DNA of 64,000 nucleotides, from contig CM059431.1 in NCBI GenBank assembly GCA_030390025.1, positions 158,474,001-158,538,000 of the forward strand, written 5' to 3'. This document shows, in pieces, positions 1 through 64,000 of this stretch (positions within the stretch are counted from its first letter, which is position 1; every line of letters begins with the position of its first letter). The notes under the pieces were generated by a model that saw only the letters and a list, made by a program, of their open reading frames with translations, was not told the DNA's origin and did no database searches. The translations under genes were made by a program, and so were the position numbers. The stretch comes from Squalus acanthias. Its lineage: Eukaryota.

Positions 1-1680
1 TATGGAGTAGGTGGATTTAAGCATACAAATCAGGCAGGGGGATTGTGAAATACTTGAATAAATTAGTATTGAGAGGGAGGAGGTACAAGCGGTTTTAACG
101 AGCTCAAACGTCGATAAATCCCCAGACCCAGACGAGATGTATTCCAGGCTGCTGTGTTAGTCAAGGGGGGAGATTGCAGGGACTCTGACACACATTTTCA
201 GAACTACTCTGGCCACAGGGGAGGGGCCAGAGGACTGGAGGACAGCTAACGTACTACCATTATTCAAGAAGAGTTGTAGGGATAAATCAGGGAATTACAG
301 GCCACTGAGCCTAACATCAGTGGTAGGGAAATTATTGGAAAACATTCCGAGGGACAGAATTCTTCTCCACTTGGAGAGCCAAGGATTTATCAAAGATAAG
401 ACTACATGGCTTTGTGAGGGGGAGACCATGTCTAACCAATTTGATTGCATTTTTAGAGGAGGTGACTAGGTGTGCAGATGAGCGTAGTACAGTTGATGTA
501 GTCTACATGGACTTCAGTAAGGCTTTAGACAAATACCCGCATGGCAGACTGGCAAGAATGTAAGAGCCCATGGGATCCAGGGCAGTTTGGCACATTGGAT
601 TCAAAATTGGCTGAGTGGCCGGAGGCAGAGGGTAATGGTCGAAGGTTGTTTTTCTGACTGGAAGCCTGTGTCCAGTGGTGTACCGCAGGGATCAGTGCAG
701 ACTCCTTTGCTGTTTGTAGTGTACATTAATGATTTAGATATGAATGTAGGAGGTATGATCAGTAAGTTCGCAGATAACAGGAAAATTGTTGGAGTGGTAA
801 ATAGCGAGGAGGGAAGCCTGAGGCTGCAGGACGATTTAGACGGGTTGGTCACATGGGCAGAACAGTGGCAAATAGAATTTAATCCTGAAAAGTGAGAAGT
901 GATGCATTTTGGGAGGACTAACAAGGCAAAGGAATAAACAATGAATGGTCGGAGCCTAGGAAGAACAGAGGACCAGAGTGAACTTGGTGTGCATCTACAC
1001 AGATCCCTGAAGGCAGCAGGACAGATAGATAAGATAGTTAAAAAGGCATATGGGAGACTTGCCTTCATTAGCCGAGGCATAGAATATAAGAGCGGGTGGT
1101 TATGATGGAGCTGCACATAACGCCAATTAGGCACAGCTGGAATACTGTGTTCAGTCCTGGTCGCCACACTATAGGAAGGATGTGATTGCATTGGAGACGG
1201 TGCAGAGAGGATTCAGGAGGATGTTACCTGGGCTGGAGCACTTCAGCTATGAAGAGAGACTGGACAGGCTAGGGTTGTTATCCTTAGAGCAGAGATGGCT
1301 GAGGGAGGAGCTGATTGAGGTGTACAAAATTATGAGGTGCATAGATAGGGTAGATAGAATGGAACGTTTCCCCTTTCTAGAGGGCTCAATTAGCAGGGGG
1401 CATAGTATCAAGGTAAGGGTCAAGAGGTTTAGAGGGGTTTTGAGAAAAAAACATTCACCCAGAGGGTGGTAGGAATCTGGAACACACAGTCTGAACGGGT
1501 GGTAGAGGTATGAACACTCAACATTCAAGAAGCTTTCAGGTGAGCACTTGAAACGCCATAGCATGCAAGGCTACGGACCAAGTGCTGGAAAATGGAATTA
1601 GAATTGATAGGGCTTGATGGCCGGCACGGACACGATGGGCCGAAGGTCCTCTTTCTATGCTGTATAAATCTATGACTCTA
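1..1680 (+). mobile_element. CR1 LINE, 3' half (decayed ORF2 RT and 3' tail); paralog of 56880-58470
   Basis: ORF pieces [25 protein letters not shown] and LEQRWLREELIEVYKIM; ends gggccgaagg..tgctgtataaatctatgactcta. Confidence 0.9.
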
Positions 1681-2580
1681 TATAATTGGAGTAATACTTA
1701 TTTACTCCTGTACTCAAATGCTCTTGTAATGAAGGCCATAATACCATTTGCCTTCCTGATGGCTTGCTGCACCTGCACATTCACTTAAAGTAACTCATGT
1801 ACAAGGACACCCAGGTCCCTTTGAGCAACTGCATTCCCCAATCTTCCACCATTTAGGAAATACACGTCCTTTCTGTTTCTTCTACCACAGTGGGTAACTT
1901 CAAATTTATCCACATTATATTCCATCTGCCATGTTCTCGCAACCACTCACTGAGCCTATCGAGATCCCCTTGAAGCCTCTTCACATGCTCTTCGCAACTG
2001 CCAACTAGATTTGTATCATCAGCAAATTTAGAAATGTTACATTTAGTCTCCTAATCCAAATTATTGATATAGATTGTGAATAGCTAAAACCCAAGAACCG
2101 ATCCTTGCGGTACCCTGCTGGTCACAGCCGGCCATCCTGAAAAAGACCCGTTAATTCATACTCTTTGTTTTCTTTCTGTTAACCAATTTTCAATACATAT
2201 TAGTATATTACGCCCAATTCCATGTTCCCTAATTTTGTTCACCAACCTCTTCTGTGGGACCATATCGAAGGCCTTCTGAAAATCCAGATACAACACATCC
2301 ACCGGTTTCCCTTTGTCTACAACACTAGTTACATCCTCAATGAAAGCCAATAGGTTTGTCAAACAGGATTTTCCTTTCATAGGTACATGTTGACTCTGCC
2401 CTATCTTACTATTAGTTTTCAAGTGCCCAGTTATTGCATCCAGCATTTTCTCAACTACTGATGTGAGGCTCACAGCTCTGCAGATCCCCGTTTTCTCCCC
2501 CCTCCTTTCCTAAATAGCGGGTTTAGATTTCTAATCCACCAATCTGCAAGAACCTTTCCAAAATCCATAGAATTTTGGAA
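1681..2580 (-). mobile_element. CR1 LINE RT fragment
   Basis: ORF 2156-2473 [24 protein letters not shown]; paralog at ~58470-59365. Confidence 0.88.
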
Positions 2581-5500
2581 GAATCGGATAACTCGGGCAG
2601 TGGATAGGGCTTTAAACTAAAAAAAATGTGGGGATGTTTCAGGTGAGGGGAAATTTAGAAATTTAAAGAGAATGGTCAAGGCTATAGAGTAGTGCAGTGA
2701 TTTGAGCAAAATTAAACAGAGTGTGACAGGAAGGGACAGAATGTTTAATGGTAGCAGTGCAGCAGAGAATAAGATCAAAGCAGGGAATATAGGTAAGACA
2801 ATTAAAGTAAAGCCTCTGTATCTGAATGCATGAAGCATTTGTAACACGATTGACGAACTAGTGGCACCGACAGAGCTAAATTGGTTTGATCTAATAGCCA
2901 TTACAGTGACATGGATGCAAGTTGGCCAAGGTTGGGAACTAAATGCTCCAGGGAACTTGACGTTTCGAAAAGACAGGCAGAATGGAAAAGGAGGGGGAGT
3001 AGTCCTGATAATAAAAGATGGCATAAGGACAGTAGCGGGACAGGATCTCGGATTGGAAGATCAGGAATTAGCATTAGTGTGGGTGCTGATGAGGAATAAG
3101 AAGGTATATAAACCACTGTTAGGAGTAGTATACAGGACCCCTAACAATATCTATACTGTTGAACAGAATATTAATCAAGAAATAGGAGCTTGCAACAAAG
3201 GTAATGCAATAATCTTGGGGGACTTTAATCTTCATATATACTGGATAAATCAAATTGGCAAAGGTAGTCTGGAGGACCAGTTCATGGAATACATTTGGGA
3301 CAGTTTCCTAGAGCAATATGTCATGGAACCAATCAGGGAACATGCTATTTTAGATTTTGTATTGTGTAATGAGACAGGGTTAATTAGAAATCACATGGTA
3401 TCGGATCCACTGGGGCAGAGTTATCATAATATGATAGAATTTTACGTTAATTTTGAGAGTGACTTGCCTAAGTCCGAAACTAGTGCCTTAAACATAAATA
3501 AACCCAATTACATAGGTATGAGTGGCGAGTTGGCTGAGGTAGATTGGAAAAATAGATTAAAAGTTATGGTTCTTTGTAAGCAGTGGCTAGGATGTAAAGA
3601 TATATTCCATTATTCTCCACAAAAATGCATTCCATTGAGAAACAAAAACTCCACGGGAAATGTTATCCATCCGTGGCTAACTAAAGAAGTTTAGGATAGC
3701 ACAAGATTGAAGGAAGAACATTACAATGTTGCATAGAATAATTGTAGGCCTGAAGATTGTGAGAGTTTAAAAAACCAGCAAAGGTTGACCAAAAAATTGA
3801 TAACAAGGGGAAAAAATAGAATATGATATAAAACTAGCAAGAAATATAAAAGCAGATCTTAAGATTTTCTACAAGTATGTAAATAGGAAAATAATTAAAT
3901 GATTGTTGCATGTCCCAGCCCCTTTGGGACTATCACGGATTAGGCATATTTTCCAGATGTTCATTTTCAACTAAAGATGAGGTCGCCGAATCCTAAAGAC
4001 ACTTATCTAGGTCATAAGATCCGGTCTATCTCTCCTAAAAGGAAAGGAGCAACCCGAGAATGTTGCCGTCCTCCTGATAGCACTTTTAATAAGATTAGCC
4101 TGACTGCAACGTCCCGGATATTATGAGGGACCCGAGATCTCCACTCAGAAATGTACGTCTTCACCACAGTGTTCGCGAGATATTGATGCAGAAGATTTAT
4201 GTGAGCTAATTCTAAGAGTCTTATTAAAAGAACCGACACTCCATTTACAGTTGGTGAATCAGTCAGTCGCATCGTTAACAGATCTAAAAAGAGAAAAAAT
4301 ACAATCTTATTTTTAACACAGAATCTTATATTTCAATCTTAACTTCACTGCAATATTACAGTTCTTAAATTTTTCCATAAGGATGTCCATGAAACCAACA
4401 AGTTAGCAATTACCTGAATCCCCGAAGAACAAAAGTGTAAAGGACTACTGAAACGTCCCTGATGTCGACAATCGCTTTGCCCGATTAAAGCGAGTCTGAT
4501 TATCTCATTCGAGAATTCAATATTTATACCCTTTTTCAGTTGTATTTCATAAGGCTTCTGTTGATCCAAGTTATTTATCACAAATCATCTTTATGCTAAA
4601 CCCTGCACATCCTACTGCCACATCATCAATAGCAGTTGGGAGCTTACCATTTATGTTCATCGGCAGAAGTCCTTTACCTCACGTGTCATCCATAAGAGGA
4701 TTAATCAAGATCATTTATCCAGGGTTGACCATAGTCCTGCTTTAATATATGTATCCATTCGGGGCCAACAGTTCTGCTGTTTTAATAAGGTTACTTATTC
4801 AGGGTCAACAACTGTCCTGTTCCAACAGACAAAATTCTTTCATAGCTAGGATTCCAAATTTCCAAATCCAGCTTTTTATGTTTTAAAGCATTTATAAGGT
4901 AGTATTCCTTATAAGGTATTATTCAGGGTCAACACATGTCCTGTCTCAACAAGGCCATAATTATTTCATAGCTACAATTTCCAAATCCAAATTGTCATGT
5001 TTTTAAAGAAGGTATCAGGTAAAAATTCTTATAAGGTAGTATATTTTTCCAAAAAATTAATAAGTTAGAATTTCTTCATTTGGTTGTGTATTTTCCTAAA
5101 AATGATATAAGGTAGAATTCCTTCACAAGAGTAGCAAAAGTAAACGTTGTTCCATTAGAGGCTGAGACAGGAGAAATTATTATGGGGAATACGGAAATGA
5201 CAGAAAAGTTAAACAAATATTTTGTATCTGTCTTCACAGTAGAATACAAAATAAAAATACCGAAAATGCCATGGAACCAAGGGTCTAATGAGGGTGAGGA
5301 ACTTAACGTAATTAATAGAAGTAGAGATAATTTACGAGAGAAACTATTGGGACTAAAATCCGACAAATCCCCTGGAACTGAAGGCCTACCACTTGGGTTC
5401 TAAAAGAGGTGGCTGGAGAGATAGTTTTTTGAAGATGTAAGTAGCAGGGTAGATAAAGGGGAACGCGTAGATGTAGTATATTTGGATTTCCAAAAAGTAT

Positions 5501-6665
5501 TCGATAAGGTGCAACATGAAAAGATTATTACACAAGATTAGGCCTCATGGGGTTGGGGCCAATAAAGTAGCATGGATAGTGCATTGGTTAACGTACATAA
5601 AATTGAGAGTAGGGAAAAATGGATATTTTTCAGGTTGGCTGAGTGTAACTAGTGGGGTACAGCAAGGGTCAATGCTGGAGCCTCAGATATTTACAATCTA
5701 TATTAATGACCTAGAAGAAGGAAACGAGTGTAATGATTCAAAGTTTGCTGACAATACAAAGCTAGGTGGGAAAGTAAGCAGTGAGGAGAACAAAAAGAGT
5801 CTGGAACGGGATATAGATAGACTGAGTGAGTGGGCAGTAAGGTGGGAAATGGAGTATAATGTAGGGGAATGTGAGGTTATTCACTTTGTTATGAAGAATA
5901 GAAAAACGGTTTTTTTAAATGGTGAGAATCTTTGAAATGTTGCTGTTCACAAGATTTGGGATTCCTCGTGCAAGAAACACAAAAAAATAGCATACAGGTA
6001 CAACAAGCAATAAGGAAGTTAAATGGTATGTTGGCCTTTATTGCAATCGGGGCTGGAGTATAAGTGTAAGGAGGTATTGCTATAATTGTACAGGACCTTG
6101 ATGACACCACACCTGGAGTGCTGTGCACATTTTTTGTCTCCTTATGTAAGAAAAGATATACTTGCCTTGGAGGCTGTGCAACAAATGTTCACTTGATTGA
6201 TTGCTGGGATGAGAGGGTTGTCCTATGTTGACAGATTGTGTAGAATGGGCCTATACTCTCTGGAGTTCAGTAGAATAAGAGGTGATCTCATTGAAACATA
6301 CAAGATTCTGAAGGGGATGGACAGGGTAAATGCTGAGAGGTTGTTTCCCCCGGCTGGATTGTCTATAACTAGGGGGTACAGTTTCAGAATAAGTGTAAGG
6401 CCATTTAAGACTGAGATGAGGAGGAATTTCTTCACTCAGAGGGTTGTGAATCTTTGACATTCTCATCCCCAGAGGGCTCTGAATGCTGAGACTTTGAGTT
6501 TATTCAAGGCTAAGCTAGATAGATTGTTGGACGCGGGGGGAATCAAGGGTTAAGGAGATGGGCTGGGAAAGTGGAATTGCGGTCAACGATCAGGCATAAC
6601 TTAATTGAATGTCGGAGCATGCCAAAGGAGCCGTATGGCCTAATCCTGCTCTTGTTTCGTATGTA
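2581..6665 (+). mobile_element. CR1 LINE (end of ORF1, ORF2 endonuclease and RT, 3' end), interrupted at 3891-5127, internal deletion near 5424
   Basis: ORF 2861-3694 has APE endonuclease motifs (GVVYRTPN, ILGDFNL, ILDFVLCN); RT ORFs 5516-5935 and 6197-6457; CR1 sequence ..ggaaa (3890) resumes as agagtagcaaaag at 5128. Confidence 0.88.
3904..5127 (-). mobile_element. Solo-LTR-like element (~1.2 kb), family unknown
   Basis: Interrupts a CR1; minus strand begins TGTGAAGG and ends GCAACA; two ~125-bp direct repeats at ~4790-5040; TATAAATA on minus at 4521-4528; no clean TSD. Confidence 0.5.
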
Positions 6666-7860
6666 CTTTGTAGACAGTGGTAATGTAGCAGATGTAATAC
6701 ATCTATATTTATAAAATGCCTTTGATATGGTATCACATAATAATCTAATGAATATGGTGAGAGCATGAGGATTCGGGGGACAAGTTGCAGAATGGATAAC
6801 GAGGTGGCTGCAAGACAGAAATCAGAGAGTTCGGGTAAAGGATAGCTATTCAGAGTGGCAGAAGGTGAATAGTGGGATTCCACAAGGATCACTGCTTGGA
6901 CCACTGTTGTTCATAATTTACTTTAACGATTTAGACTTTGGAATCAGAAACACATTTTCTAAATTTGTGGACAACATCAAATTGAGAGGGAAAGTAAGTA
7001 CTGAGGAGGACTTCATGAAATTAGAAGAAGACATTAATAAACTTGCAGAATGGGCATATATTTGGCAAATTAATTTCAACATAGATAAGTGTGATGTATT
7101 ACATTTTGGTCAGAAAAATAAGGTCAAATATGACTTAGAAAATAAGAATCTATATTAGGTAGATGAGCAATGGGGTATCGGAGTAAAATACGCAAATCAT
7201 TAAAAGTTACGATGCAGATCAATAAGTCCATAACAGAAGCAAACCAAGCAAAAGGATTTATTTGTAGAGGGATATCATTGAAAGTAAAGAAGTTATGCTA
7301 AACTTGTATCGAACGTTGGTTAGATCACACTTGGAATACTGGTTCTAGTTCTGGCCATGTTATAGAAAAAGCACATAGAGGCACTTGAGTAGGCGCAATT
7401 TTATTTACATGGATAATACCAAAACTGCGAATTTATACCTATCCGGAAAGGTTGATCAGCCTAAGTCTCTTTTCTCCTGAAAAGAGAGGGCTCAGGGCTG
7501 ACCTAACAGAAGTCTTTAAAATTATGAAAGGTTTTGATACAGTATAAATAGTTTTCCCACTTGTTGGGGAGAGCAAAACTACAGGCCATCAATATAAGGT
7601 AGTCACCAAGAAATCAAATAGGGAATTCAGAAGAAACATCTTTAGCCAGAGAGTGGTGAGAATGTGGAACTCGCTACAACAGGGAGAGGTTGAAGCGAAT
7701 AGTATAGATGCATTTAAGGGTTGCCTTGTTGGAGGCTTTATTGGAGAATGGAACAGAGGGTTATGCTGATAGTTAGATGAGGGAGATTGTGAGGAAGCTC
7801 GAGTGAATCATATATGGACTGGTTGAGCCAAATGTCTTTTTCTGTGCTGTATATTTGTAA
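6666..7860 (+). mobile_element. Older CR1 LINE RT and 3' end
   Basis: ORF 6865-7158 SGIPQGSLLGPLLFIIYFNDL; CR1-type tail tttctgtgctgtata. Confidence 0.85.
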
Positions 7861-7929
7861 TTATAGGTAATCCATATGTTCACAATTTAACAATAAGAGG
7901 GCAGATAGCAATATTCGCTCTAATTATTT

Positions 7930-8110
7930 TTTGGATGCGGCTCCCTTTAACGGGCTGCGGGGCTCATTCACAATTTCGCGCATGTGCGAAAACTAGCATA
8001 GAAAAGCCGGTAATCGGCCTGCGCGGTATCTCCAGATAGCAGCGCAGACGTGAAGCTTAGCGGGAACGTTGCAGTGGAGTTTAGATAGAGGGGGAACTGG
8101 GGAAAACTCG
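7930..8110 (+). promoter_or_regulatory. Promoter-like CpG-containing segment, cassette A
   Basis: Non-TE, locally CpG-rich; NRF1-like GCGCATGTGCG at 7978-7988; paralog at ~36640-36820. Confidence 0.4.
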
Positions 8111-8604
8111 TGTAGGGTGAAGGTTTGGGGAGGTACAAATATTTCCTCTGATGATAGAAGTGAAAATGTTGATAAAATAAAGTAGGATTTGCGTCCATAG
8201 TTTGGGACACTGTAGAGAAGTATTCGGATCTGAGAAAAATAGACGAGGTGGATAAGTCATAGTGCCTGAGATAATGCACCTCAGACTCTTAATGGAAATC
8301 ATAGGGGAGATAAATGCGACTCTGACCACAATTTTGCAATCCTCATACAATATCACAAATGTACAGGTGGACTGAAAAAGCCTAAACAATGCCTCTGTTA
8401 AAATGGGGAGAGAGGTTCAGCCAGTTAACTGGAGACCTATTAGTCTGTTATTTGTGAGCAAGCTGTGCCAATTTGTAATTCCAGGTTGAATTAGTGAACA
8501 TTTACAGATAAAGGGGAGGCTGCAACAGATTAGCTGTAGACAAGTTCTATTTGACTAATTTGATGCAGCTTTTCTGAGACGTGTCTGTATGGATCTGCTG
8601 TAGA

Positions 8605-9020
8605 AAGCACCCATCACCGTGTGCTTTCTGACCTCCATTGGCTCCCGATCCGGCAACACCTCGATTTAAAATATCTCATTCAAGTTTTCAAATCCCGACA
8701 TGGCCGCGCCCCTGCCTATCTCTGTCACCTGCTCTAGCCCAAAACCCTTGGAGATCTCTGTGATCCTCCAATTCTGGCCTCTTGCGCATACCCGATTTTA
8801 ATCACTCCGCCATTGGCGGCCATGCCTTCTACTGCCCTAAATTCTGAAATTCCCTCTCTCTGCTTTAAGACGCTCCTTAAAACCTACTTCTTTGAACAAG
8901 CTTTTTGACACGTGTCCTAATATGTGGCTCGGAGTCAAATTGTGTTTGATAACGCTCCTGCGAAATGCCTTGGAAAATCATTGTACGTTTAAAAAGCTAT
9001 ATAAATGGAAGCTGTTGTTG
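8605..9020 (+). mobile_element. L2-type LINE/SINE 3' end
   Basis: cattggctcccg..aaaacctac..ctatataaatggaagctgttgttgt tail shared with the other L2 ends in the window. Confidence 0.75.
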
Positions 9021-9269
9021 TGGTCCTGTAATCTTGCCTAATCAACCCGATAATTCGGGTCTCTGTCTATGCTACCCAGCCAGGAACTTTGCTGTACATC
9101 ATCTCATTCTGAATCAGTACCTGATCCTGCAGATAGATTGCAGCACATTCAACTTGTTTGCAAACTTCTGCCAGGCGAGCTAAAGTGCCTCTTGTTGCCC
9201 TGGTTTACGCTGCCCGCCCTCTTTTGCCAGACACGGTGCACTTCAATCCTGTAGGGTGGGCTTAGTCCG

Positions 9270-11280
9270 GGGAATGTCAATGTCGGGCTGGCTGAGTGCA
9301 GTTTTGAGCAAAATGAGTGTGGTTTGGGTGTTGGGCCAGATCAGTGGAGTGTCGGTGTTGGGCTGGGTCAGTGGGGTGTCGGTGCAGGGCAGGGGCCGTG
9401 CTGTGTCGCAGTTGTGCTGGGTCAGTGGGGTGCCGGTTTGGGGCTGGGTCAATGGGGTGTCGGTGTGTGGCTCGTTCAGTGCTGTGTCGGTGTTGGGCTT
9501 GGTCAGTGGGGTGCCGGTTTGGGGCTGCGTCAGTCGGGTTTCGGTGTGAGGCTGGGTCAGTGCTGTGTCGTTGTGGGGCTGGGTCAGTGGGGTGTCGTTA
9601 TGGGGCTGGTGAGTCGGGTGTGTTTGTGTAGGGCGTGGTCCGTGGTATGTCGGTTTTGGGTTGGGTCAGTGGGCTGTCGTTGTGGGGCTGGGTCAGTTGG
9701 GTGTCGGTGTGGGGCTGTGTCAGTGGGGTGTCGGTGTGGGGTTGGTTCAGTGGTGTGTCGATGTGGGGCTGGTCAGTGGGGTGTCGGTGTGGGACTGGGG
9801 CAGTGGTGTGTCGGTGTGGGTCTGGGTCAGTGGTTTGTCGGTACGGGGCTGGGTCAGTGAGGTGTCGCTGTGGGACTGGGTCATTGGGGTGTGGGTGTGG
9901 GGCTTGGTGAGTGGGATTTCGGTGTAGGTTTGGGTCAGTGGGATATGGTGTGGGGCTGGGTCAGTGCATTTATGTGAGGGGCTGGATAAGTGGGGTATGG
10001 TGTGGGGCTGTGTCAGTGGGGTATGGTGTGGGGCTGGTTTCGTAGGGTATGGTGTGGGGTTGGGTCAGTGGGGTGTGGGTTTAGGGCTGGGTCAGTGGGG
10101 TGTCGGTGTGGGGCTGGGACTTTGGGGTATCGGTGTTGGTCTGGGTCAGTGGGGTTTCGATGTGGGGCCGTGTCAGTGGTGTGTAGGTGTAGGGCTGGGT
10201 CAGTGGGGTGTCGATATAGGGCTGGTCAGTGGGGTGTCGGTGTGGGCCTGAGTCAGTGGGGTGGCAGTGTAGTGCTGTATAAATGGGCTGTCGGTGTAGG
10301 GCTGTTGCAATGGGGTGTCGGTGTGGAGCTGGGTCAGTGGGGTGTCGAAGTGGGCCTGGGTTAGTGGCGTGTCGGAGTGGGCCTGGGTTAGTGGGGTATC
10401 TTGTGGGGCTGTGTCAATGGGGTGTCGGTGCGGGGCTGGGTCAGTGGGGTATGCTGTGGGGCTGGGTCAGTGTGTTGTGGCTGAGTTGCTGGGTCAGTGG
10501 GGTATGGTGTGGGGCTGGGTCAGTGGGGTATGGTGTGGAGCTGGGTCAGTGGGGTATGTTGTGTGTCAGGGTCAGTGGGGTATGGTGTGGGGATGCTTCC
10601 GTGGGGTATGGTGTTTGGCTGGGTCAGTGGGGTGTCGTTGTAGGGCTTGGTCAGTGGGGTTTCAATTTGGGGCTGTGTCAGTGGGATTTTGGTGTGGGCC
10701 TGGGTTAGTGGGGTATGGTGTCGGGCTGATTCCGTCGTGTGCCGGTGTAGGGCTGGTTCCGTGGTGTGTCGGTGTGGGGGTGGGTTAGCGTGGATTTGCT
10801 GTGGGCTGGGATAGTGGGGTTTGCTGTGGGGCTGTTTCAGTGGGGTATTGGTGTGGGGCTGTTTCAGTTCTGTGTCGGTGTAGAGCTGGTTCGTATGGGT
10901 ATCGAGGTTGGGCAGGCAGATTGGGGGTGTCTGTTTTGAGTCAGTGAGTGTGTCGGTTTTGGGTTTTGTCAGTGCGGTGCTGGTATAAGGGTGGGTCAGT
11001 GCGATATCTGGGATGGGTCTGTGAGGTTTTCGCTGTTCGGCAAGTTCGGTGGGGTGTCTGTGTAGGGTTGAACCAGTGGGGCTGTGTCGGTGGGGGTGCG
11101 GGGGAAGGGTTGGTGGGTGTGGGGAATGATCGGTGGAGATGGAGTTGTAGGGTCGTTGGGGGCAGGGCTGTGTCGGTGGGTGCGGGGCGGGGCTTGGTCG
11201 TTTGGGGGCGGCTTTGGGTCGCTGTGGGGCGGGTCAATGTGTGGCTAGGTCAACTGGGCGTAAGTGTTGGGCTGAACCAG
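9270..11280 (+). repeat. G/T-rich minisatellite, ~27-bp unit GGGGCTGGGTCAGTGGGGTGTCGGTGT
   Basis: Visible tandem units; 9-aa periodicity (GVSVWGWVS) in spurious ORFs. Confidence 0.95.
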
Positions 11281-11779
11281 TGGGAAGAATCAACAACAGC
11301 ACGTGAACTATCCAGGGTCGATGACAGGGCAAGCTCCGGTTTACAGAGCCTCACTGCAAAGAAAAGATGTATTTTATGGTAAGATTGATGAACAATAGGA
11401 AGAAAGGAATTGGAAGATTATGCTGATAGGGTCAGATGAAGAGGTACGTGTGGAGGTTCCTGTGAAGTATAAACACAGGCTTGGACCAGTTGAGTCGAAT
11501 GGAATGTTTCTGAGCTCTACATTCTATGTAATTCTCTGTATTAAAAAAGGGAAGCGACGGCGCTGCATTTTCTGAAGCAGTTTTTTAAAAGGAGAATATC
11601 GTAAGCTTTGCTCTAATTCTGGAAACTGCAGGAAGCAAACCCTTCCGTGGAAATGGGAGATTCTAGTCGCCCAGCCAGCAAACGTGGCATGTTTTGTTAA
11701 AGTGAAATGAGTTTAACAGTCGCTGTAACATTAAACCACAAATGAGACTTATGTATTTCAGAGGAGACAGTTTGTTCAA

Positions 11780-12940
11780 AGAGTTGTGCCCAGTTTGCCC
11801 CATGGGTGAAGAGTTAGACATGTTTATCTCTATCTCCAGCATTGCTTTCCTCAATGTTTTCTCACCTCCCGAATCTTTGCCCATCCTTCTCACAACTCCA
11901 TGTTTGCATCTCTCCAGTCGTGTTTTCACTCCTGCCACAGCACTGAAATGACAATAATCAAAGTCAAATATGAAACGTTCCATAAATGTGACCGTAAATT
12001 TCCCATCCCACTCATTTTTCTTGACCTCTGCAATCTTTGACATGGCCGAGCACAATATCCTGCAACGCCTCGCCCCCGTAGTCCCAGTGGGACTGCCCTC
12101 GCTTGGTTCCACTTTTATCAATCCAGTCGTAACCAGAGAATCTTCATAAATAGTTTATCTTCCCTCTCTCGCACTGTTACCCTGGAGACCCATAGATCCC
12201 CTTTCGCCCCTTCTATTTCTCATCTACGTGCTGCCCCTTGGAGACATTAACCAAAGGCAAGTGTTGAGCTTTCACATGGGCTTGAACGACCGCCGCAAAT
12301 TATCTTCCCTTGTCGGTGAGTCCATCCCGTTCCAGCCAGTGACTCGGATTGAACCGGACTGTTTACAAACTCAGCGATCTTTATGATGCCAAGCTGAGCT
12401 TTCGACCCGATATTCTCTCCACCACAAAGATCTACTTACACCTCCATAAAATTGCCCATCTTAATCCCTGCTTCACCCCATCTGCTGCTGAAACCCTCAT
12501 GCATGCTTTTATCTAAACGAGACTCGAATTTTCCAGTGCTCTCCGGCCGTCTTTTGCTCCTTTCACTCACCGTAACCTTGGGCGAATCTAAAATGCTGCT
12601 CTGCGATCACCCTTGTCCTTGAGAACCTACATTGGCTCCCGGTCCACCAGAACCTCCAAATTAAATCACTCATCCTCCTTTAAATCCCTTCATGGTCCTG
12701 TTTCTCCCTTTCCCTGCAACATCCTCCAGCCCTACTGTCACCGACCACCAGGATCTCTCTGTTCCTCCGGTTCTGGGCTCGATTGCATTTCACCCTCTCC
12801 TCAGCCCATCTGTGATGGTTGTGCATTCGGCTGTCCCGTTTCTCTGCTCTGAAATTCCTCAACAATACCTCTCCAGCTTCCTCCCCTTCTTTAAAGATGC
12901 TCCTAAATACGACTTATTTGACCAAACTTGTGGGTGACTC
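11780..12940 (+). mobile_element. Decayed L2 LINE 3' portion
   Basis: Homologous to the L2 copies at 28976-29870 and, reverse-complemented, 13700-15067. Confidence 0.75.
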
Positions 12941-12960
12941 CTCCTTCTGATTACTGATCC

Positions 12961-13025
12961 GAAACTGAAACTACATTTTCGCAGTGGGGAAAATAAAAGG
13001 AGGCGTATAAGTGTTTGATTGGACG
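12961..13025 (+). promoter_or_regulatory. ISRE-like motif plus inverted CCAAT
   Basis: GAAACTGAAACT at 12961-12972 matches GAAANNGAAACT; GATTGG at ~13017-13022; the paralog at ~30020-30055 has GGGGAAATGAAA and ATTGG. Confidence 0.35.
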
Positions 13026-13574
13026 AAACTGTGTGGGCACACACGGCGAGACACGCGCAAAAGTGGAGAATTGTGATTGCGAAATTTCAGTCAAATCTAA
13101 CACTTGTATATTAATATCCATTTCTGAGATTGTCAGACCCCTAAAGATATTCCACAAACAAAAGATGTGCATTACCTCACTGTTTAACGTTTCATGATTC
13201 ATAACTATATACATTACTGTTAATATTAGTGGAACAGCGGTAAATATCCTCACCTCCAACTGTGCACATTAGTCAGGTGCTGACACCATGAGAGATATGG
13301 TCAATACATTCAAATAGAAGCACCGACCAGGACACATCTCCACGAACACACGAACAATGTCACAGCCCAAAGAGACCAGAGGGATCACACCGATCTATAT
13401 ATTGTGTGCGGATAGATATAATAGTAATAAATTAACGGAATATAATGTCAAATCTGAGCAAATCCAAAATATTAAACAAAAATCTGTGAATAAATATATG
13501 ATATCGCCAGACTATAAAACCGAGCGAAGGATAATTTAATTCATTTTGATCACCCGTTCTATATTTCCCCGCAG

Positions 13575-13617
13575 AATATTCCCTTCCTCAGGAATAATGT
13601 TGGTTTTGAAGTGCAAT
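13575..13617 (+). other. Putative 43-nt micro-exon (probably 5' UTR), copy 1
   Basis: atatttccccgcAG|...|GTGAGT; both splice sites conserved in the paralog at 30614-30658. Confidence 0.55.
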
Positions 13618-16600
13618 GTGAGTAAAGCTGATCAATGGGCGCTACCAGTGCTGAGCCTCGGCCAACGGGAGCCCGACTGGAACTCGGTTGTGGAGATCAA
13701 CAACAACAACTTATATTTATATAACGCTTCTAACTTAGTTAAATGTACTTATTCGATTCACAGGAGTATTATAAGACAACAATTTGACACCGAGCCACAT
13801 AAGGAGAAATTAGGGCAGATGATTAAACTTGGTCAAAGAGGCACTTGTAATGGAGCGACTTAAATGAGGAAAGAGAGGTGTAGAGGCCGAGAAGTTTAGG
13901 GAGTGAATTCCAGAGCTTTGGGCCTTGGCAACTGAAGACTCGGCCACCAATGGCAGAGCGTATATAATCAGCGAAGCTCTGGACTGCAGAATTAGAGGAG
14001 CACGTTTATCTCGGGGGTGGGGTGGGAGTGGGGGGGCCGGGTAGTAAGAGAGCGTCGGGTGTGGTGCTGGAATAATTTAGAGATAGGGAGGGGCGAGGCT
14101 CCGGCGGGAATTGAAAACAAAGATGAGCATTTTTGAGATAAAGGCTTTGCTTAACCGGGATCCAATATAGGTCAGCGAGCACAGCGGGGATGTGGTGAAC
14201 GGCACTTGGTGAGAGTTAGGACATGGTCACCTGAGTTTTGGATTACCACACGTTTATGTAGGGTACAACGTGGCAGGCCAGCCATTTGTGCGTTGGAATA
14301 GTCAAGTCCAGGGGAAACAAAGGCATAGATGAGGGTTTCAGCAGCAGATTAGCTGAGGCAGGGGCGGAGATGTTACGTCTGTGGAAATAGGCTGTATTAA
14401 TTATGCAACGGATACGTGGTCGAACGCTCGTTTCAAGTTCAAAAATGACACCAAGGCTGCGAAAATTGTGTTTCAGCCTCAGACAGATGTTAGGGAGAGG
14501 GATGGAGTCGGTGCCGGGGAACGAAAGCAAAGTATTCCCAATATTTAACTAAAGAGAATTTCTGCTCATCCAGAACTGGATGTCGGACAAGCAGTCTGAC
14601 AATTAAGAGACATTAGAGGTGGCGAGAGAAATGGTGGTGAGGTAGAGCTGGGTGTCGTCAGCTTACAAGCAGAAACTGACACTGTTTTTTCAAATGATGT
14701 CTTCAATGGGCTTCATGTAGTAGAGAAATAAAAGGGGGCAAGGATAGATTATTGGAGAACACCAGAGATAACGATGCGTGAGTGTGAAGAGAAGCTATTG
14801 TAGGTGATACTCTGGCTACAATTGATCAGAATGGAACCAGACGAGTGCAGTCCCACCAAGTTGGAGGAGTGTGGAGTGGTCAAACATGTCATAGGCTGCT
14901 GAGAAGTAGAGAAGGTCGAGGAGGGATAGTTTGTCCTTTATTGCAGTCGTGAGGGATGTATTTTGTGACTTTGATGAGAGGCGTTTCGGTACTGTGACAG
15001 GGGCGGAAACCCGCTTGAAGGGTTACAAACATGGAGTTCCAGGAAAGAAGGGAATGGATTTCGGAGTCATAAGAACATAAGAACATAAGAAAAAAAGAAC
15101 ATAAGAAATAGGAGCAGGAGTAGGCCAATCGGCCCCTCGAGCCTGCTCCGCCATTCAATAAGATCATGGCTGATCTGATCCTAACCGCCAATCTACTATC
15201 TACTATCACAGAACCATCTCCTGCATCTAACAGAATTGCACACACGAAATAGGAGCAGAATCAGGCTACACGGTCCCTGTTCCCGCTCCACTACCCACAG
15301 GGCCATGACCGATCCGAACCTAGACTCTTCCAAATTCCTGCCCGCTCCCCGTAACCCTTAATGCCCTTTACTTCTAGGAAAATGTCTATTTCTGTTTTAA
15401 ATATATTTAATGATGTAGCTACTACAGCTTTTTGTGGCAGCATATTCCATGGACCTACCACCCTCTGAGTGAAGTAGTTCCTCCTCATCTCAGTTTTGAA
15501 AGAGCAGCCCCTTATTCTAAGACTATGTCCCCTAGTTCTAGTCTCACCCGTCATCGGGAACATCCTCCCCGCATCCACCTGATCCAACCCCTTCACAATC
15601 TTATATGTTTCAATAAGATCGCCTCTCATTCTTCTGAACTCCAATGAGTAGAGTCCCAATCTACACAACCTCTCCTCATATGACCACCCCCTCATCCCCG
15701 GGATTAACCGAGTGAACCTTTTTTGCACTGCCTCGAGAGCAAGGATGTCTTTCCTTAAGTAAGGACACCAAAACTGTAAGCAGTATTCCAGGGGATTCTC
15801 ACCAATACCTTGTACAACTGAAGCAATACCTCCCTATTTTTATATTCTATCCCCCTAGCAATGAAAGCCAACATTCCATTTGCCTTCTTAATCACTTGCT
15901 GCACCTGCATACTAACCTTTTGAGTTTCGTGCACCAGGATCCCCAGATCCCTTTGCACTTCAGTACTCTCCAGTCTCTTGCCATTAAGATAATAAATTGC
16001 TCTCGGATTTTTCCTGCCAAAGTGCATCACCTCACACTTTCCAGTGTTGTATTCCATCTGCCAAATCTCTGCCCACTTACTTAGCCTGTCTATGTCCCCT
16101 TGCAGGTTTTTTTATGTCCTCCTCACTCACTACTTTCCCTCCCATCTTAGTATCATCTGCAAATTTTGATATGTTACACTTGGTCCCTTCCTCCAAATCG
16201 TTAATATAGATGGTAAAGAGTTGGGGACCCAGCACTGACCCCTGTGGAACACCACTAGTTACGGATTGCCAGTCTGAGAATGAACCATTTATCCCAACTC
16301 TTTGCTTTCTGTTAGATAGCCAATCCTCTATCCATGCCAGAATATTATCCCCAATCCCGTGATTTTTTACCTTAAGCAATAATCTTTTGTGTGGCACCTT
16401 GTCAAATGCCTTTTGGAAGTCTAAAAACACTACGTCTACTGGTTCCCCTTTATCCACTCTATATGTTACTTCCTCAAAGAACTCCAGCAAATTTGTCAAA
16501 CATGACTTCCCCTTCGTAAAACCATGCTGACTTTGTCCTACTAAATTATGATTATCCAAATGTCCCGTTACTGTTTCCTTAATAATGGACTCCAAAATTT

Positions 16601-17847
16601 TACCTACCACAGATGTTAGGCTAACCGGTCTATAGTTACCAGCCTTCTGTCTACTGCCCTTTTTAAATAAGTGTGTTGCATTAGCAGTTTTCCAGTCTGC
16701 CGGGACCTTAGCGGAATCCAGGGAGTTTTGAAAAATTATTACCAATGCATCTACAATCCCTACCGCCACTTCCTTCAAGACCCTGGGATGTAAGCCATCA
16801 GGTCCAGGTGATTTTTTCGCCTTGAGTCTCCTCTCCCCCTACAGCCCCTTGTTTGTCCAGTGTTGGGATATTCTTAGTCTCCTCTACTGTAAAGACTGAT
16901 ACAAAATATTCATTCAGTGTTTTTGCCATCTCCATATTTCCCACCATTAATTTCCAGGTCTCATCCTCTAAGGGACCAACATTTACTTTAGCCACCCTTT
17001 TACTTTTTATATAACTATAAAAACTCTTACTATCTGTGTTTATATTTTTTCTAATTTACTTTCATAATCTATCATCCCTTTCTTAATCAATCTTTTTGTT
17101 ATTTTTTGCTGCCTTTTAAAGTTTTCCCAATCCTCTGTCCTCCCACTAGATTTCGCTACCTTATATGCCGTTGTTTTTAGTCGAATACTATCCTTAATTT
17201 CTTTACTTAGCCACGGATGACTGTCCTTTCTTTTACACCCTTTTCTTTTCAGTGGAATATATATTTTTTGGAAGTTGTAAAATAACTCCTTGAATGTACA
17301 CCACTGATCATGTGTCGTCTTACCCTTTAATCTATTTTCCCAATCCACTCTACTCAATTCCGCTTGCATACCTTCATAGTCTCCTTTATTCAAGCTTAGC
17401 ACGCTTGTTTGAGATCCAACCTTCTCACCCTCTAATTGAATATGGAATTCAACCATGTTATGGTCAAACATTCCAAGGGGATCCTTTACTAGGACATTTT
17501 TAATTAATCCTGTCTCGTTACACAGGACCAGATCTAAGGTTGCTTGCCCCCTGGTCGGTTCAGTTACATACTGCTCAAGAAACCCATCCCTAATACACTC
17601 AATGAACTCATCCTCAAGGCAGCCCTGCCCCATTTGATTGTCCAATTAATATGATAGTTAAAATCCCCCATAATTATAGATGTTCCCTTATTACATGCCT
17701 CAACTATTTCCTGATTGATACTCCGTCCAACAGAGTTGCAACTGTTCAGAGGCCTATAGACTACGCCCACTAGTGTTTTTTCCCCCTTATTATTCCTTAT
17801 CTCCACCCAAACTGTTTCATTATCATGATTTTTTGACCCAATATCAT

Positions 17848-20800
17848 TGACGTAATAAAGACTCACTACAAGGCTTTAATCAACTTGTAACAAAACATGG
17901 AGGTCTAGTTAGCAGTCACTAGCTTCCTGTTTCCAGATTGTCTCTGCCCATGGTGGGCCCATGCCTGAGTATTTATACTCCCTGGACGGCGCCCCAGCTG
18001 GCCGCCCAGTAGTATTTCCTGAGTTGTTACTTGCGATTTATGACATTCTTCCTCCCTAAAAGGTTTGGAAGTCCAGTCTTCCTTTAACGGACTAGGCGGA
18101 CCAGAAATAGCCGCAGACGTTTAGCTCTCTGCTTGTGACTGGAAGGCACGTCTCCCCAGACCGTGTCCTGGTCCCTGGGTCGCTTGGCCCGTACCGGTAA
18201 GTCAGTAGAGTCCGCGTCATCTTGATCATCCTGTGGAGGACTGGGAATATCATGACTCCGGGTGCGGGTCCCCACAGGTGCTGAGCTGGCCTCATCCCGG
18301 GTCGTGGCTGGAGATTGTCCGGCGTCCTGGTTTCGGGTGGCCATCCTACGGGGAGCGTCCAGCTCCCTGAGTTGATCCGGTAGCTTTGCCGGCAGATCCC
18401 CCGATGTCCCAGGCGGGGCGTCATTTTCATAGGGGTGCGGAGTGTTGATATCATTGTCGGGGGATCCTTCATCATTCGGGCCCGTGTGACCGGTTGGGCA
18501 GGGAGCCAGATCTCGGAGCGAGACGGTGGTCTCCCGGCCATCAGGGTACCATACGTGCGCATACGTGGGGTTTACCTCCATTAACTCCACCTCGTCAACG
18601 AGAGGGTCGTTTTTGGCACACCGGACGAACCTCCGGAGTAGTACCGGGCCTGGAGCCAAAAACCATGACGGTAGGGACGTCCCATGTGTAGAGCGACGCC
18701 GGAATTTGAAGAATCGCTCATGAGGCGTGACATTAGTAGATGTGGAGAGAAGAGACCTGATAGAGTGTAACGCATCGGGGAGCACCGTTTCCCACTGCTG
18801 GTCCGGCAGGTTGCGTGACCTTAGTGCCAGACGGACAGCGTTCCAGATGATGGCATTGTATCGTTCAACCTGTCCGTTACCGATTGGGTGATATGGTGTC
18901 GTCCTACTTGAGGCGATTCCCCGTTGGGAGAGATAACTTTTAAGTTCACTCGACATAAAGGAGGGACCCCGATCAGTGTGGTTAAAATTGGCCGTCCCGC
19001 AAAGAGAAAAGACCTGATCGAGGCATTTAATTACCGTAGAGGTAAGCATATTAGGGCAGGGGAAGGCGAAGGGAAAGCGTGAATACTCGTCCACCATCGT
19101 AAGTAGTTAGGTGTTCCTTGTCGACGAAGGCAATGGCCCTTTAAAGTCTATGCTGAGCCTCTGCATAGGCTGCATTGCATGTATGAGTGAGCCATCTGAT
19201 GGGCGAAAGAATTGTGGTTTCAATTCTGCACAAATCTTACAGGAGGAGCATGTTTTCTTTACGTCCTCGGTTGAAAATGGTAGATTTTTGGAGTGCACAA
19301 AGTGCAACATGCGGGTCACACCAGGATGGCATAAGTCCATATGCAAATCCGCCAGAGTCGACGTTGACATTGAGGAGCAAAATGCCCGTGTGAAGGGGAG
19401 CAGGGGCTGTATTTTATCGAAGAAGTGTGGTATCCATTTTGCGTAATAAGCAAACATGCCAAGTGCCCGACGAAGAAAGCCGAGGTTCGTCGCGGGAGGG
19501 AGCTCCTGAAGTGGACGAAGTCGATCTGGGTCCGGTTTAATAACACCGTTGCCCACCCAGTAGCCAAGAATGTTCACCGATGGCACCGACTTCACCAATT
19601 TGGATTCGTTTAACGTTAAGTGGCGACGGCGGAGTACGTCAAAAAATCTCTGAAGATTGGCGTCATGCTCCTTTTGATCATGGCCGGCAATAGTGATATT
19701 GTCTAAATACGGAAAGGTATCCGTCAAGTTCTCTTGCAGGACTAGGCCATCCATGGCCCGTTGGAAGACGGCCACCCCATTGGTGACCCCGAATGGAAGG
19801 CGGCGAAACTGGAAAAGCCGACCATTGGCCTCAAACGCCGTATACTTCTTGTCGGAGTCTTGCAGTGGCACCTGATGGTACGCGCTTTTTAAATCGAAGG
19901 TCGAGAATACCTTGTATTTGGCAAGGTTGTTGACCATGTCATCTATGCGTGGCAGCGGGTAGGCATCCAGATCGGTATATAGAATAAAAGTCTGCGAATA
20001 ATCGATACTCAGACGTTTTTTATGTTGTTTTAAGGGATTCCTCACGATGACGACCTGAGCCCGCTAGGGAGATGAACATGGCTCGATAATACCGTCGACT
20101 AAAAGGCGAGAGATTTCCGCCTCAATAAACGCTCGATCATCTTGGCTAAAGCGCCGCAATTTGGTGGCTATGGGTTTACAGCGGAGGGGAAGATTGGCAA
20201 ACAGGGAGGGTTCACCGAGTAAGGCCGCCGAGAGTGCACAAAACGGCACCTTAGAAATGGTGAGCTCCGGCCTTGACCCTCCAAACTCAAAAGTGATCTT
20301 CTTGTGCTGCTTCTGGAAGTCCTGTCCCAGAAGCACATCGCTGCATAAGTTTGCGAGTACTCCGAGCCGGGTGGAGAGATACGTGCGGCCGTTGAGGATG
20401 AGGTTGACCAGACAGAAGCCAGAAGAATTGGTGGTCAGAGTCGTCAGAGCCATTGCAATCTCCCTGTCCGCGGGATAAATGTGCAGTTTTAACCTGTTGA
20501 CAGCCCGCTTACTAATGAAGCTGTCAGAGCTGCAGGAGTCGATTAGCGCGCTTAGAGTGTACCCATTTACTGAAATCTTCGTGGCTGCATGGGACAAACT
20601 TTGGGGAAAAACAGCCGTGATGGGAGGAGGGGCAATTTTCCCTTCGGCAACTGTAGCCTTAACAGTAGTTCTTGGGGGAGGAGCAGCTCCATAGATAGCA
20701 GCTGTGAAGCTAACAGGAGCTCTCGACCGGTATACTTTAGAGGAGCGGCCTTTCTTGTTAGCAAAGGCCCGTGACTGGCATACCTTGGAAAAGTGTCCTT

Positions 20801-22396
20801 TCTTGCTGCAATGATTGCAGGTCACATTACGAGCCGGGCAAAATTTTCTGTGATGGCACGCCCCTCCACAAAATAAGCACTTTCTTCCTGATTGCCAGGA
20901 TGCTGCTAGGGCGGGGTCGTCATCAGCGAAGGCCTCTAGGGTAGGGTCGTCGTCTGTTAGAGTAGAGTCAACATCAGTGGGGGCATCCGCCCGAGACCTA
21001 CCGAAAGACTCATTAAAGGAGATAGCCGCCGCCCGTGCACGTGGTGGGAGATAAGTGTCTGCATTCTTCTTGGCCAAGTCCAAGGAACACGCCTGGTCAT
21101 AAGCAGCCCGTAAATTGAGGGTTTTATTTTCCAGCAGGCGCTGACGTATAAAAGGGGACGCGATTACATTGATAAAGGATTCGCGGATTAGTTCCTCTTG
21201 ATACTGTTCAGCTGAAACTGCTTTAAGGTTACAATCCTTGCTGAGCCTGCGAAGTTTCTGGAGAAATTCATCGAGTGATTCCCCAGGCTGCTGCCGAGTT
21301 GTGGCCAGTAGGTGTCGAGCAAAGATTTCATTTGGGGACTTGACATATAGCTGCTGTAAGATTTCGATAGCAGTGTCATAGTCTATACAGTCCTCAATAC
21401 AATCATACACATGAGGAGACACGTAGTTGATAAGCATTCGTAACTTATTAGGGACATCCGCCCCACATTCTTCAAGAAAGTTGCTAAAGGTACGAAACCA
21501 ATGCTTCCATTCCTTTGCTGCCGCAGGTGCATTCGGGTCCAGGTCGAGACGAGCGGGTCTAAGGAGTTTTTCCATGATGGATCAGTTTCTTGCCCAAGTT
21601 CTCTTCTGTGGTTCGAGTTGCAGCTGGTTGTTCCGAATCACCCAAAGCGTGGAGACGATATCAAGTTGATTAAATTGACGTAATAAAGACTCACTACGCA
21701 CTTGAACATAAAGCAAGGCTTTAATCAACTTGTAACAAAACATGGAGGTCTAGTTAGCAGTCACGAGCTTCCTGTTTCCAGATTGTCTCTGCCCAAGGTG
21801 GGCCCATGCCTGAGTATTTATACTCCCTGGAGGGCGCCCCAGCTGGCCGCCCAGTAGAACTTCCTGAGTTGTTACTTGCGATTTATGACAGGTTGTGTAT
21901 TTTTCTGCAAATGTTATAAGGTAGAATTCCTTCACAAGAGTAGCAAAAGTAAACGTTGTTCCATTAGAGGCTGAGACAGGAGAAATTATTATTGCGAATA
22001 TGGAACTGACAGAAAAGTTAAACAAATATTTTGTATCTGTCGTCACAGTAGAAGACACAAAAAAAATACCGAAAATGGCATGGAACCAAGGGTCTAATGA
22101 GGGTGAGGATCTTAACGTAATTAATAGAAGTAGAGATAATTTACGAGAGAAACTAATGGGACTAAAAGCCGCGAATTCACCTGGAACTGAAGGCCTACCA
22201 CCTAGGGTTCTAAAAGAGGTAGCTGGAGAGATAGTGGATGCATTGGTTTTGATCTGGCCAAATTCCCTCGATTCTAGAATGGTCCCATTGGATAGGAAGA
22301 TCGGAAATGTAACACCGCTATTCAAGAAAGGAGGCAGAGAAAGAAAACAGTGAACTACTTGGCACTCAACTGAGTTGTTACTTGCGATTTATGACA
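17848..22396 (-). mobile_element. Gypsy/Ty3 LTR retrotransposon copy 1 (Mag-like gag with two CCHC knuckles), 5-bp TSD ATCAT
   Basis: LTRs TG..CA at 17848-18045 and 21676-21890, plus a 27-bp LTR end at 22370-22396; PPT at 18046-18057; ATCAT at 17843-17847 and 22397-22401; domain order gag-PR-RT-IN. Confidence 0.95.
18084..21575 (-). pseudogene. Gypsy gag-pol polyprotein, one frame with stops at 20064 and 19107; RNase H apparently deleted
   Basis: Gag CLFCGGACHHRKFC and CNHCSKKGHFSKVC; protease LIDSCS; RT YPLPRID, FDLKSAYHQV, LPFGV, YLDN; integrase H..H..C..C, DFKGP, HTDRG, GQVER. Confidence 0.92.
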
Positions 22397-22859
22397 ATCA
22401 TTACTCTGTATTACAGTGATTCCTTCCTTTATTAACATAGCCACCCCACCTCCCCTTCCTTCCTGCCTTTCCTTCCTGATCGTTAAATAACCTGGTATGT
22501 TTAATTCCCAGGCATTGTCACCCTGCAGCCATGTTTCTGTAATGGCCACAATATCATAACCATATGTAGTTATTTGTGCCATTAACTCGTCTATTTTGTT
22601 ACGAATGCTACGTGCATTCAGATAGAGAACTTTTCAATATGCTTTGTGGCACTTAGATCCTGCTTTTTCACTTTTTACCACTTTACCTTTTACTCCACAC
22701 ACTCTGCCCCTTCCTGCCATGCTCTATTTGTGATTCCCCTACTGCTACCTATGTCTATGACCCTCTCTGTTGTCATTTTTATTTTTTGCTCTCTTGAAAC
22801 CTCCCCCCCACTAATTAGTTTAAAGCCCTCTCCACAGCCCTAGTTATTCGATTCGCCAG

Positions 22860-23759
22860 GACACTAGTCCCAGCACTGGCCAAGTGAAGTCCGTCCCAAC
22901 GGAACAGCTCTCTATTGCCCCAGTACTGGTGCCAGTGTCCCAAGAAGCAAAACCCATTTTTCCCACACCAGTCTTTGAGCTACGCATTCAACTCCCTGAT
23001 TTTATTTACCCTAGCCAAATTTGCTCGTGGCTCAGGTAGTAATCCAGAGATTATTACCCTCGAGGTTCTGCTTTTTAATTTGGCCCCTAGCTGCTCAAAC
23101 TCCCTCAGCAGAACCCCTTTCCTTGTCCTATCTATTTCATTGGTACCAACATGGACCACGACAACTGGATCCTCCCCCTCCCACTCCAAGTTTCTCTCCA
23201 GCCCAGAGGAGATGTCCTTAACCCTGGCACCGGACAGGCAACACAGCCTTCGGGACTCTCGCTCTTGGCTGCAAAGAACCCTATCTATCCCCCTAATGAT
23301 ACTATCCCCTACCACTACAACATTTCTTTTTACTCCCCCCACTTGAATGGCCCCCCTTACCACGGTGCTGTGGCCAGGTTGCTCATCCTCCCTGCAGTCC
23401 CCGCTCCTATCCACACAGGGAGTAAGAACCACGAACCTGTTGGACAAGAGCAAGGGCTGCGGCTCCTCCAACACTACCTCTTGGATCCCTGTACCTGCCT
23501 CACTCGTAGTCACACCTTCCTGTCCCTGACCACGGGCTACTTCTGAATTAGTTACTCTAATTGGTGTGACTACCTCCTGAAACACGGAGTCCAGGTAACT
23601 CTCCCCCTCCCTGATGTGTCGCAGTGTTTGAAGCTCGGACTCCAGCTCATCAACACGGAGCCGGAGTTCCTCGAGCAGCCAACACTTACTGCAAGTGTGT
23701 TCACCGTGAACATCAATGGTGTCCACCAGCTCCCACATATTGCAGCAGTAACACATCAC
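22860..23759 (-). pseudogene. CR1 ORF1 (zinc finger/coiled coil plus SGNH esterase), premature stop at 22980
   Basis: CxxC..CxxC motifs, LEELRLRVDELESEL, VVVGDSIIRG, VVHVGTNE. Confidence 0.9.
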
Positions 23760-26275
23760 CTGATCTCCGATTCTATGTAATTAATTAAAAATGTATTATT
23801 TTCCCTTCAGTTAATTTATGCCAGCAGTCTCCGCTACACCACAGATACCCGAGAAACTATAAACTATGGAATTGAAGTTTTGTATAAAAAAAAAGAGAAA
23901 TACTCACCAACCAATCACTTACCTGCTTTCTGGTGACGTCACAATTCGATTATTTTTTACCTCTCTCCTGCTCTCGGCTTGGTGAAAGCCGACCTGGTCG
24001 CTGCCGCCTTTTACCGCCGCCGCCTCGCCGCTGTTGCTCCACCCAGGTCCGCCGCCTCTGTGGGCCTACCTGGTCGCTGCCGCCATTTACTGCCGACGCC
24101 TCGCCGCTGTTGCTCCACCCAGGTCCGCAAGGACGTTGGAGCAGAAAGTGAGGTTGGAGATGGGGCGATAATTTGCAAGGAGGAAGGAGTCGAGGATTTT
24201 TTTTTGAGGAGAGTGGTGTTGACGGCAGATTTGAATAGAGGGGGACAGTACCTGAGAAGAGAGAACGTTTGACAATGTCAGCTGAGAAATGAGCCAGAAA
24301 AGGAAGTTTGGTATTCAGCAGTTTGGTGGGAATAGGGTCAAAGAGGCAGGGACTGTGTCTCATGGACAAGGTCAGCGCGGAGAGGTCACGAGGGGAGATC
24401 GGAGAGAAGCTGGATAAAGAACGACTTCAGGCTAGGGTAGGTGGAGCCTTAAGTGAAGTTTGACCTGCTGGGCTAGGGGAAGTAAGAGGAAACACACAGG
24501 CAACTGCTCGTATGATGTTAATCTTAGAGACAAAAATGTTCATGAGCTCTTCGCCCTTGTTGTTGGAGGTGAGGTTGGAGGAGACAGATGATAGGCGTTT
24601 AAGAAGACGGTTAGCAGTGGAGAATAGAAGCTGCGGTTTAGCTTTGCATTCCAGAATTAATCTGGAATAGTGAGCATTTTTTTCCAGATGAGAGGAGGAC
24701 ACGATACTGCTTTATGTGGACCAGCCAGATCTGGCAGCGATTGACTAAAGCATTTGTTAGCCTTATCGGTTCAAGTCTGCTTCTCTTGGTCTTGAGGGAG
24801 CGAAGATAAGCGCCGTACCAGTTGGAACAGCCAGGGTGAGACAGTGTCATTATTTTAACAGTAACTACAGCATCGAAGGTGGTGGTGAGAGTGGTAGAGC
24901 AGCTCGATACCTGCAGAAATGTAGTAGTGAATGGAGGACCATAGGTTGGACACTAGGGATTTCGTAAGTGCAGTTCAAAGATAGTTCGGAGTTTTTTTCC
25001 AGGGGCGAAAAAAAAATGATGTAGTGTTCGGGATGAAGGGAGATGTTGGTGCAGAGTGATAGTAGGAAATGGTCACTATGGCATTATCTGCGCTTGACAC
25101 GGTGGGAATAGCGAGGCCACGAGAGAAGGCAAGATCGAGGGGGAGGTCGTGAATATGGTTTGGGGAATTTACATGGCGGGAGAGATTAAGGGAGGATAGG
25201 ATGGCAGTGAACTCAGAGGAGAGAGAGCATGATGAATTGAGATGTATGTTGAATTCACCGAGGATGAGAAGACGCTCAGTGCAGATGCTGAGGGAGGAAA
25301 GCAGTGAAGCTATCTCGGTGATAAAATTATCATGGTACTTGGGTCAGCCTTGGAGAACGACAATTTTAAATGAGAGAGTAGAGTTCTGGAATAAGATGAG
25401 ATGCTCCAAGGAGAATAACATTGCGGATGAGTCGGGGAAAAGTCCAACGTGTGATTTGGTGATGAAACACCCTCTGCCGCCATGGAAGTCTGGTCGGGGC
25501 AATTGGTGGAAACTATAGCCAGTCGTGGAGGCTTCACCTAATGTTAAGGTGTCATTACCCCTCAGCCAAGTTTCCGCCAGGGCCATGATGTCGATGCAAT
25601 CTTCCACGATCAGCTCATGGATGGCAAGGACATTGTTCGCAAGAGAATGATAATTCTGGAGGGAAATGGAGAGAGGGTCGGTGATGGCTAACCCATTGCC
25701 AGCGTCCACAGCGTCAGCGCTGAGAGTGGTGCGTTGGATGGGGAGCAGTTTGACAAGATTAGTCACCAGCGTGCGGGCTGAGAGGGAAGGTCGGCTAAAG
25801 AGTAGGATAATACATTTGGGATTGCTGCTCGTGAGGAGGCAGCAACGAGTGCCATGGTGGGCCTTTTGGAGGAAGGCAAGAGAGGCACAGAGAGCAGCTG
25901 TAGACTTATCTAACAGCTAATCAAGCCTGGGATGGCAGCAGGAGAGTAGGAATTTCGAAGAGTTTTGAAGGTTTCATGTAGGAATTAGGATGGCAGTTTA
26001 TCCGTGAAAGGAGATGATAGGAGAGAGCGATCACAGAGGGAGAGAGAGAAAATGCACAGGCAAGATCAGCGGTACTCACTGGTTTTCACTTGGCAGCTGT
26101 CTGTGTCACACCTGCTGTGGAGTGTTGATCGTAACACTCGGGTAATGTTCGATCCCGGAGCTAACAGCTGTTGTACTGTTGGGGGAGAATGACTTGATAT
26201 CATGTTTAACATGGTTGCGTTCTCCTTCTCATTTTAATATTTCCGCTTAACCCCCGTGTTAATCTTATATTACAG

Positions 26276-26371
26276 AGCATCGGAATCTGGGAATCCCTGC
26301 CCCCACCATGGCTGCAATTCCAAACAGGGAAGATGAGCCAACATCTTCAAAAGGAATGGGAAAGGTCACAG
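26276..26371 (+). CDS. Putative start-codon exon copy 1 (ATG 26308; MAAIPNREDEPTSSKGMGKVT, phase-1 donor); possibly the first coding exon of a shark NLR-like gene
   Basis: ttacAG acceptor, CCCACCATGG Kozak context, CAG|GTAGGT donor; three paralogs. The family guess is from recollection of shark NACHT-LRR N-termini and is unverified. Confidence 0.55.
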
Positions 26372-26429
26372 GTAGGTTCAGAAAATATTTTAAAATATAA
26401 TTTCTGTCTTGGTAATGTTTCCAGATCTC

Positions 26430-27165
26430 ATACAGGAAGCTGCAGCTAGCACAGAAAGAGGGAAAGGACAGCGGCTGAGTAGAAAGAGGGAAGTGAGTGA
26501 CCATCTGGAGGGGCATCGCTGTCACAGGTGGAGGGAGCTCCTGAATACTGGAACAGTACAATAGATACCTTGTATTGGAGACTGTAAGGTGGATAAGGAA
26601 AGTGACTCAGATGAAAGTCTTCCTGAGCAACAGTGTAGTACCAGGGAGCAGGAGGTCACCCCGAGTGTGGTGTTAGGCAGGTGGGGCACAGGAACAGGAG
26701 ATCAATAGCGGTGGGAGATTCCATAGTCAGGGGAGTAGACAGACTCGTCTGCAGCTCTGAGCAGGTCCCGAATGGTAAGCTGCATTCCTGGTGCCAGAGG
26801 GATGAAACATCCTGGAACAGGTGGGAACATCTCTGGGAATGAAAGTAGAGCAGGAATTACCCATGGACAGAATCAGTAACACTGATAGAAATAAATAATT
26901 TATAGAGGCAATATTGTGACTGAGGCACTAGACTAAAGACAAGGCCTCAATGTGGAGATATCTGGATTGTTTTGCTTAATAATGGAAAAATGAAGCAGAT
27001 CACTGTCGGGATGCTTGGCTGGAGTAGGAGGGAAGGGTTCACGTTTTTGGGGCACAAGAGTGAGTTCGGGGAGAAGGGATTGGACGCCCGCCATCTGAAC
27101 CAATCAACAATCTTTTTACTAAATTGGTAAATCGTGCAGTGGTGAGGGTATCAGCTGATATGACT
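26430..27165 (+). mobile_element. Ancient CR1 ORF1 (esterase) relic duplicated with the cassette (also ~33840-34565, ~52330-52830)
   Basis: ggagattccatagtcaggggagtagacag (GDSIVRGVD) and cgaatggtaagctgcattcctggtgccag (RMVSCIPGA). Confidence 0.7.
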
Positions 27166-27569
27166 GTAGGGTGGGAATTATCCGCTGAGGCAGCAGAGCG
27201 GAAATAATGAAACTGTAGGAGTTGAAACAGAAGATTTATGAAATAGTGAAACATTACTAGCCAGAAAAAGGAAGGTTGTTTTCGAGTAGTGAGAGATGAA
27301 GTCAATTGTTGTTAAAACAATTGTAAAATAAAATACGATCAACATTGCAAAGAATCTGATTTAGTATTGACTGTTGTGCCTGAAAATTTACAAATCATTC
27401 CAAAGACATTTGGAAAATCAGAGGCATGAGAGATGGGATTTAGTATCTATAGGACAGGGCCTTAGATTTCACTGGACTAAGAGAAATGTTCCTGGTCATA
27501 ACATTTTGAGAAAGAAAAATAATTGCTAACGCCAGAATTAATAAAGGGTTCCAGGACAGCACAAAACTA

Positions 27570-28975
27570 CAAAAACCCTTGGATTTCAATAGCATCTTTA
27601 ACATGGAAAAACGTCTCAAGGCGCTTCACAGGAGCGCTATCAAACACAATGTGACACCGGGACACATCAAATATTAGGGCAGGTGAACAAACGCTTCGTC
27701 AAAGAGGTTTTCAGGAGCGTCTTAAATTAGGAATGAGGTGGAGAGGTTTCGGGAGGGAATTCCAGAACTTACGGTCTGGGCAACTGAAGGCAGGACTGCC
27801 AATGGTTGAGCGATTATAATCGGGGATGCTCAAGCGGGATGAATTATAACAGCTCATTTATCTCGGGGGACATTGTTGTTGGGCTGGAATAGATTACAGA
27901 GGTAGGGAGGGGGGAGAATTTTGAAATCGAGGCGTTGCTTTACTGGGAGCCAATGCACGTCAGCGAGCACAGGGGATATGAAAAAACGGGACTTGCTGTG
28001 AGTTTGGAAAGTGACAGACGAGTTTTGGATAACCTCAAGATTACGTAGGGTCGAACGTGAAAGGCCAGCCAGGGGCGCGTTGGAATAGTCGAGTCTAGAG
28101 GTAACACATGTATGGATAGGGTTTCAGTAGCAGGGGTGGAAATGGGCGATGTTACGGTGGTGGAAATAAGCGGTCTTAATTATGCAGCGTATATGTGATT
28201 GGAAGCTCATGTCAGGGTCACATGTGACACCAAGGTTGCGAACAGTGTGGTTCAGCCTCAGACATATGTTAGGGAGAGGGATGGACACGCAGTCTGACAA
28301 TTTCGAAATCGTGGAGGGGTCAGGAGGTGTGGTGGTGAGTTGGAGCTGGGTGTCGTTAGCATACATGTGGAAACTGATGCTATGTTTTCCGATGATGTCA
28401 TCAAGGGGCAACATGTAGATGACAAATAGAGAGGCGGCCAGGGTTAGATCCTTGTGGGACACCAGATGTAATGATGCCAGAGCGGGAAGAGAATCCATTG
28501 CAGGTGATTCACTGGCTACAATTGATAAGAATGGAATCAGGCGAGTGCAGTCCCACCAGCTGGACGACGGTGGAGAGGCGTTGCAGGAGCGCTGAAAAGT
28601 CAAACGCGTCAAAGGCTGCTCAAAGGTCGAGAAGGACGAGGAGGGATAGTCTGTATTCGTCGCAGTCACATAGGATGTCATTTGAGACTTTGATGAGAGG
28701 CGTTTAGGTACTGTGGCAGGGTTGGAAACTCGAAAGGAGGGACACAAATATGGAGCTCCGGGAAAAAGGGCATGTATTTGGGAGGTGAAAACACTATCAA
28801 GGACTTTGGAGCGGAAAGGGAGATTGGAGATGGGCGGTAGTTTGCAGGGACGAAGGAGTCGAGGTGTTTTTTGAGGAGATTGGTGATGACGGCAGATTTG
28901 AAGGAAAGGGGGACAGTAACTGAGGAGAGAGAGCCGTTAACAATGTCAGGCAACATGGGAGCCATAAAAGGAAGT
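27570..28975 (-). mobile_element. L2 LINE 3' portion
   Basis: ORF 28124-28747 IYMLPL..SFHMYANDTQL (L2 RT). Confidence 0.85.
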
Positions 28976-29870
28976 TAACAGAAGAGTCCCCCATAGATCC
29001 CCCCTTCTCCCTCTCCAATTTCTCATCTATGTGCTGCCCCTTGGAGACATTATCCAAAGGCAAGTGCACAGTTTCACATGTACGCAGGGTCTTCAACACA
29101 CACCGCAAATTTTTCTCCCCTTGTCGGTGATTCCATCCTCATCCCAGCCAATATCTCGGATTGAACCAGACAGTTTACAACCTCAGCGTTCTATATGACG
29201 CCAAGCTGAGATTCCGAACCGATATTCTCTCCATCACAAAGACCACCTGCTTCCACGTCAATAACATTGCCCATCTTTATCCCTATTCAGCCCATCTGCT
29301 GCTCAAATCCTCACCAATGCATTTATCTACTGTGGACTCGATGTTTCCATTGTTCTCCGGTCCGGCTTTGCAATTTTTACCCTGCGTAAACTTCGATGGA
29401 TCCAAAATACTTCTCAACGAACACCACTGAACTTGCAAACTTACATTGGCTCCCGGTCCCCCAGCACCTCCAAATTAAAATTCTCATCCTCGTTTAAATC
29501 CCTTAATGCTCTTGATCATCCCTGCTACCGTAACATCTTCCAGCCGTTCAAGCCCCCACCACCAAGTTATCTTTGTTCCTCCGGCTCTGGCCTCTAGTGC
29601 ATTTTACCCTCTCCTAAATCCATATAATGCGCCTATGCCTTCGACTGTCACGATTCTCTGCTCTGAAATTCTCCACCTAAACCTCTCCAGCTTCCTCCAC
29701 TCCTTTTAAGATGCTCCTAAACCCGACTTATTTTCCCAACATTTTGGTCCACTCCTCCTTCTACCTCCTTTATTCAGCGCCCAACTTTTTTCTGATTCGG
29801 CTCCTTTGAAGCCCTTGGGATGTTTGTCAATTTTAAAGCGCTGTGGAAATGCAAGTTGTTGTTGTGACTT
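28976..29870 (+). mobile_element. L2 LINE 3' portion, paralog of ~12185-12940; marks a sub-duplication junction
   Basis: cccatagatcccc match to ~12189; ends aaatgcaagttgttgttg. Confidence 0.8.
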
Positions 29871-30613
29871 ATGTGCTTATTATACTAGGTATGAACCAGC
29901 AGATAACTGAATATTACAAGGTATCAAACTTAGTTCTAAATTAATTCCGGTGAATAACTTTGACCTTAGTTTGGAGAAATTATTTATCCGAGACTGAATC
30001 GCTTTTACATTTCCGCAGTGGGGAAATGAAATTAAGCGACTGATAGTTTAATTGGACGCTTGTGTGTGGGCACACACACAACGAGACACACAGACACACA
30101 CACAAGTGGAGAATTCTGGTTGTAAAACAGCAGGTAAAGCTGCCACTTGTATGTTTATGTACAATTCTGAGATTGTCAGACCTCTAAATATATTCCACTA
30201 ATCAATGCTTTGCATCACCTCACTGTTTAAAGTGACGTAACATTATCCATTAGTGTTAATATTAGTGTAACAGTGATAAATGTCCTCACCTCCTACAGTG
30301 CTGATTAGTCAGGTGCTGACACCATGAGAAATATGTTAACTATATTCAAATAGAAGCACCAACCAGGACACATCTCCATGAATACACGGACAATGTAATT
30401 GCCCATAGAGACGAGAGGGATCGCACCCAGCTGTACATTGCTTATCTGGATAGATATCAAATTCTTAAAATTCAGAATTTAAAGTCAAAACTCAGCAAAT
30501 TCAAAATATTAAACAATTTTCTGTGAATAATATAATATTATACCGCCAGATTGTAAATCGAGTGAAGGGTCATTTAATTCATCAAAGATGACCCGCTCCT
30601 CAGTTCCCTGCAG

Positions 30614-30658
30614 ATTAACCTCTACCTCAGAAATAAGGCTTCTTTTGCCCTGCACTGT
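30614..30658 (+). other. Putative 45-nt micro-exon, copy 2
   Basis: ttccctgcAG|...|GTGAGT; paralog of 13575-13617. Confidence 0.55.
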
Positions 30659-30739
30659 GTGAGTAAAACTTACCAAAGGGCGCAACCAGTGCGGAGTCTC
30701 GGCCGACAGTCGCCCATCTGGAACTCGGTTGTGGAGATC

Positions 30740-33430
30740 AACAACAACAACTTGTACTTATATAACGCTTCTAACGTAGTAAAATGTCCCAATGCGTTTC
30801 ACAGGAGTGTCCCAACTCGCACCAAGGCCTGTCCGTCCTTCTCCCCTGTGCTCGCTCACCAACATTGCCTCCCGGTTAAGCAGTGCCTCGATTTCAAAGT
30901 TCTCATCCTTGTTTTCAAATACCTGCATGCCCCACGCCCCTCCCCATTTCTGTAATCTCCTTCAGTCCTACAACCAACCGAGATATCTGCACTCCTATAA
31001 TTCTGCCCTCTTGAGCAACCCTGTTTATAATCTTTCACTGTTGCTTTGGCCCTCAGCTCTGGAATTCCCTCCCTAAAGCTCTCCGCCTCGCTACAACTCT
31101 TTCCTCCATTAAGATGCTCCTTGAAACTTACCTCTTTGATCAAGCTTTTGGTCATCTGCACTAATTTATTATTATGTGGCTCGGTATTATTTTTTATTTC
31201 TTACAGTACACCTGTGCAGTGCCTTGGGACGTTTCACTACGTTAAAGGCGCTATACAAATAAAAGTTATTGTTATAAGACAAGAATTTGATACCGTGACT
31301 CATAAGGAGAAATTAGGGTAGATGACTAAAAGCTTTGTCAAAGTGATTAGAATTAGGGAGATGCGAGTCCATGGAGGGAATTGAACACAAGGGTGAGATT
31401 TTTGAAATCGAAACGGTGTTTAACCAGGATCTAACGTAGTTCAGCGAGCACAGGCGTGATGGGTGAATGGGACTTGGTGCCAGTTAGGAGACTGGCATCC
31501 GAATTTAGGATTGACTCTAAATTACGTAGGGTAGAACGTGGGTGGCCAGCCAGGAGTGTTTTGGAATAGTCAAGTCAAGAGATAACAATGGCATGAATGA
31601 GGGTTTCAGAAGCAGATGTGCTGTTGCAACGGCGGAGACAGGCGATGATGGAGTTGCAAATAGGCGGTCTTAGTTCGGCCGTGGATATGTGGTCGCAGGC
31701 TCATTTCAGGGTTAAACATGAATCCAAGGTTGTGAACTGTGTGGTTCTGCCTCACATATGTTAGGGAGAGGGATGGAATCAGTGACGGGGAACGAAAACA
31801 ATGTCTTCCCAATATTTAACTGGAGAAAATTTCTGCTCATTCAGAACTGGATGTCGGACAAGCAATCTGACAATTTAGAGACAGTGGAGGTGTCGAGAGA
31901 AGTGGTGGTGAGGTAGAGCTGGCTGTCGTCAACCTACATGTGGAAACTGAAGCTTTGTTTTCCGAAGATGTCGCTAAGGGGCAGAATGTTAATGAGAAAT
32001 AGGAGGGGGCCAAGAATAGATTCTTGGGGCACACCAGAGGTAGTGATGCGGGTGGGAAGAGAAGGAAATGCAGTTAATTCTATGGCAATGATAGATAAGA
32101 ATGGAACCAGGCGATTGCAGTCCCACCCAGCTGACCGACGGTGTAAAGGCTTTGGAGGAATGTGGAGTGGGCAACCGTAACAAGTTCTGCTGAGAAGTCG
32201 AGAAGAACGAGGAGGGACAGTTTGTCTCTGTCGCAGCAACAAAGGATGTCATTTGTAACCTTGATGAGAGTCTTTTCGGTAGTCTGGCAGGGGCGGAAAC
32301 CCGATTGGAGGGACTCAAACATGGAGTTCCGGGAAAGATGGGAATGGATTTGGGAGGCGACAACATGTTCAAGGACTTTGGAGCGGAAACAGACATTGGA
32401 GTTGGGGCGGTAGTTTGCAAGGACGGTGGAGTCGAGGGTTGTTTTTTGAGGAGAGTGGTGATGACGGCAGATTTGAAGGAGAAATGGACAGTACCTGAGG
32501 AAATAGAAACGTTAACAATGTCAGGTAACAGGGGAGCCAGAAGAGGAATTTGAGTGGTCAGCAGTTTGGTGGGAATAGGATCGAGCGCGCAGGAGGTGTA
32601 TTTCATGAACAAGATGAGCGCGGAGAGGTCAGGGGAGGAAATCGGAGAGAAGCTGGAAAAAGATGCGAGTTCAGGGCTAGGGCAGGAGGGGTTCTTAAAG
32701 GAAGTTTGGCCCGGTGGGTTAGGGATTCGATGAGAAGTGGCAGAGGCAGCTGATCGGATAGGCTTAATCTTAGAGACAAAGAAGTTCTTGAGCTAATCGC
32801 AATTTTTGTTGGAGGTGAACGTGGAGGAGACAGGGGAGAAGGGTTTAAGAAGATGGTTAACAGTGGAGAATAGAAGCCGAGGATTATCTTTGCATTCCAG
32901 AATTATTCTGGTATAGTGAGGAAATTTGGCAGACGAGAGCAGGACCCGATAATGCTTTATGTGGTCCAGCCAGATCTGGCGGCAAATGGTTAAACCCGCT
33001 GTCTGCCATATCCGTTCAAGTCTGAGTCTCTTGGACTTAAGCACGCGATATGAGGGCTGTACCAGTTGGAAAGCCAGGTTGAGACAGTGTGATTTATTTA
33101 ATAGGGAGTAGGGCATCGAAGTCGGTGGTGAGCGTATGGTTGAGCAGATCGGGAGCTGTAGAAATATTGTGGTGAATGGAGGACCAAAAGCTGGATAGCT
33201 GGAATTTCGTAAGTGCAAATGTTAAGATAGTTGGAAGAGAGCTTTTTCGACACAGAATGAGGTAAGTTTGAGGGAGACGGGGGATGTGTAAGGATTGTGA
33301 TAGGGATTTGGGAGGGCAGCGTATCCGAAAGAGGTGTAAGGAAAGGAAGTATGACGACTGGAGAGAGCGATCAAGTAGGTTTAGAGAGAAAAGGAATAGA
33401 GGGGAGAAAAGAGTGGAAATGGAAGTGAAC
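30740..33430 (-). mobile_element. L2 LINE (minus) with an inverted L2 3' end nested at ~30810-31270
   Basis: (CAA)n at 30740; ORF 32080-32322 FESLQSGFRPCQTTEKTLIKVTNDI..LLVLLDFSA. Confidence 0.85.
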
Positions 33431-33683
33431 GGCTTGGGTCCGGAGCGGCATACAAAATGCACACTCAAGATCAGCGGGACACATTGGATTTCACTGGGCA
33501 GCTGTTTGTGTCGCACCTGACCTGGAGTTGTGATCGTAACACTCGGGAAATATTGGTACCCAGAGCTAACAGTATGCTGTACTGATGGGGGATGAGGGCC
33601 TTGATATCATCTTTAATAAGACAACGTTCGGTTTCTCATCTTAATATTGCCTCCTAAACCTCATGTTAATATATTTATTGAAG

Positions 33684-33779
33684 AGCATCAGAACCTGGGA
33701 ACGCCTGTCACCGCCATGGCTGAATGTCCAATCGGGGGAAAAGATCCAATATATATGGGAATAAATGAAAAAGCCAAAG
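33684..33779 (+). CDS. Putative start-codon exon copy 2 (ATG 33716; MAECPIGGKDPIYMGINEKAK, phase-1 donor)
   Basis: CACCGCCATGG Kozak context, AAG|GTAGGT donor, same 96-nt length as copy 1; acceptor weaker (ttgaAG). Confidence 0.55.
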
Positions 33780-35189
33780 GTAGGTTCAGAAAAATCTTGA
33801 AAATATAATTTGTGTCACGACAAAGGGAACAGATCTCGTGCCTGAACCTGCAGCTCACAAAGAAAGAGGGGACAGGTAAGGGGTAGAGTACAAAGTGGGA
33901 AGTGAGTGACCCTCTAGAGGGGCACCGCCGTCACAGGTGCAGGGAGCCCTGAATACTGTAACTGTCCAATAGGTATCTGGTATTGGAAACTGTAATGTGG
34001 ATAGAGACAGTGACTCAGATGAGGTTCCTCCTGAGCAACAGTGTAGTACCAGGGAGCAGGATGTCAACCCGTGTGGGGTGGAAGGCAGGTGGGGCACAGG
34101 AACAGGAGATCAATAGCGGTGGGAGTGTCTATAGTCAGGGGAATAGACAGACTCGTCTGCAGCCCTGAGCAGGTCCCGAATGGTAAGACGCATTCCTGGT
34201 GCCAGAGGGATGAACATCCTGGAACAGGTGGTAACATCTCTGGGAAGGAAAGGGAAGCATAAATTACCCATGAAAGGAATCAACAACACGGATAGAAAAA
34301 AAGTTTATAAAGGGCTTATTGTGACTGAGGCACTAGACTAAAGGTAAGGCCTCAATGTGGAGATCTCTGGATTGTTTTGCTTAATGCGGGAAATATGAGG
34401 CAGATCAATGTGGGGCTGATTGGCTTGAGTAGGAGGGAAGGGTTCACGTTGTTGGGGCACTAGAGTGAGTGAGGGGAGAAGGGATGGGAAGGCCGGGATC
34501 TGAACCCACCAACAATGCTTTTACAGAATAGGTGAATGGAGCAGTGGGAAGGGTATCAGCTGATATGACTGTAGGGTGGGAATTATCCGCTGAGGCTACA
34601 GAGCGGAATTTATCAAAATGTAGGAGCTGAAACAGAATATTTATAAAATAGTGAAAAATTATTAGCAGGAAAGAGGAAGGTTGTTCTCGAGTAGTGAGAG
34701 ATGAAGTGACTTGGTGTTAAAAAATGAATGAAAAATAAAAAAGGGTCAACAATCCCTAGAATTAGATTTAGTATTGACTGTTGTGCCTTTAAATGTACAA
34801 ATCATTCCAAAGACATTTGGAAAGTCAGAGGCATGAGAGATGCGATATATTCTCTATAGGACAGGGCCTGGGATTTTTCTGGACCAAGATAAATGTTCCT
34901 GGATATAACATTTTGAGGAGAAAGAAAAATAATTGTGCACGCCAAAATTAATAAAGTGTTCCAGAACAACGCTAGGAGAACAAAAAAAACACTTGCATTT
35001 CTATAGCACCTTTAACGTAGTAAAACGTCCCAAGGCGCTTCACAGGAGCGTTATCAAACAAAATGTGACACCGAGCCACATAAGGAGATATTAGGACAGG
35101 TGAACAAAAGCTTTTTCAAAGACGTTGCTTTGTAGGAGCGACTCAAAGGAGGAAAGAGATGTTTTGAACATAAGGATGTTCCTCGGAGC

Positions 35190-35545
35190 TATGCTAAGAT
35201 AGAATCCACGCATTTTAAATGAAAATTGGGAAGGGGCAATATTACACGTATTGAATAATTCGTTGGAAATGGTGTCATGCCAGTGGACTATCGGATGTCG
35301 AACGTTCCAACTATATTTAAGAAGGGGGATCGAACATATCTAGGAAACTATAAACCAGTCAGCTTAACATCAGTAGAGGGTAAATAATGGAATCTGTAGT
35401 AAAAGAGAAAATAGAAAAACATCTAGAAAACAGAAATATAATAATGAACCGTCAACACGGATTCCAAACGGGAAATTCTTGCTTGAAAGGTTCATTGAAT
35501 TATTTGAAGAGGGAACAGAGCGAGTTCATAGGGCTAATGTAGAAG
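35190..35545 (+). mobile_element. CR1 fragment (paralog ~53440-53785); same lineage as 6666-7860
   Basis: ggaaactataaaccagtcagcttaacatc (GNYKPVSLTS). Confidence 0.75.
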
Positions 35546-36475
35546 ATCACCTTCCATTCAACACGTGGTCAGAAATGGGGATGTTCGCTGATGGCTGCAC
35601 AGTGTTCAGTGCCATTCACAAATCTTCAGATAATGAAGCAGGCCATGCCCGCATGCAACAAGATCTGGACGACTTTCAGGTTTGGGCTGATAAGTGTCAG
35701 GTAACATTCGCGCCACAATAGTGCCAGGCAGTGAGTATCCCCTACAGGGGACAGTCTAAAAACCGCCCCTTGACATTCAACGGCATTACCATCGCCGAAT
35801 CCCCCACCATCAGCATCCTGGTGTCACCATTGACCAGAAACATAACTGGACAAACCACATAAATAGTGTGGCAACAAGAGCAGGTCAGAGGCTGGGTATT
35901 CTGCGGCGTGTGTCTCACCTCCTGACTCCCCAAAGCCTTTCCACCATCTTTAAAACAGAAGTCAGGAGTGTGATGGAATACTCTACACTTGCCTGGATGA
36001 GTGCAGCTCCAAAAACACTCAAGATGCTCGACACCATCGAGCACAAAGTAGCCCGCTTGATTGGCAGCTAAACCACCTCTTTAAACGTTCACTAGCTCCG
36101 CCTCCGGCGTACCGTGGCAACAGTGTGTACCTGTACAAGATGCACTGCAGCAACTCGCCAAGGCTTCTTCGGTAGCACCTCCCAAACCCCCGAGCTCTTC
36201 CAACCAGAAGGACAAGGGCAGCAGGCGCATGGGAACACCACCATCTCCACGTTCCCCCTCAAGTCACACACCATCCTAACTTGGAAGTATATAGCCGATC
36301 CTTCAAGATCGCTGGGTCAATTCATGCAACTCCCTCCCTAACAGCACTGTGGGATCACGCTCAGCACACTGACTGTAGCGGTTCAAGAGGGTGGCTCACC
36401 AACACCTTCTCAAGGTCTATTAGGGATCGGCAATTAATGCTGGCCTCGCCAGCGACGCCCACATTCCATAAATTA
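35546..36475 (+). mobile_element. CR1-group Zenon-like LINE 3' part
   Basis: MFADGCTVF; LLTPQSLSTIFKTEVRSVMEYSTLAWMSAA; 3' end gccagcgacgcccacatt. Confidence 0.75.
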
Positions 36476-36639
36476 ATACAAAAATAGGAACGGTGGGAGG
36501 AGGCTCGAGTGGAACGTAAATGGACTGGTTGGGCCAAAAGGCCTGTTACAGTGCAGTATATTTGTAATTTTATGTAATTCCTATGTACATCGTTAAGCAA
36601 TAACAGGGAAAATAGCAATGATCCCCCTAATTTTTTTTT

Positions 36640-36820
36640 GTGTGTGCGGTCTCTTTAACGAGCTGCGGTTCCCATTCACAATAGGCGCATGTGCTAAATC
36701 TATAATAGAAAAGCCGGAAAGCGGCCTGTGTGGGATCTCCAGACAGCTGTGCGGTGGATCAGCTTAGTGGAAACGTTGCAGTGAAGGTTAGATAGAGGGG
36801 GAGCTGGGTGAAACTCGTGG
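36640..36820 (+). promoter_or_regulatory. Promoter-like segment and possible first exon, cassette B
   Basis: GCGCATGTGC at 36685-36694 (NRF1-like), CCGGAA at ~36714 (ETS core), AAG|GTTAGA at 36787 just before the satellite. Confidence 0.4.
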
Positions 36821-36829
36821 GTCTATGTG

Positions 36830-39800
36830 TGGCTTGGTCAGTGGGGTATATGTGTGGGGCTGGGTCAGTGGGGTGTCGGTGTGAGGCTCTGTCAGTGGGG
36901 TGCAGTTATTGAGTTGGAGCAGTGCGATTTCGGTGTGGGGCTGGGTCAGTGGGGTGTGGGGCTGGTTCAGTGGGCTGTCGGGTTTGGGCTGGGTCAGTGA
37001 CGTTTCGGTGCGGGGCTGGGTCTGTGGGGTGTCAGTGTGGGGCTGACTCAGCGGGTTTTCGGTGTGATGCTTGTTCAGTGGGGTTTCGGTGTGCCGCCAG
37101 GTCAGTGGGGTGACGGTGTGGTCTGTGTTAATGGCCTGTCGCTGTAGGGCTGGTTCAGCGGGGTTTCGCTGTGGGGCTTTGTCAGGGAATTTCGGTGTGG
37201 GGCTGATTCAGTGGGGTGTCGCTGTGAGGCTTGGTCAGTGGGGTGTCCGTGTAGAGCTAGGTCAATGAGGTGTCGGTGTGGAGCTGGCTCGGTGGGGTTT
37301 CGGTATGGGGCTGGGACAGTAGGGTGTCGGTGTGGGGCTGTGTCAATGGGGTGTCGGTGTGGGTCCGTGTCAATGGGGTGCGTTGTGGGGCTGCCTCAGT
37401 GGTGTGTCGATGTGGGGCTGGGTCATTGGGGTGTGTGGCCGGGTCAATGGGGTGCGGTGTGGGGCTGGGTCAGTGGTGTTTCGATGTGGGGCTGGGTCAG
37501 TGGAGTGTCGGTGTTAGGCTGGGTGAGTGGGGTGTCGGTGTGGGGCTCGGTCATTGGTGTGTCCGTGTGGGGCTGGGTCAGCGGGGTTTTGGTGTGGGGC
37601 TGTGTCAGTGGGATGTCGATGTTTGGCTGTTCAGTGGGGTGTCGGTGTGGGGCTCTGACAGTGGGTTGTAGGTGTTGGTCCGTGTCAATGAGGTTTCAAA
37701 AGAACATAATAACATAAGAAATAGGAGCAGGAGTCGGCCAATCGGCACCTGGAGCCTGCTCCGCCATTCAATAAGATCATGGCTGATCTGACCCTAACCT
37801 CAAATCTAAAGAACACAAGAAGTAGGAGCAGGACCCGGCCACTCAGCCCCTGGGCCCGCTCCGCCACCAACAGGGCCTTGACAGATCCCAACTCAGCTTC
37901 ATGTCCAATTTCCTGCCCGTTCCTCATAACCCCTAATACCCTTTACTTCTCGGAAACTGTCTATTTATTTTTTTAATTTATTTAATGATGTAGCTTCCAC
38001 AGCTTCCTGGGGCAGCAAATTCCACAAACCTACTACCCTCCGAGTCAAGAAGTTTCTACTCATCTCAGTTTTGAAAGAGCAGCCCCTTATTCTAAGATTT
38101 TGCCCCCTAGTTCTAGTTTCACCCATCCTTGGGAACATACTTACCGCATCCACCCGATCAAGCCACTTCACAATCTTATATGTTTCAATAAGATCGCCTC
38201 TCATTCTTCTGAACTCCAATGAGTAGAGTCCCAAGCTACTCAACCTCTCCTCATATGTCCACCTCCTCACAACCGGGATTAACCGAGTGAACCTTCTTTG
38301 TACTGCCTCGAGAGCAAGTATGTCTTTTCTTAAGTATGGACACCAAAACTGTATGCAGTATTCCAGGTGCGGTCTCACCAATACCTTATATATCTGCAGC
38401 AATACCTCCCTCTTTTTATAATCTATATCCCTATCAATAAAAGCCAACATTCCGTTGGCCTTCTTGATCACCTGCTGCACCTGCATACTATCTTTTTGAT
38501 TTTCTTGCACTGGGACCCCCAGATCCCTTTGTACTGCAGTACTTTCCAGTTTCTCGCCATTAAGATAATAACTTGCTCTCTGATTTTTCCTGCCAAAGTG
38601 CATAACCTCACATTTTCCAATATTGTATTGCATCTGCCAAATCTCCGCCCACTCACCCAGCCTGTCTATATCCCCTTGTAGGTGTTTTATGTCCTCCTCA
38701 CTTTATACGTTCCCTCCCATCTTTGTATCATCTGCAAACTTTGATAAGTTACACTCGGGCCCCTCCTACAAATCGTTAATATGGATTGTAAAGATTTGGG
38801 GACCCAGCAGCGACCCCTGCGGAACACCACTGGCTACTGTTTGCCAGTCCGACAATGAACAATTTATCCCGATTCTCTGCTTCCTGTTAGATAACCAATC
38901 CTCCACCCATGCCAGAATATTACCCACAATCCAGTGAATTTTTACCTTTAGCAATAATATTTTATGTGGCAACTTGTCGAATGCGTTCTGGAAGTCTAAA
39001 TACACTACGTCCACTGGTTCCCCTTTATCCACCCTGTACGTTATGTCCTCAAAGAACTCAAGCAAATTTCTCAGACATGACCGCCCTTTCATAAAGCCAT
39101 GCTTTATTTGTCCTATTAAATTATGTTTATCTAAATGTTCCGTTACTGTCTCCTTTATAATAGACTCCAAAATTTTACTCACCGCATATGTTAGGCTAAC
39201 TGGTCTATAATTTCCAGCCTTCTCCCTACTACCCTTTTTAAATAAGGGTGTTACATTAGCTGTGGGGCTGGGTCAGTAGGGTGCCGGTGTGGGGCTGTGT
39301 CAGTTGGGTGTCGATGTGGGGCTTGATCTGTCGGGATTCGGTGTGATGCTGGGTCTTTGGGGGGTTGGTGTGGCGCTGGTTCAGTGGGGTTTGGTGTGGG
39401 GCGGGGTCAGTAGCGTATCGGTGTCGGGCTTGGCCAATGGGGTGCGGTGTGGGCTGGGTCAGTGAGGTTTCGGTGTGGGGCTGGGTCTGTGGGGTGTCGG
39501 TGTGGGGCTGGATCACTGGGCTGTCGGTGCGGGGCTGTCAGTGGTTTGTGAGTGCTGGTTCAGTGGGTGTCGTTCTGCTTCATTTTGGTGTGGGTCTGGT
39601 TCAAGGGGTGCTGGAAACTGTCAGTGGGGTCCGGGTCTGGGTCACTGCGGTGTGGGTCAGAGGGCTGGGGGTCGGGGATGGAGCGGTGGGCGGCGGGGCT
39701 GTATAGGTGAGTGCGTGGCTGTGTCGGCGCGGCGCGGTGCTGGGTCAGTGGCGGGTTGGGATGGATTGCTGACGGGTCGGTGGGTAGACAGTGATGGGGA

Positions 39801-42460
39801 GGTGGCGATTGGAGAGGAATTACTGAAGGGGCGGGCCTGGGCAGGTGGGGGGGCAGGGCTGAGTCGTTTGTGGTTTTGGAGGGATTGCTGAGGGGGCGGG
39901 GCGAGGTCGGTGCGCGGGGAGCGTGGAAGGATTGCTGAGGCGGCGAGCTGGGGCGCTGGGGGTGGGGCTTGTTCGGTGGGGGGCGCGGATGGTTTGCTGA
40001 TGGGGTGGGTCTGGGCCGGTAAGGGTAAGGATGGATTGCGGAGAGGGCGGTGCTGGTTCCGTGTGTAGACAGGGCTGGGTCTGGGGGGGGGTGGTGAAGT
40101 TTCAATGGAGTGCCAGTGTGAGGCTGGTTCAGTTGACTGTGGTGTCTTGTTCAGTGGCGTTTGGTGCCGGGTCAATGTGGTGTGGGTCAGTGTCAGTGGG
40201 GTGTGGGTCTGGGTCAGTGCCGTGTGTAGCTGGTTCAGTGGTTTGTGGGGTTTTCTTCTTTGGGATGCGGGGCTGTGTCAGTGGGGTGCGGGGCTGGGTC
40301 AGTGGGGGGCGTCGCTAGGTCAGAGGGGTGCTGGGCTGGTTCACTGGGTTTTGGGTTCTTGTTCAGTGGCGTGTGGGGCTGGGTCAGTAGGGTGTGTGGC
40401 TGGGTCATTGTGGTGTGGGTCCGGGTTCAGTGGGGTTTGGGGCTGGGTCAGTAGGTATGTGGCTGTGTCAGTGTGGTGCGGGTCAGTGTCAGTGGTGTGT
40501 GGGCTGAGTTAGTGTGGTGTTGTAGCTTGTTCAGTGGGTTGTGTGGGCTTCTTCCATTGGATGCTGGGCTTGGTCAGTTGGGTGCGAGGCTGGGTCAGTT
40601 GTGTGCGGTGCTGGGTCAGTGGGCTGCGGGGATCGTTCAGTGGGTTGTGGGGTCTTGTTCATTGCCGTGTGGGGCTGGGTCAGTGGGGTGTGTGGCTAGG
40701 TCAGTGTGGTGTGGGTCAGGCTCAGTGGGGTATGGGGCTGGGTCAGTGTGGTGTTGGTCAGTCTCAGTGCGGTGTGGGGCTGGGTCAGTGGGGTGTGGTG
40801 CTGGGTCAGTGGGGTGTGTATCTGCTTCAGTGGGTTGTGGGGTCTTCTTCAGTGGGATGCGGGGCTGGGTCAGTGGGGTGTGTATCTGCTTCAGTGGGTT
40901 GTGGGGTCTTCTTTAGTGGGATGCGGTGCTGGGTCAGTGGGGTGCGGTGCTGTATCAGTGATGTGTGGGGATGTGTCAGTGGGGTGCGGGGCTGGTTCAG
41001 TGGGGTGTGGGGCTTGGTAAGTGGGATGCGGCACTGTCTCAGTGGGGTGCGGGGCTGTGTCAGTGGTTGTGGGGCTGTGTCAGTGGGGTGCTTGGCTGGG
41101 TCAGTTGGGTGCGGGTCTGGACAGTGCGGTGCGGGGCTGGGTTAGGAGGTTGTGTGGCTAGTTCAGTGGGGTGTGGGGTCTTGTTCAGTGTCATGTGGGG
41201 GGTGTCAGTGGGTTGCGGGTCCGGGACAGCGGGGTGCGGGTTTGATTCAGTGTAGTTCACTGCTGGGTCAGTGGGGTGTGGGGCTTGGTAAGTGGGATGC
41301 GGCACTGTCTCAGTGGGGTGCGGAGCTGGATCAGTGGTGTGTGTTTCTGGGACAGTGGGGTGCGGTGCTGGGTCAGTAGGGTGCGGGTCATGTTCAGTGG
41401 CATGTGAGATGGGTCAGTGGGCTGCGGTGCTGGGTCAGTGGGTTGCGGAGCTGGGTCAGTAGGGTGCGGGCCGGTGTCAGTGGGGAGCGGAGCTGGGTAA
41501 GTGGGGTGCGGGTTTGGGTCAGTGGGGTGCGAGGCTATGTCAGTGGGGTACGGGGCTGGTTCAGTGGGGTGCGAGGCTATGTCAGTGGGGTACGTGGCTT
41601 GTTCAGTGGGGTGCGGGGCTTTGTCAGTGGGGTGCGGTTCTGTATCAGTTGGGTGCGAGGCTATATCAGTGGGGTGCGGGGCTGGTTCAGTGGGGTGCGG
41701 GGCTGTGTCAGTGGGGTTCGGGCCTGTGTCAGTGGCGCATGGGGCTGTGTCAGTGGGGTGCGGGCCTGTGTCAGTGGGGTGCGGGGCTGTGTCAGTGGGT
41801 TGCGGGCCTGTGTCAGTGGGGTGCGAGGCTATGTCAGTGGGGTGTGAGCCTGTGTCAGTGGTATGCGAGGCTATGTCAGTGGGGTGCGGGGCTGGTTCAG
41901 TGGGGTGCAGTGCTGGGTCTGTGGGGTGCGGGCCTGTGTCAGTGGGGTGCGGGGCTTTGTCAATTGGGGTGCGTGGCTGGTAAAGTGGGTTGTGGGATCT
42001 TGTTCAGAGTCTTGTGGGCGGGGCAGTGGGGTGCGGGTCTTGTTCAGTGGCAATTGGGATGAGTCAATGGGTTGCGGGCCTGTGCCAGTGGGGTGCGGGC
42101 TGTGTCAGTAGGGTGCGTGGCTGGTTCAGTGGGGTGTGGGATCGTATTCAGTGTCTTGTGGGGGGTTCAGTGGGGTGCGGGTCTTGTTCAGTGGCAATTG
42201 GGGTGGGTCAGTGGGTTGTGGGGCTGGGTCAGTGCGGTGCGGGGCTGGCTAAATGGAGTGCAGGGTGTTTGGCTCAGTGGAGGGGCGAAACTGTGTCGTT
42301 CAGCGGGCGGGTCTGGGTCGGTCGGGGGTCTGGGGGCTGAGTCGGGGGTCGGGGGTCTCTGACGGTGTGGGTTGCGGGCTGCGTTGCTAGATTGGGCTTG
42401 TGCTGGTTCAGTGTGGCGTGGTGTTGATTCAGTGGGGTTTCGCTGTTTGGCTGTGTCAGT
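36830..42460 (+). repeat. G/T-rich minisatellite (27-bp units grading into 21-bp GGGGCTGTGTCAGTGGGGTGC), split by a CR1
   Basis: Tandem units visible; 7-aa periodic ORFs (SGVRGCV) at ~41500-41960. Confidence 0.95.
37700..39258 (-). mobile_element. 5'-truncated CR1 inserted in the minisatellite; same family as 15068-24127
   Basis: ORFs 37965-38633 and 38766-39182; aacataagaaataggagcagg tail. Confidence 0.92.
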
Positions 42461-43249
42461 GGGACGGATGAACAACAGCACTTGAACTACACAGGGTCAG
42501 TGAGAGGTCAAGCTCCGGATTACAGAGCCTCACTGCAAAGAAAAGATGTATTTCAGGGTAAGCTCGATAAACAAGTGGAAGAAATACATTGGAAGATTCT
42601 GCTGATAGGGTTAGATAAAGAGGGACGGTAGGAGGGCGATGTGAAGTATAAACACAGCATGGACCATTTGAGACGAATGGGCTGTTTCTAAGCTGTTCAT
42701 TCTGTGTAATTCTCTGTGTTAAAAACGGGAAGTGACGGCGCTGCATTTTCTGAAGCAGTTTTGTAAAAGGAGAATTTCGGAAGCTTTGCTCTAATTCTGT
42801 AACCTGTACCACGGAAACACCTCCGCTGTAAGTGAGAAATTCCAGTTGCCCAGCCAGGGCACGTGGAATGTTTTGTAAAAGTAATATGAGTTTAACAATG
42901 CCTGTACCATTAAACGCCAAATGAGACATGTGTATTTCAGAGGAGAGTGTTTGATCTAAGGGTTGCACCCAATTTGCCCGTGGTTGAAGAGTTAGACATG
43001 TGTAACTCCAGCCTCACTTTCCCCTCAATATTTTGTCGCCTCACGAAACTCTGCCCATCTTTCTCACAACTCCATGTTTGAATCTCTCCAATCGGGTTTG
43101 CGCTCCTGACACAGCAGTGAAATGACAATAATCAAAGTCAAAATGAAACGCTCTATGTCTGCTTAAGTGGTAAATTAACCGCCCCCCTCATTTTTCTTGA
43201 CCTCTGCTGCCTTTACACGGACGCATTTATCTCGGGGGTGGGGGAGGGC

Positions 43250-46200
43250 GCATTTTTTATTTGTTACTGGGATGTAGGCGTCGCTGACAATGCCAGGATT
43301 TATTGGCCATCCCTAATTGGCATTGTGAAGGTGGTGGTGAGCTGCTTCCTTGAACTGCTGCAGTCCGTGTAGTGAAGGTACTCCCACAGTGCTGTATGGT
43401 AAGGAGTTGCCGGATTTTGACCTAGCGACGATGAAGGATCGAAGTTAGGACGGTGTGTGACTTGGAGGGGAAACTTGGAGATGGTGGTGTTCCCAGCCGC
43501 CTGCTGCCCTTGTCCTTCTAGGTGGAAGAGTTCGCGGGTTTGGGAGGTGCTGCCGATGAATTATTGGCGAGTTCCTGCAGTGCATCTTGTAGATGGCACA
43601 GACTGCAGCCACGGTACGCCGGTGGCGATGGGAGTGAATGTTTAAGTTGGTTGATGGGGTGCCAATCAAGCGGGCTTCTTTGTCCTGGAATGTGTCGAGC
43701 TTCTTGAGCGTAGTTGGAGCTGCACTCATCCAGGCAAGTGGAAAATATTCCATCACACTCCTTACTTGTGCCTTGTAGATGGTGGAAAGGATTCGGGCTG
43801 TCAGGAGGCGAGACACTCGCCTCAGAATACCCAGCCTCTAACCTGCTATTGTTGCCACAATATTTATTTGGCTGGTCCACTTAAGTTTATGGTCAACGGT
43901 GACCCCCGGAATGTTGATGGTGGGGGATTCAGCGATGGTAATGTCGTTGAATTTCAAGAGTAAGTGGATCGACTCGCGCTTGTTGGAGATAGTCATTTCC
44001 TGGCAAATCTGTGGCGTGAATGTTACCTGCCACTTATCACCCTTGGCCAGAGCGCCGTCCAGGTCTTTTTGCATGTCCGCCTGGACTGCTTCATTATCTG
44101 AGGAGTTGTGAATGGCGCTGAACACTGAGCATTCTTCAGCGAATATAACTATTGCAGACCTTATGTTGGAGGGAAGTTCATTGATGAAGCAGCTGAGAAT
44201 GATTGGGTCTAGGACACTTCGCTGAGGAACTCCTGCAGCGATGTCCTGGGGTTGTGATGATTGACCTTCATCCACCACAACCATCTTCCTTTGTGCTAGG
44301 TATGTCTCCAGTAGGTACAGAGTTTTCCACCCGATTCCCATTGACTTCAGTTTGATTAAGTCTCCTTGATTCCACACTCAGTCAAATGCTGCCTTGATGT
44401 CAAGTGCAGTGATTCTCACATCACCTCTGGAATTCAGCTCCTTTGTCCATGTTTGCATCAAGGCTATAATGAGTTTGGGAGGCGAGTGGTCTTGGCGGAA
44501 CCAAACTGGATATCAGTGAGCAGGTTATTGGCGATTAAGTTCCGCTTGATACCACTGTCGATGACGACTTCCAGATTGCTGTTGAGTGACAGTAAACTGA
44601 TGGGGCACTAATTGGCCAGGTTGGATTTGTCCTGATTTTTGTAGACAGAACACACCTGTGCAGTGTTCCAGTCAGATATACATAGATACATAGATACATA
44701 GAAGATAGGAGCAGGAGAAGGCCATCCGGCCCTTCGAGCCTGCTCCGCCATTTAATGAGATCATGGCTGATCCTCCAATTCAGTATCCCGTCCCCGCCTT
44801 CTCTCCGTAACCCTTAACCCCTTTTGCCTGTAGAAATATATCTAATTCCCTCTTAAATATATTTAATGAGCTGGCGTACACTGCCCTCTGTGGCAATGAG
44901 TTCCACAGGTTCACCACCCTCTGAGTGAAGAAATTCCCCCTCATTTGTGTCCTAAATGGTTTAGCCCTTATCCTTAAATTATGTCCTCTAGTTCTGTTCT
45001 CACCCGCCAAGGGAAACATTCCTTCTGCATCTAGTCTGTCTAGACCTGTCAGAATTTTATACACTTCTATGAGGTCCCCTCTCAATCTTCTAAACTCCAG
45101 TGTGTACATCCCTAAACTACATAGTCTCTCCTCATAGGTCAATCCCGCCATTCCTGGTATCAGCCTGGTGAATCGCCGCTGCACCCCCTCCATGGCAAGA
45201 ACATCTTTCCTCAGATGAGGCGCCCAAAACTGTACACAGTACTCAAGGTGTGGTCTCACCAGTGCCCTGTACAGCTGCAGCAAGGTATCCCTGTTCCTGT
45301 ATTCCAAACCTTTTGCTATGAAGGCCAGCATACCGTTTGCCTTCTTGACCGCCTGTTGCACCTGCATGCTCGCCTTCAGTGACTGGTGTACAAGAACACC
45401 CAGGTCTCTCTGTACTTCCCCCTCTCCCAATTTATTGCCATTTAAATAATAATTTGCCCTCCCGTTCCTGCACCCAAGGTGGATAACTTCGCACTTGTCC
45501 ACATTATAGTGCATCTGCCATTTATCCGCCCAATCACCCAGTCTGTCCAAATCGCTCTGGAGCTTCCTGGTCTCCTCCTCTGAGCCCACCCCCCCTCCTA
45601 GTTTAGTGTCGTCTGCAAATTTGGAAATGCTGCATTCGACTCCCTGATCCAGGTCATTAATATAAATTGTGAACAGCTGGGGACCCAGGACAGATCCCTG
45701 TGGTACCCCACTTGTTACTGCCTGCCATTCAGAAAATGAGCCGTTTATTCCAACTCTCTGTTTTCTATCTGACAGCCAGTTCTCTATCCACGTCAATATT
45801 TACCCCTTTATCCCATGAGCTTCAATTTTCCATGCTAATCTTTTATGTGGGACCTTGTCGAAGGCCTTTTGGAAGTCCAGGTACACCACATCTACTGGCT
45901 CTCCCCCATCTATTTTACCAGTTACTCCCTCAAAAAATTCCAATACATTAGTCAAGCACGATTTACCCTTTGTAAATCCATGTTGACTCTGTCCTATCCT
46001 GTCCCCAATTGCTAAGTGCTCCGCTATTTCATCCTTAATGATGGACTCCAGCATTTTGCCCACAACTGATGTAAGGCTTACAGGTCTGTAATTACCTGCT
46101 TTTTCCCTACCCCCCTTTTTGAATAGTGGGGTAACGTTAGCTACCCTCCAATCCATGGGCACTGTTCCCGAGTCTAATGAATTCTGAAAAATCATACTTA

Positions 46201-47503
46201 GTGCATCCGCTATCTCTAGGGCCACCTCCTTCAGTACCCTAGGATGCATGTTATCAGGCCCTGGTAATTTGTCCGCCTTCAATCCCTTTAGCTTCCTTAA
46301 CACCATATCCTTAGAGATATTGATTTGCGTCAGTTCCTCCTTTGCCCATGTCCCTATTTTTCCCGATATCCCAGGGAGGTTTTTTGTGTCTTCCTTCGTA
46401 AAGACTGACCCAAAGTATGCATTTAGTTGGTCTGCCATTTCCTCATTTCCCGTTATATATTCCCCCGTATCTGACTGCAATGGACCAACTTTGGTTTTCA
46501 CCAGTCTTTTCCTCTTGATATACTTATAAAAGCTTTTGGAGTTAGTTTTTATATTTTCCGCCAGCTTGCTTTCGTAAGCTATTTTGCCCCTCTTGATTAA
46601 GCCCTTTGTCCTCCTTTGCTCTATCTTAAACCGTTCCCAATCTTCCACTCTGGCGCTTTTTTTGGCTATTTTATACGCCCTATCTTTGGATTTTATGCTG
46701 TCTCTAATTTCCCCTGTTATCCACGGTTGAGTCACCTTTTTAGATTTCCTTTTATGCCAGATTGGTATAAACAATTTTTGCAATTTTGTCATTCTATCTT
46801 TAAATGCTTGCCATTGTTTATCTACCTCCAGTCCTCCCAGGAACGTTGTCCAATCAGACCTACTCAGTTCCCGTCTAATGGCATCATAATTCCCCTTGTT
46901 TAAATTCAGGACCTTAGTCTCTGAGTCAATTTCTTCGCTGTCCATTTCAAGTGAGAAATCGATCATGTTATGATCGCTCTGACCCAAGGGTCCCCGTACA
47001 ACAAGATTACTAATTAGTCCCTTCTCATTGCACAGTACCCAGTCCAATATAGCCTGTTCCCGAGTTGGTTCCTCGACATATTGGTCCAGATAACCATCCC
47101 TTAAACACTCAAGGAATTTCTCCTCCTCATTATTTTTACTGATTAGGCTAGTCCAATCTATATGTAAGTTAAAGTCACCTATGATGACAGCTGTGCTCTT
47201 ATTGCACGCTTCTCTAATTTCCCTCGTGATGCCCTCCCCAACCTCTATTTTACTATTTGGAGGCCTATATACCACTCCTATTAATGTTTTTCGCCCCTCG
47301 CTATTTCTTAGCTCCACCCATGTAGATTCTGTATTAACTGAGTTAATATCCTTCCTTTCAATTGCATTTATCCCCTCTTTTACCAGCAATGCTACCAGAG
47401 TTGTAGCTGTACTGGAACAGCTTACAGAGAGGCACGGCTGGTTATGGAGCACAAGTCCTCAGCACGATATCCGGGATGTTGTCGGGGCCCATTGCCTTTG
47501 TGG
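43250..47503 (-). mobile_element. Zenon-like CR1-group LINE nested in L2 and split by a CR1 (pieces ~43250-44670 and ~47396-47503)
   Basis: IYKAQVRSVMEYFPLAWMSAAPTTLKKLD; AGVPQRSVL. Confidence 0.78.
44673..47395 (-). mobile_element. Young 5'-truncated CR1; ORF2 open except for one in-frame TAA at 45800
   Basis: ORFs 45800-47452 and 44780-45796 are in the same frame (HGIKG*ILTWIEN); (ATAGATAC)n tail. Confidence 0.93.
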
Positions 47504-50145
47504 AAAGATATTAGAAATAGGGAGGGGAAAAGCTATCTTGGAAATTTCAAACAATGTTGAGAATTATGAAATCGAGGCGTTGCTTTAGCGGGAGTCAGTT
47601 TAGGTCAGCGAGCACAGGAGTGATGAGTGAACAGGACTTGGTGCCACTTTGGACACGGGCACCCGAGATTTGGATGATGTCAAGTTTACGTAGGGAAGAA
47701 CGAGAGAAGCCTGCCAGGACTGCGTGAGAATAGTCAAGTCTCGAGGCACCTGGGTATGGATGAAGGTTTCAGCAGCAGATGAGCTGAGGGTGTTTTGGAG
47801 ACTGGCGATGTTACAGAGATAGAAATAGGCGATCTTTGTTATGCCACGGATATGTGGTCGCAAGCTCATTTCAGAGGCAAATATGACACCAAGTTATTGA
47901 ACAGTGTGGTTTGGCCTCACAGCTGTTAGGTAGAGGGATGCATTCGGGAGGGAACTAAAACAATGTCTTTCAAATATTTAACTGGAGAACATTTCTGCTC
48001 ACCCAGAACTGATTTCGGGCAAGCAGTCTGACAATTTACAGATCGTGGAGGGGTCGAGAGAATAGGTGGTGAGGTAGAGCTGGGTGTCGTCAGCGTACAT
48101 GTGGAAACTGACGTTGTGTTTTCCGATGATATCGTCAAGGGGCAGCATTTAGATGAGAAATATTATGGAGCCAGGTATTGATTATTGTGGGACACCAGAG
48201 ATAAGGATGCCGGAGCGGGAAGAGAAGCCATTGCAGGTGATTCTCTGCCTACGATAGATAAGAGTGGAAACAGGCGAGTGCAGTCCCACCCAGCTGGACG
48301 GCGTTGGAAAGGCGTTTGGAGGAGTTTGGAGTGGTCAACCGTGTCAAAGGCTGCTGAGAATTCCAGCTGGACGAGAAGGGATAGTTTTTCTTTGTCGCAG
48401 TCACAAAGGAGGAAATTGGTGACCTTTATGACAGCCGTTTCTGTACTTTGGCAGGGGCAGATACCTGATTGGAGGGATTCTGAAATGGAGTTCCCAGAAA
48501 GATGGGAATGGATTTGGGAGGTGATAACATGTTCAATTACTTTGAATCGGGAAGGGAGGTTGGAGTTGGGGCAGTAGTTAGTAAGGACGGGCGAGTCAAG
48601 TGTTGTTGTTTTTGAGGAGAGTGGTGATGAAGGCAGATTTGAAGGAGAGAGGGACAGTACCTGATGAGAGAGAACCTTTATCAATGTCAGCTTACAAAGG
48701 AGCCAGAAGAGGAAGTTCGGCGTTCAGCAGTTTGGTGGGAATAGGTTCGAGGGAGCAGGAAGTGGATCTCATGGACAAGATGATCTCGGAGAGGAGAGGT
48801 AGAGGAGATCGGAGAGAAGCTGGAGAAAATTGCTAGTTCAGGGCTATGGCTGGGGGAGCCTGAGTGGATGCTTGGCCTGGTGGGCTAGGGGAAGGAAGAG
48901 AAGTTGCAGAGGCCGCTGGTCGTATGCTCTCAATCGTAGAGATAAAGGAATTGCTGAGCTCCTCGGACTTTTTGTTGGAGGTGAGGGTGGAGTAGACGAG
49001 GAAAGGGACTTAAGAAGATGGTTAGCTGTGGAGAATAGAAGCCAGCGTTTAGCTTTGCATTCCAGAATGAATCTGGAATAGTGAGCAATGTTGGCAGATG
49101 AGAGGAGAACTCGATAATGCTTTATGTGGTCAATCCAGATCTGGCAGCAAGAGACTTAACAAGTAGTATGACATATGCGTTCAAGTCTGCATCTCTTGGA
49201 ATTAAGGGAGTGAAGATGAGTGCCAGACCAGTTGAAATAGCCAGTGTGAGACAGTGTAATTGTTTTAATAGGGACTACTGCATCGACGGTGGTGGTGAGG
49301 GTATGGTAGAGCAGTTCGGTAGGTGCGGAAATGTTGTGGTCAATGGAGTGCCAAAGGCTGGTGGTTGGGATTTCGTAAGTGCAGTTGTAAGAGAGTTGTG
49401 AGAGAGTTTTTTTTCCTTTTGCAGGTACAGAATTAAGTATTGCTGGGGGTGAAGGGGGATGCGGGTGTAGAGCAATGGAAGGAAATGGTCAGAGATGGCT
49501 TTTTCAGCGATTGACACGATGGGAGTAGCGAGGCCACGAGAGATGGCAAGGTCGAGGCTGTGTCCATGATGATGGGTTGGGGAGTTTACTTCTCTTAAGG
49601 GTAAGGCTTCACCATCCCTCATGCAAGTTTCCGTCAGGGCCATGATGTCGATGAACTCAATCACGATATGCTCATGGATGGAAAGGACCTAGGTCGCAAG
49701 AGGATGGCCATTCTGGAGGGAAATGGGGAGATGTTCGGTGATGTCTAATCCCCTGCCAGGTTCCACAGGGTCAGCGCTGGAAAGCGTAAATTGGACGGGA
49801 AGGGGATTGAGAAGATTAGCCCCCAGCGGGCGGGCTTGGCGGGAAGGTCGGCAAAAGAGTAGGATAATACAGTTGGCGTTGCTGCTCGTGAGGAGGCAGC
49901 AACGAATGCCACGTTGGGCATTTCGGAGAATACAAAGAGAGGCACTGAGGGAAGCTATAGAATTACCTGAGATAAACAGCAGCAGGAGAGTAGGAAGGTC
50001 GAAGAGCAATGAAGGGTTGGTGCAGGAATTTGGGAGGGCAGTGTATCCGAGACAGGAGAGATGAAAGGAGGCATAATGACAGGAAAGCGCGATCACAGAG
50101 GGTAGAGAGAAAAGGAAAAGTGGAGAAAAAAGTGGAACTAGAAGT
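47504..50145 (-). mobile_element. L2 LINE, paralog of 14070-15067 plus 24128-26050 without the CR1/Gypsy insertion
   Basis: ESLQSGICPCQSTETAVIKVTN..EFSAAFDTVDH; IDIMALTET. Confidence 0.85.
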
Positions 50146-50146
50146 G

Positions 50147-51930
50147 AAACATAGAAACATAGAAACATAGAAGTTAGGAGCAGGAGTAGGCCATTCGGCA
50201 CCTCGAGCCTGCTCCGCCATTCGATGAGATCATGGCTGATGATCTAAACTCAGTACCCTGTACCTGCCTTCTCCCCATATCCCTTGATAACTTTAGCTTT
50301 AAGAAATATATCTAACTCATCCTTGAATATATTTAATTACTTCGCCTCAACTACCTTCTGTGGTAGAGAATTCCACAGGTTCACCACTCTCTGGGTGAAG
50401 AAATTCTTCCTCATTTCTGTCCTAAATGGTTTACCCGTTATCCTTAGATTATGACCCCTGGTTCTGGACTCTCCGACCAACAGGAACATTCTTCCTGCAT
50501 CTAGTTTGTCCAGACCTGTCAGAATTTTATATGTTTCGATGAGATCCCCTCTCATTCTTCTATACTCCAGTGAGTATAAGCCCAATCGACCCAATCTCTC
50601 CTCATATGTCATTCCTGCCATCCCAAGTATCAACCTTGTGAATCTTCGCTGTGCTCCTTCCATGGCAAACACATCCTTCCTCAGATAAGGCGACCAAAAC
50701 TGCACACAGTACTCAAGGTGTGGTCTCACCAAGGCCCTGTACAACTGCAGCAGGACATCCCTGTTCCTATACTCAAAACCTATTGCTATGAAGGCCAAGA
50801 TACCATTTGCCTTCTTCACCGCCTGCTGCACCTGCATGCTTACTTTCAGCGACTGGTGCACAAGGACACCCAGGTCTCGTTGCACTTCCCCTTCTCCCAA
50901 TCCAGTGCCATTCAGCTAATAGTCTGCCTTTCTGTTTTTGACACCAAAGTGGATAACCTCGCACTTATCCACGTTATATTGCATCTGCTACGTTTCTGCC
51001 CACTCACCCAACCTGTCCAGATTATCCTGGAGTTTCTCGCTATCCTCCTCGCTGCACACACCCCCACCCAGCTTTGTGTCATCTGCAAACTTGGAGATAT
51101 TACATTTAATTCCCTTATCTAGATCATTAATGTAAATTGTGAATAGCTGGGGTCCAAGGACCGATCCCTGCGGTACCCCACTAGTCACTGCTTGCCACTC
51201 GGAAAAAGACCCATTAATTCCTACTCACTGCTTTCTGTCCGCCAACCAGTTCTCTATCCTTGTCAATAACTTGCCCCCAATCCCATGTGCCTTAACTTTA
51301 CCCGCTAATCTCTTATGCGGGACATTATCGAAAGCCTTTTGAAAGTCCAAATACACCACATCTACTGGTTCTCCCTTATCTATTTTACCAGTTACATCCT
51401 CAAAAAATTCCACTAGATTAGTCAAGCACGATTTACCTTTTGTAAATCCATGTTGACTTTGTCCGATCCTGTCACTGTTTTTCAAATGCTCAGCTATTAC
51501 ATCCTTTATAATGGACTCTAGCATTTCCCCCACTGCCGATGTCAGGCTTACCGGTCTGTAATTCCCCGCTTTCTCTCTACCACCCTTTTTGAATAGTGGG
51601 GTAACATTAGCTACCCTCCAATCCATGGGTACAAATCCAGATTCCATCGAATGTTGGAAGATGATCAGCAATGCATCTACTATTTCTAGGGCCACTTCCT
51701 TAAGTACCCTAGGATGTAGATTATCAGGCCCTGGGGATTTATCGGCCTTCAATACCGTCAATTTCCCTAACACCATTTCCCTGCAAATACTGATTTCTTT
51801 CAGTTCCTCCCTTTCATCAGACCGTATGTTCTCCAACAGCTCTGGGAGGTTATTTCTGTCCTCCTTTGTGAAGACAGAACCAAAATATGCATTTAATTGG
51901 GCTGCCATTTCTTTGTTCCGCATTATAACT
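50147..51930 (-). mobile_element. 5'-truncated CR1
   Basis: ORFs 50337-50900, 50988-51188, 51225-51923; (GAAACATA)n tail. Confidence 0.92.
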
Positions 51931-52176
51931 TCCCAGCGCCAGCCAAAATGAACACGCAGGTTCAGCGGGACTCACTGGTATTCACTGGGCAGCTGTCTGT
52001 GTCACACCTGCTGTGGAGTTTACATCGTAAGACTCGGGAAATGCTCGATCACGGAGATAACAGCTGTTGTATTGATGGGGGAGGAGGGACTTGATATCAT
52101 GTTTAAGAAGGCAACGTTCTCCTTCTCATTATAATATTTACATCTAACCCTCCAATTACTATTATATCTAATACAG

Positions 52177-52269
52177 AGCGTCAGAATCGGCGAAATGTTC
52201 AACTCGGCATCGTAACAGATATTATATTGGAAAAAGAATCGTTGAACAAATGCAAGGGCGAGGCCACAG
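52177..52269 (+). other. Exon copy 3, ATG replaced by ATC; frame still open (RQNRRNVQLGIVTDIILEKESLNKCKGEAT)
   Basis: atacAG acceptor, CAG|GTAGGT donor, 93 nt (3 nt shorter than copies 1 and 2). Confidence 0.5.
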
Positions 52270-53888
52270 GTAGGTTCAGAAAGTAGTTTAAAATGTAATT
52301 TCTTTCCTGACAAAGGGCACGGATCTCGTGCCTGAAACTGCAGCTCACACAGGAAGAGGGAACAGGACAGGGGCTGATTAAAAAGAGGGAAGTGAGTAAC
52401 CATCCAGAGGGGCATCGCAGTCACAGGTGGAGTGAGCCCCTGAGTACTGTAAATGTCCGATAGATACCTGGTATTGGGGGCTGTAAGGCAGATAGACGCA
52501 ATAACTCAGAGGAGCGTCTTCCTGAGCAAAATTGTGGAACCAAGGAGCAGCAGGCCATCCCGAGTGGGGCGGGGCTGAGAGGCAGGTGGGGCACAGGAAA
52601 ATGAGATCAATAGTGCTGGCAGATTCTATAGTCAGGGGAATAGACAGATTCGTCTCCAGCCATGAGCAGCTGCCAAATGGTAAGATGCATCCCTGTTACC
52701 AGAGGGAAGAACATCCTGGAACAGATGGGAAGATCTCCTGGAAGGAAAGAAGAGCAGATCTGAACCAACCAAAAACAATGGTTTAACAGAATAGGTGAAT
52801 GGAGCAATGGGAAGGTTATCAACTGATACGAATGTAAGTGGGAATTATCCGCTTCTGGAGCTAAAGTGCAGAATTAATGAAACTGTCGGTGCCGAAACAG
52901 AATATTTATGAAATAGTGCAAAATTACTAGCAGGAAAACGGAAGTTTGGTTTCGATTAGTGAGAGATGAAGTGATTAGTGTTTAAAAAAATGTAAAATAA
53001 AAAAGGGTCAACATTTCAAAGAATTGGTTTTAGAATTGAATGTTGTGCCTGTAAATGTACACATCATTCCAAAGACAATTGGAAAGTCAGAAGCATGAGA
53101 GATGAGATTTAGTATTTATAGGACAGGGCCTGGGATTTCACTGGACTAAGAGAAATGTTCTTGTTCATAACATTTTGAGGAGAGGGAAAAATAATTGTGG
53201 ACGACAGAATTTATAAAGGTTTCCAGGACAGAGCTAGGAGAACAACAAAACACTTGCATTTCTTTAGCACCTTTAACCTATAAAACGTCCCAAGGCTCTT
53301 CACAGGAGCGTTATCAAACAAAACGTGACATCGAGCCACATAAGGAGAATTGTGACTGGTGACCAAAAGCTTCTTGAAAGAGGTAGGTTTTAAGCAGCGT
53401 CTCAAAGGAGGAAAGATATGACTTGAACACAAGGTTGTTCCTGGGAGCTATGTAAAGATAGATTACGCGCATTTTAGAAGAAAATTGGTAGAGACACTCT
53501 TACACTAATTGAATAATTCGTTCGAAAAAGATGTCATGCCAGTGGACTATCGGATAGCTAAAGTTCTATCTATATTTAAGAAGAGGGGTAGAACATATCT
53601 CGGAAACTATAAACCAGTCAGCTTAACATCGGTAGTTGGAACAATATTGGAATCCGTACTAAAAGAGATAACAGAAATAAAAACATCTAGAAACCAAAAA
53701 TGTAATAATGAATTGGCAACATGGATTTCAAACGGGAAGTCTTACTTGACCAGCATCATTGAATTCTTTGAATAGGGAACAGAGAGATTTTCCATTCATG
53801 GGGCTCTGGCACCAGTACTGGGGAAAGCGACAGCTGTTCCATCGGGATGGGCTCCACTTTAACAGGGCTGGTACCGCATCCTGGCGAA

Positions 53889-54470
53889 TCATAAGAATAT
53901 AAGAACATAAGAAATAGGAGCAGCAGTAGGTCATTCGGCCCTTCGAGCCTGCTCCGCCGTTCATTGGGATCATGGCTGATCTTCAACTCAACTCCATTCA
54001 CCGGCCATATCGCCATATCCCTTGATGCAGTTAGCAGTCAGAAAACTATCGACTTCTGTTTTGAACATACGCAATGCCTGAGCCTCCACATCACTCTGTG
54101 GAAGAGAATTCCAAAGATTCAGCAGCATCTGTGTGTAGAAATGTCTTCGTATCTCAGTCCTGAATGGGCTAACCTTTATCTTGAGTCCGTGGCCCCTGGT
54201 TCGAGACTCCACAGCCAAGGGATACATTCTCCCCGCATCCATCCTATCAAAACCTGTAATAACTTTGTATGCTTCACTGTGATCCCCTTTCATTCTTCTG
54301 AATTCAAGAGAATAAGGGCATAGTTTACTCAATCTCTTTTCATACGACAATCCCGCCATCCTAGGAATCAACCTCGAGAACCTTTGCTGCACTCCCTCTA
54401 TGGCAGGTATATCCTTCCTTCGGTAATGAGACCTAAATTGAACACAGTACTCCAGCTGTGGTCTCACCAT
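53889..54470 (-). mobile_element. Short 5'-truncated CR1
   Basis: ORF 53988-54470 VRPQLEYCVQF..EFRRMKGD; aagaacataagaaataggagc tail. Confidence 0.9.
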
Positions 54471-57400
54471 AAAGGAGCGCTGCTTTGGAGTGGTACGACT
54501 TGGGGAAGGGACCGAGAGCGGGAGCAGTCAAACAACATCTGCGAAACGGCTAAAGTGACGTCACAACCAGGGAAGGAGCTGATTGGTAAGTAGGACTTGG
54601 TGAGTATTTCTGCAGTCCATTCGTTGAAGTAAAAGTTTGGTCTCTCGTTTAGAGCAAGTCGTGTTTAAAATGAAGTAAGGTCCCTCGTGTATTTAATATT
54701 ATTTAATTGAAAGGAAGTATAGGTAGTAAATTAAGGTTAGGACATGGCGCGGCAGCTCGGCTGCGTGAGTTGCTCCTCTTGTGCAATGTGGGAAGTCAGG
54801 GAGACTTTCGGTGTCCAGGGTGAACACGTGCAGGAAATGTCTCTTGATGCAGCTAATCTAAATCCGCGTTTTGGAGCTGGAGCTTCGGCTGGAGTCACTG
54901 TGGAACATCCGTGAAGCTGAGATCTTCGTAGATAGCACGTTTAACGAGTTGGTCACAGCGCAGGTAAAGAGTGCACAGGCAGACAGGGAATGGGTGAACG
55001 CCAGACAGAGTAAAAGAAAGAGGAAGGTAGTGCCGGAGTTCCCTGGGTCCATCTCCCTCAACAACATATTTTCCGATTTGGATACTACTGGGGAAGATGG
55101 TTTCTCAGGGGAATGCAGCAAGAGTCAAGTCCGTGCCACGACGAGTGTCTCACCTGCACAGGAGGGGATGGAAATGAGTGGGGAAGCAATAATGAGAGGG
55201 GATTCTATCGTAAGGGGAACAGATAGACGTTTCTGTGGCCGCAGACGTGACTCCAGGATGGTATGTTGCCTCCCTGATGCCAGGGTCAAGGATGTCACTG
55301 AACGGCTGCAGGGTATTCTGAAGGAGGAGGGAGAACTGTCAGAGGTCGTTGTTCACATTGGTACCAACGACATATGTAGAAAGAGGGATGAGATCATGCA
55401 ACAAGAATTTAGGCAGCTAGGTAGCAGATTAAAAAGCAGGACCTCAAAGTTTGTAATCTCTGGAGTACTCCCGGTGCCACGTGATAGGGAGTATAGGAAT
55501 AGGAGGATCGAGCAGATGAATGCGTGGCTAATGTGTTGGTGCATGAGGAAGGTCTTTAGTTTCCTGGATCACTTTGTCTGTTTCCGGGGAAGGTGGGACC
55601 TGTACAAGTCGGACGGTTTGCAACTGAACCGGATAGGGACCAACATCCTTGCGGGGAGGTTTGCTAGCACTGTTCGGGGGTGGGGGGGGGGTGGGGAGGG
55701 GGTAAAACTAACTTGGCAGGGGGATGGGATACGGAGTGGAGCTGTAGTAGGGGAGTGATGATATTGTTGCTATCAAAGAGACATCGTTAATGGAGGGGCA
55801 AGACTGACAGCTCAATATTCCGTGGTATAGGTTCTTCAGGATAGACAGAGAGGGATGTAAAACAGTAGGGGGTGTCGCAATATTACTTAAGGTGTCAATT
55901 ACTGCTGTAAGGAGGGATGATATCTCAGCACGTTCCTCTAATTAGGCCATATCGGTAGAGCTTAAAAACAACAAGGGGGCAAGCACTTTGCTGGGAGTGT
56001 ACTATAGGCCCCCAAACAGTCAGGGGGAGATCGAGGAACAGATATGTAGGCAAATCTCAGACAAGTGTCGAAATAATAAGGCAATAATATTAGGGGATTT
56101 CAACTTTCCCAATATTAACTGGGATAGTCAGAATGTGAAAGGCTTAGTGGTTGCGGAATTCTTAAAGTGCATCCAGGAGAGCTTTTGAGCCAGCATGTAG
56201 AAATTCATACAAGAGAGGGGGCGGTACCAGACGTAATTTCAAGGAATGTAGCCGGTCAAGTGGTAGAACTGTCAGTAGGAGATCATTTTGTTGACAGTGA
56301 TCATAGTTCGGTGAGATTTAAGGTAGACGTGGAAAAGGACAAAGATGGACCGGAAATCAAGGTTCTAAATTGTGGATAGACCGATTTTATATGGTAAGGC
56401 AGGATCTGGACAAAGTGGACTGGGATCAGCTGCTTGTAGGAAAATCCACATCATAGCAGTGGGTGTCTTTTAGAAAGGAAATAGAGAGGGTACAACGGCA
56501 ACATGTTCCCTTCAAGGTCAAGGGTAGGACCAACACACGCAGGAAACCAAGGATGTCAAGGGATATACATGAATGGATTATGAAAAAAAGCGGCTTTTGG
56601 CAGATAAAAAGAACAAAAAACTGCGGAAGCAATGTAGGAGTATAGAAAGTGCAGGGGGGTACTTAAGAAAGAAAATAGGAGAGCGAAGAGGGGGCATGAA
56701 AAAACATTGGCGGGCAAAAAAAAGGAAAATCACAAGGTGTTTTATAAGTATATTAAGGGCAAGTGGATAACCAGGGAAAGAGTAGAGTCCTTTAGGGATC
56801 AAAATGGCAGACTGTGTGTGGAGCCAGAAGACGTGGGTGAGGTTTTGAATGAATATTTTGTGTGTGTGAATGTGTTCACTATGGAGTAGGTCGATGTAAG
56901 CATACAAATCAGGCAGGGCGATTGTGATATACTTGAATCAATTAGTATTGAGAGGGATGAGGTAAAAGCGGGTTTAGCGGGCTCAAACGTCGATAATTCC
57001 CCAGGCCCAGACGAGATGTATCCCAGGCTGCTGTGTGAGTCAAGGGAGGAGATTGCAGGGGCTCTGACACACATTTTCAGAACCACTCTGGCCACAGGGG
57101 AGGGGCCAGAGGACTGGAGGACACTAACATAGTACCATTATTCAAGAAGAGTTGTAGGGATAAATCAGGGAATTACAGGCCACTGAGCCTAAGATCAGTG
57201 GTAGGGAAATTATTGGAAAACATTCTGAGGGACAGCATTAGTCTCCACTTGGAGAGGCAAGTATTAATCAAAGATAAGCCAGCATGGCTTTGTCAGGGGG
57301 AGATCATATCTAACCAATTTGATTGAATTTTTCGAGGGGGTGACTAGGTGTGCAGATGAGCATAGTGCAGTTGATGTAGTCTACATGGACTTCAGTAAGG

Positions 57401-58470
57401 CTTTAGACAAATACCCGCATGGGAGACTGGTCAAGAATGTAAGAGCCCATGCGATCCAGCGCACTTTGGCACATTGGATTCAAAATTGGCTGAGTGGCAG
57501 GAGGCAGAGGGTGATGCTCGAAGGTTATATTTCTGACTGAAAGCCTGTGTCCAGTAGTGTACAGCAGGGATCGGTGCTGGCTCCTTTGCTGTTTGTAGTG
57601 TACATTAATGATTTAGATATGAATGTAGGAGGTATGATCAGTAAGTTCGCAGATAACAGGAAAATTGTTGGAGTGATAAATAGCGCGGAGGGAAGCCTGA
57701 GGCTGCAGGACGATATAGACGGGTTGGGCACATGGGCAGAACAGTGGCAAATGGAATTTAATCCTGAAAAGTGAGAAGATATGCATTTTGGGAGGACTAA
57801 CAATCAAAGGAATAAACAATGAATGGTAGGAGCCCAGGGAGGACAGAGGGCCAGAGTGACATTGGTGTGCATGTACACAGATCCCTGAAGGCAGCAGGAC
57901 AGATAGATAAGGTGGTTAAAAAGGCATATGGGATACTTGCCTTCAATAGCCGAGGCATAGAATATAAGAGCGGGGTGGTTATGATGGAGCTGCACAAAAC
58001 GCTAGTTAGGCACAGATTGAATAATGTGTGCAGTCCTGGTCGCCACACTATAGGAAGGATGTGATTGCATTGGAGACGGTGCAGAGGAGATTCACGAGGA
58101 TGTTACCTGGGCTGGAGCACTACAGCTATGAAGAGAGACTGGACAGGCTGGGGTTGTTATAGTTAGAGCAGAGATGGCTGAGGGAGGAGCTGGTTGAGGT
58201 GTACAAAATTATGAGGTGCATAGATAGGGTAGATAGAAAGGAACGGTTTCCCTTACTAGAGGGCTCAATTAGCAGAGGGCATAGTATCAAGGTAAGGGTC
58301 AAGAGGTTTGGAGGCGACTTGAGAAAAAATACATTCACCCAGAGGGTGGTTGGAATCTGGAACACACAGTCTGAACGGCTACGGACGAAGTGCTGGAAAA
58401 TGGGATTAGAATAGATAGGGCTTGATGGCCGAAGGGCCTCTTTCCATGCTGTATAAATCTATAACTTTAT
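54471..58470 (+). mobile_element. Near full-length decayed CR1 (5' UTR, ORF1 esterase ~54744-55758, ORF2)
   Basis: GDSIVRGTD, HIGTND, DGLQLN; endonuclease GVYYRPPN and ILGDFNF; RT pieces up to ~58410. Confidence 0.9.
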
Positions 58471-60676
58471 ATAATTGGAGTAATACTTATTTACTCCAGT
58501 ACTCAAATTCTCTTGTAATGAGGGCCATAATACCATTTGCCTTCCTGATGGCTTGCTGCACCTGCACATTCACTTACAATGACTCATGGACAAGGACTCC
58601 CAGGTCCCTTTGAGCAACTGCATTCCCCAATCTTCCACCATTTAGGAAATACACTTCCTCTCTGTTTTTTCTACCACAGTGGGTAACTTCAAATTTATCC
58701 ACATTATATTCCAGCTGCCATGTTCTCGCCCACTCACTGAGCCTGTCGAGATCCCCTTGAAGCCTCTTCACATCCTCTTCGCAACTGCCAACTAGCTTTG
58801 TATCATCAGCAAATTTAGAAATGTTACATTTAGTCCCCTCATCCAAATTATTGATATAGATTGTGAATATCTAAACCCCAAGTACCGATCCTTGCTGTAC
58901 CCCACTAGTCACAGCTTGCCATCCTGAAAAAGACCCGTTAATTCATACTCTGTGTTTTCTTTCTGTTAACCAATTTTCAATACATACTAGTATATTACCC
59001 CCAATTCCATGTGCCCTATTTTGTTCACGAATCTCTTCTGTGGGACCATATCGAAGGCCTTCTGAAAATCCAGATGCAACACATCCACCGGTTTCCCTTT
59101 GTCTGCACCACTAGTTACATCCTCAAAGAAAGCCAATAGGTTTGTCACACAGGATTTTCCTTTCATAGGTCCATGTTGACTCTGCCCAATCTTACTATTA
59201 GTTTCCAAGTGCCCAGTTATTGCATCCAGAATTTTCTCAACTACTGATGTCAGGCTCACAGCTCTGTAGTTCCCCGTTTTCTCCCCCTCCTTTCTTAAAT
59301 AGCGGGGTTACATTTCTAATCCTCCAATCTGCAGGAACCTTTCCAGAATCTATAGAATTTTGGAAGAATCGGATAACTCGGGCAGTGGATAGGGCTTTAA
59401 ACTAAAAAAAAATGTGGGGATGTTTCAGGTGAGGGGAAATTTAGAAATTTAAAGAGAATGGTCAAGGCTATAGAGTAGTGCAGTGATTTGAGCAAAATTA
59501 AACAGAGTGTGACAGGAAGGGACAGAATGTTTAATGGTAGCAGTGCAGCAGAGAATAAGATCAAAGCAGGGAATATAGGTAAGACAATTAAAGTAAAGCC
59601 TCTGTATCTGAATGCATGAAGCATTTGTAACACGATTGACGAACTGGTGGCACCGATAGAGCTAAATGGGTTTGATCTAATAGCCATTACAGTGACATGG
59701 ATGCAAGGTGGCCAAGGTTGGGAACTAAATGCTCCAGGGTACTTGACGTTTCGAAAAGACAGGCAGAATGGAAAAGGAGGGGAGGAGCCCTGATAATAAA
59801 AGATGACATAAGGACAGTAGCGGGACAGGATCTCGGTTTAGAAGATCAGGAAGTAGCATTAGTGTGGGTGGAGATGAGGAATAACAAGGTATAGAAACCA
59901 CTGTTGGGAGTAGTATACAGGTCCCCTAACAATATCTATACTGTTGAACAGAATATTAATCAAGAAATAGGAGCTTGCAACAAAGTTAATGCAATAATCT
60001 TGGGGGACTTTAATCTTCATATATACTGGATAAATCAAATTGGCAAAGGTAGTCTGGAGGACCAGTTCATGGAATACATTTGGGACAGTTTGCTAGAGCA
60101 ATATGTCATGGAACCAATCAGGGAACATGCTATTTTAGACTTTTTTATTGTGTAATGAGACAGTGTTAATTAGAAATCTCATGGTAAAGGATCCACTGGG
60201 GCAGAGTTATCATAATATGATAGAATTTCACGTTAATTTTGAGAGTGACTTGCCTAAGTCCGAAACTAGAGTCTTAAACTTAAATAAAGCCAATTACATA
60301 GGTATGAGGGGCGAGTTGGCTGAGCTAGATTGGAAAAATAGATTAAAAGGTATGGTGCTTCGTAAGCAGTGGCTAGGATGTAAAGATATATTCCATAATT
60401 CTCCACAAAAATGCATTCAATTGAGAAACAAAAACACCACGGGAAATGCTATCCATCCGCGGCTAACTAAAGAAGTTAAGGATAGCACAAGATTGAAGGA
60501 AGAACATTACAATGTTGCAAAGAATAATTGTAGGCCTGAGGATTGGGAGAGTTTCAAAAACCAGCAAAGGTTGAACAAAAAATTTACAAAAAGGGGGAAA
60601 AATAGAATATGATATAAAACTAGCAAGAAATATAAAAGCAGATTTTAAAATGTTCTACAAGTATGTAAAAAGGAAA
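58471..60676. mobile_element. Duplicated CR1(-)/CR1(+) pair, paralog of 1681-3890
   Basis: Same junction ttttggaagaatcggataactcggg at ~2575 and ~59360. Confidence 0.9.
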
Positions 60677-60689
60677 ATAATTAAATGAT

Positions 60690-62634
60690 TGTTGCATGTC
60701 AATGCCCCTTTGGGACTATCACGGATTAGGCATATTTTCCAGATGTTCACTTTCAACTAAAGGTTGAGGTCGCCGAATCCTAAAGACACTTATCTAGTTC
60801 ATACGATCCGGTTTATCTCTCCTTAATGGAAAGGAGCAACCCGAGAATTTTGCCGTCCTCCAGATAGCACTTTTAATAAGATTAGCCTGACTGTAACTTC
60901 CCGGATATTATGAGGTACCCGAGATCTCCACTCAGAAATGTACGTCTTCACCACAGTGTTCGCGAGATTTGGATGCAGAAGATTTATGTGAGATAATTCT
61001 AAAAATATATATGGCCAGAAATTCTGCTCTTGTCGGGTGAGTACTCGCTGTGTGCTCGCCCGTAAGGTCACCAGAAGTGCCGGTTTCCTGCATGCACTGC
61101 ACATGCGCGGGAAACCGGAACTTCCGTTCCCCTGAAGGAAGTGTTTCAGTAGTGGAACGCGTGCACAGGAGGGGCTGCGTGACGCAGCAAGCTGCGTTTT
61201 TTTTTCAGGTTTCTCCGGGAAAGCTGCACTTTTAAAAAAGAGGCGCAATGCCTGTTTTTTAAAAAGGTAAGTGGTTAATTAATTACAATTTAAACATTTT
61301 TTCAACAGGTTTATCTTTTTTAGATACTTTAAAGAAAGGTAAGTTTATTTTTAGCACCGCTAAAACGTCTAATTAACTTTTTCAAAAATGTATATTTTTG
61401 TTTAAAATAGTAAATTTATGTAACTTATAGTTATTTCAAAAATGTGATTTAAAAACAAAAATATTTGATGTTTAAGTGTGGTTGTGGGGCCGATCTCTAT
61501 TCATAGATTTTACAGGTTTTCCTGTTAAATCTATGAATGAAAATGCCCTGTTAGGATTGGCTCTCCATGGCCCACGTGATCCCCGGGGACGCATCGAACT
61601 AACTGCACCCCTGAGATACGCAAGCACTGCGCGCCGGCGGCTGGCAGAGGTCCAGGAGCCGAAGTCCTCGTGGGCCCAAAGCACAACGGCAGGAGCGGTA
61701 GGCAAGTACGCGCGTGATGCTTGACCCGCAGGAAGCCGGAAAGCCGAATTTCTGGCCCATAGAGTCTTATTAAAAGAACCGACACACCGTTTACAGTTGA
61801 TGAATCAGTCAGTCACAACGTTAACAGATCTAAAAAGGGAAAAAATACAATCTTATTTTTAACACAGAATCTTATATTTCAATCTTAACTTCGCTGCAAT
61901 ATTACAGTTCTTAAATTTTTCTATAACGATGTCCAGGAAACCAACAAGTTAGCAATTACCTGAATCCCCGAAGAACAAAAGTGTAAAGGAGTACTGAGAC
62001 GTCCCTGTTGTCGACAATCGCTTTGCCCGATTAAAGCGAGTCTGATTATCTCATTCGAGACTACAATATTTATACCCTTTTTCAGTTGTATTTCATAAGG
62101 CTTCTGTTGATCCAAGTTAGTTATCACTAATCATCTTTATGCTAACCCCTGCACATCCTACTGCCACATCATCAATAGCAGTTGGGAGCTTACCATTTAT
62201 TATCATCGGGCAGATGTCCTTTACCTCATTTGTCATCCATAAGAGGATTAATGAAGATCATTTATCCAGGGTTGACCATTGTCCTGTTTTAATAAGTTTT
62301 CCCATTCGAGGCCAACAGTTCTGCTGTTTTAATAAGGTTACTTATTCAGGGTCAACAACTGTCCTGTTCCAATAGCCAGAATTCTTTCATAGCTAGGATT
62401 TCCAAATTTCCAAATCCAGCGTTTTATGTTTTGAAGCATGTATAAGGTAGTATTCCTTATTAGGTATTATTCAGGGTCAACACCTGTCCTGTCTCAACAA
62501 GGCCATAATTATTTCATAGTTACAATTTCCAAATCCAAATTGTCATGTTTTTAAAGAAGCTATAAGGTAAAAATTCTTATAAGGTATTGTATTCGTCCAA
62601 AGAAATTATAAGTTAGAATTTCTTCATTTGGTTG
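60690..62634 (-). mobile_element. Second copy of the solo-LTR-like element, interrupted by a MITE and by Gypsy copy 2
   Basis: Colinear with 3904-5086. Confidence 0.55.
61012..61758. mobile_element. Non-autonomous TIR DNA transposon (MITE), possibly PIF/Harbinger-like
   Basis: Ends tGGCCAGAAATTC ... GAATTTCTGGCCc flanked by ATA on both sides; absent from the paralog at ~4215. Confidence 0.75.
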
Positions 62635-64000
62635 TGACGTAATAAAGACTCACTACGCACTTGAACATAAAGCAAGGCTTCAATCAACTTGTAACAAAAC
62701 ATGGAGGTCTAGTTAGCAGTCACCAGCTTCCTGTTTCCAGATTGTCTCGGCCCAAAGTGGGCCCATGCCTGAGTATTTATACTCCCTGGACGACGCCCCA
62801 GCTGACCGCCCAGTAGTACTTCCTGAGTTGTTACTTGTGATTTATGACATTCTTCCTCCCTAAAAGGTTTGGAAGTCCAGTCTTCCTTTAATGGACTAGG
62901 CGGACCAGAAATAACCGTAGACGTTTAGCTCTCTGCTTGTGACCGGAAGGCACGTCTCCCCGGTCCGTGTCCTGGTCCCTGGGTCGCTTGGCCCGTACCG
63001 GTAAGTCAGTAGAGTCCGCGTCATCTTGATCATCCTGTGGAGGACTGGGAATATCATGACTCCGGGTGCGGGTCCCCACAGGTGCTGAGCTGGCCTCATC
63101 CCGGGTCGTGGCTGGAGATTGTCCGGTGTCCTGGTTTCGGGTGGCCATCCTACGGGGAGCGTCCAGCTCCCTGAGTTGATCCGGTAGCGTTGCCGGCAGA
63201 TCCCCCGATGTCCCAGGCGGGGCGTCATTTTCATAGGGGTGCGGAGTGTTGATATCATTGTCGGGGGATCCTTCATCATTCGGGCCCGTGTGACCGGTTG
63301 GGCAGTGAGCCAGATCTCGGAGCGAGACGGTGGTCTCCCGGCCATCAGGGTACCGTACGTGCGCATACGTGGGGTTTACCTCCGTTAACTCCACCTCGTC
63401 AACGAGAGGTTCGTTTTTGGCATACCGGACGAACCTCCGGAGTAGTACTGGGCCTGGAGCCACCAACCATGACGGTAGAGACGTCCCATGTGTAGAGCGA
63501 CGCCGGAATTTGAAGAATCGCTCATGAGGCGTGACATTAGTAGATGTGGAGAGAAGAGACCTGATAGAGTGTAACGCGTCGGGGAGCACCGTTTCCCACT
63601 GCTGGTCCGGCAGGTTGCGTGACCTTAGTGCCAGACGGACAGCGTTCCAGATGATGGCATTGTATCGTTCAACCTGTCCGATATCGATTGGGTGATATGG
63701 TGTCGTCCTACTTGAGGCGATTCCCCGTTGCGAGAGATAACTTTTAAGTTCACTCGACATAAAGGAGGGACCCCGATCAGTGTGGATAAAATTGGCCGTC
63801 CCGCAAAGGGAAAAGACCTGATCGAGGCATTTAATTACCGTAGAGGTAAGCATATTAGGGCAGGGGAAGGCGAAGGGAAAGCGTGAATACTCGTCCACCA
63901 TCGTAAGTAGGTAGGTGTTCCTTGTCGACGAAGGCAATGGCCCTTTAAATCTATGCTGAGCCTCTGCATAGGCTGCATTGCATGTATGAGTAAGCCATCT
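62635..64000 (-). mobile_element. Gypsy copy 2: 3' LTR 62635-62849, PPT, integrase ORF 62888-63937; runs off the window
   Basis: Nearly identical to copy 1; left flank GGTTG at 62630-62634; 1-nt frameshift near 63949 relative to copy 1. Confidence 0.95.

What the first reader, a model, noticed from the sequence alone, without database searches (positions are those of the whole stretch)
7930..52269. Tandem array of promoter/5'-exon cassettes with no gene body between them (possible variable-first-exon system)
Seen: almost all the non-TE DNA is repeated cassette parts on the + strand. These are promoter-like blocks (7930, 36640), micro-exons (13575, 30614) and three paralogous exons (26276, 33684, 52177) that all end in G|GTAGGTTCAGAAA, enter and leave in phase 1, and are open end to end. 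No large coding exon lies between them, and the arrangement is itself tandemly repeated at ~57 kb. Established: clustered protocadherins and UGT1A splice alternative promoter/first-exon cassettes onto shared constant exons. Inference: these cassettes could supply alternative N-termini to a body outside the window, or they could be headless leftovers of a birth-and-death gene family. From memory the peptides resemble N-termini of expanded shark NACHT-LRR (NLR) proteins; this is unverified.
Basis: partly seen in the sequence, partly recalled or inferred. Interest (0 to 1): 0.75.

Follow-up and report, generated by a model that had tools for sequence, protein, structure and literature searches.

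The report
Fast-evolving repeat exons, shark immune sensor
The repeated blocks are tandem copies of one short, fast-evolving coding exon inside a large shark innate-immune sensor (NLR) gene, lying between a predicted membrane-anchor exon and a sensor body that is broken in this copy; they are likely spliced in as internal repeats rather than chosen as alternative first exons, and the supposed promoters are transposon insertions.

Summary
The three exons are real (96, 96, 93 nt; phase 1-1; open). They are copies of the exon that starts, or lies inside, shark NLR models. They are not headless. Eight copies (-70 to +52 kb) lie between an open transmembrane-type exon 78 kb upstream and five CARD-like exon pairs, NACHT and LRR exons at 92-141 kb. 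That body is broken. Paralogous arrays of 7-9 copies on the same chromosome lead to open NACHT exons.

Across 43 copies, 42 are open, every length is a multiple of 3, 8 lack the ATG, and omega is about 1.5. This fits internal cassettes under diversifying selection.

The 'promoters' are a 163-bp inverted-repeat transposon, usually 1-5 kb downstream of the exon. The family's candidate first-exon block is absent from 954 kb, so a protocadherin-type promoter choice is not supported. No RNA run was listed, so splicing is untested.

Closest precedent: the ~30-aa N-terminal repeats of zebrafish NLR-C. This scan already noted the membrane exon and poly-CARD arrays on other DNA of this genome. What this report adds is the selection signal on the repeat exons.

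The parts
26276..26371 (+). Repeat exon copy A, 96 nt, phase 1-1, internal in-frame ATG at 26308; sixth of eight copies (five more lie 4-70 kb upstream of the window, behind a transmembrane-type exon at G000:C7:158396009-158396137)
33684..33779 (+). Repeat exon copy B, 96 nt, phase 1-1, internal in-frame ATG
52177..52269 (+). Repeat exon copy C, 93 nt, phase 1-1, no in-frame ATG; 45-49% diverged from A and B while its flanks differ by 19-23%; last copy before the CARD-like, NACHT and LRR exons, which lie outside the window (G000:C7:158.566-158.615 Mb)
7909..8071 (.).
36616..36778 (.).
9316..10889 (+). 27-bp satellite that follows the MITE in the duplicated unit (related arrays at 36826-37675 and 39261-42248)
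11281..11378 (+). 98-nt AG/GT-bounded block 'e2'; not frame-conserved, exon status untested
42460..42557 (+). Second 98-nt 'e2' block; exon status untested
13575..13617 (+). Micro block A, 43 nt; stop in phase-1 frame; non-coding or stop-bearing exon, or intron
30614..30658 (+). Micro block B, 45 nt; stop in phase-1 frame; homologues lie a few hundred bp upstream of the repeat exon in other genes of the family
29194..62636 (+). In-window part of the second copy of the 54-57-kb tandem duplication (matches -24.5..+5 kb at 89-95%)

Best explanation
The window is the middle of one ~220-kb shark NLR gene whose short N-terminal coding exon has been tandemly multiplied to eight copies, likely spliced in series or in subsets as internal in-frame repeats between a predicted membrane-anchor exon and CARD-like, NACHT and LRR exons; this copy's body is broken. 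Shown: the order transmembrane exon, 8 repeat exons, 5 death-fold pairs, NACHT, LRR on one strand, with compatible phases; open frames and frame-preserving indels in the repeats; faster change in the exon than in its flanks; sister arrays with open NACHT exons. Inferred: that the exons are joined in RNA, and that the product is a membrane-tethered NLR with a variable-length, hydrophilic linker. Most likely role (inferred, by analogy with NLRP1 and CARD8): the linker is a pathogen-facing, fast-evolving segment, such as protease bait whose cleavage would release the signalling part from the membrane. In this copy the array likely no longer yields a full receptor.
For: Map over 954 kb. The transmembrane exon is open with AG/GTAAG ends in 7 of 7 copies held, each at the head of an array or gene front; 12 close copies exist, all on C7 154-159.3 Mb. 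42 of 43 full-length repeat copies are open, with lengths of 84-108 nt, all multiples of 3; 5 of 5 gap patterns in the exon are in frame against 2 of 19 in the flanks (Fisher p=0.0005). Neutral simulation gives at most 1 stop-bearing copy in 0.2% (exon rate) or 2.6% (flank rate) of 2000 runs. Tree length is 3.95 in the exon against 2.2 in the flanks; omega 1.52, 2dlnL 6.6 against omega=1. 8 of 43 copies lack the ATG and all 8 are open; type C has only one close copy among the 40 candidates scored, in this same array. RefSeq models: 8 Heptranchias perlo models use the whole exon internally and 16 models start at its ATG; Mobula hypostoma XP_062895838/9 carry three serial copies, two of them full 31-aa units that beat 300 of 300 shuffles. 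Homologues of this NACHT subfamily carry an N-terminal hydrophobic segment (31 of 175 proteins examined, including isoforms), and Scyliorhinus torazame P0221 has the order 4 death-folds, TM, death-fold, NACHT. A paralogue at C7:155.30-155.52 Mb has a TM exon, 9 repeat copies, death-fold pairs, a stop-free NACHT and an open second LRR exon.
Against: No transcript evidence for this genome. RefSeq XP models are automated and I could not see their junction support. The stretch upstream of the ATG alone is not significantly protected from stops (P=0.098). Copies are related by segmental duplication, so counts are not independent, and gene conversion can inflate omega on a short codon alignment. Only one ray gene showed serial copies of this exon; among 26 long homologues there were no serial copies and only one weak single match. 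Micro blocks between the repeats would stop translation if spliced in. This copy's body has at least 4 lesions, and 2 of its 8 repeats have lost a splice site. The protease-bait role has no direct test.
Confidence: 0.58

Rival explanations
1. Birth-and-death debris: repeated tandem and segmental duplication piled up gene fronts that are not spliced to the body, and the open frames and high omega were inherited from earlier separate genes.
For: The body behind this array is broken. Of the other NACHT regions held, several are also broken. The region is a patchwork of 89-98% segmental copies and inversions. Death-fold pairs, satellites and transposons are amplified alike. Some repeats have lost splice sites.
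Against: ATG-less types such as C could not have started separate genes, yet they are open and highly diverged. Indels are frame-preserving, including one upstream of the ATG. The older array at C7:155.3 Mb keeps 9 of 9 copies open in front of an open NACHT.
Confidence: 0.2
2. Variable first or start exons: each ATG-bearing copy is used from its own promoter and spliced to the shared CARD-NACHT-LRR body, giving alternative N-termini.
For: 35 of 43 copies keep the ATG. In related species most matching models start at this ATG (16 against 8). Many copies share one body. The micro block sits just upstream of the exon in other family genes and could be a 5'-UTR exon. A transposon can supply a promoter (general knowledge).
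Against: The promoter blocks are a MITE located downstream of the exon. The family's candidate first-exon block is found once in each of the three canonical genes held and 0 times in 954 kb around the window. Nearly all copies have acceptors and an upstream coding TM exon exists. Each copy would add only about 21 residues, not a domain.
Confidence: 0.13
3. Two separate units: the TM exon ends a CARD-TM (or TM-stub) protein by splicing to the micro block, which carries a stop, and the repeat exons belong to a separate, non-anchored NLR.
For: The micro block follows the TM exon by about 1.8 kb and has a stop in the phase-1 frame in 12 of 12 copies. In four arrays the TM exon directly follows a death-fold array.
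Against: Database models place a TM segment N-terminal to NACHT in one chain, including after death-fold repeats (P0221). Most micro blocks keep a donor, so they are not terminal exons. No other promoter was found for the repeats.
Confidence: 0.09

Closest known systems
Zebrafish NLR-C (NLR-B30.2) N-terminal peptide repeats (PMC4852459, Howe et al. 2016, passages read; PMC11192531, passages read)
   Same: Expanded fish NLR family whose N-termini hold several repeats of an approximately 30-amino-acid motif, in variable number and sometimes with a death-fold domain; the figure legends treat them as exons and the first paper reports exon shuffling.
   Different: Shark family with no B30.2 seen. 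Repeats lie behind a predicted TM exon and before several CARD-like modules. Here the repeat exon itself shows omega above 1, whereas Howe et al. place positive selection in B30.2. Sequence homology to the zebrafish motif was not tested.
Elasmobranch RefSeq 'NACHT, LRR and PYD domains-containing protein 3/12-like' models (Heptranchias XP_067835544, Mobula XP_062895838, Heterodontus XP_067916153, Scyliorhinus torazame XP_072354258)
   Same: Same exon peptide (76% identity over 21 aa between P0045 and a nearby copy), same exon order, NACHT 59-60% identical to the Heterodontus proteins, TM-bearing and repeat-bearing N-termini in the same NACHT subfamily.
   Different: Models that carry the exon have 1-3 copies; here 7-9 divergent copies precede each body. 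These are automated annotations. The whale-shark paper (PMC8455134; passages and section 40 read) reports an NLRP-related expansion and, in what I read, not this exon architecture.
Clustered protocadherin / UGT1 / GCNT2 variable-first-exon clusters (PMC1885805, passages read)
   Same: Tandem paralogous 5' exons ahead of one shared set of downstream exons; birth-and-death turnover and positive selection of the variable exons.
   Different: There each variable exon is a first exon with its own promoter, spliced separately, and encodes a whole domain. Here the copies are 96-nt acceptor-bearing exons with no promoter found, downstream of another coding exon.
NLRP1 / CARD8 protease 'tripwire' regions (PMC7857732, PMC10249858; search listing and start of abstract only)
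   Same: A rapidly evolving region in the N-terminal part of an innate sensor.
   Different: The region here is built from exon repeats behind a predicted membrane anchor, and cleavage is entirely untested; this is a functional analogy only.

Membership tests
NLR (NACHT-LRR) gene | NACHT domain | tested here: met
   Pfam NACHT E=4e-33, with NOD2_WH and NLRC4_HD2, in the downstream exon; the exon carries a stop near its 5' end
NLR (NACHT-LRR) gene | C-terminal LRR exons | tested here: met
   tblastn hits at 140.8 and 141.2 kb, damaged
NLR (NACHT-LRR) gene | N-terminal death-fold effector | tested here: inconclusive
   Five exon pairs about 43-52% identical to P0012; Pfam CARD hit on P0012 is below cut-off (E=0.0075); precomputed PF00619 on P0221; no structure predicted
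NLR (NACHT-LRR) gene | Intact coding sequence in this copy | tested here: not met
   Stop in NACHT exon, lost LRR acceptor, stop plus frameshift in LRR2, stop in one death-fold exon
Variable-first-exon cluster (Pcdh/UGT1) | Tandem paralogous exons upstream of one constant region | tested here: met
   8 copies per body here; 7-9 in three sister arrays
Variable-first-exon cluster (Pcdh/UGT1) | Each variable exon preceded by its own promoter | tested here: not met
   Candidate blocks are a MITE downstream of the exon; family first-exon block absent. Sequence evidence only; cryptic promoters are not excluded
Variable-first-exon cluster (Pcdh/UGT1) | Variable exons are first exons, each able to start the protein | tested here: not met
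   Acceptors present, coding TM exon upstream, 8 of 43 copies without ATG
Variable-first-exon cluster (Pcdh/UGT1) | Each exon spliced separately to the constant exons | not testable with these tools
   No RNA run listed
Fish NLR-C N-terminal repeat arrays | About 30-aa exon-encoded repeats in variable number N-terminal to NACHT | tested here: met
   28-36-codon symmetric exons, 1 to 9 per body
Fish NLR-C N-terminal repeat arrays | FISNA domain and C-terminal B30.2 | tested here: inconclusive
   Neither family appeared in Pfam scans of two NACHT exons and four homologues; DNA downstream of the LRRs was not searched for B30.2
Fish NLR-C N-terminal repeat arrays | Homology to the zebrafish repeat motif | not tested
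   No zebrafish sequence was fetched
MITE (non-autonomous DNA transposon), for the 'promoter' block | Short, terminal inverted repeats, dispersed, target-site duplications | tested here: met
   160-165 bp (142 in two copies), 15-bp inverted ends, 1133 first-look candidates; 8-bp flanks match 8/8, 8/8, 6/8, 6/8, 4/8, 4/8 at six unrelated sites, but only 2-3/8 at the NLR sites

The most novel reading that the evidence does not exclude
Sharks have membrane-anchored NLRs whose juxtamembrane linker is a cassette library of 7-9 positively selected 32-residue exons, combined by alternative splicing into many sensor isoforms that act as variable bait for pathogen proteases: splice-based diversification of an innate receptor in a vertebrate.
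Probability: 0.2. Interest if true: 0.8.

Novelty: new variant of a known kind. Interest (0 to 1): 0.45.

Why it matters
It replaces a protocadherin-like reading with a testable one and points to selection acting, in a large and poorly described shark NLR expansion, on tiny repeat exons that annotation pipelines can miss. If the cassettes are alternatively spliced in the intact paralogues, one gene could yield many sensor variants, and a membrane-tethered NLR with a fast-evolving linker would be an unusual design for vertebrates. The window's own copy is a decaying pseudogene, so the intact paralogues are the ones to study.

Tried and rejected
Sequencing runs: none was listed for window:26050-27050; this is no evidence either way, and no reads were laid. 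Promoter reading of 7930/36640: rejected. Micro blocks and the 98-nt 'e2' blocks as coding exons: rejected (lengths 43/45 and 98/99, stops); as UTR exons, untested. My first reading that the ATG makes these pure start exons was dropped. Test of stop avoidance upstream of the ATG alone: not significant. Regional protein search with the exon peptide found only one cluster. Search of long homologues found no serial copies of this exon in 26 proteins. The CpG-rich spot at -85 kb looks like a LINE end, not a gene promoter. No signal-peptide exon was found upstream of the TM exon. Hits from P0108, P0022 and P0040 that came from a single query were treated as transposon contamination and dropped from the map. 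Three partial exon hits under 250 bp (two pieces at C7:154.022 Mb, one at 159.139 Mb) and the later-found C1065 copy (108 nt, open) are not in the 43-copy counts. Literature: eight full-text searches listed no paper on repeat-exon arrays or TM anchors in shark NLRs; the library lacks most subscription journals, and no supplements were read. No structure prediction was run.
Full report
Coordinates. The window is G000:C7:158474001-158538000 of a 3.7-Gb genome. Positions outside it are given as extended window coordinates (C7 position minus 158474000).

1. Observation. The three exons are at the stated places: 96, 96 and 93 nt, AG acceptor, donor G|GTAGGTTCAGAAA, open in the phase-1 frame. Copies A and B carry an in-frame ATG 32 nt into the exon; C does not. 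The rest of the window is mostly LINE and LTR-element frames and a 27-bp satellite. The tandem duplication is real: about -24.5..+5 kb matches 29.2..62.6 kb at 89-95%.

2. What the exon is. A genome search gave 393 first-look candidates, 40 scored. Several lie 8-33 kb upstream of a NACHT exon on the same strand. The peptide is the N-terminus of shark 'NLRP3-like' RefSeq models. A profile of the genomic copies hit 29 of 216 proteins held: 16 start at the exon's ATG, 8 Heptranchias models use the whole exon internally, and 5 were weak. A Mobula model has three serial copies, joined through the Glu codon that a phase-1 junction of this exon would create; its two full repeats score above 300 of 300 shuffles against a quarter of the genomic peptides. 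These are automated models whose read support I could not see.

3. The gene around the window. Mapping 954 kb shows eight copies on the + strand from -70 to +52 kb; all eight are open, one has lost its acceptor and one its donor. Five two-exon death-fold modules follow at 91.8-131.6 kb, then a NACHT exon at 137.6-139.35 kb and LRR exons at 140.8-141.4 kb. The phases are compatible. A weak hit led to a 129-nt, phase 1-1, open exon at -77,991..-77,863 that encodes a hydrophobic helix followed by Cys-Cys and basic residues (hydropathy 2.8 against at most 0.54 for the repeats). All 7 copies held are open with canonical splice sites, and each heads an array or gene front. Among database homologues, 31 of 175 have such a segment ahead of NACHT (isoforms included), and one has the order 4 death-folds, TM, death-fold, NACHT, as in four arrays here.

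4. This body is broken. It has a stop about 40 codons into the NACHT exon (137735-137737), a lost LRR acceptor, a stop and frameshift in the next LRR exon, a stop in one death-fold exon and a LINE end in place of another's donor. Sister genes fare better. Two minus-strand arrays nearby (7 copies each before the body) and a segmental copy at 159.1 Mb lead to stop-free NACHT exons. An older array at C7:155.30-155.52 Mb has a TM exon, 9 copies, many death-fold pairs, a stop-free NACHT of the same subfamily and an open LRR exon. Canonical genes have 1 or 2 copies.

5. Selection on the repeats. Of 43 full-length copies, 42 are open and all lengths are multiples of three. Five of 5 gap patterns in the exon keep the frame, against 2 of 19 in the flanks (p=0.0005); these are patterns, not independent events. 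Neutral simulation on the tree gives at most one stop-bearing copy in 0.2% or 2.6% of runs, depending on the rate used. The exon tree is 1.8 times the flank tree. Omega is 1.52, and fixing it at 1 costs 6.6 in 2dlnL, about p=0.01. Eight copies lack the ATG and all are open. Against this: the part upstream of the ATG alone is not significant (P=0.098), the copies are related by segmental duplication, and conversion may inflate omega.

6. The 'promoters' and micro-exons. The block at 7930/36640 has a 163-bp core with 15-bp terminal inverted repeats. It occurs on C2, C4, C5, C10, C11, C17 and others, with 8-bp target duplications at several of those sites. The homologous intron position in two other genes lacks it. 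Of 30 block hits, 27 lie 0.75-4.7 kb downstream of a repeat exon. A different block, whose translation matches the upstream part of a ray model and which has a GC box and a donor-like end, lies 4-20 kb upstream of the exon in canonical genes. I take it as the family's candidate first exon; it has no hit in the 954 kb. The micro blocks are gene-family sequence but are not frame-conserved and stop translation in 12 of 12 copies.

7. Mechanism. The best model (0.58) is one transcript from upstream of the TM exon, with the repeats spliced in series or in subsets to form a hydrophilic, variable linker between a membrane anchor and CARD-like/NACHT/LRR domains. Order, phases, open frames and selection are shown; splicing, membrane anchoring and function are inferred. 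A fast-evolving linker in an innate sensor suggests pathogen contact, for example protease bait as described for NLRP1 and CARD8 (PMC7857732, PMC10249858; listing and abstract start only); this is untested. Rivals: debris (0.20), alternative start exons (0.13), and a separate TM-ending unit (0.09).

8. Comparison and novelty. It works like the ~30-aa N-terminal repeats of zebrafish NLR-C (PMC4852459, PMC11192531; passages read). It is not a member of the Pcdh/UGT1 class as described in PMC1885805 (passages read), because the own-promoter and first-exon tests were not met. Eight literature searches listed nothing on this architecture in sharks. Earlier notes of this scan had already seen the TM exon and poly-CARD arrays elsewhere in this genome; they are unchecked and not independent support. 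I had seen one such note on a membrane-anchored shark NLR before following up my own TM hit. Verdict: a new variant of a known kind; interest 0.45, held down because this copy is a pseudogene and no RNA could be examined.

Noticed in passing
extended window 137735-137737 and G000:C7 near 155682300: The same Tyr-to-stop change occurs at the same NACHT codon in two paralogues that are only 86% identical, while a third (C1065) keeps Tyr; no local rise in identity. Homoplasy, short gene conversion or an old tolerated stop.
   Followed up: partly
extended window -153000..-103000 and 361000..428500 (minus strand); G000:C7:159.18-159.24 Mb: Arrays of about 7-10 two-exon CARD-like modules in a ~7-kb repeat, mostly open, lying upstream of a TM exon.
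   Followed up: partly
window 17850-22370 (minus strand), second copy from 62635 to beyond the window end: LTR retrotransposon with gag-protease, reverse transcriptase and integrase frames in separate pieces; the two copies are 96-98% identical.
   Followed up: no
extended window -102500..-89800 (plus strand): LTR element with 99% identical 1.6-kb ends and four long frames, the last envelope-like by appearance; related, diverged copies near 506-514 kb and 543-552 kb. Observed only.
   Followed up: no
extended window -81700..-81481 (plus strand): Low-copy block with a splice donor and CACCC-like boxes, shared only by the heads of three arrays among the DNA held; candidate first exon for the TM-bearing genes.
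   Followed up: partly
extended window about -85500: Head-to-head junction: the plus-strand array begins where the minus-strand gene's 5' end stops, and its first 12.5 kb are 98.5% identical to an inverted copy at 468-480 kb.
   Followed up: no
extended window 179295-181322 (plus strand): Second, internally deleted and frameshifted NACHT-LRR fragment behind the first body.
   Followed up: no
P0205, P0235, P0237 (ray RefSeq models): Long N-terminal runs of other short repeats, suggesting repeat growth is common in this family.
   Followed up: no

Follow-up and report, generated by a model that had tools for sequence, protein, structure and literature searches.

Complementarity between the primer-binding site and the LTR poly(A) signal points to a probable variant form of self-priming in an animal Gypsy clade

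In LTR elements, the right end of the LTR is fixed by the minus-strand primer, so the 3′ end of this primer must adjoin the CA that ends the LTR. A Ty3/Gypsy element in the window, by which we mean the entire 64,000-nt stretch of DNA that was analyzed, raises the question of what this primer could be. As a sequence-only reading of the locus had noticed, the 5′ LTR is followed by an A and then by a primer-binding site (PBS) that lacks TGG, and we likewise found no tRNA-type PBS at this position.

The element lies on the minus strand, as do its own features given below, and is recognizable as Ty3/Gypsy from its gag-PR-RT-RH-IN order, its TG...CA LTRs, its polypurine tract and its target-site duplication, with the RT of Ty3 being its top PDB match; its gag motifs are, presumably, Mag-like. 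The 215-nt 5′ LTR (21676..21890, TGTCA...CGTCA) precedes regions encoding gag with two CCHC knuckles, protease and the start of RT, as far as an in-frame stop (20064..21575); RT with the motif YLDN, an RNase H that is largely deleted at ~19397 and the integrase zinc finger (19107..20063); and an integrase core and tail without a chromodomain (18084..19106). The polypurine tract AGGGAGGAAGAA (18046..18057), the 3′ LTR (17848..18045) and the 3′ copy of the target site (17847-17843) complete the element. The window copy is broken: besides the stop (20064-20066), it has lost 450 nt over RNase H (at ~19397) and 17 nt of the 3′ LTR downstream of the poly(A) hexamer. Young full-length copies of the family are 4510 nt long with a single 1313-aa ORF and mostly 5-nt target duplications, the mean LTR-LTR identity is 99.3% (61 pairs), and 1153 candidate copies were obtained at first look. 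The stretch was present in three of four contigs from sequencing runs; none had a loose end at a start, an end or a poly(A) site, so they do not bear on the RNA termini.

The first 27 nt of the LTR are duplicated together with the 5′ target-site copy ATGAT at 22370..22401, and 479 nt of other DNA separates this duplicate from the full 5′ LTR (region 21891-22401); 345 of the 479 nt are 93% like window positions 5082-5425, and the interruption is a local rearrangement that occurred after insertion. A near-identical copy with an identical 8-nt upstream flank (L002, G000:C7:158540810-158541139) lies ~45 kb off, just past the window, and is probably a segmental duplication. The window also holds a degenerate 27-nt G/T-rich tandem array (~9250-11300) and LINE fragments with endonuclease and RT domains (2834-3694 and 44780-47458), and the Gypsy element seems to have inserted in such a LINE.

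The PBS, TTTAATCAACTTG (21674-21662), begins one base (A, 21675) past the terminal CA of the 5′ LTR, and its 13 nt are the perfect complement of an LTR segment, CAAGTTGATTAAA (21732-21720), whose final part is an ATTAAA poly(A) hexamer (21725-21720). This exact complementarity had been claimed from the sequence alone, and its coordinates were confirmed to the base. The two arms are separated by a 45-nt loop made up of the remaining R, U5 and the single spacer base (21675..21719), with pairing stopping at both sides of the 13 bp; the loop contains a 9-bp hairpin close to the LTR end, which is not kept across families. A second copy of the primer segment is located in the 3′ LTR (17887-17875).

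Chance or an artefact of a single copy could in principle account for such a match, and both were refuted by the comparisons that we made. A 13-bp match never arose when the final 200 nt of the LTR were shuffled 2000 times with dinucleotides preserved (mean 4.7), and 53 control LTR ends that adjoin host DNA gave 8 bp at most. Pairing was intact in all 30 of the best DNA matches and in 27 of 30 copies chosen through gag only, the remaining three having 6, 7 and 10 bp, and hundreds of copies and nine families carry it. When folded locally, the stem had a mean pair probability of 0.92 in the window and of 0.89-0.98 in the eight families folded, while the whole 226-nt leader folds no better than its shuffles (z 0.12).

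The nine families are those in which the 5′ junction is readable: three from the own genome, two from metagenomes (among 10 loci) and four from contigs filed in MAGs (among 5 loci). The six from metagenomes and MAG contigs were selected on protein motifs alone; family 3 from the own genome was not a blind pick. Loci L062, L066 and L067 were counted as one element with L068, and L388 was put in the family of L387. We excluded L063 and L065, whose contigs start inside gag, and L064/L069/L070, which represent one decayed element without a gag start in which no junction was found. Protein and pattern searches yielded no further own-genome families, and no relative was found in the viral contigs scanned. 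L384-L388 are whole elements from contigs that had been assigned to bacterial MAGs and, in two cases, had assembled into circles; they are probably host contamination.

All nine families have a complement of 10-14 bp at an offset of 1 nt from CA, in line with the earlier remark that the pairing would place a 3′ end one base from the LTR edge, and the complementarity is thus kept in these related families. The complement ends at the last A of AATAAA or ATTAAA in all families, or one A further in L384, and the loop between the arms measures 21-51 nt; in family 3 the pairing comprises 11 bp. Covariation of PBS and LTR, which had been put forward as a check, was evident across families. Pairing positions -1 to -10 were Watson-Crick in 80 of 80 cells (eight families tabulated), and compensatory double changes were observed at positions -5, -7, -11, -12, -13 and -14 among seven in-register families and at position -8 in a diverged family-1 copy (L391), for a total of seven pairing positions. 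Each PBS found its best partner in its own LTR in seven of eight rows, the exception being L061, whose PBS matches 11 nt at another place in the LTR of family 2.

The tested families share 45-89% RT identity, and in a rough midpoint-rooted RT tree their common ancestor contains all 148 rows. Gag-protease homologues with 37-53% full-length identity occur in molluscs, crustaceans, cnidarians, echinoderms and hagfish, with further RT homologues in tunicate, nematode, ray and catshark entries. At the level of sequence, the PBS-LTR pairing is a real, clade-wide feature.

Family 2 had 271 perfect PBS junctions and five loci with a two-mismatch PBS. These five were considered as a lineage that moves without full pairing and were rejected as such, since the linked U5 change is present only in the 5′ LTR and not in the 3′ LTR; we read their mismatches as a change after insertion. 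In L417, only the PBS is altered, to the letter of the L391 type, which fits copying of a partner's primer and equally fits one point mutation. A further family-2 LTR (L281, G000:C1:251902732-251905747) has an inverted duplication that begins within the primer segment and includes a PBS-like complement, and is possibly a fold-back product.

What, then, anneals to this PBS? The sequence beside CA tracks each family's own LTR, a pattern that a conserved host tRNA could not produce. The longest exact match of the PBS to 69 own-genome tRNA genes, which include only five clear isotypes, was 6 nt, and because the PBS has no TGG it does not match the CCA end of a tRNA; the earlier observation that a tRNA PBS is missing survived this narrow comparison. 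A working definition of self-priming (PMC6317226) asks for a complement of at least 10 bp in the 5′ LTR to a region starting 0-5 nt past the LTR, which both the window copy (13 bp at offset 1) and all nine families (10-14 bp at offset 1) have. Its second part is the lack of a match to the 3′ end or a half of a tRNA, for which the 69 genes compared gave 6 nt at most.

We considered whether the stem merely hides the 5′ poly(A) signal while some host RNA or tRNA fragment acts as the primer. The hexamer does lie within the stem in all nine families, half-tRNA primers exist in Copia lineages (PMC6317226), and 69 genes make a small tRNA comparison set. Masking alone, however, would not call for the stem to stop at precisely 1 nt from the LTR edge in each of the families, and the letters of the PBS vary with the LTR of each family, which a conserved host RNA could not track; besides the 6-nt maximum among tRNA genes, Rfam gave no match within 21500-21950. 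We therefore regard a host RNA primer as unlikely.

An even less probable option, which we would be surprised to see borne out, is that the stem-loop is a positioning signal for a primer-free or protein-primed start at the LTR edge, perhaps tied to an unusual RT motif; we know of no precedent among LTR elements for either kind of initiation. The window RT has YLDN rather than YxDD at its active site (~19695-19706), as do most of its relatives in having YxDN (115 of the 135 homologues that reach the motif). The same D-to-N change in Ty1 leaves polymerase activity but abolishes transposition (PMC2148107), so the RT may work differently here. Against such a start, 20 of the 135 homologues have YxDD, and strict covariation with a fixed 1-nt offset is what an annealed primer predicts. 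The family has transposed recently despite YLDN, and a link between the YxDN motif and priming is speculation. Taken together, the comparisons indicate that the element very probably primes itself, by whatever route.

A putative TATA box, TATAAATA (21822-21815), starts 90 nt before the start of the primer segment; families 1 and 2 have kept both the box and its flanking sequence, and family 3 has GATAAATA. An A is found at TATA+32 in all three own-genome families, 58, 57 and 42 nt before the segment, and transcription of the window element is predicted to start at this A (21790), ~58 nt upstream of the segment. With the TATA so placed, the RNA of the own-genome families probably does not begin with the segment, which agrees with the sequence-only reading. 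In five distant families there was no canonical TATA within 120 nt, so that their start could be near the segment, and the upstream start may not hold clade-wide.

The same stem is likely to have a second function. A PBS follows the 5′ LTR but not the 3′ LTR, so the pairing would hide the 5′ poly(A) signal, a role that the sequence-only reading had also suggested.

To examine which copy of the segment could prime, we turned to changes shared by both LTRs of an element, which are shared because they were made during reverse transcription or inherited. We scored 67 full-length family-1 copies out of 77 loci examined and found 14 non-CpG alleles shared by both LTRs, three of which are at -3, -2 and -1 of the predicted start; among these 67 copies, no point change confined to one LTR occurred at -3 to -1. 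The concentration has p ~0.001 against the whole LTR and ~0.05 against the spacer between TATA and start, a stretch in which shared changes abound and which holds 7 of the 14 alleles; the 3-nt interval was picked post hoc, with the start position set beforehand. At -1, a C>G change was present in both LTRs of 3 of the 67 copies, in two lineages without a common internal variant. These are probably two events, although a single event spread through recombination could give the same pattern.

A C>G change at this position is a reported mark of read-through of the cap at minus-strand transfer in MLV and HIV-1 (PMC11998490). The footprint, which amounts to a handful of events, suggests that synthesis of minus-strand DNA continues as far as the cap. 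For the -1 C>G change to arise, the template has to be unbroken from the PBS to the cap, and cleavage of that RNA behind its own 5′ hexamer would interrupt it. Elsewhere, the absence of shared changes after the hexamer was not significant (p 0.72), and family 3 showed no footprint in 30 copies and already has G at -1. In family 2, positions -2, -1 and +1 of the predicted start are among the most variable, but they overlap TAG sites, which mutate fast here, and only five elements have both LTRs scorable.

Two side observations concern the mutability of these LTRs. When the paired LTRs of own-genome copies are compared, T and A in CTAG show differences at ~8 times the frequency of other non-CpG sites (10 of 488 versus 59 of 24278 site-copies), which is close to that of CpG, and this excess may reflect a mutation hot spot or biased gene conversion. 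In addition, 388 family-2 LTRs have CCGAGTAG in place of CCTAGTAG, many of them close to contig ends.

The copy-level footprints weakly point to a primer derived from the 3′ repeat or from a second RNA. Because the footprint is weak, we give about an even chance to the proposal that the primer annealing to this PBS comes from the 3′ R copy of the segment or from a co-packaged second RNA, rather than from the RNA's own 5′ end. According to this proposal, the 5′ copy of the segment would pair with the PBS in nascent RNA and hide the 5′ AUUAAA, while the 3′ copy, which has no PBS behind it, would be polyadenylated. Within the particle, the 3′ R or a partner RNA would supply an identical copy, which would exchange onto the PBS and be cut or trimmed directly after ...AAA, probably by the element's RNase H, a domain that full-length copies contain, to yield a 3′-OH one base from the LTR edge. 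Minus-strand DNA would then copy U5 and R up to the cap and transfer there, a step to which the weak footprints refer. Plus-strand copying of the retained primer would produce an overlap for the second transfer, which would help to keep the PBS and LTR matched. A difficulty for this route is that the 5′ copy is nearer to the PBS and would need to be displaced.

Alternatively, the 5′ copy could remain on the PBS and be cut in cis after ...AAA by RNase H, in a Tf1-like manner, such that a capped 5′ fragment of ~71 nt primes and a strong-stop DNA of 21-51 nt jumps by means of only the stretch between the hexamer and the poly(A) site. This arrangement has a direct precedent in Tf1 and Tj1, which are primed by a 5′ segment of their mRNA and for which a site of cleavage has been proposed (PMC4600332), and the high pair probability predicted for the local stem in eight families also suits it. 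Linkage in family 2 (121 copies) is a further point in its favor, as U3 and early-R markers go together with r2 of 0.70-0.83 while post-hexamer markers go with the leader (0.56-0.61); this linkage is nevertheless explained equally well by descent, with no informative U3/U5 recombinant among the family-2 copies. A cut in cis, moreover, cannot yield the -1 C>G change in both LTRs, since the copied template would end at the hexamer, and loops of 21 and 24 nt would result in very short strong-stop DNA. The three-duplex pretzel of Tf1/sushi is not conserved either: a U5-end stem of at least 7 bp is found in 3 of 10 representatives, and the helix after the PBS has 5-6 bp with G-U pairs. We accordingly consider a cut in cis possible but rather doubtful, and retain the 3′-repeat or partner-RNA primer as the working proposal.

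The broadest form of that proposal, which in our estimate falls somewhat short of an even chance, is that a large animal Gypsy clade with a YxDN RT has a third way of starting reverse transcription. The 3′ region of the genomic RNA, or a partner RNA, would be trimmed to the hexamer and act as the primer, and one 10-14-nt segment would silence the 5′ poly(A) site, direct 3′ end formation and prime cDNA.

Among Gypsy elements, self-priming is regarded as characteristic of Tf1/sushi chromoviruses, whose primer sits at the RNA 5′ end. A separate and abundant clade of animal elements primed by the poly(A)-signal segment would have become free of host tRNA independently. PBS-based annotation would miss these elements, and they should lie beyond silencing by 3′ tRNA fragments. 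A primer taken from the 3′ repeat or from a partner RNA would amount to a priming route that we have not found described. Given a short RNA structure and a young, numerous family, transcript starts and strong-stop ends are directly measurable. We found no paper on priming in this clade, although subscription papers, Repbase reports or supplements could contain an earlier note.

Several known groups share part of these features. Mag-lineage Gypsy elements (Mag, SURL and the C-clade) and the unplaced MolGy clades occur in marine animals and resemble the present elements in their compact size, single ORF and short LTRs, which average 174 nt in Mag C (PMC3601003), but the RT motif here is mostly YxDN. 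The Atlas clusters for gag are Retrotrans_gag only, and the main text of PMC6238403 does not mention a PBS, tRNA or self-priming. The fungal GalEa elements, with their 'conserved hairpin site', and bivalve TRIMs also lack a canonical PBS, and a hairpin has been proposed as its substitute (PMC5445492, PMC6934838); in the accounts given there, however, the inverted repeats sit in the internal domain and no LTR complement was found. Self-priming outside chromoviruses has been predicted for the plant Ty1/Copia TAR lineage (Houba, Osr-1), and the Tcn1 clade was included by the same definition of at least 10 bp (PMC6317226). The former belongs to Copia and the latter to the chromoviruses; plants were the hosts surveyed for both, and we found no primer assigned to the poly(A) signal in that survey.

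The closest parallel is with Tf1/Tf2 of Schizosaccharomyces pombe, Tj1, Tosmo1-3 and the other Tf1/sushi chromoviruses, which have the Ty3/Gypsy domain order, no tRNA PBS, and a PBS complementary to their own LTR-derived RNA (PMC4600332, bioRxiv 2022.12.06.519325). The elements analyzed here differ in that the predicted transcript starts 42-58 nt before the segment, which has the poly(A) hexamer at its end. They have not kept the pretzel, and the footprints lean toward transfer at the cap. They also have no chromodomain: Chromo and SH3_Tf2-1 gave no match in one full-length copy (E at most 0.1) or in 40 homologues (E at most 1e-4), and this result in 0 of 41 proteins upholds the earlier statement that the element is not a chromovirus. 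Own-genome matches to SH3_Tf2-1 were tried as sushi controls and were unusable, their RTs being distant (25-31% identity). The element probably works like the Tf1/sushi self-primers without membership in that group, and the suggestion of a self-priming route different from that of Tf1/sushi was supported as an interpretation, with the footprints weakly favoring a 3′-repeat or second-RNA primer. We conclude that this clade very probably primes itself, in a variant form that differs from the known types.
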